Part shown: positions 1-64,000 of the stretch, in pieces
Layout of the letters: every line of letters begins with the position of its first letter
Position numbering within the stretch: the first letter of the stretch is position 1
IMG/VR virus record: IMGVR_UViG_2935054407_000001
Location: 32,001-96,000 of that record
Length of the DNA: 64,000 nt
Direction: 5' to 3' (one strand)
DNA from: a virus
Lineage: Duplodnaviria; Caudoviricetes
The notes under the pieces: model-generated
The model's database searches: none
What the model was told of the DNA's origin: nothing
The model's input: only the letters and a program-made list of their open reading frames with translations
Made by a program: the position numbers and the translations under genes

Positions 1-55
1 TAGGCCGGACAGGGTCACACGGTGCAACGGACTGCACGGGTGCCCGCAATGCAAG

Positions 56-379
56 ATGGATGCCGAGCTGGTCTCGATGCTCGCGAGTCCTAAAAAGGGA
101 ATCGCTCTCAAGTTCGGTGACCAAATTTCGAACGGTGCTCACGTGCTGGCCTACACCGGCATCCACAGCAGCACGAGGATCACACGCGCGGTTGCGCTGT
201 GCTGGTGTCCAACGCGGAAAGAGTTCGTGATCTGGACCATCGAATACGGATACGCCGACCAGGGCGAAGCCTGGTACGCACACAACGGCCACCGCGCGGG
301 ACAAGACCTCGCCTATGCCCTGCTGAGCTATACGCAGCAGGCCGGTCCCGGCGCCTCTCTCCCGAATTTCATCTACTAG
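56..379 (+). CDS. hypothetical early protein (start uncertain)
   Basis: 107-aa ORF; its stop codon overlaps the 5' arm of the hammerhead. Confidence 0.6.
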   Translation: MDAELVSMLASPKKGIALKFGDQISNGAHVLAYTGIHSSTRITRAVALCWCPTRKEFVIWTIEYGYADQGEAWYAHNGHRAGQDLAYALLSYTQQAGPGASLPNFIY

Positions 380-452
380 GCGAAACGCGCGTCTTTCACA
401 CCGGTAGGCGCGCGTCGCGTCGGGAGTCGTTACCCGATGCCTGATGAGCCAG
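376..452 (+). ncRNA. type II hammerhead ribozyme
   Basis: GGC-GAAA (379-385); stem III 385-394/406-415; GUC cleavage triplet 414-416; stem I 417-424/433-440; CUGAUGA 441-447; GCC 448-450 closes stem II. Confidence 0.9.
390..406 (+). promoter_or_regulatory. 17-bp oriented motif CGTCTTTCACACCGGTA, copy 1
   Basis: Perfect match to the consensus; lies in hammerhead stem/loop III. Confidence 0.8.
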
Positions 453-478
453 ACCACACAGAAAGAGGGCACAGACCC

Positions 479-829
479 ATGAGCAACACCGCTAAGCAGA
501 TCCAGGTTGGGACGCACGGCAAGGGCCTGCGGGCGCTGATTGAGGCCCTGGAGACCTGCACTCCCTTCAAGACGGCTGGTGCCTTTCAGGCCATGGCTGG
601 CGTGCCCTCCGGGACCGGCCGCATGCCGAAGGATGAGCGCGAGCGTTTCGAGACCGACCGACCGCAGATCACGTACACCGTTCTTTCGTACGCCACCCCG
701 ATTGCCTGGGTTCTGGAGAACGGAGAGACGTACGTCTCTGACACCTATTACTCACCCACGACGACCAAGCACCAGAGCCGTGTTCGCGTGTATCTGAACC
801 GCGCAAACGTCATTGACGAGGCTGCGTAA
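479..829 (+). CDS. small phage protein (SY-T-IA ... YS-TT-KHQ motif family)
   Basis: ATG 479 after ACACAGAAAGAGGG; motif pattern familiar from phage early genes. Confidence 0.75.
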   Translation: MSNTAKQIQVGTHGKGLRALIEALETCTPFKTAGAFQAMAGVPSGTGRMPKDERERFETDRPQITYTVLSYATPIAWVLENGETYVSDTYYSPTTTKHQSRVRVYLNRANVIDEAA

Positions 830-897
830 CGGTCGTGAGCGCTTCTGACATCGCCCGGAAATCCGGGCGGTGTTGGTGGCACGGCGAACGTGTCAGA
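830..897 (+). repeat. intergenic hairpin repeat A, copy 1
   Basis: 68 bp, near-identical to 1500-1567 (3 mismatches); long stem with G-U pairs. Confidence 0.9.
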
Positions 898-927
898 CCT
901 AAGAACATACACAGAAAGAGGGTTGTA

Positions 928-1497
928 ATGCTCACAGAGATCCGTGCCATCGCTACCGATGTTGCTCGCGAGATGGGTAACTGGACCATTCGCGACGGCT
1001 ACATGAACGGCCAGTTCTTCATCGCCGACGAGAACAAAGAGCTGTGCCTGATGTTCGATCTCACACACGAGACGGGCAGGCTCAGCATCAGTGCCTCGTA
1101 CCCGAAGAATTCCAGTGTGGTGCACGGCATCAAGGGCTACAGCATCCGCGTGTCTTACAAGCGCGGCGCGGTCGTGATCGCACGGGAGATCAAGCGGAGG
1201 TTGATGCCTGACTACCTCCGCGAGCTGGAGAGCGTTGTCACACGGATCGCCGCTCACGAGGCGGAGGAAAGGCGGCAGGCGACCATAGCGCAGACCGTCG
1301 CAACGGCGCTTGGTGTCGATTGCCCGGAGACCGTCCACCCATCCGGAGTCTATGTCCGTAGCGGCTGGTGCGGTCCGAAGGCGCCCGTTACACGCTCGGA
1401 ATTCCGCGTCATGTCCGGTAGCAGCGTGGCTATCGAGATCAAGACGGATGGTGAGGTAGCCGCAAAGATCGCCGAATTCCTTCGGACTCTTATGTAG
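928..1497 (+). CDS. hypothetical protein
   Basis: ATG 928 after ACACAGAAAGAGGG; flanked by the two repeat A copies. Confidence 0.8.
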   Translation: MLTEIRAIATDVAREMGNWTIRDGYMNGQFFIADENKELCLMFDLTHETGRLSISASYPKNSSVVHGIKGYSIRVSYKRGAVVIAREIKRRLMPDYLRELESVVTRIAAHEAEERRQATIAQTVATALGVDCPETVHPSGVYVRSGWCGPKAPVTRSEFRVMSGSSVAIEIKTDGEVAAKIAEFLRTLM

Positions 1498-1499
1498 TG

Positions 1500-1567
1500 C
1501 GGTCGTGAGCGCTTCTGACATCACCCGGATTTCCGGGCGGTGTTGGTGGCACGGCGAACGTGTCAGA
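1500..1567 (+). repeat. intergenic hairpin repeat A, copy 2
   Basis: Direct repeat of 830-897. Confidence 0.9.
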
Positions 1568-1591
1568 GCAACACGCAGAAAGGCGGGACAG

Positions 1592-2191
1592 ATGGGATCG
1601 ATTGGACTTCACCGCGAGCCTGGCATGACCGATCGGGAATTCTTCGAGAAGGAGTTCCCGAACATGCTCGGCAAGTATGGGCAGATCGTGGCCTGTGCTT
1701 CCAACCCCGCTGGTGGCGATTGGAACCGTGCTTTCTATGCGGCGGTCACCAACAACGATGACGCGTCGTATAAGCCGGGCGAGACGTGGGCGTTGGTCGT
1801 GCTGATGCGCAACGACCGTAAATCGTCGGGCGGGTGCAACTTCTACTACAAGGACTTGGACGAGACCATGGGGCCGGTTGAAAGCACCTGCCCGGACCGG
1901 ATTCTTGACCTCCTGTCACCGACCGAACATGCAGGGGCCACCAGGTGGCGAGAGCGCTGCCGTGCCCACAATGCCCGCCTGGACAAGGCGCGGAAGCTCA
2001 CCGACGGTCAGATCATCCGCTTCACCAACCCCATGCCCTTCGGTGAGCCGTATGGAGAGGCTCAGCGCTTCCGCTACCGGAAGGCGGGGCGTAAGTCGGT
2101 CCTTGAAGCGATCACCGATGACGGGGAATTCCGCTTCCGTGCCCGGATTCCCGGCTGGCGCGCAATGTCATTCGAGATCGAGAACAACTAG
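1592..2191 (+). CDS. DUF6927-like protein
   Basis: FYYKDLDETMGP..CPDRILDLLSPT..A..WRERC motif; SD AGAAAGGCGG. Confidence 0.65.
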   Translation: MGSIGLHREPGMTDREFFEKEFPNMLGKYGQIVACASNPAGGDWNRAFYAAVTNNDDASYKPGETWALVVLMRNDRKSSGGCNFYYKDLDETMGPVESTCPDRILDLLSPTEHAGATRWRERCRAHNARLDKARKLTDGQIIRFTNPMPFGEPYGEAQRFRYRKAGRKSVLEAITDDGEFRFRARIPGWRAMSFEIENN

Positions 2192-2207
2192 CAGAAAGAC
2201 GGTAGTG

Positions 2208-2465
2208 ATGGACATCCCCGCTCTCCTCGTACGCATGGCGCGCAGCGTTCCCCGGCACGACAATGCCCGAATGATTATGTGGACGGCACACGAGGCGGTG
2301 AACAACACGTCTGACCTGGTGGATGGTGCACGGGCAGCGCTGGCGTACGTGTCAACGCACATCGGCGATGCTCCCGGACAGTCCAGGGATGAGCTGCTAA
2401 ATGACGCGGTTGCGGTGCTCTCCCTACATCTGGCGCTGCACACCATCGCCGAAAAGTACAAGTAA
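2208..2465 (+). CDS. hypothetical protein
   Basis: ATG after CAGAAAGACGG. Confidence 0.7.
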   Translation: MDIPALLVRMARSVPRHDNARMIMWTAHEAVNNTSDLVDGARAALAYVSTHIGDAPGQSRDELLNDAVAVLSLHLALHTIAEKYK

Positions 2466-2481
2466 GGGAAAGGCGGGAGTA

Positions 2482-2796
2482 ATGCCAGAGCGGCGCAAGG
2501 CGACCACGAAATACACGCTCGTACAGCACAGCGGGAGCACATCGCATGCGGAATTCCGGCACGCGGTAGAAGTGCTCTCCGTCTCGACGCTCACGGAACA
2601 GGACAAGATCGAAAAGGTCGGCGGCCTGCTGTTCGAGAGCTGGGAGGAGGCGGACAACAGGGAGTACGAGGAGAACTACCCGCCGGGGGTTACCGGGCTC
2701 TACCCGCGCGTGCCCGGCACGTTCCGGACCGATCTGAAAATCGATGGGTTCAACCTCTACATCCCCGCTGCGAAGAACGACACGGAAGGCCAGTGA
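2482..2796 (+). CDS. hypothetical protein
   Basis: ATG after GAAAGGCGGG. Confidence 0.75.
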   Translation: MPERRKATTKYTLVQHSGSTSHAEFRHAVEVLSVSTLTEQDKIEKVGGLLFESWEEADNREYEENYPPGVTGLYPRVPGTFRTDLKIDGFNLYIPAAKNDTEGQ

Positions 2797-3110
2797 CCAT
2801 GCCTCTTACCGCCCCCGAAAAGCGAGCCATCAAGCGGGCTTACCGCTGTGTCGTGATGCTGAACGAGCACACGCCGGAATGGCGCGGAATGGTGGACAAG
2901 GACACCCTTGCCATGCATCACACGAGCCGCTGTGTGTTCGGCCAGGTGTTCGGCGACTTCAACGAAGGGATCGACGTGCTGTCCCTGCACGGTTGCGACG
3001 AACCGCAGCGCTACGGGCTGGATCTCGACGTGAGGAACGACGTCATGTACCCCGTGCTGGACACCGCCTGGCGGATCGTGCTTGACCACCTGGACGCGCG
3101 GTCGGCCTAG
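2793..3110 (+). CDS. hypothetical protein
   Basis: GTGA overlap with the upstream gene; CVFGQVFG motif. Confidence 0.75.
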   Translation: MTMPLTAPEKRAIKRAYRCVVMLNEHTPEWRGMVDKDTLAMHHTSRCVFGQVFGDFNEGIDVLSLHGCDEPQRYGLDLDVRNDVMYPVLDTAWRIVLDHLDARSA

Positions 3111-3186
3111 CGGATCCTCTGGTCCCCATGCCTGCCAAATATCGGGGGCGGGCATGGGCGGCCGGGGCGTCCGCTTGGACGATCAC
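3106..3186 (+). repeat. intergenic hairpin repeat B, copy 1 (loop AAATATCGGG)
   Basis: Arms CCTAGCGGATCCTC ... GGGGCGTCCGCT..G.CGATCAC shared with 4091-4172. Confidence 0.85.
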
Positions 3187-3213
3187 CACCACACACACAC
3201 AGAAAGGCGGGAG

Positions 3214-3468
3214 ATGGGAAGGCACAGCAGGAACCGATCGCCGTACCCGGCCAGCAGCACGACCCCTGACCGCTCACAGGTCACGGAATCTGAGAGCGAG
3301 GCTCTCGTCCGGCTCGCTGCTCTGGTCTGTCACAACATCGCTACCGGCTTCGCTCCGGAGCGGGCTGTGGAGGCGGCTCTCCGTTCCTTCGACGACCCCG
3401 AAAGCGTGGTCGAGCTGTGGGCAGCGGTCTGGGAGCGCATCAAATCTGAAGACACCGAAAGGCGGTAG
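3214..3468 (+). CDS. hypothetical protein
   Basis: ATG after ACACACAGAAAGGCGG. Confidence 0.7.
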   Translation: MGRHSRNRSPYPASSTTPDRSQVTESESEALVRLAALVCHNIATGFAPERAVEAALRSFDDPESVVELWAAVWERIKSEDTERR

Positions 3469-3472
3469 AACC

Positions 3473-3784
3473 ATGACCTACAACCACGCACGCATGACGG
3501 ACGCGGATCGCGCTAGGAACACCCGCACCATCACGAACAGGCTCATCCATGCATGGGAGATCATGAAGGCCACGGGTCCGGTTTCTGGCCCAGCCGACTA
3601 CTACACTGGGATGTCCACCGCGTACGAGGCGTTCACCGGCTGCAACCCCGTAGCGCTGTCGATGGCGCTGGACGACAACCGGAAGCGCCACGGCAATCTG
3701 TCGCTCTCCGATCGGGCTGACAAGCTGATCGAGTCCTTGTCTCTGGCCGAGGTCTTCCCCTACCTCAAGGACGGGGACGCGTGA
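3473..3784 (+). CDS. hypothetical protein
   Basis: ATG after GAAAGGCGG. Confidence 0.75.
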   Translation: MTYNHARMTDADRARNTRTITNRLIHAWEIMKATGPVSGPADYYTGMSTAYEAFTGCNPVALSMALDDNRKRHGNLSLSDRADKLIESLSLAEVFPYLKDGDA

Positions 3785-4095
3785 TGACTGCATACGAGAT
3801 CGCTGCTCGGGCCGCTTTCTTCGCCTCCCAGCGCGCGACACAGGCGACCGTGGCAGAGCTGCACAGGTGGGAGCGCGCGGCTCGGCGCTCTGGCAACCGC
3901 GAGCACGTCAAGGAGATCCGGCGCGAGGTGAGGCGCATTCGCGCTACCAAGCGGCTCTCTCTCATCAAGCACGGCGGCGCGTGGGCCTGCTTCGACAACC
4001 GCACGGGGTCAGTCTGCGAGACCTTCGCTTACCGCATGGACGGCGCGACCTACGTCGAGTACTGGAACGGCCAGTACCACAAGCACACGTCCTAG
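3781..4095 (+). CDS. hypothetical protein
   Basis: Start overlaps the upstream stop; 104 aa. Confidence 0.7.
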   Translation: MMTAYEIAARAAFFASQRATQATVAELHRWERAARRSGNREHVKEIRREVRRIRATKRLSLIKHGGAWACFDNRTGSVCETFAYRMDGATYVEYWNGQYHKHTS

Positions 4096-4172
4096 CGGAT
4101 CCTCCGATCACCGCGCGTCTTTCACACCGGTAGAGATGCGCGGCCGGTCGGGGCGTCCGCTGGGGCGATCAC
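4091..4172 (+). repeat. intergenic hairpin repeat B, copy 2; apical stem-loop carries the 17-bp motif (4116-4132)
   Basis: Same outer arms as 3106-3186; inner stem CCGCGCGTCT/AGATGCGCGG. Confidence 0.85.
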
Positions 4173-4202
4173 GACCAACACACACAGAAAGGCGGGAGAT
4201 CT

Positions 4203-4496
4203 ATGCGCTTCTCCTACATCAACGAGGACTACATGCGCGAGCGGTGGCCGGTCGGCTGCCGAGCACGGCTCAAGAGCCTTCCGGGGAACTCGACCACCCT
4301 GACGATCGCCCCGCACGCGGAGACGAACTCCCCCTACAACCTCCGCTACTCGACGCGGACCAAGAGCGGTCCGGCGGTCAACATCACCTACCCGAAGTAC
4401 TGGCGGAACCGCAAGGGCGGCTGGGTGTTCGCCGCAGCGCTCCGACTGATCGGTAAGTGCGCTGACGGTACGTGCAACCACGCGGAAAGGCGGTAG
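4203..4496 (+). CDS. hypothetical protein
   Basis: ATG after ACACACAGAAAGGCGG. Confidence 0.75.
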   Translation: MRFSYINEDYMRERWPVGCRARLKSLPGNSTTLTIAPHAETNSPYNLRYSTRTKSGPAVNITYPKYWRNRKGGWVFAAALRLIGKCADGTCNHAERR

Positions 4497-4502
4497 ATCC
4501 GC

Positions 4503-4610
4503 GTGCACTGTGACCGTTGCGGCCGAGAGCTGCGGGCCTGGCCGTTGGAGCGCGGAAGCCGTTGCAGCCCCAAGCGGTGGACGTACTGCATCAGGCCGAA
4601 GAGCGACTGA
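4503..4610 (+). CDS. 35-aa Cys-rich peptide MHCDRCG...CSPKRWTYCIRPKSD
   Basis: GTG after GAAAGGCGG; fills the gap; too short to appear in the ORF track. Confidence 0.6.
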   Translation: MHCDRCGRELRAWPLERGSRCSPKRWTYCIRPKSD

Positions 4611-4648
4611 GACTCCCCAACCGCACACAGAAAGGCGGTAGTTCCACC

Positions 4649-4918
4649 ATGCCTAAGATCCTGATCGCCACCGACAAGGCTCCGCAGAGCAGCGTCCCCA
4701 ACGTGCGCGGGATGAACTGGGTGGCCCGTCGCGCCGCCATCATCCGCGCGGCCTTCCACCTGGAGAGGCAGGAGCGGGCCGTGCGGGCGCTGATGGCGAT
4801 GACCTTCGACGGCGACGAGCGGATCAAGCTCAAGGCCCTGCTCCAGCAGATCCAGGCGGACATCCGGAGCATCCACGTCTACGCCAAGGCCGGTTATCCG
4901 TCTGTCCGGGAGATCTGA
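4649..4918 (+). CDS. hypothetical protein
   Basis: ATG after ACACAGAAAGGCGG. Confidence 0.75.
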   Translation: MPKILIATDKAPQSSVPNVRGMNWVARRAAIIRAAFHLERQERAVRALMAMTFDGDERIKLKALLQQIQADIRSIHVYAKAGYPSVREI

Positions 4919-5692
4919 GTGCGCGCCCGGTTTCTCTGTGGTGCTCCGGAGTTGAGTTGGGCCGAAGATCACGGCGACATCGGGCCGCTTTTCATCAGCT
5001 TCAACCGCATTTGCCGATTGAAGTTTCGGCCCATCGATGTCACCACGGATTTCGCTATCGACAGTGGCGGCTTCACACAGCTTTCCAATGGCGGTTGGCC
5101 GGACGGCTGCGAAGAGCCCTACATCGCGGCGATTCGCAGGCTCAAGCGCTTCATCTGGAGAGGCGGCCACCACCTTCTGTGGATCGCTCCGCAAGATTGG
5201 ATGTGCGAGGAAGAGCAGCTAGCCAACACTGGTCTTACGGTGCTCGAACACCAGAGACGCACCGTGCGGAACTTCGCCCGGCTCACTCAGCTTGCCCCCG
5301 ATCTTCCGTGGGCCATGGCTGTGCAGGGTGATACGCCGAGAGCCTATCTCCGCATTCTCGACATGTACGCAGACGCAGGAGTCGATCCCCTCGCACAGAA
5401 GATCGTTGGCGTCGGTTCCATCTGCCGAATTCAGCACACGGACAAGGCCGTCGAGATTATCGAGACCTTGCACGATGCCGGACTGCGGAAGCTACACGGA
5501 TTCGGACTGAAGACGGAAGGGCTCGCGAAGGTCGGGCATCTCCTCACCTCCGCCGATTCGATGGCCTGGTCTGAGCATGCCCGCAAGCAGAAGATCCACC
5601 TTGACGGGTGCTCGCATAAGCGGTGCGTCTCCTGCCCGAAATTCGCCAAGCAATGGCGAGACAACCTCATCAATCGCGGGCTCGCTGCCTAA
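4919..5692 (+). CDS. queuine tRNA-ribosyltransferase/DpdA-like (TGT-fold) protein
   Basis: Motifs DSGGF, QDWMCE, GVGS, LHGFG, SADSMAWS; C-terminal Cys cluster. Confidence 0.8.
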   Translation: MRARFLCGAPELSWAEDHGDIGPLFISFNRICRLKFRPIDVTTDFAIDSGGFTQLSNGGWPDGCEEPYIAAIRRLKRFIWRGGHHLLWIAPQDWMCEEEQLANTGLTVLEHQRRTVRNFARLTQLAPDLPWAMAVQGDTPRAYLRILDMYADAGVDPLAQKIVGVGSICRIQHTDKAVEIIETLHDAGLRKLHGFGLKTEGLAKVGHLLTSADSMAWSEHARKQKIHLDGCSHKRCVSCPKFAKQWRDNLINRGLAA

Positions 5693-5720
5693 TCGTTCAC
5701 ACAGAAAGACGGTAATAGTC

Positions 5721-6236
5721 ATGTCCTTCTACCCCTATGAGCTGTGCGTGACGCTCCGATCCCAGAACCCGGATGACACGGATGAGATGTCGGTTGATCT
5801 CCTGGCTGTCGAACTGGACGAGTTGAAGGCTGCGGTTCTCAGTACCTTCGGCGGTATCTACGTCGAGGTGGACACGGACGACGGCAACTGGGAAGGCGTC
5901 CAGGTGTCCGGGACCACCATTGAGCAGCTCTGGAAGCTGGCGAAGCTGGCCACCGAGTCTCGTGACGCGAACTGCTTCATGGCCTGGGCGGGCATCCTGC
6001 CGGGCGGGCTCGCGAGTCTTGACCCGGAAACGGCGATCAGGGACTTCCGTAGGGAGTTCGAGGGCGACTACGAAGACCTCGCTGAATATGGACACACCCT
6101 CATGGAGGACGAAATCCGGCACATGCCCATCCTGGACCAGTTCTTCAACTTCGCGGAGTACGGCAAGTACGTCGCCGCTGACCACCGGGTTGTCGAGCTG
6201 TCCACCGGCCGCATCGCCGTCTTTGGGAAGGGCTGA
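5721..6236 (+). CDS. ardA: ArdA-like antirestriction protein
   Basis: Acidic protein; C-terminus FEGDYEDLAEYG..LM...LDQFFNFAEYG...GRIAVF is typical of ArdA. Confidence 0.7.
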   Translation: MSFYPYELCVTLRSQNPDDTDEMSVDLLAVELDELKAAVLSTFGGIYVEVDTDDGNWEGVQVSGTTIEQLWKLAKLATESRDANCFMAWAGILPGGLASLDPETAIRDFRREFEGDYEDLAEYGHTLMEDEIRHMPILDQFFNFAEYGKYVAADHRVVELSTGRIAVFGKG

Positions 6237-6239
6237 GTC

Positions 6240-6614
6240 ATGGCTGATGGCATCCGCAAGAGCGACGGGGCGCGCGGCAAGCTGGTTGGTCCTGCTCCCT
6301 GGGGGCCTGAGGGGCACACCGTCTATGAGTGGAGCGACACTCAGCCGCGCTTTACCCGAGAGATCCTGCCGGATCACATGGTGGTCAACCCGGACGAGCC
6401 GAAGAACGGTCGATGGGGGCAGGTGGCAGAGCTGGCGGTGGCCACGGGCGGCGCAGCCTTGAAGCTTGGCGAGATCGCCGCGCTCTGCCTGGACGGCGGC
6501 TGGTACACCGAGACGGAGCTGGACGCCGTACGGCAGCTCGATCGGCTGGAGAATCTCGTCAAGCTGATGCGGAGCCGGGTGGAGGCGGCCCGGCGCACGC
6601 AACGCAACGCCTGA
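6240..6614 (+). CDS. hypothetical protein
   Basis: 124-aa ORF in the operon. Confidence 0.7.
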   Translation: MADGIRKSDGARGKLVGPAPWGPEGHTVYEWSDTQPRFTREILPDHMVVNPDEPKNGRWGQVAELAVATGGAALKLGEIAALCLDGGWYTETELDAVRQLDRLENLVKLMRSRVEAARRTQRNA

Positions 6615-6679
6615 TGTCTCGGCGGGGTTGACTCCTAGAATCGAGTAGACCTGGAGCCAACCCCGATCGGAGCCGAATC

Positions 6680-7015
6680 ATGGCGAATTCCCTGACGATG
6701 TATCTGCCCGTTTCAGCTATCGATGCAATGAGCGAAAAGGCGGAAGGAAGCGGGCTCACCCTGTCGTTCGTTGCATCGGCTCTTGTAGCCAGAGCGCTGA
6801 GGGATAAACTCCCCCCCGAGTTTCTCGACCTCCCGAAATTCGAGCGGGGTTTGAAGAAGCGCAATCAGAATGTCTACGTCCCTGATAGTGTTTGGACGGC
6901 TGACGGAGTCATTAAGACGGTTCCTGAAAATGAGCGCCCTAGGTTCGTCACGGCGCTGATGTACGCCTACTCCCGATGCCTGGTGGACGTACAGCTATCT
7001 GTAACAGTCACCTGA
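6680..7015 (+). CDS. putative ribbon-helix-helix DNA-binding protein
   Basis: Strand SLTMYLP then two helices (LSFVASALV); a second QNVYVP unit. Confidence 0.45.
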   Translation: MANSLTMYLPVSAIDAMSEKAEGSGLTLSFVASALVARALRDKLPPEFLDLPKFERGLKKRNQNVYVPDSVWTADGVIKTVPENERPRFVTALMYAYSRCLVDVQLSVTVT

Positions 7016-7039
7016 TACACGCACAGAAAGAGCAGCGGA

Positions 7040-7825
7040 TTGAGAACAAAGGAAGACATCGAGCGGCGGGTGAAGGCTTACCTTGCCAAGGCCGAATCTG
7101 CCGTCAAGCTCGGAAACATGGAAGAAGCGAAGCTGTTCTTCGGGGCGGTTTCCGAGATGGTCTATACCTATGACCTCGACGAAGCCGTTTTGCGGACAGA
7201 GAACAACGCCGGTAAGACGGAAATCACGATCTCTTCGCATCGTTTCCAAGTGTCGAACCGTGGCCAGCACGGACCAGAGCGGATCGAAGCGCTGTTCTCC
7301 TTCGTAGGCGCGATGAACTGCGAGGGGGTGTCCATTGGCTGCGCACGAAACACGTATGGACAGCCCATCGACTTTGAAGTCCTGGGACCTGCTGAGACAG
7401 TGGACCGGTTGAAGCTGTTGATCCCAATTCTGCTGTTGCAGATGGAGGACGCAGCTCGTCAGTCGGCGAAGAAGTTCCGCAAGGAACAGGAGATGTACTA
7501 CCTCAACCCTGCGAACTTGTCTCGCGCGGTGACCAAGTGGTTCAGATCGGTGCTCGTTGGCTACGGACGAGGCGTTGCCGCGAAGATCCAAGAGCGCATG
7601 GCCAAGACGTACGAAGAAGCCACGGAGGGATCGACGGCTGCTCTGGTCCTCTACGATCGCGCGACGGCACTGGAGGCCGCTCTCAAGGAGCGGTGGCCAA
7701 AGCTCCGCCCTTCTCGAACGCGCAAGCTCTACAGCGATGCCCTCCGCGAGGGCCAGCGGCTCGGCAAGCAAGCTGACCTGGGTGACGCCCGGATCGGCAG
7801 CGAGACGCGGGCCATTCCTCGATAG
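7040..7825 (+). CDS. DUF2786-family protein
   Basis: N-terminal V..YLAKAES......EEA..F...V.EM...YDL; C-terminal G...G..ADLG. Confidence 0.7.
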   Translation: MRTKEDIERRVKAYLAKAESAVKLGNMEEAKLFFGAVSEMVYTYDLDEAVLRTENNAGKTEITISSHRFQVSNRGQHGPERIEALFSFVGAMNCEGVSIGCARNTYGQPIDFEVLGPAETVDRLKLLIPILLLQMEDAARQSAKKFRKEQEMYYLNPANLSRAVTKWFRSVLVGYGRGVAAKIQERMAKTYEEATEGSTAALVLYDRATALEAALKERWPKLRPSRTRKLYSDALREGQRLGKQADLGDARIGSETRAIPR

Positions 7826-7901
7826 CCGGTTCCATGTCGGGGCGGCGTCCTACCATGGGGCGTCGCCCCGCTTCGTCCCCGAATACACACAAGGAGTAAG
7901 G

Positions 7902-8378
7902 GTGTCCGACAACGAGCACGGCGAGCTGGAAGCCTGGAGCAAGTACTACATTCTGGGCGACGACGAAGAGGCCGTTCTCCACTGGAGCACGAACGACGAC
8001 GGCGACACCGGCTACCCCGGCACCTTCGCGAGCGACAGTCGCTCCTTCCACAGGCGTGAGGACGCGACCGCGCTCCAGCAGGCCGTGAGACACGCGGGCG
8101 GTGGCTCCCGTCAGGGGATCGGCCACAACGTGCACGTCTACATCAACGGCGAGGAGTACAAGGGCGGCAAGGACTGCCAGCCGGAGCCCTCTGCTCCTGC
8201 CCCGCTTTCGGCTGAGTTCGTGATGGCTATGGCTGGTGCCCTGGTCGCGGGGAAGACCGGCGACGGCACGGCCATGCTGAACGCTCTCCGCGAGATCAGC
8301 CCGGAGGACCGGGAGCACCTGCTGTGGATGTGCGAGCAGGTCATAGCCGGAATCGAGCAGTTGAGAGAGGACGACTAG
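7902..8378 (+). CDS. hypothetical protein
   Basis: GTG after ACACACAAGGAG, preceded by a GC hairpin at about 7838-7870. Confidence 0.7.
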   Translation: MSDNEHGELEAWSKYYILGDDEEAVLHWSTNDDGDTGYPGTFASDSRSFHRREDATALQQAVRHAGGGSRQGIGHNVHVYINGEEYKGGKDCQPEPSAPAPLSAEFVMAMAGALVAGKTGDGTAMLNALREISPEDREHLLWMCEQVIAGIEQLREDD

Positions 8379-8572
8379 TGAGCAGCGAGATGCGCGTCAG
8401 GATCGTAGAGACGACGGTTCCCTGTCCCGAGTGCGGTAAGCCCGTCTGCAACCTGTGCGCGTTCAACCAGATGTGCCAGCACTGCAAGAACCCGCTCGAT
8501 GGCGAGACCCTACAGCGGGCGGAAGACGAGCTGGAAGCGATGTTCAGGAACGAGGCGCAGAGTGAGCAGTGA
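8378..8572 (+). CDS. small zinc-ribbon protein
   Basis: CPEC, CNLC, CQHC. Confidence 0.65.
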   Translation: MSSEMRVRIVETTVPCPECGKPVCNLCAFNQMCQHCKNPLDGETLQRAEDELEAMFRNEAQSEQ

Positions 8573-8939
8573 CAAGCCTTTGGTGGAGGTCGAAGTCGCC
8601 GACCCCATGGCGGGCGACACTGAGCCGTCCATCCGCTACACCACCCGAAATCGCGTAGCTCCAGGCATGTCGCAGGGTGGGCACGTCAGCGCGGAGACGG
8701 CGCGCGCTCTGATCACGGCACTTCGGTACGGGCTCCAGATGATCGAAGAGCGGAAGCCCAAGAAGCCGAAGGACGACGTACCGCGCTGTGAGGATGACGG
8801 CTGGGTGCTGGAGGCCAGCGAGGACGCTACCGGCAAGATCCTCTCGTGCCCGCGATTGAGATGCGGGTTCGTCTGGGAGGTGCCGGGACAGGCAACGGAA
8901 GAGCAGTGGAACAAGGCATGGGAAGCGGGGCGCGTCTAG
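8562..8939 (+). CDS. hypothetical protein
   Basis: Overlapping operon gene. Confidence 0.65.
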   Translation: MSSDKPLVEVEVADPMAGDTEPSIRYTTRNRVAPGMSQGGHVSAETARALITALRYGLQMIEERKPKKPKDDVPRCEDDGWVLEASEDATGKILSCPRLRCGFVWEVPGQATEEQWNKAWEAGRV

Positions 8940-9223
8940 TGAAGAAGATCCACCGTAGGCACATCACGGAGGCCCTCGGTAACGCCGGTATCGATCACAC
9001 CGCCGAAATTCTCAACTCCCACGAGTCGCCCACCGGCCGGGTTGGATTCGGCATCGAATTCAAGTCCTACGGAGACGCCACCAAGTTCTTCGTCGGCCTG
9101 GGAATGTTCCTTTACGACGACGCAGACGAAGAACTTGCTTACGAACTGGCGGGCGCTGTGGCGCTGGTAAACACAGCCAGGACCACGATCTTCTTCTTCC
9201 CCGGCTGGGAGCTGGAGGACTGA
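8939..9223 (+). CDS. hypothetical protein
   Basis: TAGTG translational coupling. Confidence 0.7.
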   Translation: MKKIHRRHITEALGNAGIDHTAEILNSHESPTGRVGFGIEFKSYGDATKFFVGLGMFLYDDADEELAYELAGAVALVNTARTTIFFFPGWELED

Positions 9224-9621
9224 TGTCTGAGAAGAACGAGGTGACGGCCGAGGAACTAGCTGCGCTCGACGCCGTGTGCAAGGAAACCGGCCTGGTGGAA
9301 GGGTGGGAGTACTTCAACCTGTTCCGCAAGCGCGGCAACCCGGACATTCAGGTGGTCGGTCCGTTCAACTGGCCGCACCGGATCCCGCGTCCGAACGTCA
9401 AGCTCGTACGCCGGAAGAAGGTCACCAGCTACGGGAAGTTCGAAGCAGTCCAATTCGACGTGAACGGTGACGCTATCGAGGACACGCCCTTTCATGCGTT
9501 CGTGCGCTGGATCGCATCTCTGGACGATCCGGAAAACGCGGAAGAGCGGCTCGGCGTAACGCCGTCCGAGATCATCGCCAAGGCCACCGCCATAGTGAAA
9601 GACGCGGAGAACAACGAGTGA
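9223..9621 (+). CDS. hypothetical protein
   Basis: TGATG coupling; SD GGAGG. Confidence 0.75.
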   Translation: MSEKNEVTAEELAALDAVCKETGLVEGWEYFNLFRKRGNPDIQVVGPFNWPHRIPRPNVKLVRRKKVTSYGKFEAVQFDVNGDAIEDTPFHAFVRWIASLDDPENAEERLGVTPSEIIAKATAIVKDAENNE

Positions 9622-9640
9622 GCCGAAGGGTGCTCATCTG

Positions 9641-10243
9641 ATGGACGCCATAGACCGGGAACACGCGATCTACGCGGCGGAGACCACTTCCAACTGCCCC
9701 AAATGCGATACGAGCAAATTCAGCATCGTCCCCAATTCTCCGCGCGCATTCTGCGAGCCCTGCGGCTACACGTGGGTACTCGGGTCGGAGCTGTACTCCT
9801 GTGCCTGTGCGAAGTTCATCGGCAACAACGACCAGGCCATCATGCACATCCGCGAAAACGGCGGCTGTGAGACCTGCCTGGGCACTGGCGAGGCCACCCC
9901 GATGGGCGGGGCGCACGGTCACTGCACATCGTGCGGCGGCTCGGGGCGGGGCTACAACGGCATAGAGGAGACCGTGACACTCACGGTGACGCTCAGGGTT
10001 CACAAGAACCCATCGGCCGAACCTGCTCTCGGTGTCGATGACCAGCCTGCCGAGTTCATCGCAAAGGAGTTCGCGGATCGTGTGCGCCTGGCCTTACAGG
10101 ACGAGATCAAAGAACCCGTTCTCGAACGTGTCCTCGTAGGCACGCTGAGGCAGGGTAGCGGCTCCTTCACCCTGTACGACGGCAGGGTGGCGCGCGTGGA
10201 AGTGACCGCGAACAGGGTCCGAGTGGAGGACGCAGCGCGATGA
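9641..10243 (+). CDS. Cys-rich protein with DnaJ-like CxxCxGxG motifs
   Basis: CPKC, CEPC, CETCLGTG, CTSCGGSG. Confidence 0.65.
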   Translation: MDAIDREHAIYAAETTSNCPKCDTSKFSIVPNSPRAFCEPCGYTWVLGSELYSCACAKFIGNNDQAIMHIRENGGCETCLGTGEATPMGGAHGHCTSCGGSGRGYNGIEETVTLTVTLRVHKNPSAEPALGVDDQPAEFIAKEFADRVRLALQDEIKEPVLERVLVGTLRQGSGSFTLYDGRVARVEVTANRVRVEDAAR

Positions 10244-10263
10244 CGTACTACGACAAGGAGTAA

Positions 10264-10521
10264 GTGATGGGCCACGAGCTGCACGTGACGACGTGCTACA
10301 ACCCCGTTTGCCGGAAGGTCTTCGACTTCGATCCCGAGACGGTCAATTCGGTCTTGGTCGATCCGGAAACCGGTCTTCCACCGGACACGGATCCAGAGAC
10401 GCGCACGCCGACGCGCACGCCGACGCCGGAGGAGCTGGCGCGGTCGGAGCGGATGCCGATCTGCCCTGAATGCGCTAACAAGATGCGTCGGAGAATCGCT
10501 CGTGAGCAGAAGCAGGGCTGA
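10264..10521 (+). CDS. small zinc-binding protein
   Basis: CYNPVC ... CPEC; SD AAGGAG. Confidence 0.7.
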   Translation: MMGHELHVTTCYNPVCRKVFDFDPETVNSVLVDPETGLPPDTDPETRTPTRTPTPEELARSERMPICPECANKMRRRIAREQKQG

Positions 10522-10593
10522 GTGAGCGCCTTTGTCGCCCGAATTCGGGGCGGGCGGCATTGGGGTCTACTCAGGTCATCGAAAGGAGCTGCT

Positions 10594-10752
10594 ATGGGCA
10601 ATCACTATGAGGTGTCCATCGAGGTCGAAGGTAGGCGCATCGACATCGCGCAAGTTCATGACGATCTGGAAGCCAAGCGCATGGGTGCCAACATCGCACA
10701 ATCCTACAAGCCCGAAGTTCGTGAGTGCCGCTGCGACGGCATTCTCTTCTGA
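10594..10752 (+). CDS. hypothetical protein
   Basis: ATG after GAAAGGAG. Confidence 0.6.
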   Translation: MGNHYEVSIEVEGRRIDIAQVHDDLEAKRMGANIAQSYKPEVRECRCDGILF

Positions 10753-10767
10753 TCAGGGAGAACTGAT

Positions 10768-11088
10768 ATGACCGAACAGCCTGAACAGCGCATCATCGAA
10801 TCCGTTAGCCGGAAGGAGGATGTCTCGGAGGAGGACGCTAAGCGCATTCTTGAGGCGATCTATTCGGGTAGTCAGTTGCGATGCGAGACCCTCCGCAAGT
10901 CTGGTTACGCCTTCGGAGACGACGTGAGAAAGGAGGTGTGTGTTACCTCCTTCGTCTGCCCGATTCTTCAGACGCCGCGCGTTGCCGTCGAGTGCTGGAG
11001 CGGGACCAACAAGTGGACCCGCGACTTCGCCAATCAAGAAGCTGCGGATGCCTACGCCGATAACGAGATGGTTCGTCTCGGGATTTAG
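10768..11088 (+). CDS. hypothetical protein
   Basis: SD GGGAG. Confidence 0.7.
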   Translation: MTEQPEQRIIESVSRKEDVSEEDAKRILEAIYSGSQLRCETLRKSGYAFGDDVRKEVCVTSFVCPILQTPRVAVECWSGTNKWTRDFANQEAADAYADNEMVRLGI

Positions 11089-11098
11089 GAGAACTTAT

Positions 11099-11719
11099 AT
11101 GGGCGCTGGAACATCAACGCCGGGCAGGAACGTCGTCGAGATGTACGACAGCGGCATGAGCATCAACGAGTGGGACTGGTGGAAGACGAACTACATCAAG
11201 AACATGGAGCGGATAACGCTCGGCGAGGCGAAGGACGACGAGAAGGAGTTCTGGGAGACGGCTGTCTTCTACATCCGTGAGGATGGCTCGAAGGTTCTTT
11301 CCCCCGCGCTCAGGCTTCGCGCCAGGCCGATTTTGAAGAAGAACTTCGAGCCGGGCGATCGCGTTTACGTATGCTTCGAGGAGCTGGAGAGCGGCCAACC
11401 CTACGTGCATAACGGTGAGGTGCTGTCCTTCGAGTACAACCTGTTCGAGGGTCTCACCCGATATACTCTGACCATCTTTCCCCGCGAATCCACGAATGAC
11501 CCGATTCCGGAGAGCTGGAACGGCACGTTGCTCCTCTCCAGTGACTCTCCGATTCGCAGTAGTCAGCTCACTAGAGGAACGTGGGCGTGGATTGACTCGC
11601 ACACGCTGGACGTGGGAGTGAGCGGGGATGTCTTCGTGACACCGTACGGCGAGGACCCTGGCGTCACCGACGCCATCGCCTCCCGCGTTATCGCGATCAA
11701 AGAGAGGGTGAGCGCATGA
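11099..11719 (+). CDS. hypothetical protein
   Basis: ATG after AGGAG. Confidence 0.7.
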   Translation: MGAGTSTPGRNVVEMYDSGMSINEWDWWKTNYIKNMERITLGEAKDDEKEFWETAVFYIREDGSKVLSPALRLRARPILKKNFEPGDRVYVCFEELESGQPYVHNGEVLSFEYNLFEGLTRYTLTIFPRESTNDPIPESWNGTLLLSSDSPIRSSQLTRGTWAWIDSHTLDVGVSGDVFVTPYGEDPGVTDAIASRVIAIKERVSA

Positions 11720-12087
11720 GCGAGAGTTTGATCCCTGGCCGCGTCGATCTGCCGAGGCAGCACGAGGGCGAGACCATCGACGGCACGGTGTTCGTGATCA
11801 TCGGTCCCAACCTGATCAGCACCATCCGCGAGAGCGACATGCCTGCCTGGCTCGCGCGGCACTGGGAGCACGAAGAGGAGTTCGCCATCTACGCCGTGAA
11901 CACCGTCCTGACTGCCCATGATGTTGGGCCGCTTATCGCGGTGTCGTTCAGCTTCACGGGAGGTCGCCCCGGATACAAGGGCAAGGTGATGCTCGGCCCC
12001 CACTACATGCGGAGGCGAAGCCCGTACCTGGACGAGAACGGCAAGCCAGTCGAGATCGTCTTCGACCCCAAATCCGCTGACGCGTAG
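11716..12087 (+). CDS. hypothetical protein
   Basis: ATGA overlap. Confidence 0.7.
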   Translation: MSESLIPGRVDLPRQHEGETIDGTVFVIIGPNLISTIRESDMPAWLARHWEHEEEFAIYAVNTVLTAHDVGPLIAVSFSFTGGRPGYKGKVMLGPHYMRRRSPYLDENGKPVEIVFDPKSADA

Positions 12088-12110
12088 CTGGAGAGCAGGT
12101 AACGCAAGGC

Positions 12111-12566
12111 ATGCACGTCATCATCACTAACTGGGACGATTTCCCCTTAGATGCTCCCTTTGACAAGGTCCTTCGCGGCGACTTCTCCACCTACGCCTGC
12201 TTCTGCCGCACGGAGCTGAAGTCCAGCATCGAAGCCGTCATTCATGCAGCGGAAAACGATCTTTGCACCGCCTGTCTCGGGCGCGGATCGGTCCGGCTGG
12301 TGCCGTCGCGAGAGCACTTCTGCGGCAAGTGCAACGCTACGGGTACGCGTGACGCTGAGCTGGCCAACGAGCTGGGACAGGGCGAGGTCGAGCGGACCTT
12401 CGACGAGGAACTGCTACGGAAGATCATCGCTGACAACGGCGGTCAGGTGCCGTCACGTACGGAGATCTTCAACCAGGTTCGTCCGCTGCTTCCGGAGGCT
12501 GAGCCTGTGCACATCGCTATGCGGATCGGTGGCCTCCTGCGGAAGATCGCCGAAGACAGAGGCTAG
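12111..12566 (+). CDS. protein with CxxCxGxG zinc motifs
   Basis: CTACLGRG, CGKCNATG; resembles part of 9641-10243. Confidence 0.65.
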   Translation: MHVIITNWDDFPLDAPFDKVLRGDFSTYACFCRTELKSSIEAVIHAAENDLCTACLGRGSVRLVPSREHFCGKCNATGTRDAELANELGQGEVERTFDEELLRKIIADNGGQVPSRTEIFNQVRPLLPEAEPVHIAMRIGGLLRKIAEDRG

Positions 12567-12604
12567 CGATACGATCCTCGGTGCGCAGGACGATCGGGGA
12601 CGGT

Positions 12605-12856
12605 ATGACAGGTCGCAGGGTATACAGGACCGAGACGGGCCAGCCGCCAGCCGACGAGGGCCGGGACATCATCCCTACCCGAGACGAACGCTGGCGGCCT
12701 AGCTCCCTGGACGATCCTGATCCTCCGGGCAAGCTGGACAGTCACATCCGCCTCTCCCCCGCCGTTCTTCAGCACGTCCTTCGGGAGTGTGAGGCCAGGG
12801 GCGTGCGGTTGAGTGATTGCACGTTTGCCGAAGACGGCTCTGTCATCATCCCGTGA
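12605..12856 (+). CDS. hypothetical protein
   Basis: Last + gene; its stop abuts the terminator. Confidence 0.55.
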   Translation: MTGRRVYRTETGQPPADEGRDIIPTRDERWRPSSLDDPDPPGKLDSHIRLSPAVLQHVLRECEARGVRLSDCTFAEDGSVIIP

Positions 12857-12889
12857 AAAAGCCCCGGCTTCGCGCCGGGGCTTTTTTTT
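12856..12889. terminator. bidirectional intrinsic terminator
   Basis: AAAAAGCCCCGGC-TTCGC-GCCGGGGCTTTTTTTT where the two arms converge. Confidence 0.92.
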
Positions 12890-12930
12890 GCTCGAACACG
12901 GTTCCGCTGCATTTGGCTGTAAGCCAGTTA

Positions 12931-14385
12931 CTAGGCTTCCCTGACGATCTCGCCGGAGATCACGCCCATTTGCCGGAGTACGTCGTCGGCGGGCACGGCC
13001 TCGGGGAGCGCCTGGGCCTGCTGCGCGGCCTTCTCTCCGAAGAGCTGGCCGACGAGTCCGGTACCGGCCGCCGCGCGTCCGCTGGCCTTGATGGTCATGG
13101 AGAAGCCCTCGTTCTCGGCGGCCACCTTCTTCTCAATCATCTTGTCGAGCAGCTCCAGCTCACGTGACAGGTTAGGGTCTGCGTAGCCGCCTTCCTGCTG
13201 CTCAGCGGCATACATCGTGGCGACACGCTGGGCCTGGATCTCGATTCCCATCTCCCGGATTCGCTGAAGCTGCTCAACCGTGCGGGCCTCCACGGGTAGC
13301 TTGTAGGCGCATGTGGAGCCGGGATCAAACTCCTGACAGCTCGGGCTCAGGAAGCAGGTGTCACAGAGTCGCTGGCTCTCTCCGGATACGTTGATGAGCC
13401 CGATTTTCCGGGTGGTGAAGTTGCCGTCTTCGCCGACAACGCGCTGTTCCACCTCTTCGATCCCGAATCCGGGGGCGATTTTCGCGGCTTCACGGCGTCG
13501 GGGAGTTGCTAGCCTTTTCCGCGCTTCGGAGGGTGGGTTATCAACTGTTTCGTCGTCATTTTCCGCGAAACTCCAACCACGCGATTCAGTGTCCACAGTA
13601 ACTAGCTTTCTTCCGTTCAAATGGTCGATGTACTGCTGCCAGCTCCACAGCGATAGGCGTAGAAGCTCGTTGGAGTCGCCGGACTCGATCAGCTCGGGAT
13701 CGAAGCCGTTCTTGGTGAAGAGCTGCCGGTGGCGCTTCCTGGCCTGCTCGGCGTATTTCTTGGGGTATCTCTTCAGCGCGTTTCCGGTCCAGACGATCGT
13801 GTCGTTGTACTGGGCTGGGCTGAGCCATGAGGTGCTGGAGACCGAGTCCCACGGCAGCGCCTCCAGGACCTCGGGCTTGGTCATGGCCACGCCGTGCAGC
13901 TTGACGCCGGAGCGTGCGAGGCTGCGCAGTACCGGCATGATGTCCCGGCCGCCCACGCTCGTCTGAGGGACGCCTACACGCCCGTGTGCGTCGGCCAGCT
14001 CGCGCAGGTGCGGAAGCCCGTCTTCGGCGTGCCAGATCGGCAGGTACTTGTCTCCCGCGATTGTGGCGATGTCGGCCGGTGCTTGGGGGACGTCCCACTC
14101 GGTGACCAGGGAGACGCGGTCAAGGTTGGTCTCGACGAAGGACTGATACTTCGCGGCCAAATCCGGGAGATCGTACTTTCCGGGATTGGCTCTGACGCTG
14201 TACCCGCCGGAGTCGAGAAGGATTTCCGTGTCTTCCCCGAATTTCGTGGACAGGAGCCACGGGCGGGAGAATTTGACTCGTCTGGATAGTCCGATGAAGG
14301 AGAGCGAGACGTGGCGCACTCCCTGGCTGTGCAGGAGGATGCGCCACGATGGAATCTCGGCCCCCGCGTAGTAGAGGCGGGTCAT
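12931..14385 (-). CDS. TGT/DpdA-like TIM-barrel protein with a C-terminal Zn-binding/helical extension
   Basis: LLDSGGYS, PIWH, LHGVA, DSVSSTSW; CDTC..C..C near the C-terminus. Confidence 0.7.
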   Translation of the reverse strand: MTRLYYAGAEIPSWRILLHSQGVRHVSLSFIGLSRRVKFSRPWLLSTKFGEDTEILLDSGGYSVRANPGKYDLPDLAAKYQSFVETNLDRVSLVTEWDVPQAPADIATIAGDKYLPIWHAEDGLPHLRELADAHGRVGVPQTSVGGRDIMPVLRSLARSGVKLHGVAMTKPEVLEALPWDSVSSTSWLSPAQYNDTIVWTGNALKRYPKKYAEQARKRHRQLFTKNGFDPELIESGDSNELLRLSLWSWQQYIDHLNGRKLVTVDTESRGWSFAENDDETVDNPPSEARKRLATPRRREAAKIAPGFGIEEVEQRVVGEDGNFTTRKIGLINVSGESQRLCDTCFLSPSCQEFDPGSTCAYKLPVEARTVEQLQRIREMGIEIQAQRVATMYAAEQQEGGYADPNLSRELELLDKMIEKKVAAENEGFSMTIKASGRAAAGTGLVGQLFGEKAAQQAQALPEAVPADDVLRQMGVISGEIVREA

Positions 14386-14400
14386 GGTGAGTGTGCCTGA

Positions 14401-16176
14401 TCAATCCGTGGCGGGCTTGGCGGCTCTGCGGGTGCGCAGCCGACTGGAGCTTTCCGCGCGGGTCTCCACGCGCTGGCCGGGACGCATCTGCGTCTGACGG
14501 TCGCTGAGACTGCGCTTGTCCCAGGAGAAAGAGCCGTGGACGTGCTCACCTGCGCCGATGGGCTCGTGTCCCCCTACCTCGATCTTCTCCCCGACCTTCA
14601 TGGCCGGGTTCACCTTGCCGGTGGCCCGGGGCAGGTTGGGGAGCTGGCGAGCCTGCATGGGGTTGCTGTGGTGGAGCTGGGACACGGGAGTTCCTCCTGT
14701 AGGAGCCGGATTCTTGGTGGGAGTGGTGGGCGTCTTCGGGGCTGACGGCGCGGGCGAGGCGGGTGTCAGGTCAAGGGACTGCTGGCCATTGCTGGCGGGA
14801 GCCTTCGGGGTCCGGGTTCGCTTCGGCTTGGGGGCCGGGATCTGCTGGGCGTTGACCGCAGCCGGTGTCGCGGGCGCGCTGATCGGGTCGGTGCGCTTCG
14901 GTGTGGTGGGCACGGCGTTCGGCGTCGCGTTCCTGGGAACGGTGGGCCTGGGCGTGCTCTGGACGGGATCCCCCAGGCGCGAGCGCTGTCCTGCCTGGCG
15001 CTTGGGAGCTGGAGCGCTGGGAGCGGTAGCGCGGATCTGATGTGCGTTGACGTGGCCGGTGGCGCGAATGTTGGCAGCGCTGGCGTCACCCTCGGCCCGA
15101 ATTCGGGCTGCCTCGGCCGCGTGGGTCGCGATGGCGGGGGCGTTGGAGGCGGCGTCGAGCTGGCCGTGTGCAATCTTCCGCGCGGCGTCGGCTCGGCCCT
15201 GACCGACCGTGCGGGCGGCATCTGCGCTGCCCTGGGCGCGGACGCGCGAGGCTTCGGCCGCATGGCCAGCCACGTTCAGACCGCCACGGGCCTTGATCAT
15301 GGCGGCGTCTACGCCGCCTTGAGCGCGAACGCGTGCGGCGGACGCTTCGTGGCCAGCGGTGGTGATTCCCGTGTGCGCAGCGGCGGCCTTGCCCCGCGCC
15401 CTGATCTGCTCTGCCTCGGCATGTCCTACTGCTCGCGTGCGTGTCGCCTGGGCGTCGTAGTCGGCGGTGGTGAGTCCGACATGGGCTGCGGACGCCTTCC
15501 CGCGCGCCTTGATCTGGTCTGCGTCGGAGATACCGGTGGCACGGATGCGGCTGGCGTCGGCGTCGGCATTCGCGTGCAGGCGGACGTTGTCGGCCTTGAC
15601 CTGACCCTGGAGCTGTGCGCCGTCGGCCGAGCCCTTGCCTCTGCCGTAGGTGGTGGAGTAGCTGACGTTGAAAGCCGTCTGGGCCTTCGCGTTACCGAGT
15701 TTCTGGGCCGCGTCGGCGTTGATGTCACCCATGGCCGCCGCGTGGCTCTGGTTGCTCTGGTGCATCGCGTCCTGGTGGGAGACGCGCTGAGCGTTGGTCT
15801 GGTCCTGGCGGCGCAGTTTGTGGCCATGGGCGAAGTTGTCGCGGCGGGACTGGGTGACCGTGGAGATGTCGGCCTGTGCCTCGTCATCGCGGAAGGCGTT
15901 CCAACGCTCCTGCGAGCGGTACTGCGACTTGGCGGCATCGCTGGCTCGTGCGGCATCCCAGCGGATGCGCTGGATGTGCTGTTCCTTCTCGATGTCCTTT
16001 CCCACCGAGTAGTCGCGCCTGTCGTAGAAGTCCTGCTGGCGGGTGCGGCGGACGGACTCGCGGTACTTCTTCTCCCGTCTTTCCTTGAACGTCTGGAAGC
16101 CGAACTTGTTGGGGCTCTTGGCGGCGTTGGTGCCCGGCGAAGAGACCGTGGAGTAGTTGAAGGGGGATGTGGACAC
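14401..16176 (-). CDS. Ala-rich repeat protein (about 11-residue A-x-A-x-x-I-R-A-x-G repeats, Pro/Thr-rich tail)
   Basis: 591-aa ORF with visible internal repeats. Confidence 0.75.
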   Translation of the reverse strand: MSTSPFNYSTVSSPGTNAAKSPNKFGFQTFKERREKKYRESVRRTRQQDFYDRRDYSVGKDIEKEQHIQRIRWDAARASDAAKSQYRSQERWNAFRDDEAQADISTVTQSRRDNFAHGHKLRRQDQTNAQRVSHQDAMHQSNQSHAAAMGDINADAAQKLGNAKAQTAFNVSYSTTYGRGKGSADGAQLQGQVKADNVRLHANADADASRIRATGISDADQIKARGKASAAHVGLTTADYDAQATRTRAVGHAEAEQIRARGKAAAAHTGITTAGHEASAARVRAQGGVDAAMIKARGGLNVAGHAAEASRVRAQGSADAARTVGQGRADAARKIAHGQLDAASNAPAIATHAAEAARIRAEGDASAANIRATGHVNAHQIRATAPSAPAPKRQAGQRSRLGDPVQSTPRPTVPRNATPNAVPTTPKRTDPISAPATPAAVNAQQIPAPKPKRTRTPKAPASNGQQSLDLTPASPAPSAPKTPTTPTKNPAPTGGTPVSQLHHSNPMQARQLPNLPRATGKVNPAMKVGEKIEVGGHEPIGAGEHVHGSFSWDKRSLSDRQTQMRPGQRVETRAESSSRLRTRRAAKPATD

Positions 16177-16187
16177 TTTCGGCTCTC

Positions 16188-16628
16188 CTAGGCGGCGTTC
16201 GCTTCGAGCTGGCGCGTGCGGTTCACGGTGGTTTCCAGGTCGGCCCAGGCTTTGAGTCCGGGACGGTGCCGCAGGTGGGCATAGCGGGGGTGGCTGTAGA
16301 GCAGGGTGGGCTGGCCTGCGTCGAACAGGGCGGCGCAGATCGTGGGATCGGGGTCAATGACGAGGTCGAGCGGTCCGGCGGCGCGGAGCTGGGCAACCTG
16401 GTAGAGCCGCTCGGTGTGCATCGGGTGGCCGGGGCGCGGTGTGCTGATGGAGACGTGGCCGGTGATGTGTTCCAGGCGCAGCCACTCGATGTCGGCCGGG
16501 TCGTCGGCCAGCAGGTGCACGCGGTAGCCCTCCTTCATGGCGGCATACAGCGTCCGGCCGTGGTCGCTGGGCTGACGGCTGATGGGGTCGCGGAGAATGC
16601 CCCATATGGTCATGGCGCAGGCGATCAC
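16188..16628 (-). CDS. HAD-fold-like protein, motif I degenerate
   Basis: TIWGIL in place of DxDG; LVIDPDP resembles motif IV. Confidence 0.5.
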   Translation of the reverse strand: MIACAMTIWGILRDPISRQPSDHGRTLYAAMKEGYRVHLLADDPADIEWLRLEHITGHVSISTPRPGHPMHTERLYQVAQLRAAGPLDLVIDPDPTICAALFDAGQPTLLYSHPRYAHLRHRPGLKAWADLETTVNRTRQLEANAA

Positions 16629-17575
16629 AGGCGTACTCCTGGGACGGTGCTGAGCTGGGCGCGGAGCAGCTCGTTGTGGATGTCCTCGATCGAGTGGCTG
16701 GGCCGGTCGCGGAGCTGGGAGATGGCGCGTAGCGCGTTGACGACGCCGTTGCGCTTGTGGCTCTGCCAGCGGAAGTTGGCCCAGTCGGAGTAGCCCGCTC
16801 CGTGCTCGGTGAAGGCGGATCTGCGGCCGGTGTGGATGTCCTCGTACAGGGCGGCGGCTTGGGCCTCTGCGAGGTGCATGACGGTCTGGGAGTTCGTCCA
16901 GGCCCCCGAATTCGGGGCGGCCTGCTGGGCGTCCACGGCGGCCTGGTGGAAGCGCTTGACGACCTGGGCAGCCTGCCGGGCTTCGGCCACGATGGCGCTG
17001 TGCCAGTCGGCCGGGAACAGAGAGGCCGGGTCGCTCGGGAGCTTCGGCGGCCGGACGCTCCAGGTGTCGTCAGTCAGGCAGTACGCGGCGTAGGGCCGGA
17101 TGGACCTGATGTCGAGCCCAGTGTTGACGTTGACGTAGAACGTCAACTCGTATGCCTTCTGCCCGAAACGCGTGTGAGCGGTGCGCGGCCACAGATGGTC
17201 GCGGAGCAGTGTGTTGATGTAGGTGGCGGCTTCGCTGTTTCCGAGCCCATCGAAGTTCGGGTTGTGCTTGCGGAAGGTAATCCAGTCCACGCCGAAAAGG
17301 CAGTCGAGGTCACCATTTCCGCGTGAGGCGGCCCACTGATAGGAGACGCCGGATCCGGCTATCCAGACCTTGCTCCATGACTGCGGCCGGTGGAAGTGCT
17401 GAGTCAGAAAGCCGTACAGGGTGTTGAGGACGTGCGTCCTTACCTCGGGCCGGATTCTGTCGCCCTGGAAAAGGTTTGGATCGAGGTCGTTGCGTGGCGT
17501 CGAGAAGTAGCCGGATTCCCCTTGGGTGATTTCGATTCCGGCTGCTTGACGAAGGAACTTGTTCTGGATGGCCAC
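16625..17575 (-). CDS. Pol-beta superfamily nucleotidyltransferase
   Basis: IAGSGVSYQW...GDLDCL (GS-x-DxD signature). Confidence 0.8.
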   Translation of the reverse strand: MAIQNKFLRQAAGIEITQGESGYFSTPRNDLDPNLFQGDRIRPEVRTHVLNTLYGFLTQHFHRPQSWSKVWIAGSGVSYQWAASRGNGDLDCLFGVDWITFRKHNPNFDGLGNSEAATYINTLLRDHLWPRTAHTRFGQKAYELTFYVNVNTGLDIRSIRPYAAYCLTDDTWSVRPPKLPSDPASLFPADWHSAIVAEARQAAQVVKRFHQAAVDAQQAAPNSGAWTNSQTVMHLAEAQAAALYEDIHTGRRSAFTEHGAGYSDWANFRWQSHKRNGVVNALRAISQLRDRPSHSIEDIHNELLRAQLSTVPGVRL

Positions 17576-17613
17576 ATACCCAGATTACCTTTTTGGCCTT
17601 TTAGCTCGTTAGC

Positions 17614-17645
17614 GCAGAAAGCGCCGGGCGACCGGCGCTTTCTGC
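17614..17645. terminator. intrinsic terminator-like hairpin
   Basis: GCAGAAAGCGCCGG-GCGA-CCGGCGCTTTCTGC. Confidence 0.75.
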
Positions 17646-17909
17646 TTAGAGGTCTCGTTCCTCTACATGTCGCAGGATGACGGCTCCTTCGTTGGCCATC
17701 ATCTTGATTCGGTATCGCATCTCTGGCCAGTCTCTATGTTCCGCGAATCCGTAGGCGAGGACGATACGAATACCGCGTCCGTGGATCCCGCGCAGATTTT
17801 CCGGACCACTGACGTAGACAGCGCGCACGGCCGGGTGCTGGAGGTCACGGATCACGAAGTCAGCTATGCGCCGCTCTCGCGCGAAAACCAAGTAGGTCGG
17901 GTTGTTCAT
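17646..17909 (-). CDS. hypothetical protein
   Basis: 87-aa ORF coupled to the upstream gene. Confidence 0.65.
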   Translation of the reverse strand: MNNPTYLVFARERRIADFVIRDLQHPAVRAVYVSGPENLRGIHGRGIRIVLAYGFAEHRDWPEMRYRIKMMANEGAVILRHVEERDL

Positions 17910-18247
17910 CGGCCCGGCATCCCGATGTCGTTCATGATCTGCTGGGTGAGTGCCTGGTCCTGGGATGCTCGGGCGGCGGCCATCATGCCGTGGTGCACCT
18001 GGGCGGCCGTCTTCTGCGCCTGGATGTCCTCGCGGGTGACTGCGCAGGCCCCTGAGATCTCATCCTGCGTCGGCTGCCGTACGACCTTGATCTTGTCGGC
18101 CAGCATGGAAGGGTCGTCGGTGGTGAGGATCATGCCATGTGGGGTCATCAGAGTGACGAAGCCCCACACGACCTGAAGCTCTTCCGGCGCGGCGGCCGAC
18201 TGAGCGGAGGGCGGCAGGTGCAGGGAGGCGGCTCCGGAGCCGTTCAT
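17906..18247 (-). CDS. hypothetical protein
   Basis: 113-aa ORF; TGATG coupling. Confidence 0.7.
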   Translation of the reverse strand: MNGSGAASLHLPPSAQSAAAPEELQVVWGFVTLMTPHGMILTTDDPSMLADKIKVVRQPTQDEISGACAVTREDIQAQKTAAQVHHGMMAAARASQDQALTQQIMNDIGMPGR

Positions 18248-18402
18248 CAGGCAGGGCTCCCCACGGTGGTGTTCTGGCCGTGGGCCGCCTTGAGGTCGTC
18301 CAGCTCCCGGTAGGCGTTGTCGCGGGCCGCCTGCGCGTACAGCAGGTCGTAGGTCAGATTGTCAACAATGCGCTCGTGCTTTGATCTCCGGATGAACCAC
18401 AT
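18247..18402 (-). CDS. 51-aa hypothetical protein MWFIRRSKHER...
   Basis: SD AGGAG plus ATG; fills the gap; not in the ORF track. Confidence 0.65.
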   Translation of the reverse strand: MWFIRRSKHERIVDNLTYDLLYAQAARDNAYRELDDLKAAHGQNTTVGSPA

Positions 18403-18411
18403 GTCGTTCTC

Positions 18412-18906
18412 CTATTCGGTGTAGTCGTATGCGCCCTTGGCTGCGGTCTTGCGCTGTTCCACGATCTGGTGGTACGGGCAGAAATTGCACAGGAAGGTGT
18501 TGGGCCGGTTCCTGTGATTGAGCCCGGCTTCCTTGCGCTCGGCCTTGGTGTCGGGCAGGAGACGCTTGCGGTCGCTCATGTAGTCACCGCAGTTATGCGT
18601 ACGGTTGTGCTGCTTCCAGCACTTGGCCGCGTCGAGCTGGAAAGTGTTCTTCGAGTCGTAGAAGTGATTGCCGAGACCCTCGGCGGACCGTGCATTGATC
18701 TGCTCGATGATCTGGCGGCGGATGTTGTTGTCGCGCCAGTGCTCCTCCTTGATGTCCCGGACCAGAAGGCCGCCAGCGTGCTCGGCGCCGGACGGGAAAC
18801 GGTGGCGGGAGACCAGGACATCAAGGAGGTGGTCGCCTTCAACGGGGCCTTCATAATCCGGCAGCTCTTCCATGGAGCCGCAGGTGCCGCAAAGCAGGAG
18901 TCGCAT
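18412..18906 (-). CDS. Zn-binding hypothetical phage protein
   Basis: CGTC ... CNFCP. Confidence 0.75.
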   Translation of the reverse strand: MRLLLCGTCGSMEELPDYEGPVEGDHLLDVLVSRHRFPSGAEHAGGLLVRDIKEEHWRDNNIRRQIIEQINARSAEGLGNHFYDSKNTFQLDAAKCWKQHNRTHNCGDYMSDRKRLLPDTKAERKEAGLNHRNRPNTFLCNFCPYHQIVEQRKTAAKGAYDYTE

Positions 18907-18926
18907 AGTGGTTCGGGTGTTCCTTC

Positions 18927-19745
18927 TCAGGTGATGGGGGAGGTCCAGAAAAGAGGCCAGGTAACGGCGCCGACGAGGCCGTCTGCCTTGATGTTCTTCT
19001 CGTCTTGGAAGTCCATGACGATGGCCTTGGTCTTCGGCCCGAAAACGCCGTCCACGGCGATATTCCAGCCGCGTTCCTTGAGGCGGGCCTGGAAGAGCTT
19101 GATGCTCTTCTTGTCCACGGGTGTGGTGCCGGAGTGGGAGCCGGGCGTGGTGATGCTGATGCCGAAGTAATGGCCAGCGGGGAGCGGGAACCTCGGGGCG
19201 GTCTTGACGCTCGGCCGGTCGGCCTTTGCGGGCTCCGGCTCGATCTGGCCGGGCTCTGCATAGGTCGGGTAGCCGAAGCCGACGATGTTGCGGTAGGAGC
19301 GGTACATCTTCCGGAAGCCGTTTTGGACGTTGCCCTCGTAGGTGACGAGCAGGCCGTCAGCGGTCTTTCCGGCCACGACGCCGATGTGGTCGATGGCGCT
19401 GATGCCCTTGCTCGCGCCCCAGTCGAAAAAGGCGAAAGATCCGATGGTGGCGTGGGTGCCGAAACGACCCTTCCTGGCGAACCACTGGGCGTGGTAGGGC
19501 GTGTAGGCGAAGCAGCCGGTCTGCCTGAGAGCTTCCTCTGCGCCGTCTGCGCCGTTCTTTCGCTTGCCCGCTTCGTGCGCAATCCAGGCGAGGCTCATAT
19601 CGCACCAGGCGGCGCCGTCGAATGCGGAATCGTTGACGCGGTCGCCGTACCACTTGCCGTAGGGGGTGGTGCCGTTCTTGTCCTCGTAGGTGCCGATCTG
19701 CTCCTTGGCCACGGCCAGGAATTCACGGGAACTGATGCCGATCAA
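18927..19745 (-). CDS. endolysin: CHAP domain plus peptidoglycan-binding domain
   Basis: AWCDM (Cys), DHIGVV (His), EGN; VDGVFGPKT..FQ..DGLVG.VTW. Confidence 0.88.
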   Translation of the reverse strand: MIGISSREFLAVAKEQIGTYEDKNGTTPYGKWYGDRVNDSAFDGAAWCDMSLAWIAHEAGKRKNGADGAEEALRQTGCFAYTPYHAQWFARKGRFGTHATIGSFAFFDWGASKGISAIDHIGVVAGKTADGLLVTYEGNVQNGFRKMYRSYRNIVGFGYPTYAEPGQIEPEPAKADRPSVKTAPRFPLPAGHYFGISITTPGSHSGTTPVDKKSIKLFQARLKERGWNIAVDGVFGPKTKAIVMDFQDEKNIKADGLVGAVTWPLFWTSPIT

Positions 19746-19867
19746 TGCCGGTACTCCTCAACGAATTCGGGCAGCTCCAGCTCGTCCACGACGTGGGTGG
19801 CGGGGTCGCGGTCGTGCCCGGTGAGGCCGTTGCCGTGGCGCGGGCGGGCGGGGACGGGCTCAGGCAT
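19742..19867 (-). CDS. 41-aa peptide upstream of the endolysin
   Basis: SD AGGAG, ATG at 19867. Confidence 0.55.
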   Translation of the reverse strand: MPEPVPARPRHGNGLTGHDRDPATHVVDELELPEFVEEYRH

Positions 19868-19883
19868 AGATGCTCCTAACGCA

Positions 19884-19900
19884 TGCCGGTGTGAAAGACG
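19884..19900 (-). promoter_or_regulatory. 17-bp oriented motif, intergenic copy
   Basis: CGTCTTTCACACCGGCA inside a CTAAC/GTTAG stem next to the SD. Confidence 0.8.
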
Positions 19901-19901
19901 G

Positions 19902-20057
19902 TTAGCGGACGCCAGAGGTGCGCCGGGAGACGCGGAATTCGATGGCAGTGGGGGCGGAAACGGCGCCGTCACGGTTCGGCGTGGAGTCGTATTCCGCGCC
20001 CTCACGGACGCCCTTAGCGAGACTGGCGTTCATGGATCGCGGCTGCGGATAACTCAC
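19902..20057 (-). CDS. 51-aa hypothetical protein
   Basis: SD GGAAGGGG plus GTG, just downstream of a promoter. Confidence 0.55.
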   Translation of the reverse strand: MSYPQPRSMNASLAKGVREGAEYDSTPNRDGAVSAPTAIEFRVSRRTSGVR

Positions 20058-20099
20058 GTCCGACCCCTTCCATTGCTGACGATGAAACGTACAAGCAAT

Positions 20100-20130
20100 A
20101 GATTATGGGGACGGATCAGACTTTTTATAA
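20100..20130 (-). promoter_or_regulatory. phage-type promoter TTATAAA-N18-TAATCT
   Basis: Same spacing at 21601-21631, 53506-53536 and 63585-63615. Confidence 0.7.
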
Positions 20131-20131
20131 T

Positions 20132-20641
20132 TCAGGTTCGCCACGACGGCATGAAGGCACGCAGGCGATCAGCCGTGTATTGGCTCGGGGCGAACTTGTC
20201 TTCCTTCTTGCGCAACTCCAGCGGGCCGACGACCTCGGTCTTGCCGTTGTTCACGAGGTACTCATCCGGATTTCCCTGCGGAGCCCATTTCTTGCCCTGC
20301 GCCTGATGCTCCAGCGATGTCGCCATGTTGAAATCACGAGGCCAGTCGTAGTCGCCCGGATCGATCCGGATCCCCGCATGCGGGCCGGTCGGCCCAGGCC
20401 GGGAGTTGATCTTCAGCTTGACGCGGTCCAGCAACCGGTCAGACCGGCGGCTGGGCACAGTACCCAGATAGCCGTCCGGGTACTGGGCTTCTGGCGTACG
20501 CGGGTCATCACCCGAGCGGCGCGCGTCCAGCACGTCACGCCAGCCGACGGGGAGCTGTCCCCCGCCGCCGGTCGTGAGTGCCTCGGACTGGCCCGCCCCT
20601 TGCGGGACGTACCAGCTATTGGAGTCGTACGGGCGAGCCAT
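20132..20641 (-). CDS. hypothetical protein
   Basis: 169-aa ORF; TGATG coupling. Confidence 0.75.
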   Translation of the reverse strand: MARPYDSNSWYVPQGAGQSEALTTGGGGQLPVGWRDVLDARRSGDDPRTPEAQYPDGYLGTVPSRRSDRLLDRVKLKINSRPGPTGPHAGIRIDPGDYDWPRDFNMATSLEHQAQGKKWAPQGNPDEYLVNNGKTEVVGPLELRKKEDKFAPSQYTADRLRAFMPSWRT

Positions 20642-20877
20642 CAGACCCAGATCGACTTCTGATCGCCGCTCTGCGGCGGCTGCTCGGAAGCGCCGACGAC
20701 ACCGCCCAGGGCGCGGCCGACGCCGTTCTGTGTCGCGCCAGAGGCGAAGGACCCCACGCGGGAGGCGGCCCCATTGACAGCCGTGCGCGCGGCTGCGCCA
20801 CCGGCAGCGCCAGCAGCCTCACCGGCCAGCATCGGCAGCGCTCGGGCGGCGATCGACGCGACGAGTGGCCACACCAT
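20641..20877 (-). CDS. Ala/Gly-rich small protein
   Basis: Coupled ORF. Confidence 0.65.
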   Translation of the reverse strand: MVWPLVASIAARALPMLAGEAAGAAGGAAARTAVNGAASRVGSFASGATQNGVGRALGGVVGASEQPPQSGDQKSIWV

Positions 20878-21209
20878 TACATGCCCTGCCCGTACTGCCG
20901 ACGCGCGTAGAAGTCGCGGTTGCCGATCGCACTGCGGACGAGCCGGGTGTTGCGCAGGTTCGCCTCAGCGGCCGGGTCGTTGCCGACGACCATCTGAGCG
21001 CGCGGGGCGTAGGAGGCGCCGTGGCGCTCGTGGGTCTGACGCCTAACGCCCTCGGTCAGCGCAGCCTCGATCATGCCGCCGACACCGCCGTGCCGCCTGA
21101 CCTCCGTGGTGTACGGAGACGAGGCACCCGAGACGTTGTTCACCGTCGCCGCGCTCGTGCCCATAGTCGGGAACTTGGTCGTGGTCTTGTCACCCACGAT
21201 TTCCTCCAA
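20877..21209 (-). CDS. hypothetical protein
   Basis: ORF; start uncertain. Confidence 0.65.
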   Translation of the reverse strand: MEEIVGDKTTTKFPTMGTSAATVNNVSGASSPYTTEVRRHGGVGGMIEAALTEGVRRQTHERHGASYAPRAQMVVGNDPAAEANLRNTRLVRSAIGNRDFYARRQYGQGM

Positions 21210-21254
21210 AGCGGTTATTTGAAGCCCGAGCAGCGGATCGCTTCCAGGCTACGA

Positions 21255-21557
21255 TCAATCCACGAGAATCTTGTAAACCAGAGCGCTCACCTTGCCGTCA
21301 GCCATTTCCACGGTCGTGAAACCGATGCGCGCGGCAAGGGTGATGCCACGCGAGCCGACATACGACTGAGCGATGGCGATACCCTTCGAGGTCTGGTTCA
21401 CCGCACCCGCGCCAATGGCTCGCAGAGAAACCTGCTTGCCGTCGTACACCGCGTGCGCGATGGCGCTGGCCAGCTTCGCTGCGTCACTGCTGGCAGACAC
21501 GCGCAGAAGAACGCTGCGATCCTCGTTCTTCTCAACACCTGCATTCTCGGAAACCAT
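21255..21557 (-). CDS. spoVS: SpoVS-family (Alba-like) protein
   Basis: LRVSASS..KLASAIA...RAIGAGAVNQ..K.IAIA. Confidence 0.85.
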   Translation of the reverse strand: MVSENAGVEKNEDRSVLLRVSASSDAAKLASAIAHAVYDGKQVSLRAIGAGAVNQTSKGIAIAQSYVGSRGITLAARIGFTTVEMADGKVSALVYKILVD

Positions 21558-21600
21558 GTTTTTCTCCTTTTCGGGTTTCCCAATCTGAGCCGTCCAATTC

Positions 21601-21631
21601 AGATTAGGGAAAAGGAGAGCAATGTTTGTAA
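21601..21631 (-). promoter_or_regulatory. phage-type promoter TTACAAA-N18-TAATCT
   Basis: Just downstream of a terminator and upstream of spoVS. Confidence 0.7.
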
Positions 21632-21635
21632 CGCG

Positions 21636-21667
21636 AAAAACCCCCGCCCGCATCAGCGGAACGGGGG
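21636..21667 (-). terminator. intrinsic terminator after ruvC
   Basis: CCCCCGT..GCGGGGG followed by TTTTT on the minus strand. Confidence 0.75.
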
Positions 21668-21703
21668 CCTCTCGGCATTTAGCGCGGACCTCGCCGCTCT
21701 CTT

Positions 21704-22255
21704 CTATCGTGCCATACGCTCTGTGTGCCGTGTTACATCGCGTATGGCCTTGCGCTCATGCAGGCGGGTGTCGGTTCCGTGCGGCTCGGAAAGATACTGA
21801 GCCATTCGCGCGAGCGCGTAGGAATCGGCCGCGTTGTCGTCAGCGCACTCGACTCCCCACCTTTCCTTGACTCCGGCGATCATCTCCTCTTTGGAAGCAT
21901 TGCCGTTCCCGGTGGCGAAGAGCTTGACCTTGCTCGGCGCGATGATCGTGGGATAGCAGACAGGCTCCGGAAGGTGCCAGCGCAGGACTCGCTTCACGGC
22001 ATAGGCCAGCTCCCCCATCTCCTCCCGCCGATTCTTCGACCCGCGTGACCAGCCCTCCATTGCCACATGGACCGGATACTCCGGCAGCAACTCGATCTGC
22101 TTGCCCAGCCAGGACTCCACATCCATTAACCGGTCCACGCCCTTGCCGTACTTCACACTGGTGAACTTCACGACGCTGATGTCCGCGTAGGCGGGGTAGA
22201 GCCGGGTCAGGCCGAAGCCGCCGAAGGACTGGTCGATCCCGAGGTAGAGGGTCAC
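21704..22255 (-). CDS. RuvC-like resolvase
   Basis: LGIDQS, VAMEG, TGNGNASKEEM, DNAADS. Confidence 0.85.
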   Translation of the reverse strand: MTLYLGIDQSFGGFGLTRLYPAYADISVVKFTSVKYGKGVDRLMDVESWLGKQIELLPEYPVHVAMEGWSRGSKNRREEMGELAYAVKRVLRWHLPEPVCYPTIIAPSKVKLFATGNGNASKEEMIAGVKERWGVECADDNAADSYALARMAQYLSEPHGTDTRLHERKAIRDVTRHTERMAR

Positions 22256-22857
22256 CAGGTCTCCACCAGCGCAGCCAGCTCGCGCACCTTGAGCGGCATA
22301 TCCGCCAGTGGCGTGCTGGACAGGTCGAACAGATGGTTCTCCGTTCCCGGCATGAAGTACTCGCTGGCGTGATCGTTCACAGGCCCCACGCCGTCCCGGT
22401 GGATGCGAACCACCTTGAACCGGCCGTCCACCACGGAGACCCGGTCACGCAGGGCACATGCCTCATGGAGGAAGCGCACGTCCGAGACGACCACGCGCCC
22501 ATGTCCAGGGAGCTGGTCCAAGACGATGTTCACCCAGGCCCGTTCGCCAGCGACCTTCTTGACCGCTTCTCCGGTGTCCTGGAGCAGGCGGCGAATCTCG
22601 GGGTATTCGCGCTTGGCGTCATCCCAGCCGAGGTCGGCTACGAGATCCCCGAGACGACGGGCCGCCCAGTCGATCGGGTAACCCCGCGCCTCCTCATATC
22701 CAGGTGCGTCGATGATGGGGTTGATCTCCGTCAGCATGACCTTGAGTGCGTCAGCGAAGGCGAACCGCTTGTAGCCGTGCTCGCGGACCAGGAGGTCGGC
22801 CACGGTGTCCTTGCCCACGCCGCCGTATCCGCTCAGGCCGATAATCCGCAGGCTCAC
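22252..22857 (-). CDS. deoxynucleoside monophosphate kinase
   Basis: IGLSGYGGVGKDT, AFAD.LK, SDVRF. Confidence 0.88.
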   Translation of the reverse strand: MSLRIIGLSGYGGVGKDTVADLLVREHGYKRFAFADALKVMLTEINPIIDAPGYEEARGYPIDWAARRLGDLVADLGWDDAKREYPEIRRLLQDTGEAVKKVAGERAWVNIVLDQLPGHGRVVVSDVRFLHEACALRDRVSVVDGRFKVVRIHRDGVGPVNDHASEYFMPGTENHLFDLSSTPLADMPLKVRELAALVETW

Positions 22858-23171
22858 AGCGAGATCTCCGATTCGGGAACGTACTGGATTCCGTAGTAGC
22901 CGCTTCGCTTAACGCCTCGCCAAATCCCATAGACGTTGCCGAAAATGATGTTCCGGTGCTTGATGAGCCGGTCGAAGTCGGACCAGAACATCGGGTAGCG
23001 GAGGCCGTTCACGCCGCGCCAGTAGATCGTCATGGCCGACCGGCCACGCGTGTATCCGTCGTACTCAAGGGTTCCCTCGAACGGAGCGAGCGGACGGCGC
23101 TCCGCGACACCCCACGATGTGTCGTGGCGCATGTTGCCCTGCTCGTCGAAGGGAACGTTTTCCAGGATCAC
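22854..23171 (-). CDS. hypothetical protein
   Basis: Coupled ORF with GRSA motif. Confidence 0.7.
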   Translation of the reverse strand: MILENVPFDEQGNMRHDTSWGVAERRPLAPFEGTLEYDGYTRGRSAMTIYWRGVNGLRYPMFWSDFDRLIKHRNIIFGNVYGIWRGVKRSGYYGIQYVPESEISL

Positions 23172-23848
23172 GCCGCCTCCAGCAGGTTCTTGGCACGATT
23201 CATGAGCCTGGCGGCATTGCCGTGCCAGCTCTGGTCACCGTTGGACCGCAGCCAGGTCCCGGAAGCCAGCTCTTCGAGCAGCTCGCGCAGCGGCCGGTTC
23301 TGCTCGGCCTCGTAGGCAGTGAGGAAGTCGCCGATGGTCTTGTTCCACCGGGCATCGTGAAGCGCGTGGTGGACGATGGCCGTCTGCGCGTCTTCTGCCT
23401 GCTGCGGGAGCGCCGGACGGCCGAGCCGCTTCCACTCCGTCATCAGGTCGTCTGTCTGCATGGGGATGCCAGAAGGCAGGTCCAGCATCCGGCCGAAAAT
23501 CTGGGCCAGGCCGACGTGGTCATACGCGCTGTAGTAGGCCCACAGCTCCGGGTCCGGCGTCTCGGCCACGAAGGCGGAGATGGCCTTGCGCAGCTCGTTC
23601 CGGTACATGACCTTGGTCATGTCCGGGTGCTGGAAGTCCCAGCACTCCCAGCCGTCGGTCTCGGGCAAGCGCACCGGCAAGTGCGGAGCGACGTTCTCTC
23701 GCAGGAACGTGTGATCGACCAACGCGTGATACGGCAGCTCCGCGTTGATCGCGTACAGCTCGCGCCCGTCGTCGGCGACCATTCCGATGCTGATGAGGTC
23801 GATGGTCCGGCCGGAGTCGAAGAACTCCAGGTCGTAGTAGATCCTCAT
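23168..23848 (-). CDS. DEDD 3'-5' exoribonuclease (RNase AS-like)
   Basis: YDLEF, LISIGMV, YSAYDHV, HHALHDARW. Confidence 0.85.
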   Translation of the reverse strand: MRIYYDLEFFDSGRTIDLISIGMVADDGRELYAINAELPYHALVDHTFLRENVAPHLPVRLPETDGWECWDFQHPDMTKVMYRNELRKAISAFVAETPDPELWAYYSAYDHVGLAQIFGRMLDLPSGIPMQTDDLMTEWKRLGRPALPQQAEDAQTAIVHHALHDARWNKTIGDFLTAYEAEQNRPLRELLEELASGTWLRSNGDQSWHGNAARLMNRAKNLLEAA

Positions 23849-24126
23849 GCGCTCGCCTCCTGCTCGGCGTCCTTCGGAAGGATGAAGCGGTCGGTGACGT
23901 CCACCCAGCCGGAAAGGCCGTAGAAGATCGCGGTACACGCCGCGTACACCTTCGTTCGGGCCAGCTCGGCGTCCGACATGCAGTTGAGGCGCTGCTGGAC
24001 GTGGGCCTTGGTCGTGTAGGGCCGGTCGCGGTTGCTGCCGACCAGGAGGTAGATGGTCGCGGGCAGCTTGTCGTCTACGATGCGCGGCGCCTGGTAGAAG
24101 GGCGGCATCGGGAGGAGCTGGGACAT
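23845..24126 (-). CDS. hypothetical protein
   Basis: SD AAGGA, ATG at 24126. Confidence 0.65.
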   Translation of the reverse strand: MSQLLPMPPFYQAPRIVDDKLPATIYLLVGSNRDRPYTTKAHVQQRLNCMSDAELARTKVYAACTAIFYGLSGWVDVTDRFILPKDAEQEASA

Positions 24127-24155
24127 GTGATTTTCCTTGTGATCTTCGACTGGTG

Positions 24156-24205
24156 CGCCTGTGTGAAAGACAGGGCCGCGCACGCGCGGCGCATGCGCGG
24201 CCCTG
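24156..24205 (-). terminator. GC hairpin whose T-tract is the start of a variant 17-bp motif (TGTCTTTCACACAGGCG)
   Basis: CAGGGCCGCGCA...TGCGCGGCCCTG then TCTTT. Confidence 0.65.
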
Positions 24206-24211
24206 GTCGCG

Positions 24212-24547
24212 CTACTCCACGACGGTGAGGTTCGACAGGACGGAGATGGTCACGGTGGCAGCCTGGTAGCGCCAGTTGTTGCCCTGCGAGCGGCGCTCCG
24301 GCTTGACGGTGACCTTGGTGACGGGCTTGCTGACGAGGTTGTCGCCATCCCAGGAGTAGCCCTGGCGCGTGACGATCTTGGTGACCTCGCCCTCCACCAT
24401 GCGCAGGCCGTTGCCGTACTCGGACGGGTAGAGGACCTTGCTGCCGATGGTGATGTCCTTGCCACGCCAGTCCTTGAAGACGAGCTGAATCTCCACAGTG
24501 GGCTCAGGGGCGACCTTGTGCGTGGGGGCGTCGGTGTTGAAAAACAT
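24212..24547 (-). CDS. hypothetical protein (SH3-like)
   Basis: DWRGKDITIGSKVLYP; strong SD. Confidence 0.7.
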   Translation of the reverse strand: MFFNTDAPTHKVAPEPTVEIQLVFKDWRGKDITIGSKVLYPSEYGNGLRMVEGEVTKIVTRQGYSWDGDNLVSKPVTKVTVKPERRSQGNNWRYQAATVTISVLSNLTVVE

Positions 24548-24561
24548 TGTCAGTTCTCCTT

Positions 24562-25248
24562 TTAGAGCATGTCCGCGAAAACGGACGGGCTGGTCTCGGA
24601 CAGAGCGGTGAGCGCCATTTGCGCGAACTGCTGGATTTCGGCGTCGGCGGAGGGGTCGATACGGCGGGCGATGACCTCGCGCCAGGCCCGGAAATTGCCG
24701 GTGACGACCAGCTCGACGGGCGTCATGTTCGGCAGGACGCTGCGGGCGGCTTCGCGCGCCTGCTTGCGCGGCAGCCCTTTCTTGGTCAGGTCGAAGACCA
24801 GGGAGTCATACCAGCCCTTCATCTCCTGGTAGCGGGTGAGGAGGGCGCTGGTCAGCTCCAGGTCTTCCTGGATGGCGGGCGGGATGACGGGGACGTTCTC
24901 GGGCGAGCAGTAGCGCTGGCTGATCACGGAGAAGCTCAGGTGGCGGTGGCGGGTCAGCTCAGCCAGCAGCGAGCGGGAGACGCCTTCCACGTACAGTGAG
25001 GCGGAGGAGTGCTCCAGGACCGACAGGTGGCCCTGGGAGATGATGTGGGCGATGTAGTCGGCGTTCTTCTGGGTGGCCGGGTTCTTCTTCTCCCAGCTCT
25101 GGTAACAGAGCCTTCCTGCGTACTCGATCAGCGCTTCGGTGTCCTTGGGGTAGCCGCCCTCAGGAACAGAACTGATCCAGCCGTATCCGAGCTTGTCGTC
25201 CACGACCTCGCCTTCGAGGCGAGTGATGGCAATCAGTGTGACTTCCAA
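24562..25248 (-). CDS. thyX: flavin-dependent thymidylate synthase
   Basis: GHLSVLEH, RHRHLSFSVISQRY, REAAR. Confidence 0.95.
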   Translation of the reverse strand: MEVTLIAITRLEGEVVDDKLGYGWISSVPEGGYPKDTEALIEYAGRLCYQSWEKKNPATQKNADYIAHIISQGHLSVLEHSSASLYVEGVSRSLLAELTRHRHLSFSVISQRYCSPENVPVIPPAIQEDLELTSALLTRYQEMKGWYDSLVFDLTKKGLPRKQAREAARSVLPNMTPVELVVTGNFRAWREVIARRIDPSADAEIQQFAQMALTALSETSPSVFADML

Positions 25249-25260
25249 TTTGTGCTCCAG

Positions 25261-25773
25261 TTAGTTGTTCCAGCGGTGATTTCTGGCCTCGCGATCTGCT
25301 CGGCCGGTTCTTCGGGTGAGTTCGCGGGAAACGAGGAAACAGTCCCGTTCCAGGGAGTCATGAATCGTCTCTGTGAGCTTGCGGACGGCGTAGGCGGCTG
25401 TTGCGGAATTGCGGGCCTCTACGACGTCGGGGTCTTCATCGGCTTTGGCCTTTGCAGCGGAGACCGATTTCTCGGCTTTGCCGTTGATGAGAACCCGAGC
25501 CCGGCGCACGTCCAGCTCTGCCTCTGCGTCCTTCTCATCGATCGCCGCCAATGCCAGTTGGCTCCCGGCGTAGGCGACCCATGCGTTGAGGAGGCTGAAC
25601 AGCTCCATCAGCGCGCCGTCCGACAGCTCCGTCAGGTCCTTCGGCAGTCGCGGCCGGGACTCGTCGGGCTGCTCGGGCAGCTCCAGTCCGGCTCTTGCCA
25701 GCGCGAGCCGTGCCTGCCGGTTGGCCTGGCTGGTCTGCTCCGGCGGGTTCTGTGTTCGGCTGATCCGGCGCAA
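25261..25773 (-). CDS. helical protein, possibly a UvsY-like recombination mediator
   Basis: TTG after GGAG; long amphipathic helices ending SRELTRR; lies near recA and the nuclease. Confidence 0.5.
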   Translation of the reverse strand: MRRISRTQNPPEQTSQANRQARLALARAGLELPEQPDESRPRLPKDLTELSDGALMELFSLLNAWVAYAGSQLALAAIDEKDAEAELDVRRARVLINGKAEKSVSAAKAKADEDPDVVEARNSATAAYAVRKLTETIHDSLERDCFLVSRELTRRTGRADREARNHRWNN

Positions 25774-26767
25774 CGTCGCTCCAACAGCGGGAGAAGTAGG
25801 GGCAGTCGGTGCAGGTCTTGGAATCGCGGGCGAACTCACGCGCCGGAATCATGCCGGTGTGAAAGACGGCTTCCTTGATCGAGGTGGCCTTCTCAAGCAG
25901 CGGCTCGACGACGGCCATGTCCAGCGAGATCGCGAATTCCTTGACGGCCTGGTTGCTCTTGTACTCATACAAAAAGGTCCCGCGCCGGACCCCCAGGCCC
26001 ATGAGGCGCATCGTGATGTAGAGGTAGATCTGGAGCTGGCGGACGTGCGACGGCAGCGGCTCCTGAAGGTCGGCCCACAGGCCGTCCAGGTCGTAGAGCT
26101 TCTTCCCAGCCTCATCGCTGGCGAAATACCACTCCTTGAGCACCTCGGGCGCGTCCATGCGAAGCGTTCCCATGCCGATGGTCTTGATCTCGATCAGCCG
26201 GGCCTTCTCCAGAAGCATGCCGTCGGAGTGGCCCTCGATCAGGAATTCCTTCTCGGCCCGGATCGGCACCTCGGCATACGTCACCGCGAAGGACCAGCAG
26301 CGCGGACACTGCTTGGGGTCAAGACGCAGGTCGGTGACATGGCCACAGTGCAGGCACTTCCACTGGCCATACAGGTCGCCGCTCAGCCTCAGCCAATTCT
26401 GCCATTTGTCATGCAGAGCGTGGCCGGTGGCGAAAATGCTCTCCATCTGGAAGTTGAAATCTGGCCGGGCAGGCATCTTGCCAGCGCGGGCATCCACGAT
26501 CCGGTAGTACGTGGAGCGGGCGCACCAATCATCCTTGGCCATCTCGGAGGGGTGGATGACGTCGGCACGCCGGTCGGTCGGCTTGAGCAGCTCGGCCGCG
26601 ACGTTCTCTGAGATGTCTCCCAGGACGTCCCAGTGCGTTCCCTTGCGCCTGCTGATCTCGGCGAGAGTGCCGCTCAGCTTTATGGCTGGTCGTCTTCCTC
26701 GTCCGCTGCCGCTGCCAGAATTTCCTCTTCCGGTGCGTCCGGTTCTGTTGGCGGGTGCCATTCCCAT
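25535..26767 (-). CDS. Cas4-like PD-(D/E)xK exonuclease
   Basis: HPSE..C, GH.LH, GHSDG, IEIKT, Q.QIY, C-terminal CTDCPY..C. Confidence 0.82.
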   Translation of the reverse strand: MGMAPANRTGRTGRGNSGSGSGRGRRPAIKLSGTLAEISRRKGTHWDVLGDISENVAAELLKPTDRRADVIHPSEMAKDDWCARSTYYRIVDARAGKMPARPDFNFQMESIFATGHALHDKWQNWLRLSGDLYGQWKCLHCGHVTDLRLDPKQCPRCWSFAVTYAEVPIRAEKEFLIEGHSDGMLLEKARLIEIKTIGMGTLRMDAPEVLKEWYFASDEAGKKLYDLDGLWADLQEPLPSHVRQLQIYLYITMRLMGLGVRRGTFLYEYKSNQAVKEFAISLDMAVVEPLLEKATSIKEAVFHTGMIPAREFARDSKTCTDCPYFSRCWSDVAPDQPNTEPAGADQPGQPAGTARAGKSRTGAARAARRVPAATAEGPDGAVGRRADGAVQPPQRMGRLRREPTGIGGDR

Positions 26768-27069
26768 TCCACCTCCTTCAGGGGGATCCCGTCGGCCTTG
26801 GCCTCTTGCCGCAATTTGTGCCGGTCGTGAGGAAGCATTCCGCCCCACACGCCCGCGCTTTCGTTATTGACACAAGCAAATCGAAGGCAGTAATCCCGGA
26901 CCGGGCAAGGGCCTTCGTAGATGTCACTGCCGTTGCAGACCCCCAAAACCTCGTCGTACTGCGAGGTGTCGAACCAGGGATCTTCCTTCTCGCTCGGCCG
27001 AGCGTGCCGCACGCATCGCGCACCGCGTCCGGCCCAGTCGATCGATGGGATTCGGAGCCGCAGAACCAC
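26680..27069 (-). CDS. whiB: WhiB-family transcription factor
   Basis: Four Cys (C..C..CPVRDYC) and GVWGG. Confidence 0.88.
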   Translation of the reverse strand: MVLRLRIPSIDWAGRGARCVRHARPSEKEDPWFDTSQYDEVLGVCNGSDIYEGPCPVRDYCLRFACVNNESAGVWGGMLPHDRHKLRQEAKADGIPLKEVEWEWHPPTEPDAPEEEILAAAADEEDDQP

Positions 27070-27371
27070 TACTCACCGACCAGCTCGTGCAAGTCCTCGT
27101 CGGCGATGACGTCCCACTTTCGGCCGCACATCTCGATTTGGAACATCATGGTCCGGCCGTCCAGGAGAGCGATCTTCTCCGCTTCCCTCAGCTCCTTGTC
27201 GGTGAGCCGATAGGAGGCGGCGGAGGTGGTCTTGCACTCGATGGAGAAACGCGCGGAGCGCACGTCGTTCTTTCGCACCCAGCCGTTTCCAGAACCCGAG
27301 TTTTGCGTGCCGCCCCATTTCTTGGCCGTGCTCTTCTCCTGGGACTGAGACGCCTTGTGGATTTCGCTCAT
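27069..27371 (-). CDS. PD-(D/E)xK Holliday junction resolvase-like protein
   Basis: QE, SGSG, KNDV, IECK. Confidence 0.75.
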   Translation of the reverse strand: MSEIHKASQSQEKSTAKKWGGTQNSGSGNGWVRKNDVRSARFSIECKTTSAASYRLTDKELREAEKIALLDGRTMMFQIEMCGRKWDVIADEDLHELVGE

Positions 27372-27601
27372 GCCGCGCTCCAGAGCGCCGGGAGTTCAGC
27401 GGGACGTGCGAATCCCCAGATTTTCTGGTTCCCGGACTCCGACAGCACCGTCATGCCGATGCTCTCGGGGTCCTGGCAGCCGGTGGCCTGCCGCTGGTGT
27501 GCGTCGAAGGTGCTGACGCTGGAGAAGGTCAGGTGACAGCCAGCACAGTGAGCGCGGGAAGTCCCGCTCCACTTCGCAGGACAGCCTCCACAGGTGAGCA
27601 T
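27368..27601 (-). CDS. zinc-finger protein (FDxH type)
   Basis: CGGC, HCAGCH.TF, FDAH, C. Confidence 0.7.
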   Translation of the reverse strand: MLTCGGCPAKWSGTSRAHCAGCHLTFSSVSTFDAHQRQATGCQDPESIGMTVLSESGNQKIWGFARPAELPALWSAA

Positions 27602-27720
27602 CAGAACATCACCAGCACGAGGACGAGCAGGACGATGGCGAGCAGAGCGATGGTGCCGCCGACAGCAGCCAGGAAGAAGCGGTTCTCCTTGTCCACCTGG
27701 TCTTGACGGTGGGCGCTCAT
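27601..27720 (-). CDS. 39-aa single-TM peptide
   Basis: MSAHRQ...FFLAAVGGTIALLAIVLLVLVLVMF; coupled to genes on both sides. Confidence 0.65.
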   Translation of the reverse strand: MSAHRQDQVDKENRFFLAAVGGTIALLAIVLLVLVLVMF

Positions 27721-27992
27721 CGAGCCACCTCCGGGTGGGGGTGGCCGTAGTCACATGACACCGATCCCTCGCGGTAGCCGGTGTAGGTGATGCAGGTGAC
27801 GTACCAGCCGTCCGACAGTTGGACCTGGTGCTCGCCCCAGTTCTGTGTGCCAGCCGCGTCGGTGGTGGTGCTCATCCAGCTCGTGTGGACGCGCGTCTGA
27901 TTCGGCTCCGTGGTGGCAGCCTGGGGGGTCGCGCACGAGGCGAGGCCCAGGAGGGCGCCAGTGGCGGCGGCGATCAGCAGTCCGGTCTTCAC
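27717..27992 (-). CDS. lipoprotein
   Basis: Signal peptide with LASC lipobox. Confidence 0.7.
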   Translation of the reverse strand: MKTGLLIAAATGALLGLASCATPQAATTEPNQTRVHTSWMSTTTDAAGTQNWGEHQVQLSDGWYVTCITYTGYREGSVSCDYGHPHPEVAR

Positions 27993-28084
27993 GTCCGGTC
28001 CCTCCAAAAGCACATGTAGTAGAAGGCCAGAAGGAAGACGAGGAAAGCGCTGAAGCGCAGCAAGGAGGCCAGCTCAGGATCCAT
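27989..28084 (-). CDS. 31-aa single-TM peptide
   Basis: MDPELASLLRFSAFLVFLLAFYYMCFWRDRT. Confidence 0.55.
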   Translation of the reverse strand: MDPELASLLRFSAFLVFLLAFYYMCFWRDRT

Positions 28085-28112
28085 CACTTGCCCGCTTTCA
28101 CGGTCGGGGCCG

Positions 28113-28553
28113 TCACGGCTGCCAGTCCAACGATGAGAGCGCGCTCCACGAGGGGTCCTCCATGATCTGGTTGAGTAGTTCGATCGCCTGGCGGCGGAAG
28201 TCTTCGGTCTTGTTCGGCTCGCCGGACGGCCACTGAAGGACTTTGAGGTAGTCCCGCATCGCGCGGGCGTTGTGCTTCCAGGCGATGTCCCGGCGAATCG
28301 CGGCTAGGAGTTGGTCGGCCTGTTCCTGGGTTCGGCAGACGGCGGCGAGGTAGCAACCGGAGCAGCCCGCTAGGTTGACCACGCCGTACAGGCCCAGCGC
28401 GGAGCGGAGCAGGAGACGGGTGTTGCCTCGGTAGAAGCCGTCTTCGACACGGAGGAGCACGTCATGTCCGAGGACGCGGATGAACTCCTCCAGGCCCCCG
28501 AATTCGTCGGCCCACTCCAGCTCGCTCACTGAACGCTTTTCCAGAGGATCCAC
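28113..28553 (-). CDS. hypothetical protein
   Basis: 146-aa ORF with GCSGC motif. Confidence 0.65.
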   Translation of the reverse strand: MDPLEKRSVSELEWADEFGGLEEFIRVLGHDVLLRVEDGFYRGNTRLLLRSALGLYGVVNLAGCSGCYLAAVCRTQEQADQLLAAIRRDIAWKHNARAMRDYLKVLQWPSGEPNKTEDFRRQAIELLNQIMEDPSWSALSSLDWQP

Positions 28554-28627
28554 AGGCCGAGCAGGAAGGAGATGAAGTAGAAAACGCCTACGACCGCGAA
28601 GAAGCCGACGGTGATATCCCAGATCAT
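28526..28627 (-). CDS. 33-aa membrane peptide
   Basis: MIWDITVGFFAVVGVFYFISFLLGLW; ATGA overlap with recA. Confidence 0.6.
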   Translation of the reverse strand: MIWDITVGFFAVVGVFYFISFLLGLWILWKSVQ

Positions 28628-29697
28628 GCTGATTCCAGCTCTCTCATGCGCTCGGAGTCGGGCTTGGCCGCCTCGATGAGGATTTTTGCCCGCAGTTCTT
28701 CCTGGAGATCGACCTCTTCGCGGATGCTGGCAAGAAGCTCGTCTTTGCCCTTCCACTTTCGATCGCCGTAGGTGTAGATGGCCCCGCCGCGCCGGATGAC
28801 GTCGTACAGGACGGCGTACACTAGGAATTCCTTGGCGAGGTCGTAGTCCCCGACGGAGAAACCCAGAACAGGGGCGTCACCGAAGTAGAAGTCCACGCTC
28901 GCGATCCTCTGCGGGGGCGCGGATTTGTTCTTCACGGTCTTCAGTTTGATGACCTGGCCGACGCGTACCTTGCCCTTTCCAGGGCGGGCCTCGTCGATGA
29001 ACTCGTCTCGCGTGATCTCGACCCGGCACCAAAAACTGTAGTTCTTGGCCTTGCCTCCGGGACTCGTTTTCGGCGTGCCTCGGGGGCTGTACTGGCCGAT
29101 CGCATCACGCCACTGGTTGATGAAGAAGCAGGTGATGGCGCGGTCGTTTCCGTCCATGCTGCGGATCATCGCTTCGCCGACTTTCCGGAAGAACTTCCCG
29201 GTCAGTCTCGCGCCGACCGCCATGACTGCCTCCGCCATGTCCTTTTCGGCTTCCTCAGAAGCGACCAGGGCAGGGTAGGAGTCCAGGACGATGCAGTCCA
29301 CGGTGCGCGATGCGGCGAATTCCAGAATGGTCTGGTAGGCGAATTCCATAGCCTGCGTGGGGATTACAATGACACGGTCATTGTCCACGCCCAGCTCTTC
29401 AGCGCGTTCCTTGTTGTAGTGCTCGGCGGCGATCCAGAGCGTAGTAAACGCGGGATCGAGAGCCTGGTTGGCAGCGATCGTCTTGAGGACAATCGTCGTC
29501 TTACCGTGGCTTTCCTGTCCGATGATCTCGGTCCACTTGTTGACGGGCCAGCCGCCGCCGAGCGCTACGTCCAGGGCGAGGGACCCGCTCGTGATGTACG
29601 AGCCCGCAGCAATGTTGGAAGCCAGGGTGATGGAATTCTCCCCATGCGCCTTCCGAACCTTTGCGATCAGAGCGAGCGCATCACTATCGAGTCCCAA
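28624..29697 (-). CDS. recA: RecA-like recombinase
   Basis: GSLALDVALGGG, GQESHGKTT, FINQ.R, SPGGKA. Confidence 0.93.
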   Translation of the reverse strand: MGLDSDALALIAKVRKAHGENSITLASNIAAGSYITSGSLALDVALGGGWPVNKWTEIIGQESHGKTTIVLKTIAANQALDPAFTTLWIAAEHYNKERAEELGVDNDRVIVIPTQAMEFAYQTILEFAASRTVDCIVLDSYPALVASEEAEKDMAEAVMAVGARLTGKFFRKVGEAMIRSMDGNDRAITCFFINQWRDAIGQYSPRGTPKTSPGGKAKNYSFWCRVEITRDEFIDEARPGKGKVRVGQVIKLKTVKNKSAPPQRIASVDFYFGDAPVLGFSVGDYDLAKEFLVYAVLYDVIRRGGAIYTYGDRKWKGKDELLASIREEVDLQEELRAKILIEAAKPDSERMRELESA

Positions 29698-29781
29698 TTT
29701 ACTTCCCCTCAGGAGGTGTACGTATCTACGCTATGAGGTCGAAGTGGGGCATCTCCACTAACCTAGTAACTGGTTAAATGG

Positions 29782-29813
29782 GAAAATCCCCGCACGGCGA
29801 GCACGGGGATTCT
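29782..29813 (-). terminator. terminator after the RNR gene
   Basis: GAATCCCCG...CGGGGATTTT. Confidence 0.7.
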
Positions 29814-29830
29814 CAGGGAAATGGCTGTGA

Positions 29831-31957
29831 TTACCTCACATCGCACCCGTCGGCAGTGCAGGCGAACTCCTGGCTTCCGGTGGTGCCGTCCTCGTTCTCG
29901 TAGAAGATCAGGTCGGCCCAGCGGACATCCGGCATGGCCGCGACGGCGGCTTCGTACTCCTCCTTGGTGATCTCCTGGTAGGGGGCCTGCGCGTAGGTGT
30001 GATCGCTGAAGGGGAGGAAGGCGACGCCGGACAGGTCGGCGCGGTGCGTCCAGACCCATTCGCGGACCGTGTCCCACTCGTAGGTGAAGGAAATCAGGGA
30101 GCGCAGGTGGTCCAGGATGAGCGTGCCGCTCGTGGGGTCGTAGTCTTTGAGCAGGTCCGGATTCTCGCCGACCATCTGCATGATCGTGACCTTGTCCTCC
30201 ACGGACAGCGCACTCGCGATGAGCCGCAGCGCGAGGTCTTCGGGGAAGGGGCCGGGGTCGGTGATGGTCGCGCCGCGCACGCTGACGGTGATGGACGGCT
30301 TGTGCTCGCACCAGTGCTTCTGGAACGCCAGCCACAGCTCCAGGTGCTCGATGGCGGTCATCTTGTCGCGCGTCAGCGCACCGGCCGGGGCCTTCATGGG
30401 GAAGGTGAAGACCCAGTTGCTCGGCTGCATGACGTCGCGCTCGTGCGGAATTCCGGCGTCGATCATCATGGCGGCCAGCGGGTCCCTCTCATCAGCGCGG
30501 ACGGTCCGCAGGTAGTACTCCGCGTGGTAGCCGTGGATGCCTGCCGAGACGCCTGCGGCGGAGGAGGCGGTGCCGGAGGGCTTGACGCAGGTGGCGGCGG
30601 CGGAGGCGGGGATGCCGATGCTCTCAGCCAGATTGAGGTTGACCCAGCGGACCTCCTCGCGCAGGTCCTCCAGCTCGTCCCAGGCCCAGGGGTCTCCCTG
30701 ACCGGCGGCTACCAAGTTCGCGGAGTTGACGATGCCGGTCTGGGAGACGCCCAGCAGCCTCTCTTCTTCCGCGTTCAGGATCCACTCGCGCCGGACGAAG
30801 TGGAAGTCCGTCAAGGTGGCCTGCCAGGTGCCGAGAATCGCCGCGAGTCGGGCCTTGCGCAGCAGGTCGTTATGGGTGTCGGTGGCCTGGACGACGATCT
30901 CAGACAGATTGCACAGGCCGTAGGGGCGCATGACGATCTCGCTACAGGGGTTGACCCCGTACTCGATGTCAGCGCTCCGGCGGCCCCAGCGCGAGGCGGT
31001 CCGGCGCAGGGCATCACGGTTGATCAGGCCACGCTCACCGCTGCCGCTGGCGACGAGGTTGTCCCACTCGGCGTCGAACTGCGGGCGGGTGATGGTGTCA
31101 TCGATGACCGCGCTGTTGTTGGCCAGGGCGCGATGGGGAGAGGCCACCCACCACTCCCCCGATTTCGCGGTGGCCATCTCGGAATCGTCCAGGTCCGACA
31201 GCGAGATCATCGCCGACCGGCGCACGCCGCCCACGACGACGACGGACGCCACCTTGCAGGCCAGATCGTGGACTTCGAGGCTCGTGAGTCGGCGGCCTCG
31301 CGCGGTGTGGAGCAAGTTGGCCGTGTAGGAGAAGAGCTGGCGCAGCGGCTCGGGGCCAGAGGCGCGGCCACCGAACGTCTTCAGTCGGGAACCGGCCGGG
31401 CGAATGAGCGACAGGTCACAATGGGGCACCTCACCCCTGGTCCAGACGGCCTGCAAGAAAGTGCGGAAAGCGATGGCCCAGCCTTCCTTGCTGTCGTCCA
31501 CGATGATGGTGGTTCCAGGCGAGATGTTGAAATTCTTCGCGACGGGCGGGAGCTTGCTCACATACCGGTTCTCCACCGAAAATCCCACGCCGGTACCGCA
31601 CATGAGGATGTAGAGGATCTCGCTGAAAGACTCCATGTCCGCGATCGGCAGGTACGCGCAGTTGTACGCCGCCAGGTTCTCACGCTTCAGCGCCGGACCG
31701 GCCGTCATAAGGGCACGCATGCTCGGGAGGACTTCCATCTCCCGAATTGCCTCGCGAACCTCGTGGTAGTCGTCGCTCGGGACCACGTAACCGAACTTCT
31801 CCATCAGGTGCGTGGACATGAAGGTCATGTAGCGGTCCACGGTTTCCGCCCACGTCTCGCGACGGCCTTCCTCTTCCAGCCACCTCGCGTAGCGGGAAAG
31901 GACGATGTAGTTGCGGAATGGATCCTTCAGGGAGCCATCGGCGTTAAGAATGGTCAC
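29831..31957 (-). CDS. nrdJ: class II (adenosylcobalamin-dependent) ribonucleotide reductase
   Basis: PSMR, YNC, VVGGVRRSA, NPCSEI, TCVKPSGT, C-terminal ACTADGC. Confidence 0.92.
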   Translation of the reverse strand: MTILNADGSLKDPFRNYIVLSRYARWLEEEGRRETWAETVDRYMTFMSTHLMEKFGYVVPSDDYHEVREAIREMEVLPSMRALMTAGPALKRENLAAYNCAYLPIADMESFSEILYILMCGTGVGFSVENRYVSKLPPVAKNFNISPGTTIIVDDSKEGWAIAFRTFLQAVWTRGEVPHCDLSLIRPAGSRLKTFGGRASGPEPLRQLFSYTANLLHTARGRRLTSLEVHDLACKVASVVVVGGVRRSAMISLSDLDDSEMATAKSGEWWVASPHRALANNSAVIDDTITRPQFDAEWDNLVASGSGERGLINRDALRRTASRWGRRSADIEYGVNPCSEIVMRPYGLCNLSEIVVQATDTHNDLLRKARLAAILGTWQATLTDFHFVRREWILNAEEERLLGVSQTGIVNSANLVAAGQGDPWAWDELEDLREEVRWVNLNLAESIGIPASAAATCVKPSGTASSAAGVSAGIHGYHAEYYLRTVRADERDPLAAMMIDAGIPHERDVMQPSNWVFTFPMKAPAGALTRDKMTAIEHLELWLAFQKHWCEHKPSITVSVRGATITDPGPFPEDLALRLIASALSVEDKVTIMQMVGENPDLLKDYDPTSGTLILDHLRSLISFTYEWDTVREWVWTHRADLSGVAFLPFSDHTYAQAPYQEITKEEYEAAVAAMPDVRWADLIFYENEDGTTGSQEFACTADGCDVR

Positions 31958-31990
31958 AGAAAGCGGCTTTCTCTACGAAATTGCGGGGGG

Positions 31991-32425
31991 TTAGCGAACC
32001 GAGCCGTCGTCGCCAATGTGGGCGAAGACATTTCCGAAGCTGAAGTTGTTCGCGGTGGACACCTGCCGGGCGGACTCAACAGGCACGCTCGGATCCGTGG
32101 GGACGTGCATCCCGGAGGTGGAGTGCTCCACGGGGTAGCCGCAGGCGGTGCAGCGGGGCCGCATGGTCGGCTGACCGGGCACTGGCAGGAGGGTGTCCTT
32201 GTAGCAGGCCGGGCACATGGTGTCTGTGACCTGGGCCGATTTCGCCTGGTGGGGCTTGTACTCCGTCGGCTGCTCAGGCTGCTGCGGGACCTGGGGAGCC
32301 GGGGCGGGCTGCGGTCGCTGCGGGATGCCCTGCTGCCACCACGCCTGACCTGCGGCCGGGGCAGTCTGAGGAGCTGGGGCCTGCGGCGTAGCTTGCGCGA
32401 GGCGGCGCTTCCAGAAGTCGCTCAC
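31991..32425 (-). CDS. zinc-ribbon hypothetical protein
   Basis: CPAC ... CTACGYP. Confidence 0.7.
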   Translation of the reverse strand: MSDFWKRRLAQATPQAPAPQTAPAAGQAWWQQGIPQRPQPAPAPQVPQQPEQPTEYKPHQAKSAQVTDTMCPACYKDTLLPVPGQPTMRPRCTACGYPVEHSTSGMHVPTDPSVPVESARQVSTANNFSFGNVFAHIGDDGSVR

Positions 32426-32814
32426 TGCTTCTCCCGGACCATGGAGCGCAGGCCGGAAGCCTCGTCAGCCATCAGGTTGCCCAGGATCGCCGAGGAGCAC
32501 AGGGCGATGATCTGCGAGTACGAGTGCTTGAGTGCTTCGAGCTGGTCAGGCCCCAGCATCGCCAGGTCCTCTTCGTTCAGGACCCTCCCCAGGACGAGGT
32601 CTGCGCAGATGTCTGCCATGAGTTCGATGCGCGGCGCGTACTGCTCGACGGCGTCCGCGCGAGCGTGGGAGTGGGCGTGCTCCATCTCGGCGGTGTCTGC
32701 GCTGGGCGGCGTCAGGCCCAGCTTCGTCATGCCTGCCACGGCCTCGTCGCACGGGAGCAGGTCAAACGCGAGACGGGTGCCGTACATGGGCTTGGCGTTG
32801 ACGTAGTGAGTCAT
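32422..32814 (-). CDS. hypothetical protein
   Basis: Coupled ORF. Confidence 0.7.
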   Translation of the reverse strand: MTHYVNAKPMYGTRLAFDLLPCDEAVAGMTKLGLTPPSADTAEMEHAHSHARADAVEQYAPRIELMADICADLVLGRVLNEEDLAMLGPDQLEALKHSYSQIIALCSSAILGNLMADEASGLRSMVREKQ

Positions 32815-34772
32815 TATTCTTTAGCCTCCGACCAGCGGTCTACGATTTTGATGTCTGATTGCAAGGGGACGGATAGGAGAGACTGAATCCCGGCGCCGAG
32901 CATTCCTTCGCGGATTGCTTCGACAGCTTTTTCGACCAAATGGTCTGGAACTAGTGTGACCAATTCATCGTGAACAGTGAGAATCAGCTTCGCTTCTTCG
33001 GGGAGTTCGGCGTGCGTTCGCACCATCGCGATTTTGATGATGTCTGCCGCTGATCCCTGGATGTGGCTGTTGATGATCTGCCGCTCTGCCTTGAGCCGAA
33101 TCCACTTGGCGGGCGAGAGCAGGTCAGGAACCCGCCGAATTCGGCCGGTGAGGGTGCGGATGTGGCACGGTCGGCGTGAGCGCGCCACTTCGAGAAGCTT
33201 GGCCTTGTAGGCGTAGATCTCCGGGAATCCCTGCTTGTGCAGGGCGATGATTCCCTCTGCCTCGCGGAGCGGGATTTTCGCCACTTCGGCAAGGAGGTGT
33301 TCGCCCCCGCCATATCCGATCAGGAAGTTAATTCGCTTCCCATAATCGGTGCGCTGAGTGCCGGTCACCTGGTCGTGAGGGAGCTTGAGGATCCCGGCGG
33401 CGGTGATGGTGTGCGGGTCAATGCCTGCCTGGAAACCCTCGAAGAGAGCGCCGGGTCCGGCGAAATGCGCGAGGACGCGAAGCTCAATCTGGCTGTAGTC
33501 GGCGATGATGAGCTTGTATCCGGGAGGCGCGATGAACAGGCCCCGGATCCTCTTGCCCAGGTCGGTGTTCGGGCGGGGGATGTTCTGAAGGTTGGGCTCG
33601 GAGGAGCTGAATCTTCCGGTGACCGTGCCGTACTGCTTGAAGTTGGTGTGGATCCGGCCGGAGTGGATCTGGCAGGGCCGGTCCTTGGCCGTCGGGTCTC
33701 CCAGGTAGCCGTAGACGTAGGTGGACAGCAGCTTGTTGGTCTCTTTGTAGGTCAGCAGCGCGTCCACGACCGGGTTTCCCGCGTGCTTGGCCAGCTCGTC
33801 GGCGTCGGTGGTGTAGTCGAGCTGGGTGATGCGCTCTCCGGCCTGCTTCTTCTTCTTGCCGCCGCTGGTGAGCTTGTGCGGCTTGATGCCCTGGCCGCCC
33901 CGATTCTGCGGGTAGTAGAGCACCTCGGCGACCTGGCGCGCGGCGTTGAGGTTGAACGCCTTCCCGGCCGCGCGGTAGACGTCGGCCTCCTGCTGCTCGA
34001 CCAGCGTTTCCAGGTGCTCGCGCAGATCGTGGAGCGCGGGAACGTCGAGCGGTGCGCCTTCCTGCCCCATGGCCAGCAGCACTTCCAGGACGTCCATCTC
34101 CAGGTGGAAGACCGGGAAGAGACGCTGCTCTGCCATCTGGGCCAGATTGCGGTTGCGCAGCCAGCGTGTGAAGCGGGTGTCGAGCAGGTTGTATCGGGCG
34201 ACCTTGTCAAAAGCCGTGCTAGCGATGTGCTTGCCGGTGTGGCCCTGGTCGTAGTCGGAGCCGAATTCCTCGCGCACGCGGGGCTTCAGGCCGTTCAGGC
34301 GGTTCTCGTCGAGCAGCCAGCTCGATACCAGCGTGCAGTGAAAGGGCGGCTTCGGCAGTTCACCGCCACGGTGCTTGGCGATGCTGATGGCATCGAAGCT
34401 GAGGTTCTGGGCGATCTTCTCGCGGTCGCTCTCGAAGAGGTCGAAGGTCTCCTCGAAGACGATCGACGGCCGGAGCTGGGCGGGCGGCTCGTCCCAGACG
34501 GGGACACGGAAGTAGCGCACCTTGCCGTTTTTGTCGGCCCTAGGTTCCTTGGTCTCCCCGATGATCCTGCTGCCGATCGGGTGACGCATGGGGATGACGG
34601 CGTCCACGCCGGGCGCGGAAAAGGCGATCCAGGCGACGTCGTTGCGGACGGGCGTGGTCGCGTAGGGGCCGATGGTCTCGATGTCCCACGAGAAGTGGTC
34701 GTGCCGGGAGATCTCTTTGATGACGTGCCGCAGGTGCTCGACGTCGTAGACGATGTTGCTGGCGAGGCGCAT
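32814..34772 (-). CDS. polA: family A DNA polymerase with 3'-5' exonuclease domain
   Basis: WDIET, TGRFSSSEPNLQNIP, ADYSQIELR, K.INF.I.YG, VHDE. Confidence 0.95.
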   Translation of the reverse strand: MRLASNIVYDVEHLRHVIKEISRHDHFSWDIETIGPYATTPVRNDVAWIAFSAPGVDAVIPMRHPIGSRIIGETKEPRADKNGKVRYFRVPVWDEPPAQLRPSIVFEETFDLFESDREKIAQNLSFDAISIAKHRGGELPKPPFHCTLVSSWLLDENRLNGLKPRVREEFGSDYDQGHTGKHIASTAFDKVARYNLLDTRFTRWLRNRNLAQMAEQRLFPVFHLEMDVLEVLLAMGQEGAPLDVPALHDLREHLETLVEQQEADVYRAAGKAFNLNAARQVAEVLYYPQNRGGQGIKPHKLTSGGKKKKQAGERITQLDYTTDADELAKHAGNPVVDALLTYKETNKLLSTYVYGYLGDPTAKDRPCQIHSGRIHTNFKQYGTVTGRFSSSEPNLQNIPRPNTDLGKRIRGLFIAPPGYKLIIADYSQIELRVLAHFAGPGALFEGFQAGIDPHTITAAGILKLPHDQVTGTQRTDYGKRINFLIGYGGGEHLLAEVAKIPLREAEGIIALHKQGFPEIYAYKAKLLEVARSRRPCHIRTLTGRIRRVPDLLSPAKWIRLKAERQIINSHIQGSAADIIKIAMVRTHAELPEEAKLILTVHDELVTLVPDHLVEKAVEAIREGMLGAGIQSLLSVPLQSDIKIVDRWSEAKE

Positions 34773-34792
34773 GAGGGGCTCCGAGGGTGGAA

Positions 34793-34857
34793 CGGCCCCC
34801 ACGACCGTGCTGCCCGGCTGGGGGGTTACCGGGCAGCGGGGAAAGTCGTGGGGGCCG
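34793..34857 (-). promoter_or_regulatory. long interrupted hairpin between ssb and pol
   Basis: CGGCCCCCACGAC/GTCGTGGGGGCCG with inner stem GCTGCCCGG/CCGGGCAGC. Confidence 0.6.
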
Positions 34858-34877
34858 GGTTGAGCAGGAGGGGCTGA

Positions 34878-35672
34878 CTAAGCGGCAAGCCCGTCGGCCA
34901 GCTCCTCCAGGTCCTCTACGGGGTCGATCCGGACCTGCGTCTCGGCGGTGAAGAGGTTCGCCATCAGCGCGTCGCGCTCTTCGGCGGTGAGGGGCTCGAT
35001 GTCCCACTCATCCAGGTCGCGATCCTTGACCGGGGTGATGAAGTAGTCGTACTTGGTCCGGCCGCCGGTCTGCTTCTCCAGCCGCTTGATCGACCAGTAC
35101 AGGTCCGGCTTGCCGTCGGGGTCCCCGAAGCGGTCGATCGGGCTGCTCTTGTCGTTCTGCGCCCAGTCGTAGATCAGGTCGGAGAGCTGCACGCCAGCGC
35201 GGAGGACGACCACCTTGGGGTCGCCGTCGCTGAAATCGACGACATTGAAGAGAACGCGCAGCGCGGGCTTCTTCTGGTCCACCTCGCACAGCGGGCAGAT
35301 GTTGACTTCCTTGCCCTTGGCGTCCTTCTCCGTGCCGTGGCAGGTGTAGGACTGGCGGCCCTCACCAGCAATCCAGTGCTCGCGGTAGACGGCGAAGGGA
35401 TCGGACTGAAGGAAGGCGATGATCTGGGCTTTGGTGCTGACCTTCAGCGGGTCGCCGTAGCTCTTGCCGCCCTTCTTCTTCTCCGCGTTGTATCCGCCCC
35501 AGCCGCCCGTGGCGGAGGAGGTGCTGGTGTCGCGCTTGTTCTGGCTGGGGGTGCGGGCGGGGTGTCGGCGGGCGGAGGCGGTGCGCTCGGTGGCCTCGTC
35601 GTCGGTCTCCGGCTCGGGGGTGTACTGGCTGGCGGTGGGGGTCGCGCTGCGGCGCGAAATGGTGCGGGCCAT
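34878..35672 (-). CDS. ssDNA-binding protein (gp32-like)
   Basis: EHW, YTC..CPLC Zn motif, acidic tail; adjacent to pol. Confidence 0.7.
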   Translation of the reverse strand: MARTISRRSATPTASQYTPEPETDDEATERTASARRHPARTPSQNKRDTSTSSATGGWGGYNAEKKKGGKSYGDPLKVSTKAQIIAFLQSDPFAVYREHWIAGEGRQSYTCHGTEKDAKGKEVNICPLCEVDQKKPALRVLFNVVDFSDGDPKVVVLRAGVQLSDLIYDWAQNDKSSPIDRFGDPDGKPDLYWSIKRLEKQTGGRTKYDYFITPVKDRDLDEWDIEPLTAEERDALMANLFTAETQVRIDPVEDLEELADGLAA

Positions 35673-35692
35673 GGTTGGGGGGTGTGCCTTTC

Positions 35693-35926
35693 TCAGACTT
35701 GCTGGTCGTGGACGTGGGACTTGTTGATCGCCAGATCACGGAGCCGGATGATGTCGTCGGCCAGGAGGCGGTTAACCGACTCCTTGGCGCGGTTCTCAAG
35801 GTCTTCGAGCGTTGTGCCGGGCTCGTCGGGGAAGTCGGAGTCGTTCAGCTTGACCTGGTAGCTGATCTCTTCCCACTCGAAATTGCCCAGGTTGACGCGC
35901 GTTCCTCGGCGTACGGAAACTTCCAT
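35693..35926 (-). CDS. hypothetical protein
   Basis: VNLGNFE motif. Confidence 0.7.
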   Translation of the reverse strand: MEVSVRRGTRVNLGNFEWEEISYQVKLNDSDFPDEPGTTLEDLENRAKESVNRLLADDIIRLRDLAINKSHVHDQQV

Positions 35927-36357
35927 CAGGCGGCCACTTTCTGAACCAGGGCGGCCTGTGCCGCGTCGAACAGGCTTTGCACGCGGCGGGTGAAGTGTGT
36001 GCGGCTGATCTGGGCGTTGTAGCGCTCCAGAACGCCCTCTTCGCGGGCGATTCTCCGCATTCCGAGCATCATGTCTTCGCTGTAGTAGTAGCGAATGCCG
36101 TGCTTGGAGCCGGTGGCCGTCGTGGCGACGTTGGAGTGGAACGGGCTCGCGGGGAGGGTTCCGTTGGTGCGCCAGAGGCGGATCACGCTGGGCTTGCGGT
36201 TGAGGAACTCGGCCAACGACGCGATTTCCCAGAAGCGGACTTCCCTGGTCGCGCCGCGTACGGTGACTTCCTTGGTGATGAAGGGAAGTTCGTTGAGGCG
36301 GGCGCGGTCTTCGTCGGCCGGGAGGGCTGACCAGAGGGGACGGCCGGGATGCTCCAT
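35926..36357 (-). CDS. MerR-like HTH DNA-binding protein
   Basis: IASLAEFLNRKPSVIRLW..G.LP...RYYS. Confidence 0.75.
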   Translation of the reverse strand: MEHPGRPLWSALPADEDRARLNELPFITKEVTVRGATREVRFWEIASLAEFLNRKPSVIRLWRTNGTLPASPFHSNVATTATGSKHGIRYYYSEDMMLGMRRIAREEGVLERYNAQISRTHFTRRVQSLFDAAQAALVQKVAA

Positions 36358-36361
36358 ATGA

Positions 36362-36820
36362 TCAGAACCTCTTGATCGTGTACGTGGTGCTGGAGGTGAA
36401 GAGCGCCCGCAGCTCGTCGCGGGTGATCACGCCTTCCTGCTGCAAGGCGAAGAGGGCGTCTTGGTCGATCTCCTCGTACGTCACTTTGCGGACGACGCGG
36501 TCCAAGACGCCCTTCTCCGTAGCCAGGTCGTAGACGGCTTCCTCATCCAGCGTGATGGTCTCGCTGCGCTGGCGGATGAAGCCGCTGACCTGCTTTCCCC
36601 CGATTTCAAGGGGCTCGGGGAAGCGGACCCGGCGGTGGCCCTTGGCGTCCGCCGTACCGGCCCGAGAGGCGTACGCGTCCATCAGGTCGCGCAGCGACTT
36701 TGAGCGATCCCCGAGCCGCTTGACGTCCTCATCGAGGGCGAACTTCTGCCGGGCCGCCGTCGTGACCTCTTCCAGGCTCGGCAGCGATGCTGAGCTGGTC
36801 GGGGTGCGGCGGATGGGCAC
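36362..36820 (-). CDS. hypothetical protein
   Basis: 152-aa ORF downstream of an AT-rich intergenic region. Confidence 0.75.
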   Translation of the reverse strand: MPIRRTPTSSASLPSLEEVTTAARQKFALDEDVKRLGDRSKSLRDLMDAYASRAGTADAKGHRRVRFPEPLEIGGKQVSGFIRQRSETITLDEEAVYDLATEKGVLDRVVRKVTYEEIDQDALFALQQEGVITRDELRALFTSSTTYTIKRF

Positions 36821-36938
36821 GGGGTCGTCCTCGCTGGGGCTCGTCGGTAGAAACTAATCTAAATGTACCCCGATATTGAACCCGATACTGACGGTCCCCC
36901 AGTAACGATCCGGGCATCCGGAATAGTAAGTGTCAAGA

Positions 36939-38579
36939 TCATCCAGACGCACCCAGCGCGGCCCGCTCAGCGTGCCAGGTCAGCGACTCCACACGGGCCT
37001 CCACGTTGCCCCACTCGTCCGCCCCGACGCCGTCCACGATGGCCGTGGCCACCTGGTTCTTGATCTTCAGGCGGTCGTACTGCCGGACCTCAATCGTCTG
37101 CTGTACCGGCACATCCACAATGGTCACAGCCTTGTGCTTGCTGCTGGCGCGGCGGATCCGGCCGTTGATCTGGACCCGCTGGCCAGCACTCAAGGGCGGG
37201 TCGTAGTTGATCAGGTGTGAGCCTCCTGGCAGGTCCACCCCGTACGCTCCGGCGTGGCTCATCAACAGCACCCTGATGTCGGGATCGGCGTTGAACCCGT
37301 CGGCCGCAGCCGCCTTTGCCTGGTCCGTCATCTCCCCGTGGTAGCTGACAGTTCCGATACTGGATCCGAAACTCTCCCGAAAAATCGGCTCCATGCCCCG
37401 ATAGCGGGAGACGATCACCACCTTGTGCGCCGGGTCGGCGGCCAGGATGTCGCGGACCTTGCTCACGACCAGGTCCAGCTTCGGCGAGCTGGTCAGGTTC
37501 GCCAGCGCGCCGGAGGCCACCAAGCGTGCGGCGTAGGCGGAGCCGGGCAGGTCTTTGGGTACCGTGCCACCGGCTGCGCGCCGGGCCTCGGCCTGCGTGT
37601 ACTCCAGCGCGGAGGACACCACCAGTTGCGGGTGATTGAGGAGCATCTGCATCGCGCCGTAGACGGCCATCGCGCGGCCCGCTCCGGTGGACTCGTCGTA
37701 GCCGCCGTAGTAGGCGCCGATGTCGAACTCCCCCGCCACGCCGGTCTGCGCCAGCTCGGCCGCGAGGTCGCCTGCCACCTGCGCATACACCTTCTGAGCA
37801 GCGCGCGTCAGCTCCACCGGCCACGTCTCATACCGCGTCTTCGGCATATACGCGGCAACATCGGGATCTTCGATCCGCTTGCGGATCAGGACCGGCGCGA
37901 GGATCTTGTGCAGCGTCGGCAGGTTGCGGTATCGCTGCGGGCGGCCCCAGCGGTCGCGCACGATGTAGGCCACGTCGAAGTCCTCGAAATCACCGAGGAC
38001 GTCGTCATTCACCCACTCCATGATCCCGAAGATGTTCTCCGGCCGGTGCTCCACGGGAGTCGCGGTGAGCGCCAGCCGGTAGGCGGCCATGACGGTCCGC
38101 AGCTTCTTGGCGCGCTTGGAGGTGCGGCTGGACAGGACCGTGGCCTCGTCGATGATCACCATGTCGGCCAGGTGCCGGAATTTGCGGATGTCGGCCGCGA
38201 CCGTCTCATATCCGGCGATGACGTACTGGGGGCGACGCTCGATCACGTCGGCGAGCTGCTTCTTGCGCTGGGCCGGGGTTCCGCCGACGACCACGCACCA
38301 GGTGTCGGTGGGGATGCGGATCTCCCTCTTGCCGATCTTCTTCGTGGTGGTCTCCACGTCGGTGTGCTCGGCAATGGCGCGTGCCCACTGGAGCCGGAGC
38401 GAGGCCGGGCAGATGATCAGCACGACCGTGCCGTTGCCGTGCTCCAGGACCTTCTCCGCCATGGCCAGGCCCGTGATCGTCTTCCCCAGGCCGGTGTCAT
38501 AGGCCAGCAGCAGACCGCCCAACTCCGCAAGACGCGGGACCTCACGGGCTTGGTAGGGAAACAGGGGGGTGAGCAGCAT
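36939..38579 (-). CDS. SNF2-family helicase
   Basis: DTGLGKT, IIDEA, LTATP, SPKL, Q.NGRI.R. Confidence 0.9.
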   Translation of the reverse strand: MLLTPLFPYQAREVPRLAELGGLLLAYDTGLGKTITGLAMAEKVLEHGNGTVVLIICPASLRLQWARAIAEHTDVETTTKKIGKREIRIPTDTWCVVVGGTPAQRKKQLADVIERRPQYVIAGYETVAADIRKFRHLADMVIIDEATVLSSRTSKRAKKLRTVMAAYRLALTATPVEHRPENIFGIMEWVNDDVLGDFEDFDVAYIVRDRWGRPQRYRNLPTLHKILAPVLIRKRIEDPDVAAYMPKTRYETWPVELTRAAQKVYAQVAGDLAAELAQTGVAGEFDIGAYYGGYDESTGAGRAMAVYGAMQMLLNHPQLVVSSALEYTQAEARRAAGGTVPKDLPGSAYAARLVASGALANLTSSPKLDLVVSKVRDILAADPAHKVVIVSRYRGMEPIFRESFGSSIGTVSYHGEMTDQAKAAAADGFNADPDIRVLLMSHAGAYGVDLPGGSHLINYDPPLSAGQRVQINGRIRRASSKHKAVTIVDVPVQQTIEVRQYDRLKIKNQVATAIVDGVGADEWGNVEARVESLTWHAERAALGASG

Positions 38580-38585
38580 GGGGGG

Positions 38586-39593
38586 TTACCACCGCATCAG
38601 GGAGTAGGGCATGGCCATGGTGAGCTGGTCACTGATCTGCCATGAGGTGAGCAGGACGGTGTTGCCGTCGTCGTCCTTGTAGCCGCCCGGATCGCATCCG
38701 GCGGGCAAGCCCTGGTAGGTGACGACAGAGACGGCGACATAGCGTTTGTGCAGCTCACGGGCCACGTACTGGGCGGCTCGCCAGCCTGCGTCGTCGTTGT
38801 CCAGCCAGATGATCACGCGTCTGAAGGCGCTCAGCAGGGCGATCTGGGGGGCGCTGACCTTCGCGCCGAATGTGGAGACGGGGTGTTCCACGCCGTGTGT
38901 CGCCAGGACGCCGCAGTCCAGCGGGGATTCGATCAGGACGGCGGTGCCGGGGGCGGCGCGGGCCACGTGGTAGCCGAAGACGGTCTCGCTCTTCTTCACG
39001 CCGTAGGGGCGATTGCGTACGTAGCCCTGGGACTTGGTCTGCCAGCCCAGGAGCTTGCCGCGCTGATCACGGATGGGGGTGATCCACGCGGAGTGCTTGG
39101 CGTCCCACAAGATCCCGAATTTCTGGGCGGCGGCCAGGGACATGCCGCGCTTGGCCAGCTCCTCGGAGGGCGGATCGACGTACAGCGCGAGCGCCGCTTC
39201 GCTGACTTTGATGCGCTCGGGCTCGGGTTCGCGCTCTTCGTACATGCGGGCGACGGCGGCCACGGTGCCTTGGCTGCGGATCCACGCGACGGCCTGGCCG
39301 TGCTCGACACCGAGCATGTAGGCGGCCAGATCTGGGAAGCGGCCGGAGAAGCCGCAGGAGAAGCAGTTGAACTTCCCGCTGGAGGCGTTGACGGAGAAGG
39401 AAGGGTCGCGGTCTTCGTGGCCGAGGCGCTCGAAGTGCGCGGGGCAGCGGGCGGAGACTTCCCCCAGGGCCTCGCCCGTGACCTCGATCTTGAGGGCTTC
39501 CATGGCGGCGGCCACGTCTCCAGGGACGACGTCCACGAAGGCATCCCAGCCCTTCGCAATCTTGTGCCGGGGTGAAAGACGGTCAGTAGCCAT
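38586..39593 (-). CDS. DNA primase (Zn finger plus TOPRIM)
   Basis: CPAH..CFSC; IESPLD; LDND.AG. Confidence 0.9.
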   Translation of the reverse strand: MATDRLSPRHKIAKGWDAFVDVVPGDVAAAMEALKIEVTGEALGEVSARCPAHFERLGHEDRDPSFSVNASSGKFNCFSCGFSGRFPDLAAYMLGVEHGQAVAWIRSQGTVAAVARMYEEREPEPERIKVSEAALALYVDPPSEELAKRGMSLAAAQKFGILWDAKHSAWITPIRDQRGKLLGWQTKSQGYVRNRPYGVKKSETVFGYHVARAAPGTAVLIESPLDCGVLATHGVEHPVSTFGAKVSAPQIALLSAFRRVIIWLDNDDAGWRAAQYVARELHKRYVAVSVVTYQGLPAGCDPGGYKDDDGNTVLLTSWQISDQLTMAMPYSLMRW

Positions 39594-40839
39594 GGTGGCC
39601 GCCCGTGTCGCCGTCGTCGTCGCCGAAGGGGTTGTGCTCCATCTCGAAGAACTTGCCTTGCACCCAATTGCGGTAGAACCAGAAGTCGAACGGGCTGCCG
39701 TTGCGGGCGGCCAACACCTTGATCATGGCGATGATCGGGTCCTCGGTGACCTGGACGCCGATGAGCACGTCCGCCCACTGCTGGAAGCCGGAGGAGTAGC
39801 CGAAGCTGGCGAGGCTGACGTCTTCCCCGTGCATCTTGGACTGGAGCATCTGCGTGGAGGCCAGGATGGGGATCTCCCGTCGCATCGCCCCGAATTTCAA
39901 GGCCGCGCAGATGTGACGCAGCGCCTTGTCGGAGCCGACGTCCTCGCCCTGGTCGTCCTGCATCATGTAGAGGCCGTCCACGACGACCATGTCCGGCTTG
40001 AGCATGTCGGCCATGGCCAGGATGCCACTCGGGCTCGTGGACGTGTCCGGGTCGGTGGCCAGCCAGAAGTTCGGGAAGAGTTCCATGCTCTTGACCGACT
40101 TCTCGACCTTGCGGAATTCCTTCAGTGCCAGCGAGCCGTCCCGCAGAGCGTTGTGAGCCACCATGGCCTGGATGGCGTCGAGCCGTTCTTCCTGCTCTTC
40201 CTGGCTCATCTCGAAGCCCACGAACAGGATCTTCTTCCCTGACATCCACGCAGCGATGGCCGAGAGAAGCAGGAAGGTGGACTTCCCGGACTTGGGACGA
40301 CCTCCGAAGATGACGAGGTTCCCGCCGCGCCAGCCGCCGAGAGCTTCGTCCATCAGTGAGAAGCCCGTGGTGATGCCCTTCAACGCGCCGTCGTGGTCGC
40401 GAAGTTCCTGGTAGCGGGCGATGCGCTCTGCGCCGTTTGCGGTGACGTCTACGGCGAGCGTCGTGGGTACGTCGGCCAGTACGGTCGCCACCGTGGCGGA
40501 CAGGCCCTTGAGTGCGTCCTGGGTGCGGCCCTGCTGGAGGAGCTGGGCGGCGCGCAGAACAGCGGCGTCCAAATGGAAGGCCGTGCGCCGGTCGCGGGCC
40601 TCGTCCAGGACGTAGCCGAGAGGCTCAAGCTCGCGGTCCAGGGCGTAGTTCGGGTACTCGGAGCTGAAGGCCCGCGCTGACGGCACGCTGCCGTACCGGC
40701 CGGAGTACTCCAGGATGAAATCCCAGGCCGCCAGCGCGTCGGGATCGGCGAACCAATCCCTTTTGACGCCTGCGTCCAGGACGGCCTTGATGCCGTCGGC
40801 CGAGACGGTGTGGCTGATGATCTGCCGGTAGATGTCCAT
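39583..40839 (-). CDS. dnaB: DnaB-like replicative helicase
   Basis: GITTGF, GRPKSGKS, FEMS, VVDGLY, ARNG. Confidence 0.9.
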   Translation of the reverse strand: MDIYRQIISHTVSADGIKAVLDAGVKRDWFADPDALAAWDFILEYSGRYGSVPSARAFSSEYPNYALDRELEPLGYVLDEARDRRTAFHLDAAVLRAAQLLQQGRTQDALKGLSATVATVLADVPTTLAVDVTANGAERIARYQELRDHDGALKGITTGFSLMDEALGGWRGGNLVIFGGRPKSGKSTFLLLSAIAAWMSGKKILFVGFEMSQEEQEERLDAIQAMVAHNALRDGSLALKEFRKVEKSVKSMELFPNFWLATDPDTSTSPSGILAMADMLKPDMVVVDGLYMMQDDQGEDVGSDKALRHICAALKFGAMRREIPILASTQMLQSKMHGEDVSLASFGYSSGFQQWADVLIGVQVTEDPIIAMIKVLAARNGSPFDFWFYRNWVQGKFFEMEHNPFGDDDGDTGGHHGY

Positions 40840-41276
40840 CAGAATGCCCCGAGGTGCTGCTTGTTGTGGCTGGTGACGACGCGGGTCCGGCCGCCGTAGG
40901 TGAACTGCCGGGTGGAGTCGCCGTCGTAGACGGCCAGGACGTGCGGCATGTGCGCGAGCTGGCGGGCGAGCGCGTCAGGTGAGGGCGCGGCCCAGGCGGT
41001 GCGGGCTGGGTAGTTGTGCTCGTTCAGCAGCTCGCGGATCGACGCGGCGAACTCCTCGCCCCGGAAGGTGACGATCTCCACGTTGATGTCGGCGTTGAGG
41101 GTGAGCCGCCACAGAGCCGCCTCGGCCGTCGAGTCGAAGGCGCAGTCGGCGGCGGCCGGAGGCGCGCTCTTGCGGAAGAGGCGCTTGGGCGGGGCGGCCG
41201 GAGGCGTGGCGATCACGGTCTCGAAGACCACGAGAACGGTCGGCATCACCTCCGCCGACAGGTCACCGCCCTGCAT
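40839..41276 (-). CDS. hypothetical protein (degenerate HAD-like)
   Basis: MQGGDLS start; coupled to dnaB. Confidence 0.7.
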   Translation of the reverse strand: MQGGDLSAEVMPTVLVVFETVIATPPAAPPKRLFRKSAPPAAADCAFDSTAEAALWRLTLNADINVEIVTFRGEEFAASIRELLNEHNYPARTAWAAPSPDALARQLAHMPHVLAVYDGDSTRQFTYGGRTRVVTSHNKQHLGAF

Positions 41277-41505
41277 CAGGCACCTCTTCGTACGAGATGG
41301 CTCCGACGGTGACGGTGATCGTGACCAGGTCACCGTCCTGGCTCCGCTTGACGTGGGCCTGCGCTGGGTGGAGCCGCGCGTCCATGGCCTTGTCGCGCAG
41401 ATGGCTGGCCATGTTCGCGGCGATCATGTTGTGGTTGCTCTCGCTCAGCCAGACCGGAATTGTGGCTTCGGCGACGAAGAACCGGGCAGAGGGTGACTCA
41501 GACAC
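41263..41505 (-). CDS. hypothetical protein
   Basis: GTG start overlapping the end of the DnaC-like gene. Confidence 0.55.
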   Translation of the reverse strand: MSESPSARFFVAEATIPVWLSESNHNMIAANMASHLRDKAMDARLHPAQAHVKRSQDGDLVTITVTVGAISYEEVPDAGR

Positions 41506-42118
41506 GGCGCATGTCCAATCCGGCGAGGTGGACGATGGTGAACGCCTGGTGCGCGAAGCTGGACATGGACGGGTCGTACATCTCGTCCCACTTCTCAAGG
41601 CTCTCGTTGGTGCTGGCAGTGGTGGGCAGCCCGTCTTCGTACCGGCCGCGCATCAGGTCCGTGATCTCCGCGCCGACGTAACCGCTCGCGGTGCGGTACT
41701 CCTTGCCGACGTCATCGATGACCAGGTTGTGCACGGTGCGCAGGCGCGCTACGCGCCGGACGATCTTCGGGCCTGCGTTGCCTGCGACCACGGCACGCAT
41801 GTCGGAGAGCATGCGGCTGGCCTTGACGTACATGATCGTGTTGTCGTGTGCCCAGTGGATCTCGGCCGCCGTCATGCAGGCGAGCGTGGTCTTGCCGGTG
41901 CCGTGGTCGCCGATGAGGAGCAGGCCCTTGCCGACGCGGCTGCGGTCGGTGGAGGTCCGGCCGTAGTGCTCGGGGAAGTCGGCCGCGAAGGCGGCGGCGG
42001 CGGCGATGGCCTTCTCGGCGCTGGGGTTGTAGATCTTCCAGTCGTCGAAGCCGCGTCCTCGGCATTCGTGGGGGATCTGGGCTGTCTCCCAGCGCCAGGA
42101 GTAGTCAATCGGCAGCAT
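41498..42118 (-). CDS. DnaC/IstB-like helicase loader
   Basis: GDHGTGKTTLA, LVIDDVGKE, STN. Confidence 0.88.
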   Translation of the reverse strand: MLPIDYSWRWETAQIPHECRGRGFDDWKIYNPSAEKAIAAAAAFAADFPEHYGRTSTDRSRVGKGLLLIGDHGTGKTTLACMTAAEIHWAHDNTIMYVKASRMLSDMRAVVAGNAGPKIVRRVARLRTVHNLVIDDVGKEYRTASGYVGAEITDLMRGRYEDGLPTTASTNESLEKWDEMYDPSMSSFAHQAFTIVHLAGLDMRRV

Positions 42119-43112
42119 GGGTGGCCTGCCTCTCTGCCTGGATTTCGGCCCAGGTCTTGGGGGTGTCGTAGAGGGCGACGTCGTCTTGGCTCAGGCCCCA
42201 GCTCTCGGCGTAGCCGTCGGCGGCGGGGTTGTGGTGCTGGTCGGTGTGCTCGGCGGCCTGGAGGCGCTCGGCCAGCGCGGCGCGGCGGGCCAGGAAGCTC
42301 ACCCAGGCGACGCGGCCCTGCCAGTGCAAGCTGGGGTCGCTGGCGTAGATGTCGATCATGGAGCGGATCTGGTCGGGCGTGACGCCTGCCTGCTTCCAGC
42401 CGTTCAGGCTCTTGGCCAGGGCCGGGAGGTTGGTGGTGCCGACCTTGGCGGCGAGGTCGTTGCTGGCGCGCATGCGGGTCTCGAAGTACTGGGCGAGGCC
42501 GAGGCCGGTGTCGGGGTTGGTGCTGCGGCCCTTGGCCGGTGCCGGATCCTGCTCGGGGAGGTCGAAGAGGCCCTGGCTTCGTGCCGGGTCGAAGTCGTCA
42601 TCCTTCTGCCGGTGTGAAAGACGGTCCTTGGACCGGCTGCCCGCCGCCGCTCGCGCGGAGCGCGTGCGTGGGGTTGTAGTTCGCTTAGTACTTGGTACTA
42701 CTCCGTAATTACTAAGATCCGGCTTTTCCGGATGCGGGAAACCCGGATCCGGATTTTCAGGATGCGGGGGCTGACCTGGGGAAACTTCGGGGAACTTCCC
42801 CTCGTTGTCACAGCGCATGAAGTACCGCTTGCGCACCAGGCCAGGGCGCTCAGGGTCGGGGACGTCCTCGATCCCCATGTACGCGGCGTCTACGAGGATC
42901 TTCAGCGCTGCGTAGATGGCGTCGCGCCCCTCGGTGAACTTCTTCATGAGGTCGCCGACGCGGACCACCCAGCCGTCAGGGCGGGTCACGAGGTAGACGA
43001 GGATGCCGTAGGAGCGGGCGGAGATCATGCCCGGCTCCAGGAGGTCGTTGGAGAGGACCGTGTATCCGCCACGACGGCGCGGGATACGGATTTCGGTGGA
43101 GACGTCGGCCAC
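42105..43112 (-). CDS. replication initiator (HTH, replisome-organiser-like)
   Basis: YTVLSND, GILVYL.TRPDGW, EGRDAI..AL..L...Y; directly upstream of the DnaC-like gene. Confidence 0.75.
   Translation of the reverse strand: MADVSTEIRIPRRRGGYTVLSNDLLEPGMISARSYGILVYLVTRPDGWVVRVGDLMKKFTEGRDAIYAALKILVDAAYMGIEDVPDPERPGLVRKRYFMRCDNEGKFPEVSPGQPPHPENPDPGFPHPEKPDLSNYGVVPSTKRTTTPRTRSARAAAGSRSKDRLSHRQKDDDFDPARSQGLFDLPEQDPAPAKGRSTNPDTGLGLAQYFETRMRASNDLAAKVGTTNLPALAKSLNGWKQAGVTPDQIRSMIDIYASDPSLHWQGRVAWVSFLARRAALAERLQAAEHTDQHHNPAADGYAESWGLSQDDVALYDTPKTWAEIQAERQATHAAD
42686..42768. repeat. iteron-like 23-bp direct repeats plus AT-rich tract (putative ori)
   Basis: GATCCGG(C/A)TTTTC(C/A)GGATGCGGG at 42716 and 42746; AT-rich 42686-42715. 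Confidence 0.6.
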
Positions 43113-43227
43113 GTGTAGGGCTCCAGAATTTCGGCTTGAGTATCGGCCTTGGTATCTAAATCTTAGCTTGCATGAGGCCGATTTGTCCGGTAGTGTCCGG
43201 ATCGTTGGAAGCGTTCCGAGGGAGATC

Positions 43228-43264
43228 AAAAGCGGGGGTCCCATGGCTTGGGGGACCCCCGCTT
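43228..43264 (-). terminator. intrinsic terminator
   Basis: AAGCGGGGGTCCC...GGGACCCCCGC-TTTT. Confidence 0.8.
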
Positions 43265-43271
43265 CGTGTGT

Positions 43272-44294
43272 CTAGGCCACCAGGCCCAGCTCCCTGGCCT
43301 GGCTCTCAGGGATCTGCACCCTGTGCGCACCACCGGGCAGGCGGCCCGGCTTGACCGGCGCGTAGGTGCCGTCCTTCTTCTTGACCACGGTGACCTTGTT
43401 CTCTTCGTCACGAGACTTGCCCGGAGTGGTGTTGAACGCGACGACCTCCGCACGCTTCTCGGCCAGGAGCGCCAGCGCGTCCCGGCGCAGCAGCTCCGTT
43501 TCCACGCGCTCGCGCACCATGGCGTCCATGACCCGGTAGAGGCTTTCGGCGAAGTCGGCCATGAGGCGCGGGATGATCTTGTCGTCGAGCGCGGCCGGAG
43601 CGAACGTCTGCGCCTCGTCGGCGGCGGCCGGGACCGCGTAGTGCTCGAAGCCCGGGAGCGGGTCCTGGAGGTCCTGAGGGTTCGGGGGGTCCTGGGATAC
43701 CGGGGAGGGGCTGTGAGGCTCTGAAATTTCTGCGGTGGGGGCGTTTTCGGGCATCTCCGGCTCGTCCTCCTCCCCCGATTCCTGTTCGGCGTCCGCCTGC
43801 GGCTCGTCATCCTCGTCGTCGAAGTTGATGTCGTCGATACCGGCGGAGCTGAGGGCCATGACCTTGATGCCTAGGTCACACGCCTGGCGTGCGATCTCCT
43901 CCATGGCGTCGCCGTCGGTGCCCTCCTCCCACAGCAGCAGCAGGTACGGGTCACAGGTGCCGTTGTCGGTGCCGACGATGGCCGTGAGCAGGTCCGTCAC
44001 GACGTCACCCGTCGCAGGCACCTGCTCGTCGGCGGCGGCGGCGATCTCGCGACCGCGAACGCCGGGAGTCGTGCTGACCACTGCGTGAGTCAGCTCCTCG
44101 GCAGCGATGGCCCACGCGTGGACGGCGGCGACGCCGGGAGTGGTGACGGTGCGGTCGGCCGGGAACCAGATGATCAGGTGCCCGTCGTCCTCGGGAAGGA
44201 CGCTGTCCAGCCATTCGGTGACGGCCTGCTCGATCAGCTCGGCCTTCGGGTTCGCGGTTCCGAGCACGCCAACGGCGAGAGTGGAATCAGACAA
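43272..44294 (-). CDS. hypothetical protein (Rossmann-like N-terminus, acidic linker)
   Basis: 340-aa ORF; first gene after the tail module. Confidence 0.7.
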   Translation of the reverse strand: MSDSTLAVGVLGTANPKAELIEQAVTEWLDSVLPEDDGHLIIWFPADRTVTTPGVAAVHAWAIAAEELTHAVVSTTPGVRGREIAAAADEQVPATGDVVTDLLTAIVGTDNGTCDPYLLLLWEEGTDGDAMEEIARQACDLGIKVMALSSAGIDDINFDDEDDEPQADAEQESGEEDEPEMPENAPTAEISEPHSPSPVSQDPPNPQDLQDPLPGFEHYAVPAAADEAQTFAPAALDDKIIPRLMADFAESLYRVMDAMVRERVETELLRRDALALLAEKRAEVVAFNTTPGKSRDEENKVTVVKKKDGTYAPVKPGRLPGGAHRVQIPESQARELGLVA

Positions 44295-44470
44295 GGGGGA
44301 TCCTCAGCTCAAGAGGTCGGATTCGGCAGACCAGTTCTACCGTCTTTGCGGTGAGTTTGGAAAGTCATACCGATATTCAACCGGAAACTGTTGAGCCCCT
44401 GGCGACGGTACCAGGGGCTCAGGGAGCGAGGGTCAGGGCAGTCACGGTGCCCTCGTCCGTCGGCATACGC

Positions 44471-44527
44471 AAAAGAACCCCTGCTCAACTCCGTTGGCCA
44501 CCGGAGTACCGTTGAGCAGGGGTTCTT
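44471..44527. terminator. terminator ending the structural operon
   Basis: 17-bp stem AAGAACCCCTGCTCAAC/GTTGAGCAGGGGTTCTT. Confidence 0.8.
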
Positions 44528-44573
44528 CGTTTGGTAGCGACACAAGGCTCTGCGTAGCAGGACCTACCCTACA

Positions 44574-44849
44574 TCAAGGTCCGGACAGGCGTGCGGTGCG
44601 CCGGATCACCTGCGGCTGCTCAGTTCGCCGCGTCATCAGGCCCAGCAGCGCCACGAGGGCAGCCACGGTCCCCGCGTCGGTCACCAGCGGCCACGGGCAC
44701 CACAGCAGCGCGAGCGCCACGGCGATCACGAGAACCGACTGAAGAAGGACGGGAAGCCGGGCTGCCCCAGCTTCCCGCAGCACTTCCCAGGCGACCCAGC
44801 ACGTCAGCGCGACCTGCGCCAGCGTGAGAAGGTCGGCCTCAGGCGGCAA
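44574..44849 (-). CDS. membrane protein (holin-associated)
   Basis: Three hydrophobic segments. Confidence 0.6.
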   Translation of the reverse strand: MPPEADLLTLAQVALTCWVAWEVLREAGAARLPVLLQSVLVIAVALALLWCPWPLVTDAGTVAALVALLGLMTRRTEQPQVIRRTARLSGP

Positions 44850-45156
44850 GGTCGAACCGGTCCGTCACGAGCTTGCTCTTGGCCCAGTCGGCAACGCCGG
44901 TCGGCGACCACAGACCGAAGTGCGTGGCGACGGCGCCGACGAAGGCCGTGAAGGCGGTGATGAGCGCGCTCTTCCAGTCGAAGGCCACGTTCGCGTTGAC
45001 CGCGTCCAGGGCGGCCGAGACGAAACCGCCGGTCACCGACAGCAGCGCCAGCAGCACGGCGCGGACGCCGCCGCCCCAGCTCGCCTTGGTGACCAGGCCG
45101 ACGAGGACCGGGAGGATGGTGGAAAGGACGACGGTGAGAAGCTGAACGGTATACAC
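44839..45156 (-). CDS. holin
   Basis: Three TM segments; ILPVLVGLVTK, HFGLW.P.G. Confidence 0.75.
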   Translation of the reverse strand: MYTVQLLTVVLSTILPVLVGLVTKASWGGGVRAVLLALLSVTGGFVSAALDAVNANVAFDWKSALITAFTAFVGAVATHFGLWSPTGVADWAKSKLVTDRFDLAA

Positions 45157-45171
45157 GGTTTTCCCTGACTC

Positions 45172-47394
45172 CTAATTGTCGAGGTACGGGATCTTCCCGA
45201 ATTCCGGATACTCGACGATGACTCCAGTTGGCGCAGATTCGTCGAGCGCCTGCTTGAGAATGTAGCTGCGGCGCGCGAAGTCTTTGTAATAGAAGGTGCC
45301 GCCGGAAGCGTCATTGTGGCCGTAGCGGTACCACAGATCGATGTTGCCCGACTGCCATGAGAAGTAGTCTTCCGGCGCGATTCCCTCTTCGAGAAGATGG
45401 CCTGCCACCGCGAATTCCTCTTCGGAGATCTGCGGCTGGGTGATCTGCGGTTCCCACCGCATAAGAACTCCGCCGTTCGCAGGTGTTTGGAAGACGGCGA
45501 CGATGCGCTTCCAGCCTTCCCCGAGTGCTGGGGCAGCACTTCCCTCGGTGTAGGAAGCAGGCTTCGCGAGCTGGGCACCCGTGGCCGGGTTGTAGACGCG
45601 CAGGAAGAGATCGCCCATCCCGGCCGACTTGTGGACGTAGGCCGAGACGGTGTACCACGCGCCGCCACGCAGGGTGTCGTACTGCGTGATGACCTGCCGG
45701 GAAACACCTACCGGGAACGTCACGCGCTGGGCCTGCTGGGTGTCGCTGGGAAGCGGCGATGCCACGTCCTGGGAAGTCGTCTGCGTGCCCCCGGTGAGGA
45801 TGGTCAGCTTGGTCTTGGCGATGTTCAGCCGGTCCGGATACACGTAGGGGACCAGTGAGTTGGCCATGCGATACAACGTCGGCCCATTGGCCCCGGCGAT
45901 TTCCACCTGATACATGGTGAATTGTTGCCAGTTTGTGGCCGCGACGTTTTCGAATCGAATTCCGGGGACGAGGTACGCGGCGCGGTTCCATAGGGTTCCG
46001 CTGGAGGTGGCGACGTCCTCGGGTACGACGAAATCGCAGTAGACGCGTACCCATTCGGCGCCGTTGGCTCCGGTGTTCACACCGCCGTTGCTGTTGGCGC
46101 GGATGCTCAGGAGAGGGTCGGTTTCGTTCGCCCCGAAAATCGCGAAGTCAGCGAACCCACCAACGGGAATCGCCTGCCCCAGATCCAGGCTTCCGAAGGA
46201 AGACCCGGTTCCGTGGCCTTCCGACTGCCCGGCGATGGCGGCAATCAGGCTACCGATGGAAAAGGCAGTTCCCGACCCTGCCAGTTCGGGCGGGAAGGTC
46301 AGTGCCACACTTCCCGTGGAACTTCCCGTGCCGCTCAGCGAGATCGGGTAGGTGATGTCCAGCGCCACACTGCCGTCGGAAGCGGCGGTGCCGCTCGCGC
46401 CGACGTAGATCACCGAGTAGGCATCGAGACTTCCGCTGGAGTCGGCGCTTCCACTCGCGGCGGCCGGGCCGAACTGCCACAGGGCCAGGCGGCCGGTTGA
46501 GCTTCCCGTACCGCTACCGGCCATGCCGACCAGGACGGCTTCCATGCGCCCGGTGGAAGCAGCGGTGCCCGACAGCTCGGGAAGGAGCACGACGTAGGTA
46601 CCCAGGCTGCCGGTGGAGAAGGTATCGCCGTGCGCCTGGGTGGTGGCGACACCGAGAGTGGCTGACGCATGGGGCGTCCCGGACCAGGTGTAGCCAGGGA
46701 AGCCGCCGTCTACGTAGGCCGTCTCCACAGTGCCTTGTTCGAGCTGGAGGGCGTCCACCCATGCTGAGGCGGTGCCGCCGTCCACCGCCGGGTAGTGGGT
46801 GTTGACCTCCTCGTAGTAGTCCACCCACCAGAGGGTGACCTGCTGGTAGGGGGCGCCTCTGCGCAGGTAGTTCGGCAGCGAGTTGTAGAAGCTGTACGCA
46901 GCAGAGCTACTGCTATAGCTGTTCGAGCGCGCCATGAGGGTCGTCTCGGAGTGCGCGGCCTGGTAGTACACGTTGCCGACCGCGATCCGCACCATGAGCC
47001 GGTCGGCTCCGGCGCGCGGCGCGATGTTGCGCAGCGCCCACCGGCCGGTGGCCACCACCTGGAGCGTGGCCCGCTGCTGACGCTGGGCGGCGCTCTGGCC
47101 GGGCAGCAGATCATAGACGGTGATCGTGATCCGGTTGGCCGCCGGATCCTGCTGGGCGGCTCGGGCCACGACGTAGCCCGACAGGGTGAAAGGACCCGAG
47201 CCGATGTCGATGGGCACGGTGGTCTCCATGCCCTTGCTCTGCTCGCTGGTGGTGGTGACCGCGATCTGGAGGCCGTTGTTGCCGACCTGCTTGTTCGCGG
47301 TGCCGCGCGACAGGCTCGCCCCGTCAGGGCTGCTCCAGGTGGCCGTGTTCGTCTCGAACGACGGGTTCGGCAGGTAGTTCGCGTAGTTCGTCAC
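45172..47394 (-). CDS. tail fibre/minor tail protein with carbohydrate-binding-like domains
   Basis: NYLPNPSFE, VDALQLE.G, central S/G/T repeats. Confidence 0.7.
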   Translation of the reverse strand: MTNYANYLPNPSFETNTATWSSPDGASLSRGTANKQVGNNGLQIAVTTTSEQSKGMETTVPIDIGSGPFTLSGYVVARAAQQDPAANRITITVYDLLPGQSAAQRQQRATLQVVATGRWALRNIAPRAGADRLMVRIAVGNVYYQAAHSETTLMARSNSYSSSSAAYSFYNSLPNYLRRGAPYQQVTLWWVDYYEEVNTHYPAVDGGTASAWVDALQLEQGTVETAYVDGGFPGYTWSGTPHASATLGVATTQAHGDTFSTGSLGTYVVLLPELSGTAASTGRMEAVLVGMAGSGTGSSTGRLALWQFGPAAASGSADSSGSLDAYSVIYVGASGTAASDGSVALDITYPISLSGTGSSTGSVALTFPPELAGSGTAFSIGSLIAAIAGQSEGHGTGSSFGSLDLGQAIPVGGFADFAIFGANETDPLLSIRANSNGGVNTGANGAEWVRVYCDFVVPEDVATSSGTLWNRAAYLVPGIRFENVAATNWQQFTMYQVEIAGANGPTLYRMANSLVPYVYPDRLNIAKTKLTILTGGTQTTSQDVASPLPSDTQQAQRVTFPVGVSRQVITQYDTLRGGAWYTVSAYVHKSAGMGDLFLRVYNPATGAQLAKPASYTEGSAAPALGEGWKRIVAVFQTPANGGVLMRWEPQITQPQISEEEFAVAGHLLEEGIAPEDYFSWQSGNIDLWYRYGHNDASGGTFYYKDFARRSYILKQALDESAPTGVIVEYPEFGKIPYLDN

Positions 47395-49397
47395 GGCGTC
47401 TCCACGGTCATGCCGAATCTCGTCTGTGTTTGGTTGAAGGTCGAGGTCGTCGTAGCGACCTGCACGCCGTTGCGCAGCACCGTCAGGGCCGTGCCGGTGG
47501 CCCGTACGGTCAGCCGGTCACCGTCGCTGAGCGGTGTGGAGTAGGTGACCAGGTCCGTGATCGCCGCTCCGTTGACCGTCTGGAGCTTGGTCCTGCTCGC
47601 GCGGATGTAGCTGGTCTCGCTGGCGGCGCGCAGCACGAGGGCCTGGACCTTGCCGGTGGGGGCGTTGGCCCCGAGAGTTGCGGCGACGGTGGCGTTGGCG
47701 GCCCCGTAGTCGATGAGCGCCATGGATCGGGCAGCGTCAGGGTTGCTCGGCCGGGCGACGCCGTACAGGTAGGAGTCGCGCCGGAATGCCGATGCCGTGG
47801 CGGGGGTGGTCCACGCCTTGTTGCCGTACTCCGTCGTTCGGCCGGTCAGTGGCGTTATGGCGTTGTCGGTGTAGGCGGTGAAGGTGTCCAGGACGCGCGT
47901 GTCCGTGGCCACGCCGAATTCGCGGCCGAGGAAGGCCCCGCGCTCGTCGTAGAACTCCGCGTAGACCTGGGCGGGGTTGACAGGTTTCGCGGTGGCCGTG
48001 TGCGGCTGGTGGGTGTAGGCCGACAGCGTGAGTCTCAGGCGCGTGTCGGTGCCGACGACCTGCCAGCGATCGGAGCTGGCGGGCGCGATGCCCAGACGGC
48101 CCGGTCGTACCGCCGTATACAGCCTGCCCTGGTAGGTGACCAGCGAGCCGCTCGGGTAGTCGGCGGTGGCGCTCCACGGCTGCGGCTTGGGCAGGGGAAT
48201 GCCATGCGTGATCGCCGTCAGAGGCTTGACCGTCTGGCCAGCGGCCTCGGGCAGCAGGCGGGCACCGATGTTCGCCGTCGTGGATGCCGCGTTGTTCTTG
48301 ACGGTGACGGCGTTGACCGACAGGTGGCTTTCCAACGGCTTGGGAGCGCCCAGCACCAGCTCTGTGGCTACGAGCGTTTCCGCGACGGTCCCGGTGAAGG
48401 ACTGGGGCGCCCAGCCGTGCTGGGATCGGCTGGTCGCGTCGTAGGCGGAGGTCGCTGCGTCCAGGACGAGCAGGACATCCCACCACGTGTTGGCCACGCG
48501 GTCACCGGCCGCTGGCATCTGGGCGTAGCCGGTGGATCCGGCGACCTTGCAGACGTAGTCGGCCCCCTCGATGGTGACGCGGTCGCCGACCTTGTAGATG
48601 ATCGTCGGGTCCCACTCGCGCGGGCGCGGGTTGAGCATCTGGGAGCGGTCGGCCGTCAACATCAGGTTCGGGGACGGGCGCAGCGCGAGGTCCCAGCCGG
48701 AGGCGGCGCGTGCCTCCGCGATCATCGCCTCCATGGTGCCGCGCCGGGCCAGCAGTGAAGCGGCATCGCGTACGAAGCTCCGCTTTCGGGCACCGGACAG
48801 GCCGGGGTAGGCGGGCAGGCCGAACTGCTGAATCAGCAGGTCGATGGCTCCGATGTGCGCGTACCCGGGATCTTGGCTTCGCCAGGCGGCGGCGTAGCTC
48901 GTGCGGACCTTGTCCAGGCCCCACCCGATCAGGGACATGTACCGGCGCAGTGTGGTGTTGGTGTCGGCTTCCAGGTCGAGCCGGTTGCCGCGCATGATCT
49001 GGTAGTGGATCGGCAGGCGTGACCACAGCCAGGCCGCGCTTTGGTGGTCGGCAACGTGCAGGCAGCTCGCGGTGGCCGCCCACATCCACTGGCCGCCGAG
49101 CTTGATAAAGGCCGAATAATAATGGAAGGTGCCCGGCAAGACGTCGCTGTCGGTGTAGGAGGTCTGGGGCGTGTCCGAGTCGAGCAGGATTTCTCCGTCG
49201 ATTTCAGAGACGGGGTATCCCCAGCGGTTCTTGACCAGCCGGAAGCGTGCGAATTCTCCGGTGGGCGGATCCCACGTGACGTGAATCTTCAGGTAGTTCA
49301 GCGAGTACGCGGTGAAGGATGCCGGATTGAAGTTCGGCAAATCCGGTTCGGGGCCATAAAATCGGGTGCCGTAGTTATGGGTTAGGTAGATGGCCAA
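47391..49397 (-). CDS. baseplate wedge/tail protein (P2 gpI-like) with CBM5/12-like modules
   Basis: FnIII-like N-terminus, RRGT, two W....Y..G..V...G..Y modules. Confidence 0.7.
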   Translation of the reverse strand: MAIYLTHNYGTRFYGPEPDLPNFNPASFTAYSLNYLKIHVTWDPPTGEFARFRLVKNRWGYPVSEIDGEILLDSDTPQTSYTDSDVLPGTFHYYSAFIKLGGQWMWAATASCLHVADHQSAAWLWSRLPIHYQIMRGNRLDLEADTNTTLRRYMSLIGWGLDKVRTSYAAAWRSQDPGYAHIGAIDLLIQQFGLPAYPGLSGARKRSFVRDAASLLARRGTMEAMIAEARAASGWDLALRPSPNLMLTADRSQMLNPRPREWDPTIIYKVGDRVTIEGADYVCKVAGSTGYAQMPAAGDRVANTWWDVLLVLDAATSAYDATSRSQHGWAPQSFTGTVAETLVATELVLGAPKPLESHLSVNAVTVKNNAASTTANIGARLLPEAAGQTVKPLTAITHGIPLPKPQPWSATADYPSGSLVTYQGRLYTAVRPGRLGIAPASSDRWQVVGTDTRLRLTLSAYTHQPHTATAKPVNPAQVYAEFYDERGAFLGREFGVATDTRVLDTFTAYTDNAITPLTGRTTEYGNKAWTTPATASAFRRDSYLYGVARPSNPDAARSMALIDYGAANATVAATLGANAPTGKVQALVLRAASETSYIRASRTKLQTVNGAAITDLVTYSTPLSDGDRLTVRATGTALTVLRNGVQVATTTSTFNQTQTRFGMTVETP

Positions 49398-50389
49398 TGG
49401 ATTCCGCTTTCTACAACGTTATCGGCTTCCTGCCAGGCGCCGCGCCAGCCGGTCATCTGGTACCACAGCTCATCCCGATATTCCATGGCTTCGTCCAGCG
49501 TGGTGAAAATCGGGTGCGGGGACATGTCGTAGAACCGGTGTGAGTTGTCGATGATCTGGATACGAGACAGAGCAGACCCGCCGCGATTGATATCACTGCG
49601 AGGAACCGTCCGCAGTCCCTCATAGCAGCAGTAGACGGTGTAACGGCACTCGTCCGGCCTCGGCTTGGGGATGCAGACAGGTGGTTTATCGCCCGGCTTC
49701 TGGTCGGGCATTTGGTCAAAAGGGACCGACTCACCTTCTCCCGTGTGGGGGTGACAGCGGATCAGGTGAGCGCGCATGTAGCAATGGGCGTCCAGCTCGC
49801 GTGTGCTGGCGTTGAGATCGGTCCGGATTCCCATGCTGATCCGCGTTCCCTTGGCCAGCGTCTCGGTCCAGGTGATGTGCTGGTGCAAGGCGTTTCTGTT
49901 GTGAGAGCCTTCCTCCAGCACGTGGCGCACGCCGATGTCGTTGCCGTTGATCTCCAGGCGCAGCGACCGGATCGCCTCATAGCGCTGGGTGTCAGAGTTG
50001 GTCTGCCAGTCCGCCTTGATCGTGAAGCACCACAGGCCCGATTCGTTCAGCCGGATTCCCGTGCCGGTGGACATGCCGAACGGATCCTCATCGGCGCGCA
50101 GGGTCGGCCGCTGCCAGGCATTTGTGGTGACGTCGAACTCGCGCACGCTGCCCCGGAAAAACGGCACATGCTCTCCACGCGCCACCGACTGAATGCGCGC
50201 GGCGACGGTGCCGTGATCAGGAGTCAATCCGCCCGGGTTGTTCGAGGCACGCTGCGGCACAATTCCGAGCGTGCGCTGAATCGCCTCAACCTCCTCCTGA
50301 ACGCGGTTCATATGGTCGGCCCACACGACGTCAACGTAATTACGTTTTGTGGACCAGACCGGGATTGACTGGGGATAGGACGCGGTCAC
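49382..50389 (-). CDS. tail/baseplate protein, paralog 1
   Basis: YP..WSTKR...HMN.VQEEV.AI.RTLG. Confidence 0.7.
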   Translation of the reverse strand: MTASYPQSIPVWSTKRNYVDVVWADHMNRVQEEVEAIQRTLGIVPQRASNNPGGLTPDHGTVAARIQSVARGEHVPFFRGSVREFDVTTNAWQRPTLRADEDPFGMSTGTGIRLNESGLWCFTIKADWQTNSDTQRYEAIRSLRLEINGNDIGVRHVLEEGSHNRNALHQHITWTETLAKGTRISMGIRTDLNASTRELDAHCYMRAHLIRCHPHTGEGESVPFDQMPDQKPGDKPPVCIPKPRPDECRYTVYCCYEGLRTVPRSDINRGGSALSRIQIIDNSHRFYDMSPHPIFTTLDEAMEYRDELWYQMTGWRGAWQEADNVVESGIHWPST

Positions 50390-50405
50390 AGGACCCTCTC
50401 AATGA

Positions 50406-51350
50406 TTAAGTGCTGGGGAACCCGCTGTCGGGGTCGTACGCGTACATGCCGCCTCCGACCGGAGTGGCCTCGTACATGACTCCCGGCGGCCTAGGTTCAG
50501 ACGGAGCCGCGTTTCCGCAGTTGTCGTACGTGTACGAGCGGTTCATGTAGCTGCTGAAGCGCACCGTGTAGGTTTGCTTGCACTCGTCTTTCGGTGGCGG
50601 CTCATAGCTGGTGTGAATGCGGCAGCCGTCATCAGGTGGCGGAGGCGGAGGCGGCGGCGGATCCGGATCGAAGTCTGAATTCGGAATGCCCGGCCCGCCC
50701 TTGTTGAGGCAGCGCACCAGGTAGCAGCGCAGGTAGACGTTGACCGGCGCGACGGCGCGGTTTACGTCGGCGAGAATGGCGTGCAGGGCAACGGTGATGT
50801 CCGTGCCTTCTACGAGGTTTTCCTGCCAAGTGACCGTGGTCGTCATGCTGTCTCGGTTGCCGTCGGTCTCCAGCAGCACATCGCGTAACCCGACGTCCTT
50901 CGCGTTGATCTCCAACGACAGGATGCGCGAGGTGATCTGCTGCTGGCTTTGGCTGGTGGCGTGCCAGTCGGCCTTGGCGACGATCACCCAGTAGCCGGTC
51001 TGGGGGATGCGGTAGCCGGTGCCGTGTGCGCCGTCGTGGGTGTCCTCGATCGGGTCCAGGCGCGGCCGGAAGTACTCGTTGGGGACGACCTGGGCGCCGA
51101 TGTTGCTACCCCGGTAGGTGATCATGGGCTCGGCGCGGGCGGCGGCCAAGATGCGATCGGTGACCGTGCCGTAGTCCACCGTGCGGTCCGCCGGGTTGTT
51201 GGTGGCCTTGTGCGGCATCAGGCCAAGCGTGCGCTCGATCGCCGCAACTTCGTCCTGGACCTGGTTGAAGTGGGCGGCAAAAATTGGATCTTGAAAATCG
51301 CGCTTGGTGCTCCAGCCGCGCAGCGTCGCGGGATAGTTCGCAGGCATCAA
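50406..51350 (-). CDS. tail/baseplate protein, paralog 2
   Basis: YP..WSTKR...HFN.VQDEV.AI.RTLG. Confidence 0.7.
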   Translation of the reverse strand: MMPANYPATLRGWSTKRDFQDPIFAAHFNQVQDEVAAIERTLGLMPHKATNNPADRTVDYGTVTDRILAAARAEPMITYRGSNIGAQVVPNEYFRPRLDPIEDTHDGAHGTGYRIPQTGYWVIVAKADWHATSQSQQQITSRILSLEINAKDVGLRDVLLETDGNRDSMTTTVTWQENLVEGTDITVALHAILADVNRAVAPVNVYLRCYLVRCLNKGGPGIPNSDFDPDPPPPPPPPPDDGCRIHTSYEPPPKDECKQTYTVRFSSYMNRSYTYDNCGNAAPSEPRPPGVMYEATPVGGGMYAYDPDSGFPST

Positions 51351-52810
51351 GCCACCCCGCCGGTAGTGGCCATGGTGATGGTGCCGAGCTGGGGCAGTTC
51401 GTAGGCGGCCATGACGGCATCGGCCAGCACGGTCTGCGCCGCGTCGTGCCGGGCCAACACGGGGATCGTGATGTTGACGACGCCAGGGATCGCCGTCAGT
51501 GCGCCGTAGACCTCACCGATGGTGATCTTGGAGCCGAAGCCGTTGTCCGGGCTGTTGACCAGCGACGTGAGGGTGTTGCGGACGCTGGTCTCCACCTGGA
51601 AGCGGCGGTAGGTCGGCGCTACGGTGAGCTGCATCGGAGTCGTCACCGACCCAAAATTGATCTTGATGATGGTCGGCCCCTGCACGTTGACCCGCACACC
51701 CGCTGCGGAGGAGGCGGTGAGCTGGGCCGTCACGGCGTTGATCAGATCCACGCTCGGGGTCGTCCGGCCGGGACCGGCGATGTAGACCACGACGGAGCTG
51801 CTCACGTTGGACACGGCGTTGGCCGCCGAGACGCCCGGCACCGTGAGTGCGATCTTGCTGTAGTCGTCCAGAGTGATGGCGCGGCCGAAAGCGGCGTAGG
51901 CCAGGGAGGCGTTGCGGCGGATCTCCTCGATGTCCTCGCGGTCCCCGCCGCCGGTCATGGCCGTGGAGATCGGCACACCTGCTGGAGTGGTGGCCAGCGT
52001 GACGCCGTCAATCCCGTCGGACATGGTCCAGATGTGGCCCGCGCCCAGGTTGCCGTTGCGCCCCTCGCCGCTGCGGAAGGTCGCGTACACGCGGGAGCCG
52101 AGCGGCGGGATCTCCCCGTTGACGCCGTCGCCGAACAAGAGGCTGACGCTGCCCTCGGGGTCAGGGCGGATCGTGAAAACCGGGTCGTGGGGTGCGCTGT
52201 AGATGAGCCGTGCGACGTAGGTCCACTCCAGGTCCGCATATGGCGCTTCGACGTGGACGCGCACACTGCCGTCGATCACTCCGCGATTGGGGATCTCGAA
52301 CTTCTGTAGCTCGGTGCCGTCGCTCACCCCGAGCAGCATCTTCGTCGTGGTGCGGCCCTCGGCCACGGGTACCACCGCCGTGCCGCCAGCGGCGGGAACA
52401 GTGACTTCCTGGGTGGACTCGAAGCGCAAGACGCCGTCGATCGCTTCCAGGTAGCGGCTGCTGAAGGCCGTGCCCGCAGGCACGACGACGGCCGGGCCGT
52501 CGGCATCGGTGATCAAGGTGACGGTGCCGACGGCTGCGACGTTGGAGTGACTGACATACCCCAGCACGTCGGCGATGGTCATGACGGCCTGCATCGTGGT
52601 GGCTGTCGGCAGGTAGGACTCCGCCAGCAGCCGGTCAATGGAGTAGTTGAGCAGGTCGGCGCTGTGGCTGAACAGCTCGGCGAGCACCACGCCGAAGTCG
52701 GCCTCCGAGCGGCTGGTCCACTCCGGAAGGATGATGTCGGCATGCCGCAGGAGATCGGTCTTGATCTCCTGGTAGTCGGCGCTGGTGTAGTCGATGGGGA
52801 CGTCAGCCAC
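51347..52810 (-). CDS. baseplate J / gp6-like protein
   Basis: IDYTS.DY, DFGVVL.E, FGDGVNG.IP, GG.D.E, RAITLDDY. Confidence 0.9.
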   Translation of the reverse strand: MADVPIDYTSADYQEIKTDLLRHADIILPEWTSRSEADFGVVLAELFSHSADLLNYSIDRLLAESYLPTATTMQAVMTIADVLGYVSHSNVAAVGTVTLITDADGPAVVVPAGTAFSSRYLEAIDGVLRFESTQEVTVPAAGGTAVVPVAEGRTTTKMLLGVSDGTELQKFEIPNRGVIDGSVRVHVEAPYADLEWTYVARLIYSAPHDPVFTIRPDPEGSVSLLFGDGVNGEIPPLGSRVYATFRSGEGRNGNLGAGHIWTMSDGIDGVTLATTPAGVPISTAMTGGGDREDIEEIRRNASLAYAAFGRAITLDDYSKIALTVPGVSAANAVSNVSSSVVVYIAGPGRTTPSVDLINAVTAQLTASSAAGVRVNVQGPTIIKINFGSVTTPMQLTVAPTYRRFQVETSVRNTLTSLVNSPDNGFGSKITIGEVYGALTAIPGVVNITIPVLARHDAAQTVLADAVMAAYELPQLGTITMATTGGVA

Positions 52811-53222
52811 GGAGCCTCTCCCTGATCCGGCCGCGCGAGTCGATCGACGCCGTGTGAATGGAGCGGGCCAGCCCGTCAGGGGAGTCCGGCGCGTCCGTGC
52901 GGGTGTAGCGGATGTCGATGGAGGCGATGCTCATCTGATCCGGCTTGGGGAAAGGCCGGACGTCGTTGACGATGACGCCGGGCTCCCACATGGCCATCTG
53001 GACCTTGGTCCGCTCGGTCAGCTCAGCCGCCACCAGACCGCCGCCGGGCTCAAAGAGATAGTCGAGCACCGGCACACCGAACTGCGGCAGCATCACCCGC
53101 TCCTCGGGCTCGGTGCCGACCACGGACACGATGCGCTGCACGATCTGTTTGGCCGGATCACGGGTGACCGCGATGCCGCCGTCAGCTCCGATCCGAAACG
53201 GCAAATCCAGGGCAACGGGCAT
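52803..53222 (-). CDS. baseplate wedge gp25/gpW
   Basis: T.P.ERVM.P.FG, WEP. Confidence 0.9.
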   Translation of the reverse strand: MPVALDLPFRIGADGGIAVTRDPAKQIVQRIVSVVGTEPEERVMLPQFGVPVLDYLFEPGGGLVAAELTERTKVQMAMWEPGVIVNDVRPFPKPDQMSIASIDIRYTRTDAPDSPDGLARSIHTASIDSRGRIRERLRG

Positions 53223-53461
53223 CAGGACTCCCCGTACTGACCCGCCGGGCTGAAGTAGCTACCGCCTGCCGGTCTGAAAGACGCCTCCGGCTGGGGAGCG
53301 GCATCCGCCGGACGGTACAGCAGCACGAGCGTCTCCAGCTCCCGGATACGCGCCTGCGCGGTCCGCAGCCGGGCCTCGGTCACCACGGCGCGATCCTCGG
53401 CCGCGATACGCGCGGCTCGCTGAGCCTCCGCGTAGTCAGACAAATTCAGCGCGTCGTCCAC
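53222..53461 (-). CDS. small coiled-coil protein
   Basis: 79-aa ORF; contains a 17-bp motif copy at 53267-53283. Confidence 0.6.
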   Translation of the reverse strand: MDDALNLSDYAEAQRAARIAAEDRAVVTEARLRTAQARIRELETLVLLYRPADAAPQPEASFRPAGGSYFSPAGQYGES

Positions 53462-53505
53462 GTTTTCACCCGTTCACATCTGGAAATCCGGCTCCTACGA
53501 ATCCC

Positions 53506-53536
53506 AGTGTATTTGGGTGTTATACGCCTTTTAGAA
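53506..53536 (-). promoter_or_regulatory. phage-type promoter TTCTAAA-N18-TACACT
   Basis: Exact 18-bp spacing, as in the other copies. Confidence 0.55.
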
Positions 53537-54245
53537 TGTCAATCTCGGCCTGCATTTTTTCGACCCTTTCGGAGAGCTGGGCGACGGCTCCCCACAGAAC
53601 ACCGAGCATCCCCGCGAGATTCACATGCTGGTCTTGGCGAACCAGATCCGGCAGCATTTCCGCGATGGGGCCGACGCGCGTGATGACGGGATCGGCGTGT
53701 TCTGCGTTGTAGTTCCACAATTTGGCGGGCGCATCTCGGACCACCTGCTCGGGGTCGAAGTCCAGCTCTCGGATGTTCTCCTTGAGTTCCCGGCTGGAGC
53801 CGTAGACGAAATCGGCTGCGACGCAGTTGACATAACCCGCACCGTCCTTGCCCATGCAGTGCACTTCTCCGCCGGTCAGATTCACCGACGACGAACTTCC
53901 AGAGACGATCGCTGGGCTTTTCGGAGCCCGGACCTTCACCGGAGATTCCGGGTGCGTCAGCTCCAGCAGCTCTTCGTCATTGTGCAGGAACGCGAACTTC
54001 TTGACGTCATGCGGGATGAAGTACTGCGGATACCGCAGATCGCTGTGAAGGAACCGGATCCATACCTTCTCCCCGACTTTCAGTTTGGAGATCGTCATGG
54101 AACCCGGATCGGCCCACTCCGAGATGGTCTTGCCCAGCACATCAGGAACCCGTACCTTGATGCGCCGCTTCTTTTCCGGGTCCTGGGTGGAGACGACGAG
54201 CCCCCAGAAATAGCCCTCGTGAACCGGGCGCTTTTCCTCGCTCAC
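53520..54245 (-). CDS. baseplate spike (gpV/gp5 OB-fold) with C-terminal S74-like chaperone domain
   Basis: GLVVSTQDP.K..RIKVRVP, VGEKVWI.F; SSRELKENI. Confidence 0.8.
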   Translation of the reverse strand: MSEEKRPVHEGYFWGLVVSTQDPEKKRRIKVRVPDVLGKTISEWADPGSMTISKLKVGEKVWIRFLHSDLRYPQYFIPHDVKKFAFLHNDEELLELTHPESPVKVRAPKSPAIVSGSSSSVNLTGGEVHCMGKDGAGYVNCVAADFVYGSSRELKENIRELDFDPEQVVRDAPAKLWNYNAEHADPVITRVGPIAEMLPDLVRQDQHVNLAGMLGVLWGAVAQLSERVEKMQAEIDILKGV

Positions 54246-55399
54246 AAAATCACCTCCTGCATCGTGCGTGACCGCCACTTTCCGCCCGCCATCACGGCCG
54301 AATCGTCCACCATCGGAGCGCTCTGATCGCGGTAGGTGTAGGTGTCGGGGGCGTTGCGCGCGAGCGTCACGTGCGAGGTGAAGTCGATCTTCGCCATACC
54401 GGCGCTCGGGGCGTTGACCGGAGCGCGCAGGGTGTGCGTGGCGGCTGTGATCACCCACTCACCGGCCAGCCGCTCGGCGACCGCCGCGCCCTTGAGCTTG
54501 ATCGGCTGACCGGGCTGGAGGCGCGTGGAGCCCTTGAGCGTGGCCGTGGCCGACAGGTAGTCCTGGCTGGTGATCTGCGCTCCGTCCAGCGTGTAGTCCA
54601 GCTCGTCCTGGCTGTCCAGGCGCGTGTCTGGGATGACCTCCTGGCGGGCCTTGGGGTCACCCTGCGTATTGAAGATCTCCCGGCCCGTCTTGAAATCGAC
54701 ACCGTAGGCCGCGTGCTCGATCTTCCGGCCGGTCGGGTCCGGCATGTCGTCGCCGACCCAAGCCCTGAAGTCGTTGATGTGGTACCACTTGTTGCCGCTT
54801 TTGTGGATCTCGAACTCGGGCGCGGTCGCCTTCCTCGCAGCAGCCCATGCGGCAGGATCAACGAAATACAGGGTGCCGTTCTCCACCCAGCAGCGCCGCC
54901 CGGAGGCTGCCGCGCGCTCCTGAAGAAAGGCGTAGTCGGTCTTACGGTCCTGGTAGACGTACTTGTGAACCCGCTTGGTCTTGTGCGCCACGATGGAAAG
55001 CTGATGCTTACGCGCGAGTTCCTTGGCAATCGCGCTGTCGGTCATCTCCCGCCAGTCCTTGGTCCGCGTCACCGAAAGCGCCTGGCCGCTGCCGACGAGC
55101 ACATAATCCACCTGCACGTTCTGGCGCCGCATCGGAGACTCGGAGACGTAATCGGCGTGGTGGATGTAGCCGAAGAAGGTGTGCAGGTCGTCCGGCTCCC
55201 AGCCCCACCGCACCTCAACCAGGCTGTTCTCCTTATACATTTTCGGCTTGATGACGAACTGGCCGTCCATCGGATAGTGCAAGGAGATATACATCAAGGT
55301 GTGTTCAGAGACCTTCTGCTCCACCCGAACTTCCAGGGCGGGCGGTGAGACCTTCTTTCCGCTGACCTTGAAATCCAGCAAGGGCTTACGCCAGTACAT
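54242..55399 (-). CDS. baseplate hub (late control D / gp27-like)
   Basis: Q..KTDYAFLQ..A, G.T.LQPG, GEW.I...TH. Confidence 0.85.
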   Translation of the reverse strand: MYWRKPLLDFKVSGKKVSPPALEVRVEQKVSEHTLMYISLHYPMDGQFVIKPKMYKENSLVEVRWGWEPDDLHTFFGYIHHADYVSESPMRRQNVQVDYVLVGSGQALSVTRTKDWREMTDSAIAKELARKHQLSIVAHKTKRVHKYVYQDRKTDYAFLQERAAASGRRCWVENGTLYFVDPAAWAAARKATAPEFEIHKSGNKWYHINDFRAWVGDDMPDPTGRKIEHAAYGVDFKTGREIFNTQGDPKARQEVIPDTRLDSQDELDYTLDGAQITSQDYLSATATLKGSTRLQPGQPIKLKGAAVAERLAGEWVITAATHTLRAPVNAPSAGMAKIDFTSHVTLARNAPDTYTYRDQSAPMVDDSAVMAGGKWRSRTMQEVIL

Positions 55400-55658
55400 T
55401 CGGCAACCTCAGCTTCATGCCAGGAGAAACGGTCATCCAGTCCAGGATCTCAGGATTAGCGTCAGCGATCATGTACCACAATCCCGCATCCCCGTAATTG
55501 CGGAAGGCGATCAGATCGACCCGGTCCCCTTCCTTGACGATGTACTCGGTAAAACGAAAAGACCACGCCCTGTTCGGCCGAAGCTCCCGGCCTCGCACCA
55601 GTGCTCCGCGCCGCTTGGTGTAGACGCTCCGCATTCCCTCGTACCTGCTCTCGGCCAT
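55386..55658 (-). CDS. LysM / tail X baseplate protein
   Basis: YIVKEGDRVD.IA..YG...W..IADAN. Confidence 0.85.
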   Translation of the reverse strand: MAESRYEGMRSVYTKRRGALVRGRELRPNRAWSFRFTEYIVKEGDRVDLIAFRNYGDAGLWYMIADANPEILDWMTVSPGMKLRLPNVLA

Positions 55659-56374
55659 CAGTTCGGAACCTCCCGCAGCCGCTCCAAGGCGGAGTTGTTC
55701 CCGAAGTCGTGCAGCGGATCCGGGTTGTATCCGTCAACGCTGTCACTACTGCCGGGATCGGTGAAAGAAACGGTGTCGGGAATCAGCGCCACCGACAGCT
55801 CAACCGAACATCGAGTGGGCACCATATAGGACGTCCAGTGCTGATACTGCACGGAAAACTCGGTGATGTTTCCGAAGTACCTCAGCGAGTTCGATGATGT
55901 GCCGAAGTAGAAACGCATCGGCACGAAGACGGGCACGCCCGTCCCGGTCGTACTCAGCGTTGAAGTGCTGCCTCCGTTGTCGCGATCCGTGCTGAACGCC
56001 TGCTTGGTATTCATGCCGACCATGACCTTGAGCTGCTCGATGTCCACGCTGACACCGGCAGCCATTGCCCCCTGATTGAAGGCTTCCGCCCACCGGTCAA
56101 ACAGCAAGCTGAAAGACAATGTCTGGTTGGTGACACCTCGAAAAAGACCCTGCGCGGTAGGGTCTATACCGGACGCCATCGCGATGTTGCCCTCGTAGCT
56201 CGGATAGTTCACATCAATCACGGACGGGTTGAACAGGAACTTGAGGCCCTGCTTGTCTTGGCCCGGCATCGCCTTGTCCTGGACGATGTAGCCACGAGCC
56301 ACAGTCATTGTCTGGCCGTCCGGCCCGTATGTTGCCTGTAGCGCCGGATCAAAATCTGGGTTGAACTGAACCAC
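55658..56374 (-). CDS. tail tube initiator-like protein
   Basis: FLFNPS, LSF.LLFD, MVPTRC; follows the tape measure gene. Confidence 0.7.
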   Translation of the reverse strand: MVQFNPDFDPALQATYGPDGQTMTVARGYIVQDKAMPGQDKQGLKFLFNPSVIDVNYPSYEGNIAMASGIDPTAQGLFRGVTNQTLSFSLLFDRWAEAFNQGAMAAGVSVDIEQLKVMVGMNTKQAFSTDRDNGGSTSTLSTTGTGVPVFVPMRFYFGTSSNSLRYFGNITEFSVQYQHWTSYMVPTRCSVELSVALIPDTVSFTDPGSSDSVDGYNPDPLHDFGNNSALERLREVPN

Positions 56375-56376
56375 TT

Positions 56377-59300
56377 CTAGCGTCCCTTCGAGATGCGCTT
56401 GGTTCGCTGGAGGCGCTCCAATTCCGAGAAGACCTCGCTTGCCGTCTGCCGGGCGAGAGCGACATTGGCTCCGGCGCCGACGGTGAGCTGAATCGAGCCC
56501 GGCCCGAAGTTGAAGGTCAGCCCCCCACCCCCGCCGCCGCCACCGGCCACGCGGTCAGACAGGGAATTCGGGGCCACGGCCTCCTTCAGCAGCGCATCGC
56601 GGATCCGCTCGGCCGGGCGGCGCGGCACGACCATCTCCCCCTTGTGCAGCACCGCCTGGTGGCCGTCCTCGGGGATCTCCCAGGCGCCCTGCTCATACCA
56701 GTGGCCTACCTTCCGGCCGCCGATCGGTACGGCGCGCTGCCAGAAATCCAGCGCCTTGGCCGGTGTCTTGTAGCGGCTCTTGATGTAGCCCAGGCCCCAT
56801 TCGATCTGTGTGGCGGGGTTGGTGGCCCAGTCCTTACCGGCGCTGGCCATCTTGGATCCGGGGAGCGCCTGCGGGATGCCGTAGGCGTCGCTGGTCGGGT
56901 TGTCGGCCTTGTGGTTCCATCCGCTCTCGCGCTGCCACAGAGCTTCCAGGGCTCGCCACTGCTTGCCCGTCCAGCCCAGCTCGGCCGCCATCTTCTTGCC
57001 GATCTTCTTGTTGCTCTCGGCGGTGCCTGACCCCTTCGGCACGGACGGGATCTTGACGTCGCTGCCTTCTTTGACGCCCACTTTCTTGGCCTCGGTGAGC
57101 GTGGACGGATCGTCACGCGCTTCCTTGATCGCCAACTCGTTCTGCGCCTTCTCGATGTCACTGCTGCCGGTGCCGCGCGAGCCGAAGAAAGCCTTGATCG
57201 CGTCCACCTCTTCGACCGACCCCAGCGAGTTCGCGACGCCGGAGCTGGGCGAGCCGGTGCCCTGAACGCTGGTAGAGCCGTCGCCGATGACCTCGGTACC
57301 GGACTCGCTGGGGGCCGATACCTCGTTCTTGCGCGGCCCGGCCTCCTCGCGCTGCGGCTGACCATCACGCACGTTGGCGCTGGGGACGTCAGTGGGCGAC
57401 ACGCCAGCGCGCGGCCCCTTGAGCCAGCTCTTGATCTTGATCGCGCCCGCGAAAGGATTACGCGTTCGGACGACCTGAATGTTCTTTCCGGTCTGCGGCG
57501 CGTGCACGTAGGCACCCCGGTTGATCAGCATCTTCACGTGGCCACCGCCACTGGTATAGATGAGGTCTCCGGGCTGTGCCTCCTTCGCCGAGACGTTACG
57601 GCCCTTGGCATCGTTCATCTGGCTCCAGGTGTCACGCGGGATCTTGATCCGCGCCCCCTGCCAGTAGGCGTACTGCACAAGGCTGGAGCAATCGAAGCCC
57701 ACAGTCTTCGCGCCGCGCCCAGTGCCCAGGGTCGGCCCCTTGACGTTGCCGCCACCCCAGGAGTACGGCACGCCCACCTTCGACAGCGCCGCATCGATGA
57801 CGCCTCTCGCCACGTTCGGCGAGCTGCTCGACTCCTTCTTGGCCGAGTTCTTCGACCCCGGCTTCCCTGATCCGGCCTCCGGCGGCAAAGGCGCGGACGA
57901 GGACGCCTCCGTGGCCGTACCACCCGGCGCGAGGATCCCGCCCAGCAACGACTTCGCACCGGACAGGCCCGGGATGGAGTCCATGATCGACCCACCGATG
58001 GACAACCCGTTCTGCACCGAGGGATTGACCGTGGAGACATATCCCGTGAGGCTGACCAACCATTTTCCGAAAGGCGTTTTGAACAGGTTGTTGAACGCCT
58101 TGTTGAACGTGGTCAGATGCTCGGTGGCGGTCTTCATGCCGCCCATGAAGTTCTCGTTCGTGTTCGCGTCCTTGGCGTTGGTAACCGCCTCGGATCGCTT
58201 CAGCGTGTTGATCGTGTCGTCGGCGAGCCCGGCTTTCTTGAGCTTCTCCTGAGCGGCACTGATCTTCGCCTTGTTGCCGTCAACAGCATCGTCGAGGGTG
58301 AGATCGGTCAGTGCCTTCTTGTAGTCGTTCTGGCTCAGGCCGTGCTCGCTGACGGTGACGATGGCATCGAGCTGGGCGCGGACATTCGACTTCATCTCCT
58401 CGTCCATGCCAGCGGTGTAATTCTCAAAGGACGCGGAAGCGAGCTGACCCGGCTTCATGGACTTCATGAATTCCGACATCCCGATTTTCTCACCGCCCCA
58501 CGGCCCATAGATGGAATCGAGATAGCCGTAGAGGTTGTCGATCGTGCCCTTGTACTTCCCGCCGCCTGCGTAGGTGTCGCCGATGCCCATCTGCACGCTG
58601 CGCCGCTGCGCCTGCGGGGAGCGCATGTACGCCTCAAGGTTGGCGGTGCTCGTCGCCGACGCGTACGGGTTGGCAGCAGCCAGGCCGGTGAAGTCCCGCC
58701 ATTGCTGCTGCGCCTGCGGGGAGCCCTGGAAATTGCGGGTGCCGATCAGGTTGCCCATCATCCAGTTCGAGTTTTGGGCGTCCTGATGGTTGTAGCTCCA
58801 AAAGCTGTAGCTGCTGGTCGCGTCCTGGCCGAAGGTCTGCTGCCGGATGGCGTCCCGCCGACGGTTCGGATCCCCGCCGTAGGCGACCGCAGGCATCTGC
58901 CGGGCCGCCCTGGAGGCGTAGGCGTGCATCTCCTGCATCTTGCCGCGCTTGGAGTCGCCGTAGGCGGCGGCGAAGTCCCACGCGAAGCCCGCCAGGCTAC
59001 CGATACCGGACGGCAGCCTGACTTCCTGAGCGGTCGGCCGCTGCGTCGGCGGGATGCTGGAGAAGGGATTGCCTGGGACCGAGCTGCCGGAGCTGCCCGG
59101 GGGTACGCCGCCGTTGTTGTAGCCGCCCCCGCCGGTAGCCGCCATGCCACCACCGCCACTGCCACCGCTTCCGGCTGGCGGCATGCCGCCGTTGTTGTAG
59201 CCGCCCCCTCCCCCGCCTCCGCCGCCACCGCCGTTCGGGGGCTGACTGGAGCCGCCGCCACCGGCTGCTGCCGCACCGCCGTTGTTGTAGCTGGTGCCGT

Positions 59301-59616
59301 AGCTCGGCGGCTTGAATCCCGGGGCCATGACGTTGCCCAGGATGTAGCCGCTGCCTGACTGCTGCTGGCCGGTGGCTGCCCTGGCGGTCGGCAGATAGGA
59401 GCCCTGGCGGGCCGGGAGGTAGGACTGCTGCTGGGCCTGGGTGGTGGGGTTGTAGCTGCCCTTGCCTGTACCTGCTGCGAAGCCGAATCCGCTGCCGGTG
59501 CGCGACATCACGGCCAGGACCTTCGCGAAGGTCTGCTGAACCTCCACCAGCGTCTTGGTGTTGTCCCGCAGATTCTTGGCGAGGTCGTTAGCCTCCAGCA
59601 GGTACGTCTCAGCCAT
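56377..59616 (-). CDS. tape measure protein with NlpC/P60 and lytic transglycosylase domains
   Basis: PYSWGG..FDCSSLVQ..GHV; LWQRESGW..AYGIPQALP. Confidence 0.88.
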   Translation of the reverse strand: MAETYLLEANDLAKNLRDNTKTLVEVQQTFAKVLAVMSRTGSGFGFAAGTGKGSYNPTTQAQQQSYLPARQGSYLPTARAATGQQQSGSGYILGNVMAPGFKPPSYGTSYNNGGAAAAGGGGSSQPPNGGGGGGGGGGGYNNGGMPPAGSGGSGGGGMAATGGGGYNNGGVPPGSSGSSVPGNPFSSIPPTQRPTAQEVRLPSGIGSLAGFAWDFAAAYGDSKRGKMQEMHAYASRAARQMPAVAYGGDPNRRRDAIRQQTFGQDATSSYSFWSYNHQDAQNSNWMMGNLIGTRNFQGSPQAQQQWRDFTGLAAANPYASATSTANLEAYMRSPQAQRRSVQMGIGDTYAGGGKYKGTIDNLYGYLDSIYGPWGGEKIGMSEFMKSMKPGQLASASFENYTAGMDEEMKSNVRAQLDAIVTVSEHGLSQNDYKKALTDLTLDDAVDGNKAKISAAQEKLKKAGLADDTINTLKRSEAVTNAKDANTNENFMGGMKTATEHLTTFNKAFNNLFKTPFGKWLVSLTGYVSTVNPSVQNGLSIGGSIMDSIPGLSGAKSLLGGILAPGGTATEASSSAPLPPEAGSGKPGSKNSAKKESSSSPNVARGVIDAALSKVGVPYSWGGGNVKGPTLGTGRGAKTVGFDCSSLVQYAYWQGARIKIPRDTWSQMNDAKGRNVSAKEAQPGDLIYTSGGGHVKMLINRGAYVHAPQTGKNIQVVRTRNPFAGAIKIKSWLKGPRAGVSPTDVPSANVRDGQPQREEAGPRKNEVSAPSESGTEVIGDGSTSVQGTGSPSSGVANSLGSVEEVDAIKAFFGSRGTGSSDIEKAQNELAIKEARDDPSTLTEAKKVGVKEGSDVKIPSVPKGSGTAESNKKIGKKMAAELGWTGKQWRALEALWQRESGWNHKADNPTSDAYGIPQALPGSKMASAGKDWATNPATQIEWGLGYIKSRYKTPAKALDFWQRAVPIGGRKVGHWYEQGAWEIPEDGHQAVLHKGEMVVPRRPAERIRDALLKEAVAPNSLSDRVAGGGGGGGGLTFNFGPGSIQLTVGAGANVALARQTASEVFSELERLQRTKRISKGR

Positions 59617-59773
59617 TGGCCCTTTGCCTCTCCAGGCGCCATCTGGCGAGCGCCACGTAATATCTGCGTTCGCGCACAGTCAGAGCACGCGCGTCACCGA
59701 CGGACCACCCGTAGGTGAGAACGAGGTCGGAGTCGGTATCCACGACGCGCCGGTAATCGCTAGTTCCAGCGAA
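59609..59773 (-). CDS. tail assembly chaperone C-terminal extension (probable +1 frameshift product)
   Basis: YGWSV.D...LT.RER..Y; no good SD/start; in the +1 frame at TTT CGC. Confidence 0.6.
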   Translation of the reverse strand, partial: FAGTSDYRRVVDTDSDLVLTYGWSVGDARALTVRERRYYVALARWRLERQRANG

Positions 59774-60617
59774 ACAGGGCAGACAGGGTGACCTGCACCT
59801 TCTGCTCATGCGCGCAGCTTGCGCACGTGATGGGCACGCCGTCCTCGTCCGGGCCGACGCGGCGCTTGCGCAGCTCCTCCAGGAGGGTGGCGCGATCCGC
59901 CAGGCCCAGATCACGCATCGCGACCTCGGCATCCATCTGGCCAGCGACCGGGCGCGTGGCGCCCGACGGGCCGCGCAGGGAGATGACCGTGCGGGCCAGG
60001 AGCAGCGTGTCAGCCTCAGCGATCGTCAGGTTCCCCGCGCGGGCGGCGTGGACGACCGCGTTCTGATCCACGCCCCGCGTCAGGCGCACCCTCGCGACGA
60101 CGCCGCGCTTCAAGGTGACCTCGAACTCCGTGGCGCCGGGGACGGGACTCTTGGTGATGGGGATCTCATCGAGGCCGACGGTCGCGCCGAGCTTTTGCCC
60201 GCAGCCGCCGCAGGTCAGCTCGTAATCGATGCTCTCGCCGTAGGTGGCTCGCCGGATGCCGAGCAGCAGCATGTCACGGTCGCCCACCACGAGCTGGCCG
60301 AGGAGATCGGGGGTGGCGGGCCGGTCACCGATGGCCACGGTACCGCGCTCCAGGAGAGTCGTCAGGAACGCCTCCGGAGCAGACGAAAGCGCCGCCCGGG
60401 AGATGGCCTCCTCGTCGGCGCCGGTCAGCTCACGCACCCGAGCCAGAGTGATCACCTGGCCGTCCAGCGTCAGGCCGCACGCCAGCTCGACGACATCGTC
60501 TGTGGGTACGTCCGGCTGCGGGAGGGGGTTCATGTCCTCCAGGACGCGCTGCATGTCGGCAGCAGCCGCAAGGTCCGTGGCCGGGTTCCGATAGGTGATG
60601 TCCGAGTGCGTTTCCAA
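59760..60617 (-). CDS. tail assembly chaperone
   Basis: VRELTGADEE, GDRD.LL..IR..TYG, two CxxC; between tube and tape measure. Confidence 0.82.
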   Translation of the reverse strand: METHSDITYRNPATDLAAAADMQRVLEDMNPLPQPDVPTDDVVELACGLTLDGQVITLARVRELTGADEEAISRAALSSAPEAFLTTLLERGTVAIGDRPATPDLLGQLVVGDRDMLLLGIRRATYGESIDYELTCGGCGQKLGATVGLDEIPITKSPVPGATEFEVTLKRGVVARVRLTRGVDQNAVVHAARAGNLTIAEADTLLLARTVISLRGPSGATRPVAGQMDAEVAMRDLGLADRATLLEELRKRRVGPDEDGVPITCASCAHEQKVQVTLSALFRWN

Positions 60618-60680
60618 GGCGGTAATTCTCCTTAATATGCGACGGGCTCGTCTTACATAACGTTAGGAGAATTACCGCCT
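60617..60680 (-). promoter_or_regulatory. 16-bp inverted repeat sequestering the chaperone RBS
   Basis: AGGCGGTAATTCTCCT / AGGAGAATTACCGCCT. Confidence 0.75.
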
Positions 60681-60692
60681 CAGATATTAACG

Positions 60693-61289
60693 TCAGCCCG
60701 CAGAGGAGAACTCCTGGGCGGTTCCGGTGGCCGACTTCGGCGCGATCGTGAATCCAAACCCTTCGTGAACCAACGTCATCTGGTTGACGATGATCTGATT
60801 TGCTCCGGCGTCAAGGTCGGAAAAGCTAGCCGTCGTAGGCCACGCGTTGTAGAGCTTGAACCGGGCGCGGACATCGCCGTCGCCTTCCATGACCGGGTGG
60901 TTGAGAACCTGGATTTCCACGTCCACCCGGAAATCGTATCCCTGCGTCGCCTGCGGCGTTCCGAGCCCCATGTCACCGCCGGATGAGACGGCCATGACGG
61001 TGCGCATCCAGCGCATCATGAAGCTACCCTCGTCGCCGACGATCAGGCCCTTGGAAAGGGTCACCGGCTGGAAATCCGTCTGGCCAGGGAGCTTATGCGG
61101 CGAAGTGGAATACCCACCCTCTCGGTAGGGAATTACATCGGTATTTACGGAAAGTCCGGAGACGGACATGAAGCCCATCTGCGTGGGCGGCTCGATACCG
61201 GCAGTGCCATTCGCACCACCCCGCGAAAACGCCACCTTGAACTTGAAGTTCCGCAGCGGATCAGACGTCAGAAGGTGTCCAGTAGGCAT
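60693..61289 (-). CDS. tail tube protein (T4 gp19-like)
   Basis: DPLRNFKF, YREGG, KLPG, NAWP, L.HEG. Confidence 0.92.
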   Translation of the reverse strand: MPTGHLLTSDPLRNFKFKVAFSRGGANGTAGIEPPTQMGFMSVSGLSVNTDVIPYREGGYSTSPHKLPGQTDFQPVTLSKGLIVGDEGSFMMRWMRTVMAVSSGGDMGLGTPQATQGYDFRVDVEIQVLNHPVMEGDGDVRARFKLYNAWPTTASFSDLDAGANQIIVNQMTLVHEGFGFTIAPKSATGTAQEFSSAG

Positions 61290-61307
61290 TTCTCACAGAC
61301 CTCTCTC

Positions 61308-62852
61308 TTAGAAGTTCTCTTCGGTCGAGGTCTGTCCATCCCACTGACCGACCTTAATGACGATAAATTCGGCCGGATACCGCAACGCGACACGGACATC
61401 GACATTTACACGACCCGCGTTGATGGTCTGCGGCGTGTTATTCGTGTCCGAGCAGATGGTGTTGAAAGCCTCGCTCTCGTTGCGTCCCGCGAGAATTCCC
61501 TGCCGAAGCTGAGCCAGCAGATAACGGTCCACTGTCATCTTGATGACCTGCCACAGGTCCGGGCCGTTCGGCTCGAACACGGCGAATTTCGTGATGTCGC
61601 CGAGCTGCTTTCGCAGCATGATGAGCGTGCGCCGGACGGGCACATACCGGTCGGGAAGCTCGCGCTTCAACGTCCGCGAACCCATGATGCAGATGCCATT
61701 TCCGGGCACCAGCCGGATGACATTGATGTGGTTGTCCGCGAGGTCGTCCAGTTCAGCGGGAGTGAACTTGCACTCAGCCGCGAGAACACCATCGAGCCGC
61801 GTTTCCGTACCGGCCGGGGCCTTGGCCACATGCCGCACCGAGTCATTGCGCGCGAAACGCCCGAGAACCGCACCACCCGGCGGCAGCAGCCTGACCGCGC
61901 CGTACATGTTCGTGGCCGGGTCATTGGCCATCAGCCACGGACCGTAGACGGCGCCGTACGACGTCGCCCGGTACGGGTCCGAGCCGAGCACCAGGCCCGT
62001 GTAACCGGCGGCGATCTGCGTGGACGTCGAGCCCTCAGTACCTCGCGGGCCGTCGATGACGACGAACACCTTGCCGGTGCTCTCCGCCCACTCCAGGACC
62101 GGGTTGATGATGGAGTCGCTGACGACGGCCGGGATGTTGAGGTCGATGTTGTCGTCCAGGTCACCCAGCTTCTTCGCCGCCGTGACCATGTCATACGGTG
62201 CGACGCCGTCATTTCCGGTACCCAGGGTTCCGTCCTGGGCGGGGATGACATCGTTGGTCGCGCTGTAGGTGTAGGTCTCGGTGATCTTGACGTTCGTCAA
62301 CCGCAGCACGAGCGAACCAGCCCACGTGCTATTGACGATGTTCACCGCATAGCGGCTGTCGTCGGGGTTCGAGGACAGGTCTTCGAACCGCTCGACCTCT
62401 CGCCCGGAATCGCGGACGATCAGCGTGAACCGGCCAGCAGGCGCACCCGTCGGCACCACGTGCACCGACAGCGAGTTACCGCCGATTCCCGGCGAAAGCG
62501 CCGTGACCTTCAGCGCGTCCTTCGGACCGTTGTTCGGCGCACCGGACGGCGTCGAATCCTTCAGCGTCACCGTGGCGTACGTCGCGTCAGAACGCGTCGA
62601 GCGCACGATGTAGCACTGGCCGCCACCGTTCTTGTAGAACAGGTAGACGGCGTACGGCAGATAACTGCCGGAGATGAATCCACCGAAAAGGTTCACGAAC
62701 TGCGCCCACGACTTGATCTTCGTCGGAAGCGCCGGACCCTTCTCCGTGATCCCGACGAATGCCGCCACAGCCCGCGCGTCACCATAGCCATTGGCACCGC
62801 GAGGAGACAGATCCTCCTCGATGTATACACCTGGGGTTAGGTACTCGGCCAC
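61308..62852 (-). CDS. tail sheath protein
   Basis: YLTPGVYIEE, KAPAG, YVPVRR, VFEPN, PAEFI. Confidence 0.95.
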   Translation of the reverse strand: MAEYLTPGVYIEEDLSPRGANGYGDARAVAAFVGITEKGPALPTKIKSWAQFVNLFGGFISGSYLPYAVYLFYKNGGGQCYIVRSTRSDATYATVTLKDSTPSGAPNNGPKDALKVTALSPGIGGNSLSVHVVPTGAPAGRFTLIVRDSGREVERFEDLSSNPDDSRYAVNIVNSTWAGSLVLRLTNVKITETYTYSATNDVIPAQDGTLGTGNDGVAPYDMVTAAKKLGDLDDNIDLNIPAVVSDSIINPVLEWAESTGKVFVVIDGPRGTEGSTSTQIAAGYTGLVLGSDPYRATSYGAVYGPWLMANDPATNMYGAVRLLPPGGAVLGRFARNDSVRHVAKAPAGTETRLDGVLAAECKFTPAELDDLADNHINVIRLVPGNGICIMGSRTLKRELPDRYVPVRRTLIMLRKQLGDITKFAVFEPNGPDLWQVIKMTVDRYLLAQLRQGILAGRNESEAFNTICSDTNNTPQTINAGRVNVDVRVALRYPAEFIVIKVGQWDGQTSTEENF

Positions 62853-62863
62853 TGAACTCCTCT

Positions 62864-63499
62864 TTAGTCCTCTTCGGCTTCGTAGACGAAGTCGAAGTGC
62901 TCTGTCTCTTTGTCGTCGCGCAGGGGCCGAAGTGTCCCGGCGACTCGATCGGGGAAGGTGAGCCGTTCAATGTCCCAGGGCGTCATCTCAGAGGCGACGC
63001 GGACCAGATAGTAGGTCTCGAAAATGCGCTTGTTGTCGGCGTCCAGACGGGATGAATATGTCGGCCCCGCCTGAACGTCCATGGACACGTGCACCCCGAT
63101 TTCCGGGATGTGCAGTGCGCCACCGCGATGCGGGATCCGCGCTTCCCTCCCCAGCTCGACCGTCAGGAGTGTCTGGTGCTCCTGCGCGCGAGTGAAGACC
63201 GACACCTGGTAGTCGATGTCGAAAGGGATCGGAAATCCCGCGTAGTAACCCCAGCGTGCACCGTCAGGAACCGGGTCCTTACCTTCGGGCGTGTAAGGAA
63301 TGCGGACACGGCCTCGGTGCTCGCGTTCGAAAGCCTGATAGACGCCTGTCCGGGTGAGAACCAGGATGGGGTACGTCATGTCAGCGGCTTCGGGTTCGGG
63401 CTGCGAGAAACGCACAGGAACGGGCTCCGTGAGACCAGGAAGACTGATCCCAGAAAGCCTCGTCTTTATCGCGCGATCCTCGCGAAGCACCCACGGCAT
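62864..63499 (-). CDS. tail terminator/completion protein
   Basis: Position before the sheath gene; YP.L, PIPFDI.YQV. Confidence 0.65.
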   Translation of the reverse strand: MPWVLREDRAIKTRLSGISLPGLTEPVPVRFSQPEPEAADMTYPILVLTRTGVYQAFEREHRGRVRIPYTPEGKDPVPDGARWGYYAGFPIPFDIDYQVSVFTRAQEHQTLLTVELGREARIPHRGGALHIPEIGVHVSMDVQAGPTYSSRLDADNKRIFETYYLVRVASEMTPWDIERLTFPDRVAGTLRPLRDDKETEHFDFVYEAEED

Positions 63500-63584
63500 G
63501 ACTGGTTACTCGCCCCAGCCAATCGCGCCCTCGTCCTCGTCCTCATCCACAATGCACACCCTTAATAGAAACGACTACACATTC

Positions 63585-63615
63585 AGAGTAAGGGCGGAAA
63601 CACAAACGTTTATAA
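63585..63615 (-). promoter_or_regulatory. phage-type promoter TTATAAA-N18-TACTCT
   Basis: AT-rich intergenic region heading the tail operon. Confidence 0.7.
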
Positions 63616-63626
63616 AATGGAATCCG

Positions 63627-64000
63627 TCACGGATTCTGCGGCAATTCCGGCTGGCGCTCCGTCAAGTACCACTTCGAGAACTGCGCATCCCCTCGAAGGT
63701 CTTCGGGCTTGAGCTGAACGGCATCGATGCCCGCGACGAGATCACGCCTGCGGATCTGGCCAAGCACGGAAATGCGGGAGACGCGGTAGACGCGGTCGTC
63801 ATAGACCAGCCGGTCCCTGACGTACTGGCCATGCGTGACGTCCATGGCCGCCAGGCCCGCCAGCTCCAGGCCCGCGATCGGCACCGTCACGTGCAGGCTG
63901 TCGGTCCAGTACAGGCCGCCCGGCATGCGGTCGGGCGTGCCCTCCTCACGGATCAGGCGAATCACCGGGATCCGGATCGGGCCGTGGAAGACCCTGCCGC
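63627..64000 (-). CDS. neck/head-closure protein, 5' part lies outside the window
   Basis: Frame stays open to the window edge; DRLVYD..VY.V. Confidence 0.55.
   Translation of the reverse strand, partial: GRVFHGPIRIPVIRLIREEGTPDRMPGGLYWTDSLHVTVPIAGLELAGLAAMDVTHGQYVRDRLVYDDRVYRVSRISVLGQIRRRDLVAGIDAVQLKPEDLRGDAQFSKWYLTERQPELPQNP

Follow-up and report, generated by a model that had tools for sequence, protein, structure and literature searches.

The window analysed here is a stretch of 64,000 nucleotides that comprises bases 32001-96000 of the 108,967-bp virus record G000, which has a G+C content of 63% and is rated 100% complete by CheckV. Close to the left end of the window, on the + strand, a type II hammerhead ribozyme designated HH5 (window 378-458, genome 32378-32458; Rfam RF02276 and folding) lies between two small genes. 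The upstream gene, gK, encodes 143 aa on the + strand (genome 31948-32379), and its 3' part occupies window positions 1..379. It was taken from the list of open reading frames, with start and ribosome binding site (RBS) assigned by a heuristic based on third-position G+C (GC3) and RBS matches, and no Pfam or PHROG match was found for it. The downstream + strand gene, gL (479..829, 116 aa, with its ATG at 479), matches phrog_32689 (function unknown). Its RBS, GAAAGAGGG at 461-469 on the same strand, belongs to the operon-wide ACACAGAAAGGCGG family.

All parts of HH5 are on the + strand. The UAG stop codon of gK occupies 377-379, and its final G is at the same time the first base of stem II. The 5' strand of this stem is GGC (379-381, positions 11.3-11.1 in hammerhead numbering), which pairs over 3 bp with GCC at 448-450 (positions 10.1-10.3). 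The core nucleotides G12, A13 and A14 follow at 382-384. Stem III, read from the sequence and recovered by folding, is a 10-bp hairpin (385-394/406-415) with an 11-nt loop at 395-405; it has A385-U415 as its A15.1-U16.1 closing pair and a single wobble, U392-G408. Its tip carries the phage-specific 14-nt motif GTCTTTCACACCGG (391..404). G414-U415-C416 places C17 at 416, and from its position relative to the core the scissile bond is predicted between C17 (416) and G1.1 (417). Stem I, again both read and folded, is an 8-bp hairpin (417-424/433-440) with the 8-nt loop AGUCGUUA at 425-432 and a single wobble, G419-U438. The remaining core nucleotides, C3 U4 G5 A6 U7 G8 A9 (CUGAUGA), are found at 441-447. 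By complementarity, GAC in the 3' tail (452..454) is the predicted partner of G426-U427-C428 in loop I, which would give a pseudoknot of 3 bp. A cut at 416/417 would leave a 62-nt leader on the predicted 3' product, which carries gL.

The topology is that of type II in both the fold and the Rfam alignment: loops close stems I and III, and stem II opens to the flanks. Standard pairs adjoin the core in all three stems, namely G448-C381 (10.1-11.1), G417-C440 (1.1-2.1) and A385-U415 (15.1-16.1), in keeping with a screening rule given by Perreault et al. 2011 (PMC3088659). Position 17 is C416 and so satisfies the non-G requirement. Apart from the strength of the tertiary contact, where the predicted pseudoknot is short, all sequence and structure features of RF02276 that can be checked from sequence are present in HH5. 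A first-pass annotation, made from the letters of the window, had described a hammerhead at this place, and every core, stem and loop coordinate that it gave is right, base for base. It had also put the element just 3' of the upstream stop codon and about 60 nt ahead of the next start codon, in agreement with the stop at 377-379 and the 62-nt leader.

PHROG matches in G000 include tail sheath, baseplate wedge, tape measure, DNA polymerase, helicase and ribonucleotide reductase, as well as a queuine-tRNA-ribosyltransferase homologue. The matches to tail sheath, baseplate, tape measure and the like identify G000 as a myovirus. An integrase is encoded at genome 6848-8485; this gene and the provirus label of the related record G001 (see below) indicate a temperate phage. 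No match by DNA similarity was found for G000 among 50,697 deposited phages. Genes were called from open reading frames, third-position G+C and RBS matches. The leftward genes stop at approximately 25.0 kb and are followed by about 1.9 kb without convincing ORFs. From 26931 to approximately 44.5 kb there are small + strand genes, mostly without a known family; the exceptions are DUF932, DUF7178 and DUF6927. This block may reasonably be called an early operon, where "early" is taken from gene order and orientation alone. A scan of genome 24900-32000 for sigma-70-type promoters and for terminators gave 2 and 5 sites, respectively, vs 1.8 and 5.2 in shuffles. Neither kind of site was thus more frequent than in shuffles, so that the scan assigns no promoter to the operon, and a sigma-70-like site at genome 26038-26066 is no better than what shuffles yield. 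Protein-seeded searches of IMG/VR returned no relatives of gL or of the DUF932 gene gE, and gE had none in GTDB genomes.

The entire window was scanned against all 4227 Rfam families. HH5 was the only gathering-level match anywhere in it, and the search with the Rfam hammerhead model, which the first-pass annotation had proposed as a check, returned RF02276 (Hammerhead_II) at 42.4 bits against a gathering score of 37, with an E value of 2.8e-5. At E up to 1, just two further matches were obtained in the window, both unrelated and sub-threshold. The RF02276 cut-off was reached in 0/14 control genomes. A covariance model built from the array described below gives HH5 94.4 bits, a score that is high by construction. 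On the + strand, the minimum free energy and centroid structures both reproduce the three-stem hammerhead exactly (-35.5 kcal/mol, z -2.47, with 4/200 shuffles equal or better), vs a z of only -0.21 on the - strand, where 79/200 shuffles fold as well and the hammerhead is not formed. The + strand had earlier been assigned from the G-U pairs, a choice that the folding upholds. The heptamer CTGATGA alone is commonplace, with 10 copies per strand of the genome, and the weight therefore rests on the whole arrangement. The Rfam model, the folding, the sequence itself and the covariation in eight copies all support the canonical type II identity, as they do the cut position that had been predicted, after C416.

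G000 has five homologous type II hammerheads, all on the + strand, inside 5.3 kb and 1-3 ORFs apart, and HH5 is the last of them. The others are HH1 (genome 27112-27183, RF02276 27.6 bits), HH2 (27874-27953, 37.2 bits), HH3 (28568-28644, 33.5 bits) and HH4 (30581-30651, 49.2 bits). A sixth RF02276 match in G000, on the - strand (14.2 bits, E 0.26), was regarded as noise. Each of the five begins 0-6 nt past a stop codon, with HH4 and HH5 overlapping theirs, and the operon-wide RBS ACACAGAAAGGCGG comes after each of them. Cleavage as predicted would leave leaders of 74, 70, 75, 68 and 62 nt for HH1 to HH5, respectively. HH2, HH3 and HH4 differ from the type II hammerheads of RF02276 in one extra nucleotide between A9 and 10.1 (U, U and C, respectively), which HH5 does not have.

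Querying IMG/VR with the DNA polymerase returned one close relative, G001, which is 84% identical at the amino-acid level; at none of the 79 further loci kept did identity exceed 43%. G001 is a 90,284-bp provirus record and is syntenic with G000 at approximately 70-85% DNA identity. It carries hammerheads at 5675, 6453 and 8710 (27.9, 37.1 and 42.8 bits), at sites that match HH1, HH3 and HH4. Hammerhead matches were found in 0/4 more distant relatives that were searched whole (DNA polymerase about 40% identical), so that the array is not deeply rooted in the lineage. When G000 1-96000 and G001 1-20000 were searched with the covariance model of the array itself, stem-III-like hairpins were the only additional matches, and none was a complete hammerhead.

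Neither HH5 nor the two genes beside it have a positional equivalent in G001. When the 22 genes on the + strand between 26931 and 37692 were compared with G001 by tblastn, a match was obtained for 12. The other 10 include the two neighbours of HH5 (gK and gL), the two neighbours of HH2 and the gene preceding HH4. The 3' half of HH5 is 85% identical to G001 copy c, and the 5' arm and loop of its stem III are identical over 22 nt to window 4112-4133. From these comparisons, the hammerhead spacers look like exchangeable joints between gene cassettes.

Covariation was counted across eight copies, five from G000 and three from G001, which were parsed from the core outward by hammerhead numbering. 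The model-fitted alignment was set aside for the pair counts, as stem I was out of register in three of its rows. CUGANGA, GAA, A15.1-U16.1 and C17 are present in 8/8 copies, and all 13 core positions are intact. In stem I, 56/56 cells are paired and both-side changes occur at 7/7 positions; the corresponding figures are 69/72 and 3/9 for stem III, and 24/24 and 1/3 for stem II, where the middle pair changes from G-C to C-G in 2/8 copies. As a control, the 3' partner was slid by one base, upon which pairing dropped to 16/56 in stem I and 11/72 in stem III. The partners in loop I and the tail vary yet stay complementary (UGGU/ACCG, GAUC/GAUC, GGU/ACC, UGGUU/GACCA and GUC/GAC). Since the eight copies comprise paralogues and orthologues from a single lineage, the covariation events are not independent. 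Freely diverged stems around an untouched core are the pattern that selection for catalysis predicts.

Natural type II hammerheads with a pseudoknot between loop I and the 3' tail were described by Perreault et al. 2011 (PMC3088659), and the pairing of loop I GUC with GAC at 452-454, suggested in the first-pass annotation, corresponds to this type II pseudoknot. According to the same account, the pseudoknot has at least 4 bp in most type II examples, and its shortening from 6 to 4 bp in one construct was accompanied by an approximately 20-fold loss in rate. In HH5 it is only 3 bp long; in the remaining seven copies its length is 3-5 bp and its sequence varies. HH5 is like the type II hammerheads represented by RF02276 and in that account (PMC3088659) in its core, three-stem layout, open stem II, predicted pseudoknot and bacterial/phage setting. 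It is unlike most of them in the 3-bp pseudoknot and in a 10-bp stem III that is capped by a phage-specific 14-nt motif.

Clustered prophage hammerheads are reported from Agrobacterium tumefaciens, Azorhizobium caulinodans and Clostridium scindens (PMC3088659). Like the array in G000 they are co-oriented and separate small genes of unknown function, and the same role was proposed for them, the conversion of a long phage transcript into gene-length mRNAs. The co-oriented copies in G000 flank single genes or short blocks, in a genome with phage hallmark genes and an integrase. What differs in G000, as compared with the published description of the prophage clusters (PMC3088659), is the number of five copies, the tight fit from stop codon to RBS and the presence of two other structured cassette types mixed in. 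Clusters from three bacteria cleaved in vitro, and one set cleaved in E. coli (PMC3088659). Cleavage in vivo was reported in 2021 for three type II hammerheads that had been predicted close to phage-like genes in Desulfovibrio vulgaris (PMC8782182). Hammerhead arrays between phage genes have thus been known since 2011 (PMC3088659), and the HH5 array adds a well-formed example.

With the motif, its completeness, the array and the covariation established by computation, HH5 is probably an active ribozyme that processes the polycistronic RNA; we put the probability of this reading at roughly 0.8. The + strand transcript would fold as three stems around the CUGAUGA/GAA core, assisted by the short pseudoknot between loop I and the 3' tail, and the folded RNA would then cut itself after C416. 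In hammerhead chemistry, the 2'-OH of C17 attacks the adjacent phosphate, which leaves a 2',3'-cyclic phosphate upstream and a 5'-OH downstream. Upstream of the cut, the message of gK would terminate in the 10-bp hairpin of stem III followed by a single C with the 2',3'-cyclic phosphate, an end on which 3' exonucleases would act poorly. Downstream, the message of gL would open with the 8-bp hairpin of stem I, the first base of which would bear the 5'-OH, 62 nt ahead of the start codon; the 5'-end-dependent RNases of bacterial mRNA decay would likewise act poorly on such an end. Type II topology is the one permutation that leaves closed hairpins at both new ends. We infer that the block is transcribed as one RNA, that cleavage takes place in vivo and that the ends are protected. 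The long transcript would then give rise to single-gene or few-gene mRNAs, the stability and translation of which would be uncoupled from those of their neighbours. As the stop codon overlaps stem II, a terminating ribosome must clear this region before the ribozyme folds, and cleavage may for this reason lag behind translation of gK.

A main reservation on activity is the short, 3-bp pseudoknot of HH5, and this weakness is also a point in favour of a different reading, in which HH5 is a hammerhead by descent without a useful rate of cleavage in the cell, and in which the stem III and stem I hairpins serve as intercistronic stabilisers, pause sites or factor-independent terminators, or in which the element is carried along as a recombination joint between gene cassettes. 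Hairpins with the same loop motif and no hammerhead core are found in operon gaps at genome 27474-27510 and 29798-29832. HH5 is a mosaic, given its 22-nt identity to window 4112-4133 and its resemblance to G001 copy c over the 3' half, and the 10/22 operon genes absent from G001 include those flanking HH2 and HH5; both observations would suit a recombination joint or mere descent. Against this, a plain hairpin needs no CUGANGA, GAA or C17, and the 13 core positions are intact in all eight copies despite diverged stems, as would be expected only if catalysis is selected. Loss of catalytic use appears unlikely.

A second alternative accepts cleavage and assigns it another outcome: neighbouring hammerheads would excise the intervening RNA, the ends of which would be ligated by the reverse reaction or by an RtcB-type ligase into circular or spliced gene-length RNAs. 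By established chemistry, 5'-OH and 2',3'-cyclic phosphate ends are substrates of RtcB-type ligation, and a protein with the HAD domain of the "Swiss Army Knife" RNA-repair proteins is encoded at genome 20367-20870, 6 kb upstream. No ligase gene was identified in G000, however, and although the possibility was raised for clustered hammerheads by Perreault et al., their account gives such products as not detected (PMC3088659); this outcome is very improbable. Chance resemblance in GC-rich intergenic DNA, without function at the RNA level, could draw on the frequency of the CTGATGA heptamer, but the score above the gathering level with none in the control genomes, the five same-strand copies in equivalent slots, the covarying stems and the conservation of three copies in G001 speak against it so strongly that it was rejected, being refuted as far as computation can show. 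Active processing of the polycistronic RNA is retained as the preferred reading.

Two other conserved cassettes, termed classes B and C, occupy the same slot between stop codon and RBS, and both are long irregular hairpins of approximately 70 nt. Class B has two copies in the window (829-897 and 1499-1567), and G001 has a third; 25 pairs are predicted, many of them G-U, and no both-side change was seen among the 3 sequences. Class C is likewise present twice in the window, at 3103-3191 and 4088-4177, and another two times in G001, and shows both-side changes at 6/26 predicted pairs. An Rfam search of window 700-5000 with E up to 10 gave only sub-threshold, miRNA/snoRNA-like noise for the two classes. 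Assignment to the twister, twister-sister, pistol, hatchet, HDV-like or hairpin ribozymes was rejected, as there was no Rfam match at that sensitivity. Exact-pattern scans for both classes matched in G001 only.

In coliphage T7, RNase III sites between the early genes cut the polycistronic transcript into stable single-gene mRNAs with hairpin ends. These sites are like the array in G000 in being intercistronic structures at which polycistronic RNA is, or in G000 is predicted to be, cut. In T7 the cutting depends on a protein enzyme of the host and on long double-stranded hairpins, whereas the hammerhead RNA of G000 is predicted to cut itself; the long hairpins of classes B and C are more T7-like than the hammerheads are. 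On the simplest reading, classes B and C would be RNase III-type sites, and possibly they are new self-cleaving motifs.

The motif at the tip of stem III, GTCTTTCACACCGG, occurs in 9 exact copies in G000, and in 8 more with one mismatch. Copies inside the + operon are on the + strand and those inside - strand gene blocks on the - strand; all 9 exact copies are co-oriented with transcription. For the 9-mer CTTTCACAC, 13/13 copies point in the direction of local transcription. The settings vary: some copies cap long hairpins with compensatory stems and others are unpaired, and some are located just upstream of start codons or inside ORFs. G001 carries GTCT[AC]CC[TA]AACCGG(GA) in place of GTCTTTCACACCGG at 11 syntenic sites. 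In the extended forms, cGTCTTTCACACCGG of G000, which is asymmetric and found in both genome arms, is exchanged for cGTCT[AC]CC[TA]AACCGGGA in G001. HH4 and G001 copy c are without the motif, from which it follows that the ribozyme does not need it. A scan of IMG/VR with the 14-mer matched at least 112 stretches, nearly all with single matches, as chance predicts for a 14-mer; two records, L024 and L079, had two matches each.

A concerted swap of the motif at dispersed sites, coding ones included, points to a trans-acting factor that would co-evolve with it. The factor may be a stoperator-like repressor acting on DNA or an RNA-binding protein acting on the hairpin loop; a phage-specific promoter is another alternative. 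Stoperators of Cluster A mycobacteriophages are described as asymmetric sites of 13-14 bp, 20-30 per genome, which are oriented with transcription and differ in motif between relatives (PMC6550527; see also PMC9283540). They are the closest described analogue and share with the loop motif its asymmetry, a length of 13-14 bp, the many sites, the orientation and the difference between phages. Unlike stoperators as described there, several copies of the loop motif are in RNA hairpin loops, including one in a ribozyme stem, and the phage is a myovirus. No repressor was recognised with Pfam and PHROGs among 10 ORFs near the divergent control region, and a search of the divergent control regions for a palindromic operator derived from the motif gave nothing convincing.

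The hammerheads might even be one module of a composite intercistronic toolkit, in which a trans-acting factor that binds the motif is combined with the processing elements of classes B and C, be they RNase III sites or uncatalogued self-cleaving RNAs. This wider proposal is speculative, and we hold it to be rather doubtful. Were it true, ribozyme processing and phage-specific silencing or regulation would be built into one 80-nt spacer. If the motif binds a phage-specific factor, the sequence-free loop of a ribozyme would accommodate a regulatory site. Should classes B and C be processing elements, the operon would offer a natural collection of RNA insulators that are interchangeable.

For bacterial and phage hammerheads in general, a review of 2019 regarded the biological role as still unproven (PMC6765202). 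The HH5 array provides a test case for the role of this class, with five intact ribozymes in one phage and three in its sister. Its value as such lies in the tight architecture from stop codon to RBS and in the prediction that both daughter mRNAs would carry protective terminal hairpins.

The 14-nt motif GTCTTTCACACCGG, which caps stem III of the window's hammerhead, is asymmetric and occurs in the phage genome as nine exact copies together with near-copies. Within the window, copies lie on the + strand at 391-404 and 4117-4130 and on the - strand at 19886-19899, 24158-24171, 25854-25867, 39567-39580, 42609-42622 and 53269-53282. Upstream of the window they are found at genome positions 16927, 27125, 27484, 27887, 28581, 29807 and 31309 (+) and 23455 and 23491 (-). 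Copies are located in hairpin loops, 5' of start codons and within ORFs, and their direction is always that of local transcription. At 11 syntenic sites of the sister phage G001, GTCT[AC]CC[TA]AACCGG stands in place of the motif, the sites having been exchanged in concert. The motif could be a stoperator-like site, a promoter or an RNA-binding site.

Three of the five type II hammerheads of the + strand small-gene operon, all upstream of the window (genome 27874-27953, 28568-28644 and 30581-30651), carry one extra nucleotide (U, U and C) between A9, the last core base before the 3' strand of stem II, and the first stem II pair; the remaining core is intact. A hammerhead with an extra nucleotide after A9 was not found in the consulted passages of PMC3088659. 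The stem III loop motif is also displayed on stand-alone hairpins that lack a hammerhead core, at genome 27474-27510 and 29798-29832 (15474-15510 and 17798-17832 of L203, a stretch of the same genome overlapping the region upstream of the window). A second small recurrent hairpin, CGAUGUGACRUCG, occupies two further operon gaps (genome 29840-29855 and 31275-31290). Such hairpins could be hammerheads that have decayed, or modules in their own right.

Two other structured cassettes use the same slot between stop codon and RBS. Class B, about 69 nt long, is conserved and structured, with numerous G-U pairs, a stop codon directly 5' and an RBS 3'; its two window copies (829-897 and 1499-1567, +) are 96% identical, and a further copy lies at 10858-10926 of L202, a stretch of G001. 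The GTG start called inside class B in the ORF lists is spurious. Class C (window 3103-3191 and 4088-4177, +; L202 about 12140-12225 and 14058-14150) is an irregular long hairpin whose flanks are conserved and whose apical hairpin can be exchanged; in copy C2 this apical hairpin bears the loop motif of hammerhead stem III. Compensatory changes were observed at 6 of its 26 predicted pairs. Neither class matched any Rfam family.

Most operon genes are preceded by a conserved translation-initiation region of unusual length, ACACACAGAAAGGCGG, located in the window at 1569-1591, 3193-3215, 3448-3470, 4178-4200, 4476-4498 and 4621-4643, among others, and also kept in G001. The operon is a mosaic, with 10 of 22 small genes lacking a counterpart in the sister phage (genome 26931-37692 compared with L202), and the structured spacers are the sites of the break points.

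A homologue of queuine tRNA-ribosyltransferase (window 12931-14385, -; phrog_887, E 6.6e-61) suggests 7-deazaguanine modification of the phage DNA.

Divergent gene blocks are separated by about 1.9 kb without a convincing ORF (genome 25003-26930; L203 13003-14930), a stretch with numerous local hairpins and AT-rich AATTAATT-type repeats (genome 25020-25080) that is conserved in part in G001. Near the control region lie two leftward genes, both RNA-related: one encodes a HAD domain of the kind found in 'Swiss Army Knife' RNA-repair proteins (genome 20367-20870, L203 8367-8870, -; PF18143, 31.7 bits), the other a phage ProQ C-terminal-like domain (genome 22763-23128, L203 10763-11128, -; PF24203, 31.6 bits). 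Their products could be relevant to the ends or hairpins that result from the ribozymes.

Follow-up and report, generated by a model that had tools for sequence, protein, structure and literature searches.

A strand-polar word, probably private to one lineage of temperate phages and partly nested in predicted hammerhead ribozymes

A short asymmetric word, CGTCTTTCACACCGG-N-A-N-R, recurs through the genome of a temperate phage, and it is very probably a cis-acting signal private to the phage lineage and read by a factor of the phage's own. The window analysed here is the 64,000-nt stretch at positions 32,001-96,000 of IMGVR_UViG_2935054407_000001, the full phage record being 109 kb long. The motif is real. 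A pattern scan of the window gave nine matches at ≤3 mismatches against 0.40 expected, a number reached in none of 100 shuffles. In the full record, 18 copies differ from the 15-mer core by no more than two mismatches, and a control with the reversed pattern gave no matches. Rescanning recovered the eight copies reported in the first-pass annotation, with coordinates, strands and mismatch counts all as claimed (Table 1). The ninth match, at 30733-30749 on the minus strand with three mismatches, lies inside a ribonucleotide reductase gene and was treated as chance because it is not kept in the related prophage described below. Membership of the degenerate 24156 copy in the system likewise appears doubtful, since this copy has no counterpart in the relative.

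Table 1. Copies of the word in the window and one hairpin that carries a copy (positions are those of the window)
Feature	Position	Strand	Context
Perfect copy	390-406	+	Within predicted hammerhead 378-458; stem III arms CGUCU (5') and AGGCG (3') close the loop UUCACACCGGU
Hairpin, arms CCGCGCG/...GCGCGG	4111-4143	+	Intergenic; -30.4 kcal/mol, z -3.3
Perfect copy	4116-4132	+	Top of hairpin 4111-4143; orthologous copy in sister prophage at 14081
Perfect copy	19884-19900	-	Intergenic; ortholog in sister prophage at 28656
Degenerate copy, 3 mismatches	24156-24172	-	Intergenic; 31 nt ahead of an ATG
Perfect copy	25852-25868	-	Inside ORF 25535-26848, read as AVFHTG; sister ortholog at 35544
Copy, 1 mismatch	39565-39581	-	Directly after the stop of a DnaB-like helicase gene (39583-40839)
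Perfect copy	42607-42623	-	Inside ORF 42105-43244 (379 aa), in a low-complexity linker; reads RLSHR
Copy, 1 mismatch	53267-53283	-	Near the 3' end of 79-codon ORF 53222-53461; sister ortholog at 63908

The word has no exact dyad symmetry, and its orientation is that of the local genes for 8/8 copies in the window and 18/18 in the full record, across five gene-direction changes. A scan of the whole record had been proposed as a check on the earlier claim that orientation flips with gene direction, and the claim held. The first-pass annotation was also right that the word is not a peptide motif, the four in-frame copies beginning at codon positions 3, 1, 1 and 2, and that the signal lies at the DNA or RNA level in strict co-orientation with transcription. 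Conservation extends past the 17-mer first reported: of 33 copies, 30 retain A17 and 31 have a purine at position 19. Information is limited to positions 1-19, where two conserved blocks lie 10 bp apart. Across the full record 14 of the 18 copies are intergenic and about four to five fall in coding sequence. Placement is densest in the early anti-restriction operon (nine sites in 9 kb); the replication block has further sites, and others precede the lysis genes, the baseplate genes and a GntR-type regulator gene of the phage. For a phage that is otherwise unannotated, the word outlines the regulatory skeleton.

Within the window, a preference for gene junctions is borne out by four intergenic copies (390, 4116, 19884 and 24156) and one across the helicase/primase overlap (39565), and is not borne out by the three inside ORFs (25852, 42607 and 53267). 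The hairpin that carries the 4116 copy lies between ORF 3781-4095, whose stop is 15 nt away, and the ATG at 4203, which follows after 72 nt. After the 19884 copy come the AGGAG-N6-ATG of a 40-codon ORF and then a CHAP/PG-binding endolysin gene (18927-19745), while the 53267 copy, in which the lower stem CGUCU/AGGCG is present, stands 46 nt ahead of the ATG of a gp25-like baseplate gene (52803-53222). The ORF enclosing the 25852 copy has a weak Cas4-type nuclease match and carries the word just before its C-terminal Cys cluster. The 39565 copy spans codons 5-10 of a DnaG-type primase gene (38586-39593), where it is read as RLSPR.

A phage-encoded reader is suggested by comparison with a sister prophage of ~78% nucleotide identity, which is without the word itself. 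At 14 of the 18 orthologous places, gene-internal copies included, the sister carries instead the variant CGTCT[AC][CT]C[TA]AACCGGGA, and all 15 of its copies are co-oriented with flanking or enclosing ORFs. In the 12.4-Mb genome carrying this relative, 14 of 17 pattern matches fall within 74 kb of the prophage. At four gene-internal sites the encoded peptide is altered between the phages and the DNA word is kept; the peptide is RLPNR both at the ortholog of the 39565 copy (49854) and at that of the 42607 copy (52888). Concerted change of the word at 14 orthologous places points to a trans-acting, co-evolving and phage-encoded reader, and a reader acting in trans is thus strongly implied by the paired sequences. 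This comparison rests on two lineages, the only ones carrying the system; neither kin with 59-62% sheath identity nor Streptomyces phage BRock has the word. The same data bear on a host Nus-factor site, boxA-like and serving processive antitermination, which is scarcely credible here. By eye, and in this phage alone, GTCTTTCACAC matches 8 of the 11 letters of the rrn boxA core, but the boxA-like letters TTTCACA are exactly those replaced in the relative (by ACCTAA, CCCTAA and similar), whereas a host Nus site should stay unchanged between relatives. In addition, 18 dispersed copies, five within coding sequence, are not what would be expected of a leader element, and the word's absence from these kin and BRock also speaks against such a site, so that the boxA/Nus analogy drawn in the first-pass annotation falls away.

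Several copies are embedded in predicted self-cleaving RNA elements. A type II hammerhead ribozyme is predicted at 378-458 on the plus strand (Rfam RF02276; 42.4 bits, gathering score 37; model 1-66 full-length), with GAAAC, GUC and CUGAUGA in its alignment, and the 390 copy within it falls in a ~970-bp stretch missing from the relative. This phage has five predicted hammerheads, all of them full-length RF02276 matches and three at or above the gathering score; the other four score 49.2 and 37.2, and, below the cut-off, 33.5 and 27.6. The cmscan alignments display the RF02276 core (CUGANGA, GAAA and an NUH cleavage triplet) together with closed stems I and III and an open stem II, and the stem arms vary between copies with pairing kept. 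In four of the five the word occupies stem III and its loop, as a loop III insert of 11-17 nt, and the distance from the motif end to the predicted cut is a steady 8-12 nt; the other 14 occurrences of the word lie outside ribozymes. Arrays of type II hammerheads flanking genes in prophages are described in the accessible portion of PMC3088659. The first-pass annotation had missed the hammerhead at copy 390, the hairpin-tip placement of intergenic copies and the temperate lifestyle.

With four copies in hammerheads, several others in stem III-like hairpins and homology breakpoints between the two phages adjoining these word and hairpin elements, it might be asked whether the copies have a function of their own or are decayed stem III remnants or a selfish hairpin repeat. 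Such an origin is very improbable: copies inside genes, in three different reading frames, persist at orthologous places with letters specific to each lineage, the outer arms have no common sequence, and one hammerhead in each phage is without the word in its loop.

Whether the word is read as duplex DNA or as RNA is a closer matter. Most intergenic copies, including the four in hammerhead stem III, stand at the tops of RNA hairpins, which counts against a DNA operator; hairpin copies outside ribozymes occur at genome positions 27483, 29806 and 36116 (z -3.3 to -4.0). The outer arms vary from copy to copy and do so in a covarying manner (score 0.272, shuffled 0.188; none of 500 shuffles scored as high), and in one orthologous hairpin both arms have changed, from CACG/CGTG to GGGAG/CUCCC. 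Hairpin-tip placement and outer-arm covariation are not what a DNA operator predicts. Also against it, the two degenerate positions of the word vary exactly so as to keep pairing on the sense strand, Y7-G15 forming in 33/33 copies (UG 23, CG 10) and U3-R19 in 31/33 (UA 17, UG 14). Pairing at 8-14, 7-15, 5-17 and 3-19 is present in 31-33 of the 33 copies, G-U wobbles occur only on the sense strand, and overall 78% of cells pair compared with 37-58% when the partners are slid. These features suit a word that takes the form of a short stem-loop in the nascent transcript (or non-template strand), with 5' arm CGUCUnYC, a five-base loop ACACC (WAACC in the relative) and 3' arm GGnAGRCG, and is recognised by a phage RNA-binding protein. 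Such a protein would act in the manner of lambda N or HK022 Nun on boxB and, at cistron ends, govern termination or read-through, the stability of the transcript or how the ribozyme folds. Arginine-rich peptides read boxB via an invariant 5' arm and loop with a loose 3' arm, and here too the 5' arm and loop are invariant and the 3' arm is loose. Moreover, copies stand 0-25 nt past stop codons and in stem III of four of the five hammerheads, and stem III, once the ribozyme cleaves, is the 3'-terminal hairpin of the upstream message.

This RNA reading is a close rival of a DNA operator but, taken by itself, somewhat unlikely. Pairs 4-18 and 2-20 are present in just 16 of the 33 copies and pair 1-21 in 20, the presumed loop includes two less conserved positions (9 and 10), and no RNA-binding family was found besides a SpoVS-like protein. 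Known nut-type systems have two sites per genome, not 18. Furthermore, the gene-internal sites 25852 and 39565 and their orthologs have no lower stem, yet all 15-17 letters of the word are kept in both phages, which indicates that the hairpin is not needed for retention of the word. There is also a small chance that the word is dual-coded, the apical loops of hammerhead stem III and of the look-alike hairpins at cistron ends being docking sites for a phage protein that would read nascent RNA and gate transcript continuity by cleavage or read-through.

A phage-specific promoter, at which the host polymerase with an unrecognised phage factor initiates near A17-R19, is distinctly less probable than either DNA or RNA reading. 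Like T7-group promoters, the word forms a compact and contiguous unit with a polarity, and its variants are specific to a lineage; purines are conserved at positions 17 and 19, and copies stand 6-87 nt ahead of the lysis cassette, the gp25-like baseplate gene, the GntR gene and many early genes. Inside hammerheads, where the spacing from word to predicted cut is steady, such a promoter would begin the message 6-10 nt short of the cleavage point, and the 5' ends from cutting and from initiation would be near-identical. No promoter architecture accompanies the copies, however: a TANNNT or -35-like pentamer occurs at no fixed offset in more than 2 of 32 copies, and no sigma-70 region 2 was found. 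Neither was a T7-type polymerase, the PF00940 search of the record's six frames being unvalidated, with control genomes equally silent (the largest unassigned ORFs are of 740 and 591 aa). The early operon already has a predicted 10/12 sigma-70-like promoter 870 nt upstream, the 39565 copy lies after the start codon of the gene that it would serve, two copies lie deep inside genes, and no copy heads the long minus-strand block.

Altogether, the word is most likely the docking site of a phage-made transcription regulator, and the reading tentatively preferred, possible rather than probable on its own, makes it a temperate phage's DNA operator, asymmetric and dependent on orientation, that works as operators and stoperators do in cluster A mycobacteriophages. 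The reader would then be a protein, it would read duplex DNA, and its binding would block elongation. A phage DNA-binding protein may dock on the blocks CGTCT (positions 1-5) and ACCGG (11-15), one helical turn apart, and hold back host RNA polymerase moving in one direction. In crowded early intergenic regions, sites may have been put at the only spot tolerating extra letters, the tops of RNA hairpins, including hammerhead stem III. In favour of a DNA operator, two blocks 10 bp apart have the geometry of a monomeric two-domain stoperator repressor, as described in the accessible part of PMC9283540. Counting against it are the copy-free regions of the genome, at 85.3-108.9 kb (head and tail genes) and 36.2-51.8 kb. 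No copy overlaps the sigma-70-like promoters, consensus matches only, predicted in the divergent control region at genome positions 26038-26066 (+) and 25248-25219 (-).

The phage is temperate, with two tyrosine integrase ORFs, and its relative is integrated in a Nonomuraea chromosome, embedded in a 1.46-Mb scaffold. The HTH proteins common to both prophages, of GntR type, tandem-HTH and LuxR type, are candidate readers. In this phage a copy stands 36 nt ahead of the ATG of the GntR gene, and one lies likewise just upstream of that gene in the relative, though the segment is inverted there. The GntR-type and LuxR-type candidates belong to families other than that of the cluster A repressor. 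A repressor of the cluster A type (monomeric, with an N-terminal HTH and a 'stoperator' domain) was not found, one candidate having been tested, the tandem-HTH protein: it had no PDB sequence match at E≤10, and its model (pLDDT 67.7) gave a best Foldseek match at E 0.19, to transposase and AraC-type bipartite domains. As for the readers put forward earlier, the supposed RHH (6680-7015) and HTH (35926-36357) proteins match no Pfam or PHROG family at E≤0.01; the WhiB (26680-27069) and SpoVS (21255-21653) genes are genuine, and nothing links either to the motif.

Polar genome-wide operator networks have, to our knowledge, been documented experimentally for cluster A mycobacteriophages only. Another, unrelated network in a large Nonomuraea-type prophage would mark the strategy as a general one of temperate actinophages, and a matched pair of site variants would serve tests of how immunity specificity evolves. 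With the word nested in the loops of predicted self-cleaving ribozymes, two layers of control, over transcription and over RNA processing, meet in one 80-nt element. Should the reader act on RNA, the arrangement would be a natural protein-gated hammerhead, and the dual-coded arrangement, if true, would be both an RNA-level counterpart of stoperators and a naturally protein-controlled ribozyme.

Among known systems, the prophage hammerhead arrays of Perreault et al. 2011 share type II hammerheads between small genes in one polycistronic block that includes ardA, but here four of five ribozymes carry a private regulatory word in loop III. T7-group promoters are likewise contiguous polar words of ~20 bp that differ in concert between relatives, whereas here no phage RNA polymerase gene was found, there is no AT-rich melting segment, and some copies lie inside the genes that they would serve. 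The lambdoid nut sites (boxB/N; HK022 Nun) share a short stem with a five-base loop on the sense strand and a conserved 5' arm and loop, and they differ between related phages in step with each phage's own protein; unlike them, the present system has 18 sites rather than two, some of them stemless, no N-like protein identified and a boxA part that fails. The L5 stoperators, proposed as an analogue in the first-pass annotation, are the closest known layout, as far as the accessible text of PMC9283540 goes. Shared with cluster A (L5 gp71, the TipsytheTRex repressor) are a temperate actinobacteriophage and asymmetric sites distributed genome-wide with orientation tracking transcription. Cluster A mycobacteriophages have >20 sites that vary between relatives with immunity specificity, each with two recognition blocks in adjacent major grooves, and placement at hairpin tips and inside ribozymes, as seen for the intergenic sites here, is not reported for stoperators in the accessible parts of the same sources (PMC9283540, PMC6550527). 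The site count here (18, and 15 in the relative) is slightly lower, the word is longer (17-19 bp against 13-14 bp), no site overlaps a predicted promoter as cluster A operators do, and the phage is a 109-kb myovirus-type prophage with no repressor homolog found, not a cluster A siphovirus. The conserved inverted repeats (CIRs) of the temperate Streptomyces phage phiC31 are 17-bp repressor sites present in more than 12 copies per genome, symmetric and without polarity, whereas the word described here is asymmetric and strictly polar.

The word is genuine and polar, is under selection and belongs to this lineage alone. In the window, CGTCTTTCACACCGGYA was matched nine times at up to three mismatches against 0.40 expected, a count reached by none of 100 dinucleotide-preserving shuffles. 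The eight copies reported in the first-pass annotation were all recovered at the same positions and on the same strands; the ninth match (30733, three mismatches, within the ribonucleotide reductase gene) is taken as chance because it is not kept in the relative described below. Across the whole record of 108,967 bases, of which the window covers 32001-96000, the 17-mer gave 16 matches at up to two mismatches, its reversed pattern none, and the 15-mer core 27 at up to three. The copy set of this phage (G000) was defined as the 18 core matches with at most two mismatches, leaving out nine with three. Rows dropped as chance were nine three-mismatch and eight one-mismatch rows of the G000 pattern lists and three rows of the list for the sister prophage G001 (21037, 36021, 66946), none of which carries the AC/AACC and GG-N-A features. 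Orientation follows transcription, as had been proposed: through five changes of direction, all 18 copies are co-directed with their enclosing or adjoining ORFs (two-sided binomial about 8e-6 by our own arithmetic, which assumes independent copies).

Gene layout was taken from a cross-checked GC3-based ORF map. The plus-strand block is regarded as an early, anti-restriction block because its small genes include a DUF932-like protein, DpdA and ArdA. The minus-strand block holds structural genes (tail sheath, baseplate J, a gp25-like protein, a tape-measure/lysin protein), replication and nucleotide genes (DnaB-like helicase, DnaG-type primase, SNF2 helicase, family A DNA polymerase, ribonucleotide reductase) and a CHAP endolysin gene. 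Nine copies, every one intergenic, fall within the early block's first 9 kb, 0-25 nt past a stop codon and 25-87 nt ahead of a likely start preceded by a ribosome site, whereas the five conserved copies of the minus block lie mostly within or across ORFs. The earlier description of copies as mostly at junctions therefore holds for the early block only. Its statement that the word is not a peptide motif stands, with four in-frame copies falling in three different reading frames.

Coordinates of the word copies, ribozymes, gene blocks and neighbouring elements, and of pairs within the word
Feature	Position	Strand	Remarks
Mixed left arm	genome 1-27 kb		GC3-based ORF map
Plus-strand block	genome 27-44.5 kb (window 1-12,800)	+	GC3-based ORF map
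Long minus-strand block	genome 45-97 kb	-	GC3-based ORF map
Intergenic copy	window 19884	-	lies ahead of an ORF of 40 codons and of the endolysin gene
Copy across helicase/primase overlap	window 39565	-	
Three copies within ORFs	window 25852, 42607, 53267	-	
Copies without counterpart in relative	genome 23455, 27886, 32390 (window 390), 56158 (window 24156)		
Hammerhead_II RF02276	window 378-458	+	Rfam 42.4 bits, gathering score 37; full-length match
Hammerhead	genome 30581-30651	+	49.2 bits
Hammerhead	genome 27874-27953	+	37.2 bits
Hammerhead	genome 28568-28644	+	33.5 bits, under cut-off
Hammerhead	genome 27112-27183	+	27.6 bits, under cut-off
G000-specific insert	window -57 to 909		~970 bp, contains window 390
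Homology breakpoints G000/relative	genome 27545, 28653, 29827, 30580		
Ribosome-site word starts	window 458, 911, 1575, 2191, 3199, 3454, 4184, 4627, 5701; genome 26914-31931		
Repeat family CCCGGAAATCCGGGCGG...GTGTCAGA	window ~865-905, ~1525-1570		
Repeat family GGGGCGTCCGC...GGCGATCAC	window ~3150-3198, ~4143-4180		
Divergent control region	L010 6000-7930 (genome 25000-26930)		outside window
Gene-free stretch	L009 12290-12880		outside window, ~600 nt
Terminator-like hairpin with T run	window 12866-12882	+	where plus and minus blocks converge
Two DpdA/TGT-type genes and ArdA gene	window 4919-5692, 5577-6236, 12931-14385		DpdA/TGT-type genes: PF23859; phrog_887, 'queuine tRNA-ribosyltransferase'
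Cas4-like nuclease region	window 25261-25839, 25535-26848	-	
Pair in word	positions 8-14		33/33 copies
Pair in word	positions 7-15		33/33 (UG 23, CG 10)
Pair in word	positions 5-17		32/33
Pair in word	positions 3-19		31/33 (UA 17, UG 14)
Pairs in word	positions 4-18 and 2-20		16/33 each
Pair in word	positions 1-21		20/33

A tail sheath protein search of IMG/VR retrieved one close relative, G001 (90,284 bases, 88% amino-acid identity), which is syntenic with G000 at about 78% nucleotide identity and has three hammerhead matches. The G000 word matches G001 once, at three mismatches; when 415-base stretches around each G000 copy were aligned, a related word, CGTCT[AC][CT]C[TA]AACCGGGA, was found at the same places. 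A Nonomuraea scaffold (G002), identical to G001 across the 17,715 bases compared, extends it leftward and adds two orthologous copies; in total, the relative has a counterpart for 14 of the 18 copies in G000. At gene-internal sites the peptide alters along with the word (e.g. RLSHR to RLPNR). In the 12.4-Mb G002 genome, 14 of the 17 occurrences of CGTYTNNCNAACCGG lie within 74 kb of the prophage. More distant kin lack the word, orthologous junctions included, both in G039:C45 and G212:C24 (sheath identity 59-62%) and in Streptomyces phage BRock (45%); G039 has one hammerhead and BRock none. The exact 15-mer occurs in 35 IMG/VR contigs at one match each, which is chance level, and a 20-kb megablast against GenBank phages gave no match. 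Anchoring on the DUF932-like early protein retrieved nothing with a single-sequence query; a two-sequence alignment query retrieved 10 metagenome, 30 viral and 3 genome loci, among which the word occurs only at those of the known relative. Because the variant stands at orthologous places, peptides change with it and kin lack it, these comparisons indicate that the word is private to one lineage, that selection at the nucleotide level maintains it, and that it has changed in concert at many unlinked places. A putative phage-encoded reader would be the simplest cause of such change; with flanks that are unrelated, gene conversion among 17-bp words is an unlikely one, and that the word is a functionless repeat is highly improbable.

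An alignment of 33 copies (18 from G000, 13 from G001, two from the G002 extension) shows information restricted to positions 1-19. C1 G2 T3 C4 T5, C8, A11 C12 C13 G14 G15 and A17 are invariant or nearly so, position 19 is a purine in 31 copies, and positions 6, 7, 9, 10, 16 and 18 vary between or within lineages; the two invariant blocks are spaced 10 bp apart. The analogy with boxA drawn in the first-pass annotation has the least probability of the readings named here. Every early-block copy tops a predicted hairpin (z down to -4.0), which is hammerhead stem III in four cases and otherwise a stem with unrelated arm sequences. Six further outer pairs covary (0.272 against 0.188 shuffled, 0 of 500 shuffles as high, a score that descent-related sequences can inflate), and one orthologous pair has swapped both outer arms, from CACG/CGTG to GGGAG/CTCCC. 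Such hairpin tips, and variation at positions 7 and 19 that wobble pairing tolerates, would be well accounted for by a signal read in RNA from the hairpin loop. The lower stem is missing in both phages at two gene-internal sites, so the hairpin, common and selected in intergenic copies, is not required for retention of the word. Anti-Shine-Dalgarno pairing, in which CGUCUUUC binds the phage ribosome-site word GAAAGGCG (MFE fold of copy 31308), was rejected as what the word is conserved for, since the variant in the relative is incapable of it.

The copy at window 390 forms the inner 5' arm and loop of stem III of a hammerhead ribozyme, and four further hammerheads lie just upstream of the window between early genes, all on the plus strand. 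In four of these five, stem III or loop III includes the word; the loop of the top-scoring one is short and lacks it. A CUAC loop III occurs in the relative. Passages of an earlier study (PMC3088659) already describe type II hammerhead arrays that surround prophage genes, ardA among them. The hammerhead-plus-motif pattern matches at least 120 IMG/VR loci, and among the matches listed a CUGAUGA-type core lies nearby in only one, an unrelated hammerhead. A trans-cleaving hammerhead or antisense RNA was considered and rejected, the whole record holding no antisense copy of the word. The insert bearing window 390 has a hammerhead that most resembles the relative's copy at 8709, and where homology between G000 and the relative breaks off within the early block, a motif hairpin or hammerhead lies immediately alongside.

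A promoter would explain why positions 17 and 19 are purines and why the hammerhead cut lies at a steady distance of 8-12 nt. No machinery for this was recovered: neither a T7-type polymerase (PF00940, on which control genomes are equally silent) nor sigma-70 region 2 was found, region 4-like matches are weak HTH matches, consensus scans of the window gave counts no higher than shuffled expectation, and a TANNNT or -35-like pentamer stands at any fixed offset in at most 2 of 32 copies, leaving no -10 element. Some copies also lie inside the genes they would serve, and this reading is improbable. A 10-of-12 sigma-70-like site (TTGACA-17-GATAGT) was predicted about 870 nt ahead of the first early ATG and a second in the opposite direction; neither overlaps a copy. 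The divergent control region in L010, a locus of G000, holds two predicted sigma-70-like promoters together with 'aattaattcaattag' repeats that are AT-rich and a leader of 870 nt with a partial motif hairpin, GCGTCTTTCAGCCCA...TGGGCAGACGC; its gene-free stretch has no Rfam match.

Other elements surround the copies. A ribosome-site word, ACACAGAAAGGCGG(TA), stands 5-9 nt ahead of the start codons of about 20 genes of the early plus-strand block only; GGCGGTAG recurs, and the extended form is identical in both phages, with core GGCGG, not GGAGG. The two intergenic hairpin-like repeat families of the early block are also present in the relative and reached neither the Rfam gathering score across the window nor E<=1 in window 1-13000. 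The L009 stretch is conserved with the relative in multiple frames of either strand and may encode a structured RNA; it has no Rfam match and is bounded by motif copy 12881, folded there into a hairpin of 17 bp with a T run after it, whose hairpin partner in the relative is altered to fit that phage's variant. The two DpdA/TGT-type genes and ArdA together suggest 7-deazaguanine DNA modification. The Cas4-like nuclease frame extends about 300 nt into the next ORF and homology to kin changes frame near window 25700, which reflects a frame error or else a genuine overlap. The more distant prophage G212:C24 (loci L242-L247) has its own repeat families: GTTTCTTGGTGGA, about 15 times, runs antisense to a word placed some 20 nt ahead of start codons, and the palindrome TGAACATGTTTA occurs about 10 times.

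Candidate readers are found in the left arm, which encodes two tyrosine integrase-family ORFs, one adjoining a tRNA gene, and LuxR-type, XRE/DUF5753 and GntR-type regulators as well as a protein of 128 aa that contains two HTH units. Three of these genes are common to G000 and its relative: those for the GntR-type (G000 16977-17585), tandem-HTH (8487-8873) and LuxR-type (11296-12285) proteins. The motif copy upstream of the GntR gene (36 nt from the start in G000) is kept in both phages, despite inversion of that segment in the relative. In the tandem-HTH protein, both recognition helices are almost the same in G000 and the relative; this would suit the two invariant blocks but is no proof. 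Its model (pLDDT 67.7) shows two three-helix bundles, with a best Foldseek match in PDB at E 0.19 (bipartite transposase, AraC-type domains) and nothing from phmmer against PDB. Among the readers suggested earlier, the WhiB-like and SpoVS-like genes are real, whereas the RHH and HTH candidates have no family match.

Altogether, the word is tentatively read as a putative DNA operator of the stoperator kind, the likeliest of the readings though short of probable. It is favoured by precedent in temperate actinophages, by blocks spaced 10 bp apart, by gene-internal sites that have no stem and by the shared HTH proteins, all of which the RNA hairpin-loop signal explains poorly. Against it stand the hairpin tips and wobble-compatible variation, predicted promoters that lack a copy and a cluster A repressor homolog that was not found, for which the RNA signal accounts well; that signal is possible, if rather doubtful, and the remaining probability falls to something unlisted. 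According to passages of two studies of temperate actinophages, stoperators are asymmetric sites, more than 20 in number, with a polarity such that inversion abolishes repression; they are bound by a monomer whose two DNA-binding domains occupy adjacent grooves, and the motifs diverge as immunity does (PMC9283540, PMC6550527). The putative operator would represent a variation on regulatory networks of an established type, unusual in one respect: its word is nested in ribozyme and other hairpin loops.

What the first reader, a model, noticed from the sequence alone, without database searches (positions are those of the whole stretch)
385..4143. The oriented motif is displayed as a hairpin loop, including loop III of the hammerhead: a possible protein-gated ribozyme system
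Seen: the 22-mer CGCGCGTCTTTCACACCGGTAG forms the 5' strand and loop of hammerhead stem III (386-407). It does the same in an unrelated hairpin at 4112-4133, where the 3' strand differs yet still pairs (AGGCGCGCG versus AGATGCGCG). At 19884 the motif again sits inside a stem (CTAAC/GTTAG) that touches the next gene's SD. At 24156 it supplies a terminator's U-tract. Inference: one ligand site is wired into a ribozyme, a processing hairpin, an RBS and a terminator, which would be an RNA-level regulon. I know of no described natural phage example. Alternative: it is a DNA operator parked in tolerant loops.
Basis: inference. Interest (0 to 1): 0.85.

Follow-up and report, generated by a model that had tools for sequence, protein, structure and literature searches.

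The report
Oriented phage motif nested in ribozyme hairpins
A 17-base signal repeated 18 times in a temperate actinobacterial phage, always pointing with transcription and often sitting at the tip of RNA hairpins including hammerhead ribozymes, is most likely a binding site for a phage-specific regulator acting on DNA rather than a switch for the ribozymes.

Summary
The window is part of a 108,967-bp temperate myovirus-like phage. Its genome has 5 type II hammerhead matches (3 at or above Rfam's cut-off). Four carry the motif cgTCTTTCACACCGGyA at the apex of stem III. The genome has 18 copies, all pointing with the local genes through five strand switches.

The only close relative, a Nonomuraea prophage, carries a different variant (cgTCTmyCwAACCGGGA) at the same positions, even inside coding sequence. 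A phage-specific trans factor therefore reads the motif.

In the early operon, 10 of 14 copies sit exactly on top of stems of 7 or more pairs (chance about 0.5% per site), and the stems covary. Elsewhere the motif has no stem, lies in three reading frames, or forms the stem of a terminator. The only common denominators are sequence and orientation.

My best reading (0.5) is a stoperator-like oriented DNA operator that sits at hairpin apices. The RNA-level reading (0.27) is not excluded. Ribozyme gating has no support: one hammerhead lacks the motif in both phages. The RBS and terminator couplings are not conserved. No binding protein was identified.

The parts
378..458 (+). Type II hammerhead ribozyme. 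It has GAAA, stem III, a GUC cleavage triplet, stem I, CUGAUGA and a 3-bp open stem II. It lies between two early genes.
   Evidence: Rfam RF02276: 42.4 bits against a cut-off of 37. The minimum-energy fold reproduces the three-way junction.
390..406 (+). Motif copy CGTCTTTCACACCGGTA at the apex of hammerhead stem III
   Evidence: 34.4 bits against the position weight matrix; 7 abutting lower-stem pairs.
4111..4143 (+). Free-standing intergenic hairpin with the motif at its apex
   Evidence: -20.7 kcal/mol, z -4.10. The ortholog in the relative keeps the stem but carries the other motif variant.
4116..4132 (+). Motif copy
   Evidence: 31.8 bits.
19884..19900 (-). Intergenic motif copy, 4 nt after one ORF's stop and just before AGGAG-ATG of the next ORF
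   Evidence: 33.6 bits. The flanking 5-bp stem is not conserved.
24156..24172 (-). Intergenic motif copy (variant TGTCTTTCACACAGGCG). Its first bases form the T-rich tail after a GC hairpin.
   Evidence: (25.7 bits).
24175..24190 (-). GC hairpin upstream of that copy (terminator-like consensus hit)
   Evidence: Such hits are not above shuffles in number, and the hairpin is absent in the ortholog.
25852..25868 (-). Motif copy inside a 437-aa ORF, 982 nt from its start, read as V-F-H-T-G
   Evidence: The ortholog carries the other variant and reads V-Y-Q-T-G (with my translation of that output).
39565..39581 (-). Motif copy (one mismatch) 14 nt after the start codon of a 335-aa ORF and 4 nt after the stop of the preceding ORF
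42607..42623 (-). Motif copy inside a 379-aa ORF, 623 nt from its start
53267..53283 (-). Motif copy (one mismatch) in the 3' part of a 79-aa ORF, about 47 nt before the next start

Best explanation
The motif is an oriented, asymmetric 15-17-bp recognition site for a phage-encoded, phage-specific DNA-binding protein. It is spread over all transcription units of a temperate phage and always faces the oncoming RNA polymerase the same way. It would work like the 'stoperators' of Cluster A mycobacteriophages: the bound protein blocks or modulates elongation in an orientation-dependent way, silencing or timing the prophage genes.

In the early operon the short intergenic spaces are filled with functional RNA structure: hammerheads that cut the polycistronic mRNA, and plain hairpins. 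There the site sits at the apex of a stem, the position where 17 fixed bases do least harm. Its 3' flank has been tuned to pair with its 5' part so that the stem stays closed.

Shown: the motif, its copy number, its orientation, the variant switch between relatives, the hairpin-apex placement and the hammerheads.

Inferred: that the factor is a protein, that it reads duplex DNA, and that binding blocks transcription.
For: (1) Copy number and orientation. G000 has 18 sites of at least 25 bits, and the next best scores are 14.4 and 10.4. Shuffled genomes give about 0.5 hits at 10 bits or more. All 18 are co-oriented with the local genes through five strand switches. In the relative, 14 of 14 are co-oriented.

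(2) Variant switch. The relative (70-82% nucleotide identity, syntenic) carries a different variant at the orthologous positions. The G000 variant is absent from it: 2 hits at up to 2 mismatches against 2 in the control. Sites inside ORFs changed as well.

(3) Prophage-restricted. In the relative's 12.4-Mb host genome, all 12 exact matches lie in the prophage region, within 74 kb.

(4) Context independence. The motif occurs at hairpin apices, in three reading frames, and as two head-to-head copies forming a palindrome at a convergent gene junction in both phages. Duplex recognition explains all of these; loop display does not.

(5) Regulatory position. A site lies in the 58-bp divergent region before a GntR-type regulator gene in both phages, each with its own loop variant.

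(6) Lifestyle. The phage is temperate: it has integrases, and the relative is an integrated prophage.

(7) Precedent. The L5 repressor binds more than twenty asymmetric 13-mers in promoters and short intergenic spaces. Their orientation correlates with transcription, and reversed sites are inactive (PMC9283540, passages read).

(8) Adaptive pairing. Pairing of the motif's 3' part with its 5' part is better where a lower stem exists. By my count's site list, it is 5-6 of 6 pairs with a lower stem and mostly 4 of 6 elsewhere. That is what adaptation of a hairpin around a fixed site predicts.
Against: No binding protein was identified.
- There is no sequence homolog of L5 gp71 among all ORFs of both phages (best E 1.8).
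- PDB sequence searches of two lysogeny-module proteins were blank or insignificant.
- The bipartite-HTH candidate g16 has nearly identical recognition helices in the two phages.

No motif lies at the two sigma-70-like divergent promoters, which are consensus predictions only.

Apex placement is exact, with no slack on the 5' side, in 10 of 14 early-operon sites, although those intergenic spaces have room elsewhere. 'Tolerant loop' alone does not explain this well.

The motif's internal pairing uses U.G wobbles that work only on the sense RNA strand.

Only two genomes carry the system, so co-variation with a protein cannot be tested.
Confidence: 0.5

Rival explanations
1. RNA-level module. The motif is the apical part of an RNA hairpin (stem UCUUUC/GGNAGR, pentaloop ACACC; in the relative UCUCCC/GGGAGA, loop UAACC or AAACC). 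A phage-specific RNA-binding factor reads it. Stem III lies 5' of the hammerhead cleavage site, so the hairpin would cap the 3' end of each processed early mRNA. It could then mark that mRNA for stabilisation, decay or translation control. The reader's stronger version, gating of cleavage, is a sub-case.
For: 10 of 32 sites have at least 7 contiguous stem pairs directly abutting the 17-mer, against a probability of 0.005-0.006 at random positions. All 10 are in the early operon. The hairpins have z-scores of -2.7 to -6.3. The lower stems covary: 18 cells changed on both sides, and 0 of 500 shuffles reach this (on 9 of 13 hairpin-type sites). Orthologs G000 29808 and G001 7735 have different stems that both pair. 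U.G in G000 becomes C-G in the relative. Strict sense orientation holds throughout. In 7 of the relative's 14 sites (my count) the motif contains CUAACC, the same letters as the phi21 boxB hexaloop bound by the N peptide (PMC12550061, passage read).
Against: Of the 18 sites outside the early operon, 17 have at most 3 abutting pairs and one has 5. Four G000 sites are inside ORFs, two of them 620-980 nt from any gene boundary. At the convergent junction the sense motif is buried in a 13-17-bp duplex with its own inverted copy, yet it keeps the phage-specific variant. The fourth apical pair is mismatched in 4 of 9 hairpins, and no apical pair shows a change on both sides. Four of the nine covarying stems are hammerhead stem III, which must pair anyway. 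No arginine-rich or other RNA-binding protein conserved in both phages was found. One hammerhead lacks the motif in both phages, so cleavage does not need it.
Confidence: 0.27
2. Phage-specific promoter or start element. The 17-mer would be recognised by a phage-encoded sigma-like factor or polymerase, as with the roughly 17 oriented promoters of T7-like phages (recalled), whose consensus differs between relatives.
For: The copy number, the strict orientation, the mostly intergenic position upstream of genes and the phage-specific variant all fit. At genome 23455 the motif ends 6 nt before an ATG, which would fit a leaderless start.
Against: Pfam found no polymerase family in the 10 proteins tested, which include the five longest ORFs of the crude gene list. 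Two sites are 620-980 nt inside long ORFs and 650-800 nt from the next start. One site lies just after a start codon. Most sites are closer to the preceding stop (4-42 nt for 12 of 18, my count) than to the next start. A start inside stem III would make a truncated ribozyme. There is no conserved element downstream of the motif.
Confidence: 0.1
3. boxA/nut-like element. Host Nus factors (NusB-NusE), with or without a phage N-like protein, would read it as single-stranded RNA and load processive antitermination complexes.
For: The G000 motif, read as RNA, matches the lambda nutR boxA-spacer oligonucleotide printed in PMC2724277 (passage read) at 10 of 11 aligned positions with one gap. That is my alignment by eye. 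The sense orientation and the loop display fit an element that must be single-stranded.
Against: It was one of several known motifs I compared, so the resemblance carries little weight. There are 18 sites, none promoter-proximal by the predictions. The phage-specific variants argue against a host factor. In hammerheads the motif stays on the upstream cleavage product, detached from the polymerase. The 118 nt of rrn leader available from the relative's host show no matching element. The only arginine-rich small ORF is absent from the relative.
Confidence: 0.08
4. No trans factor. A hairpin module spreads between paralogous intergenic regions by recombination or gene conversion, and the motif is merely its conserved core.
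For: Intergenic regions share flanks: the repeat families D13 and D14 flank both the hairpin at 4111-4143 and a motif-less hairpin near 3121-3160. The 22-mer is identical between the hammerhead and the hairpin. The hairpin at genome 29808 resembles the stem III of two hammerheads (family D2).
Against: Sites inside ORFs, in three frames and without flanking similarity, keep the motif and switched variant together with the intergenic ones. The strict orientation and the absence of decayed copies (a score gap from 25 to 14 bits) indicate selection on the sequence itself.
Confidence: 0.05

Closest known systems
Stoperators of Cluster A mycobacteriophages (L5 gp71, TipsytheTRex repressor)
   Same: Both involve a temperate actinobacteriophage with roughly twenty copies of an asymmetric site spread over the genome, mostly in short intergenic spaces. 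Orientation is tied to the direction of transcription. The consensus differs between related phages (PMC9283540 passages; PMC6550527 seen as a listing and abstract start only).
   Different: This is a 109-kb myovirus-like phage of a Nonomuraea-type host. The site is longer (15-17 bp against 13). There is no gp71 homolog. No site lies at the predicted early promoters. In the early operon the sites are nested at the apex of RNA hairpins and ribozyme stems. I did not find this described for Cluster A, but I ran no dedicated search for it.
Clustered type II hammerheads in prophage polycistronic transcripts (Perreault et al. 2011)
   Same: Several hammerheads flank single genes or short gene blocks in an early, anti-restriction-type region. 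The paper's example flanks ardA (PMC3088659 passages). Here ArdA and DpdA genes lie in the same operon.
   Different: The passages I read do not mention a conserved, genome-wide motif in loop III. The paper's alignment of all hammerheads is a supplement I could not see.
Lambdoid N-nut antitermination (boxA plus boxB hairpin, phage-specific loop and N peptide)
   Same: Both are sense-oriented RNA elements with a short hairpin whose loop differs between related phages. The relative's loop letters equal the phi21 boxB hexaloop, and the G000 motif resembles the nutR boxA-spacer.
   Different: There are 18 sites rather than one per early operon, and they are not promoter-proximal. No conserved arginine-rich protein was found. 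Some sites are inside ORFs or buried in stems.
Conserved inverted repeats bound by the repressor of Streptomyces phage phiC31
   Same: As I recall, there are many highly conserved 17-bp repressor sites in intergenic regions of a temperate actinophage.
   Different: This comparison is recalled only. My search did not retrieve the primary papers, so nothing was checked. Those repeats are symmetric as I recall, whereas the present site is asymmetric and oriented.

Membership tests
Hammerhead ribozyme type II (Rfam RF02276) | Covariance-model score at or above the curated cut-off (37 bits) | tested here: met
   The window copy scores 42.4 bits. Genome-wide there are 5 matches at 49.2, 42.4, 37.2, 33.5 and 27.6 bits, so 3 of 5 reach the cut-off.
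Hammerhead ribozyme type II (Rfam RF02276) | Catalytic core CUGANGA ... GAAA, a cleavage triplet NUH, and three stems with stem II open | tested here: met
   The sequence 378-458 shows GAAA, GUC and CUGAUGA, with GGC/GCC as stem II. The minimum-energy fold gives the three-way junction.
Hammerhead ribozyme type II (Rfam RF02276) | Self-cleavage | not testable with these tools
   No RNA run holds this sequence.
Stoperator-type immunity system (Cluster A mycobacteriophages) | Many copies of an asymmetric site spread over the genome | tested here: met
   18 sites in G000 and 14 in the relative, far above shuffles.
Stoperator-type immunity system (Cluster A mycobacteriophages) | Orientation correlated with the direction of transcription | tested here: met
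   18 of 18 and 14 of 14 sites are co-oriented with local genes.
Stoperator-type immunity system (Cluster A mycobacteriophages) | Sites mainly in short intergenic spaces | tested here: met
   14 of 18 G000 sites are intergenic and 4 are in ORFs.
Stoperator-type immunity system (Cluster A mycobacteriophages) | A copy acting as operator at the early lytic promoter | tested here: inconclusive
   No copy lies at the two sigma-70-like promoter predictions, but real promoters are unknown. One copy lies in a 58-bp divergent regulatory region.
Stoperator-type immunity system (Cluster A mycobacteriophages) | Repressor homologous to L5 gp71 (HTH plus stoperator domain) | tested here: not met
   phmmer of gp71 against all ORFs of at least 60 aa in G000, G001 and the left prophage flank gave a best E of 1.8. 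It is therefore not a member by descent; this is a claim of 'works like' only.
Stoperator-type immunity system (Cluster A mycobacteriophages) | Protein binds duplex DNA and blocks elongation in one orientation | not testable with these tools
   Needs gel shifts and reporter assays.
Lambdoid nut site (boxA + boxB, N protein) | One promoter-proximal site per early operon | tested here: not met
   There are 18 sites. The first early-operon site is about 1.1 kb from the predicted promoter.
Lambdoid nut site (boxA + boxB, N protein) | Small arginine-rich N-like protein encoded by the phage | tested here: not met
   The only plausible arginine-rich small ORF (51 aa, L002:12427-12582) has no counterpart in the relative.
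T7-like phage-specific promoters | Phage-encoded RNA polymerase | tested here: inconclusive
   Pfam named no polymerase family in the 10 proteins tested, which include the five longest ORFs of the crude gene list. About 100 smaller ORFs were not scanned.

The most novel reading that the evidence does not exclude
The motif hairpin is read as RNA. Because stem III lies upstream of the hammerhead cut, each processed early mRNA would end in a hairpin that carries a phage-specific address label. A phage protein would read these labels, and also the label-only copies inside late messages, to set the stability, translation or cleavage timing of the transcriptome. That would be an RNA-level regulon coupled to ribozyme processing, with specificity that has diverged between sister phages much as N-boxB pairs have.
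Probability: 0.25. Interest if true: 0.8.

Novelty: new variant of a known kind. Interest (0 to 1): 0.55.

Why it matters
If the DNA reading is right, genome-wide oriented roadblock silencing is not peculiar to Cluster A mycobacteriophages. It would have arisen with an unrelated protein in a large myovirus-like phage of another actinobacterial order. It would also show that one stretch of sequence can serve two layers at once: a protein site in DNA and the cap of a ribozyme stem in RNA.

The two sister phages with switched motif variants are a ready-made pair for mapping specificity and immunity.

If the RNA reading is right, this would be a natural case of ribozyme-processed messages carrying a protein-readable tag. 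I found no such case in the literature passages I read.

Tried and rejected
- More relatives. Megablast of 6 kb against phages gave nothing. A neighbouring early protein gave no relatives in the genome or viral collections. A sheath profile found one close genome (88%) among 19 genome loci, and none among 33 metagenome loci, all at most 42% identical. The exact 15-mer in viral contigs gave 35 contigs with one hit each, which looks like chance.
- Finding the factor. Pfam or PHROGs were run on 79 different predicted proteins. They found DNA binders in the lysogeny module (GntR, LuxR, XRE, Lsr2, a zinc finger and a two-HTH protein) but nothing that ties any of them to the motif. PDB sequence searches of two proteins were blank or insignificant.
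- The two-HTH protein. It has only three homologs in 5.8 billion sequences. Its model (pLDDT 68) gave only non-significant matches to bipartite HTH domains, best E 0.02.
- The Atlas look-ups gave one weak Bro-N lead and nothing else.
- L5 gp71 has no homolog here.
- No conserved arginine-rich ORF was found.
- The divergent regulatory region shows no shared repressor-like ORF.
- The host rrn leader shows no matching boxA (only 118 nt were available).
- A flank-shuffle test based on minimum-energy folds did not discriminate in this GC-rich DNA. I replaced it with the abutting-stack test.
- The phi21 boxB structure paper is not held.
- Ideas considered and dropped: an anti-Shine-Dalgarno role, an ops/RfaH-like element, Chi or replication-oriented sites (the orientation follows genes through five switches), and DpdA target sites (too few and too long).

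Full report
**What the window is.** The window is bases 32001-96000 of a 108,967-bp virus record, here called G000, with 63% G+C. Pfam finds a tail sheath, baseplate J, a tape-measure-like protein with lysin domains, RecA and a class II ribonucleotide reductase. It also finds two integrase-family genes and a lysogeny or accessory module with GntR, LuxR, XRE and Lsr2 regulators. No close relative is in the phage collection.

One relative was found, a 90-kb provirus record called G001. Its sheath is 88% identical and it is syntenic at 66-82% nucleotide identity. It lies in a Nonomuraea genome, G002. That prophage extends beyond the G001 record on the left. The wider searches returned only distant sheath proteins.

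**Checking the observation.** The 22-mer is exact at 386-407 and 4112-4133. Rfam calls a type II hammerhead at 378-458, above its cut-off. The 22-mer forms the 5' strand and the inserted loop of the stem III hairpin. The second copy heads a stable, unrelated hairpin (z -4.1).

The 5-bp stem at 19884 has no counterpart at the orthologous site. The terminator-like hairpin before 24156 is found by a consensus scan that is not above shuffles, and the relative lacks it.

**The picture is larger than reported.**
- G000 has five hammerhead matches, all in one rightward early operon just upstream of and into the window. Three reach the cut-off.
- Four of the five carry the motif at the apex of stem III. 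The fifth has a short loop and no motif.
- The relative has three hammerheads, two with a motif. The one without is the counterpart of G000's motif-less copy.
- A weight matrix finds 18 sites of at least 25 bits in G000, with a clean gap to the next scores of 14.4 and 10.4.
- All 18 point with the local genes, although gene orientation switches five times.
- By my gene calls, 14 sites are intergenic, usually 4-42 nt after a stop codon. Four lie in ORFs, in three different frames.

**A trans factor reads the motif.** The relative does not contain the G000 motif. It has cgTCTmyCwAACCGGGA instead, at 14 sites, positionally matching the G000 sites in the early operon, the leftward operon and the late operon.

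At the site inside the 437-aa ORF, the two phages encode V-F-H-T-G and V-Y-Q-T-G. The protein sequence has followed the motif. In the 12.4-Mb host genome, all 12 exact copies of the variant lie within the prophage. Concerted, phage-specific change at orthologous sites is what a recognition site for a phage-encoded factor predicts.

**Anatomy at the RNA level.** In folds, the motif is not a fully open 17-nt loop. Its 5' part (UCUUUC) pairs with its 3' part (GGNAGR), leaving ACACC as the loop. In the relative, UCUCCC pairs with GGGAGA around UAACC or AAACC.

Ten of 32 sites have at least 7 contiguous pairs directly abutting the 17-mer. Random positions reach this 0.5-0.6% of the time. All ten are in the early operon: three are hammerhead stem III and seven are free hairpins.

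I aligned 9 of the 13 hairpin-type sites. Two were dropped because their 3' arm is offset by 2 nt, and two hammerheads with shorter loops were not included. On these nine, the lower stem shows 18 cells changed on both sides, which 0 of 500 shuffles reach. The apical pairs show only one-sided changes, and the fourth pair is unpaired in 4 of 9.

Outside the early operon, no site has more than 5 abutting pairs.

**A telling locus.** Between convergent genes at genome 12881 (outside the window) lie two head-to-head copies that form a long palindrome. The same arrangement is at the orthologous place in the relative's host genome. There the sense motif is the 3' arm of a 13-17-bp stem, and in G000 it is followed by a U-tract. 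The motif keeps each phage's own variant although it cannot be displayed in a loop.

**Weighing the readings.** Sequence and orientation are the only features shared by all sites. That fits recognition of duplex DNA by an asymmetric binder.

It also matches the published signature of Cluster A stoperators. These are more than twenty asymmetric 13-mers in promoters and short intergenic spaces. Their orientation is tied to transcription, and they are inactive when reversed.

The phage is temperate, and one site lies in a 58-bp divergent region before a regulator gene in both phages. I therefore put the operator reading first, at 0.5.

It is a 'works like' claim only. No gp71 homolog exists here, no binder was identified, and no site lies at the predicted promoters.

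The exact apex placement and the sense-only wobble pairs remain better explained by an RNA function, which I keep at 0.27. Gating of cleavage is the least supported part. The motif sits at the catalytically least important position (established knowledge of hammerheads, not tested here), and one ribozyme in each phage does without it.

**Resemblances followed up.**
- In 7 of the relative's 14 sites, the loop with its closing base reads CUAACC. That is the same as the phi21 boxB hexaloop.
- The G000 motif aligns with the lambda nutR boxA-spacer at 10 of 11 positions with one gap.
- These are leads from a handful of comparisons, not tests. Site number, site position and the lack of a conserved arginine-rich protein speak against a nut system.

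**Known background.** Arrays of hammerheads flanking single genes in prophage transcripts, including next to ardA, are described. The ribozymes themselves are therefore ordinary.

**Limits.**
- Only two genomes carry the system.
- Gene calls are my own crude ones.
- Promoters are consensus guesses.
- No expression data exist.
- The supplement with all hammerhead alignments of PMC3088659 was not seen.

Noticed in passing
window 830-897 and 1500-1567 (+): A 68-nt intergenic element occurs twice at 96% identity, each copy just after a stop codon. It folds strongly (-39.9 kcal/mol, z -4.69, 0 of 200 shuffles) and matches no Rfam family at E up to 1. It could be another processing or structural RNA of the early operon.
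   Followed up: partly
window 455-478, 905-927, 1570-1591, 3190-3213, 4180-4202 and others; L002 family D1: The leader ACACAGAAAGGCGG precedes many early start codons: 7 copies in repeat family D1. The 10-mers ACACAGAAAG and AGAAAGGCGG are among the commonest in both phages. The leader is complementary, with one mismatch, to the 16S 3' end CCUCCUUUCU seen in the relative's host. It is therefore an extended Shine-Dalgarno sequence.
   Followed up: partly
window 4919-5692 and 5721-6236 (+): DpdA (a 7-deazaguanine DNA transglycosylase family, E 6e-64) and ArdA anti-restriction genes lie side by side in the ribozyme-punctuated early operon. This suggests modified DNA and an anti-defence block.
   Followed up: no
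window 3121-3160 (+): A hairpin without the motif sits in an intergenic region whose flanks are paralogous to those of the motif hairpin at 4111-4143 (families D13 and D14; sequence). The same frame thus carries a different apex.
   Followed up: partly
L002:7020-7090 (genome about 25,020-25,090) and L002:7219-8066: An AT-rich stretch of AATTA-type repeats lies between two divergent sigma-70-like promoter predictions. About 860 nt of apparently non-coding leader follow before the first early gene. The phage also encodes an Lsr2 homolog at L001:9647-9982.
   Followed up: no
L002:12427-12582 (+): A 51-aa ORF with a canonical leader and an arginine-rich stretch ends right at the motif-less hammerhead. 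The relative has an unrelated ORF at this position.
   Followed up: partly
L002:9874-9953 (+): One hammerhead has CUGAGGA in place of CUGAUGA, and two of the five score below the Rfam cut-off. Their activities may differ.
   Followed up: no
window 12799-12891 (+): Several sRNA and leader models give weak hits to the same roughly 60-90 nt at the point where the rightward and leftward gene blocks converge. This is probably a terminator hairpin.
   Followed up: no
L001:8487-8873 (-): A 128-aa protein has two helix-turn-helix units joined by a disordered linker. It lies next to an integrase and has only three homologs in 5.8 billion proteins, all from Nonomuraea-associated sequences.
   Followed up: partly
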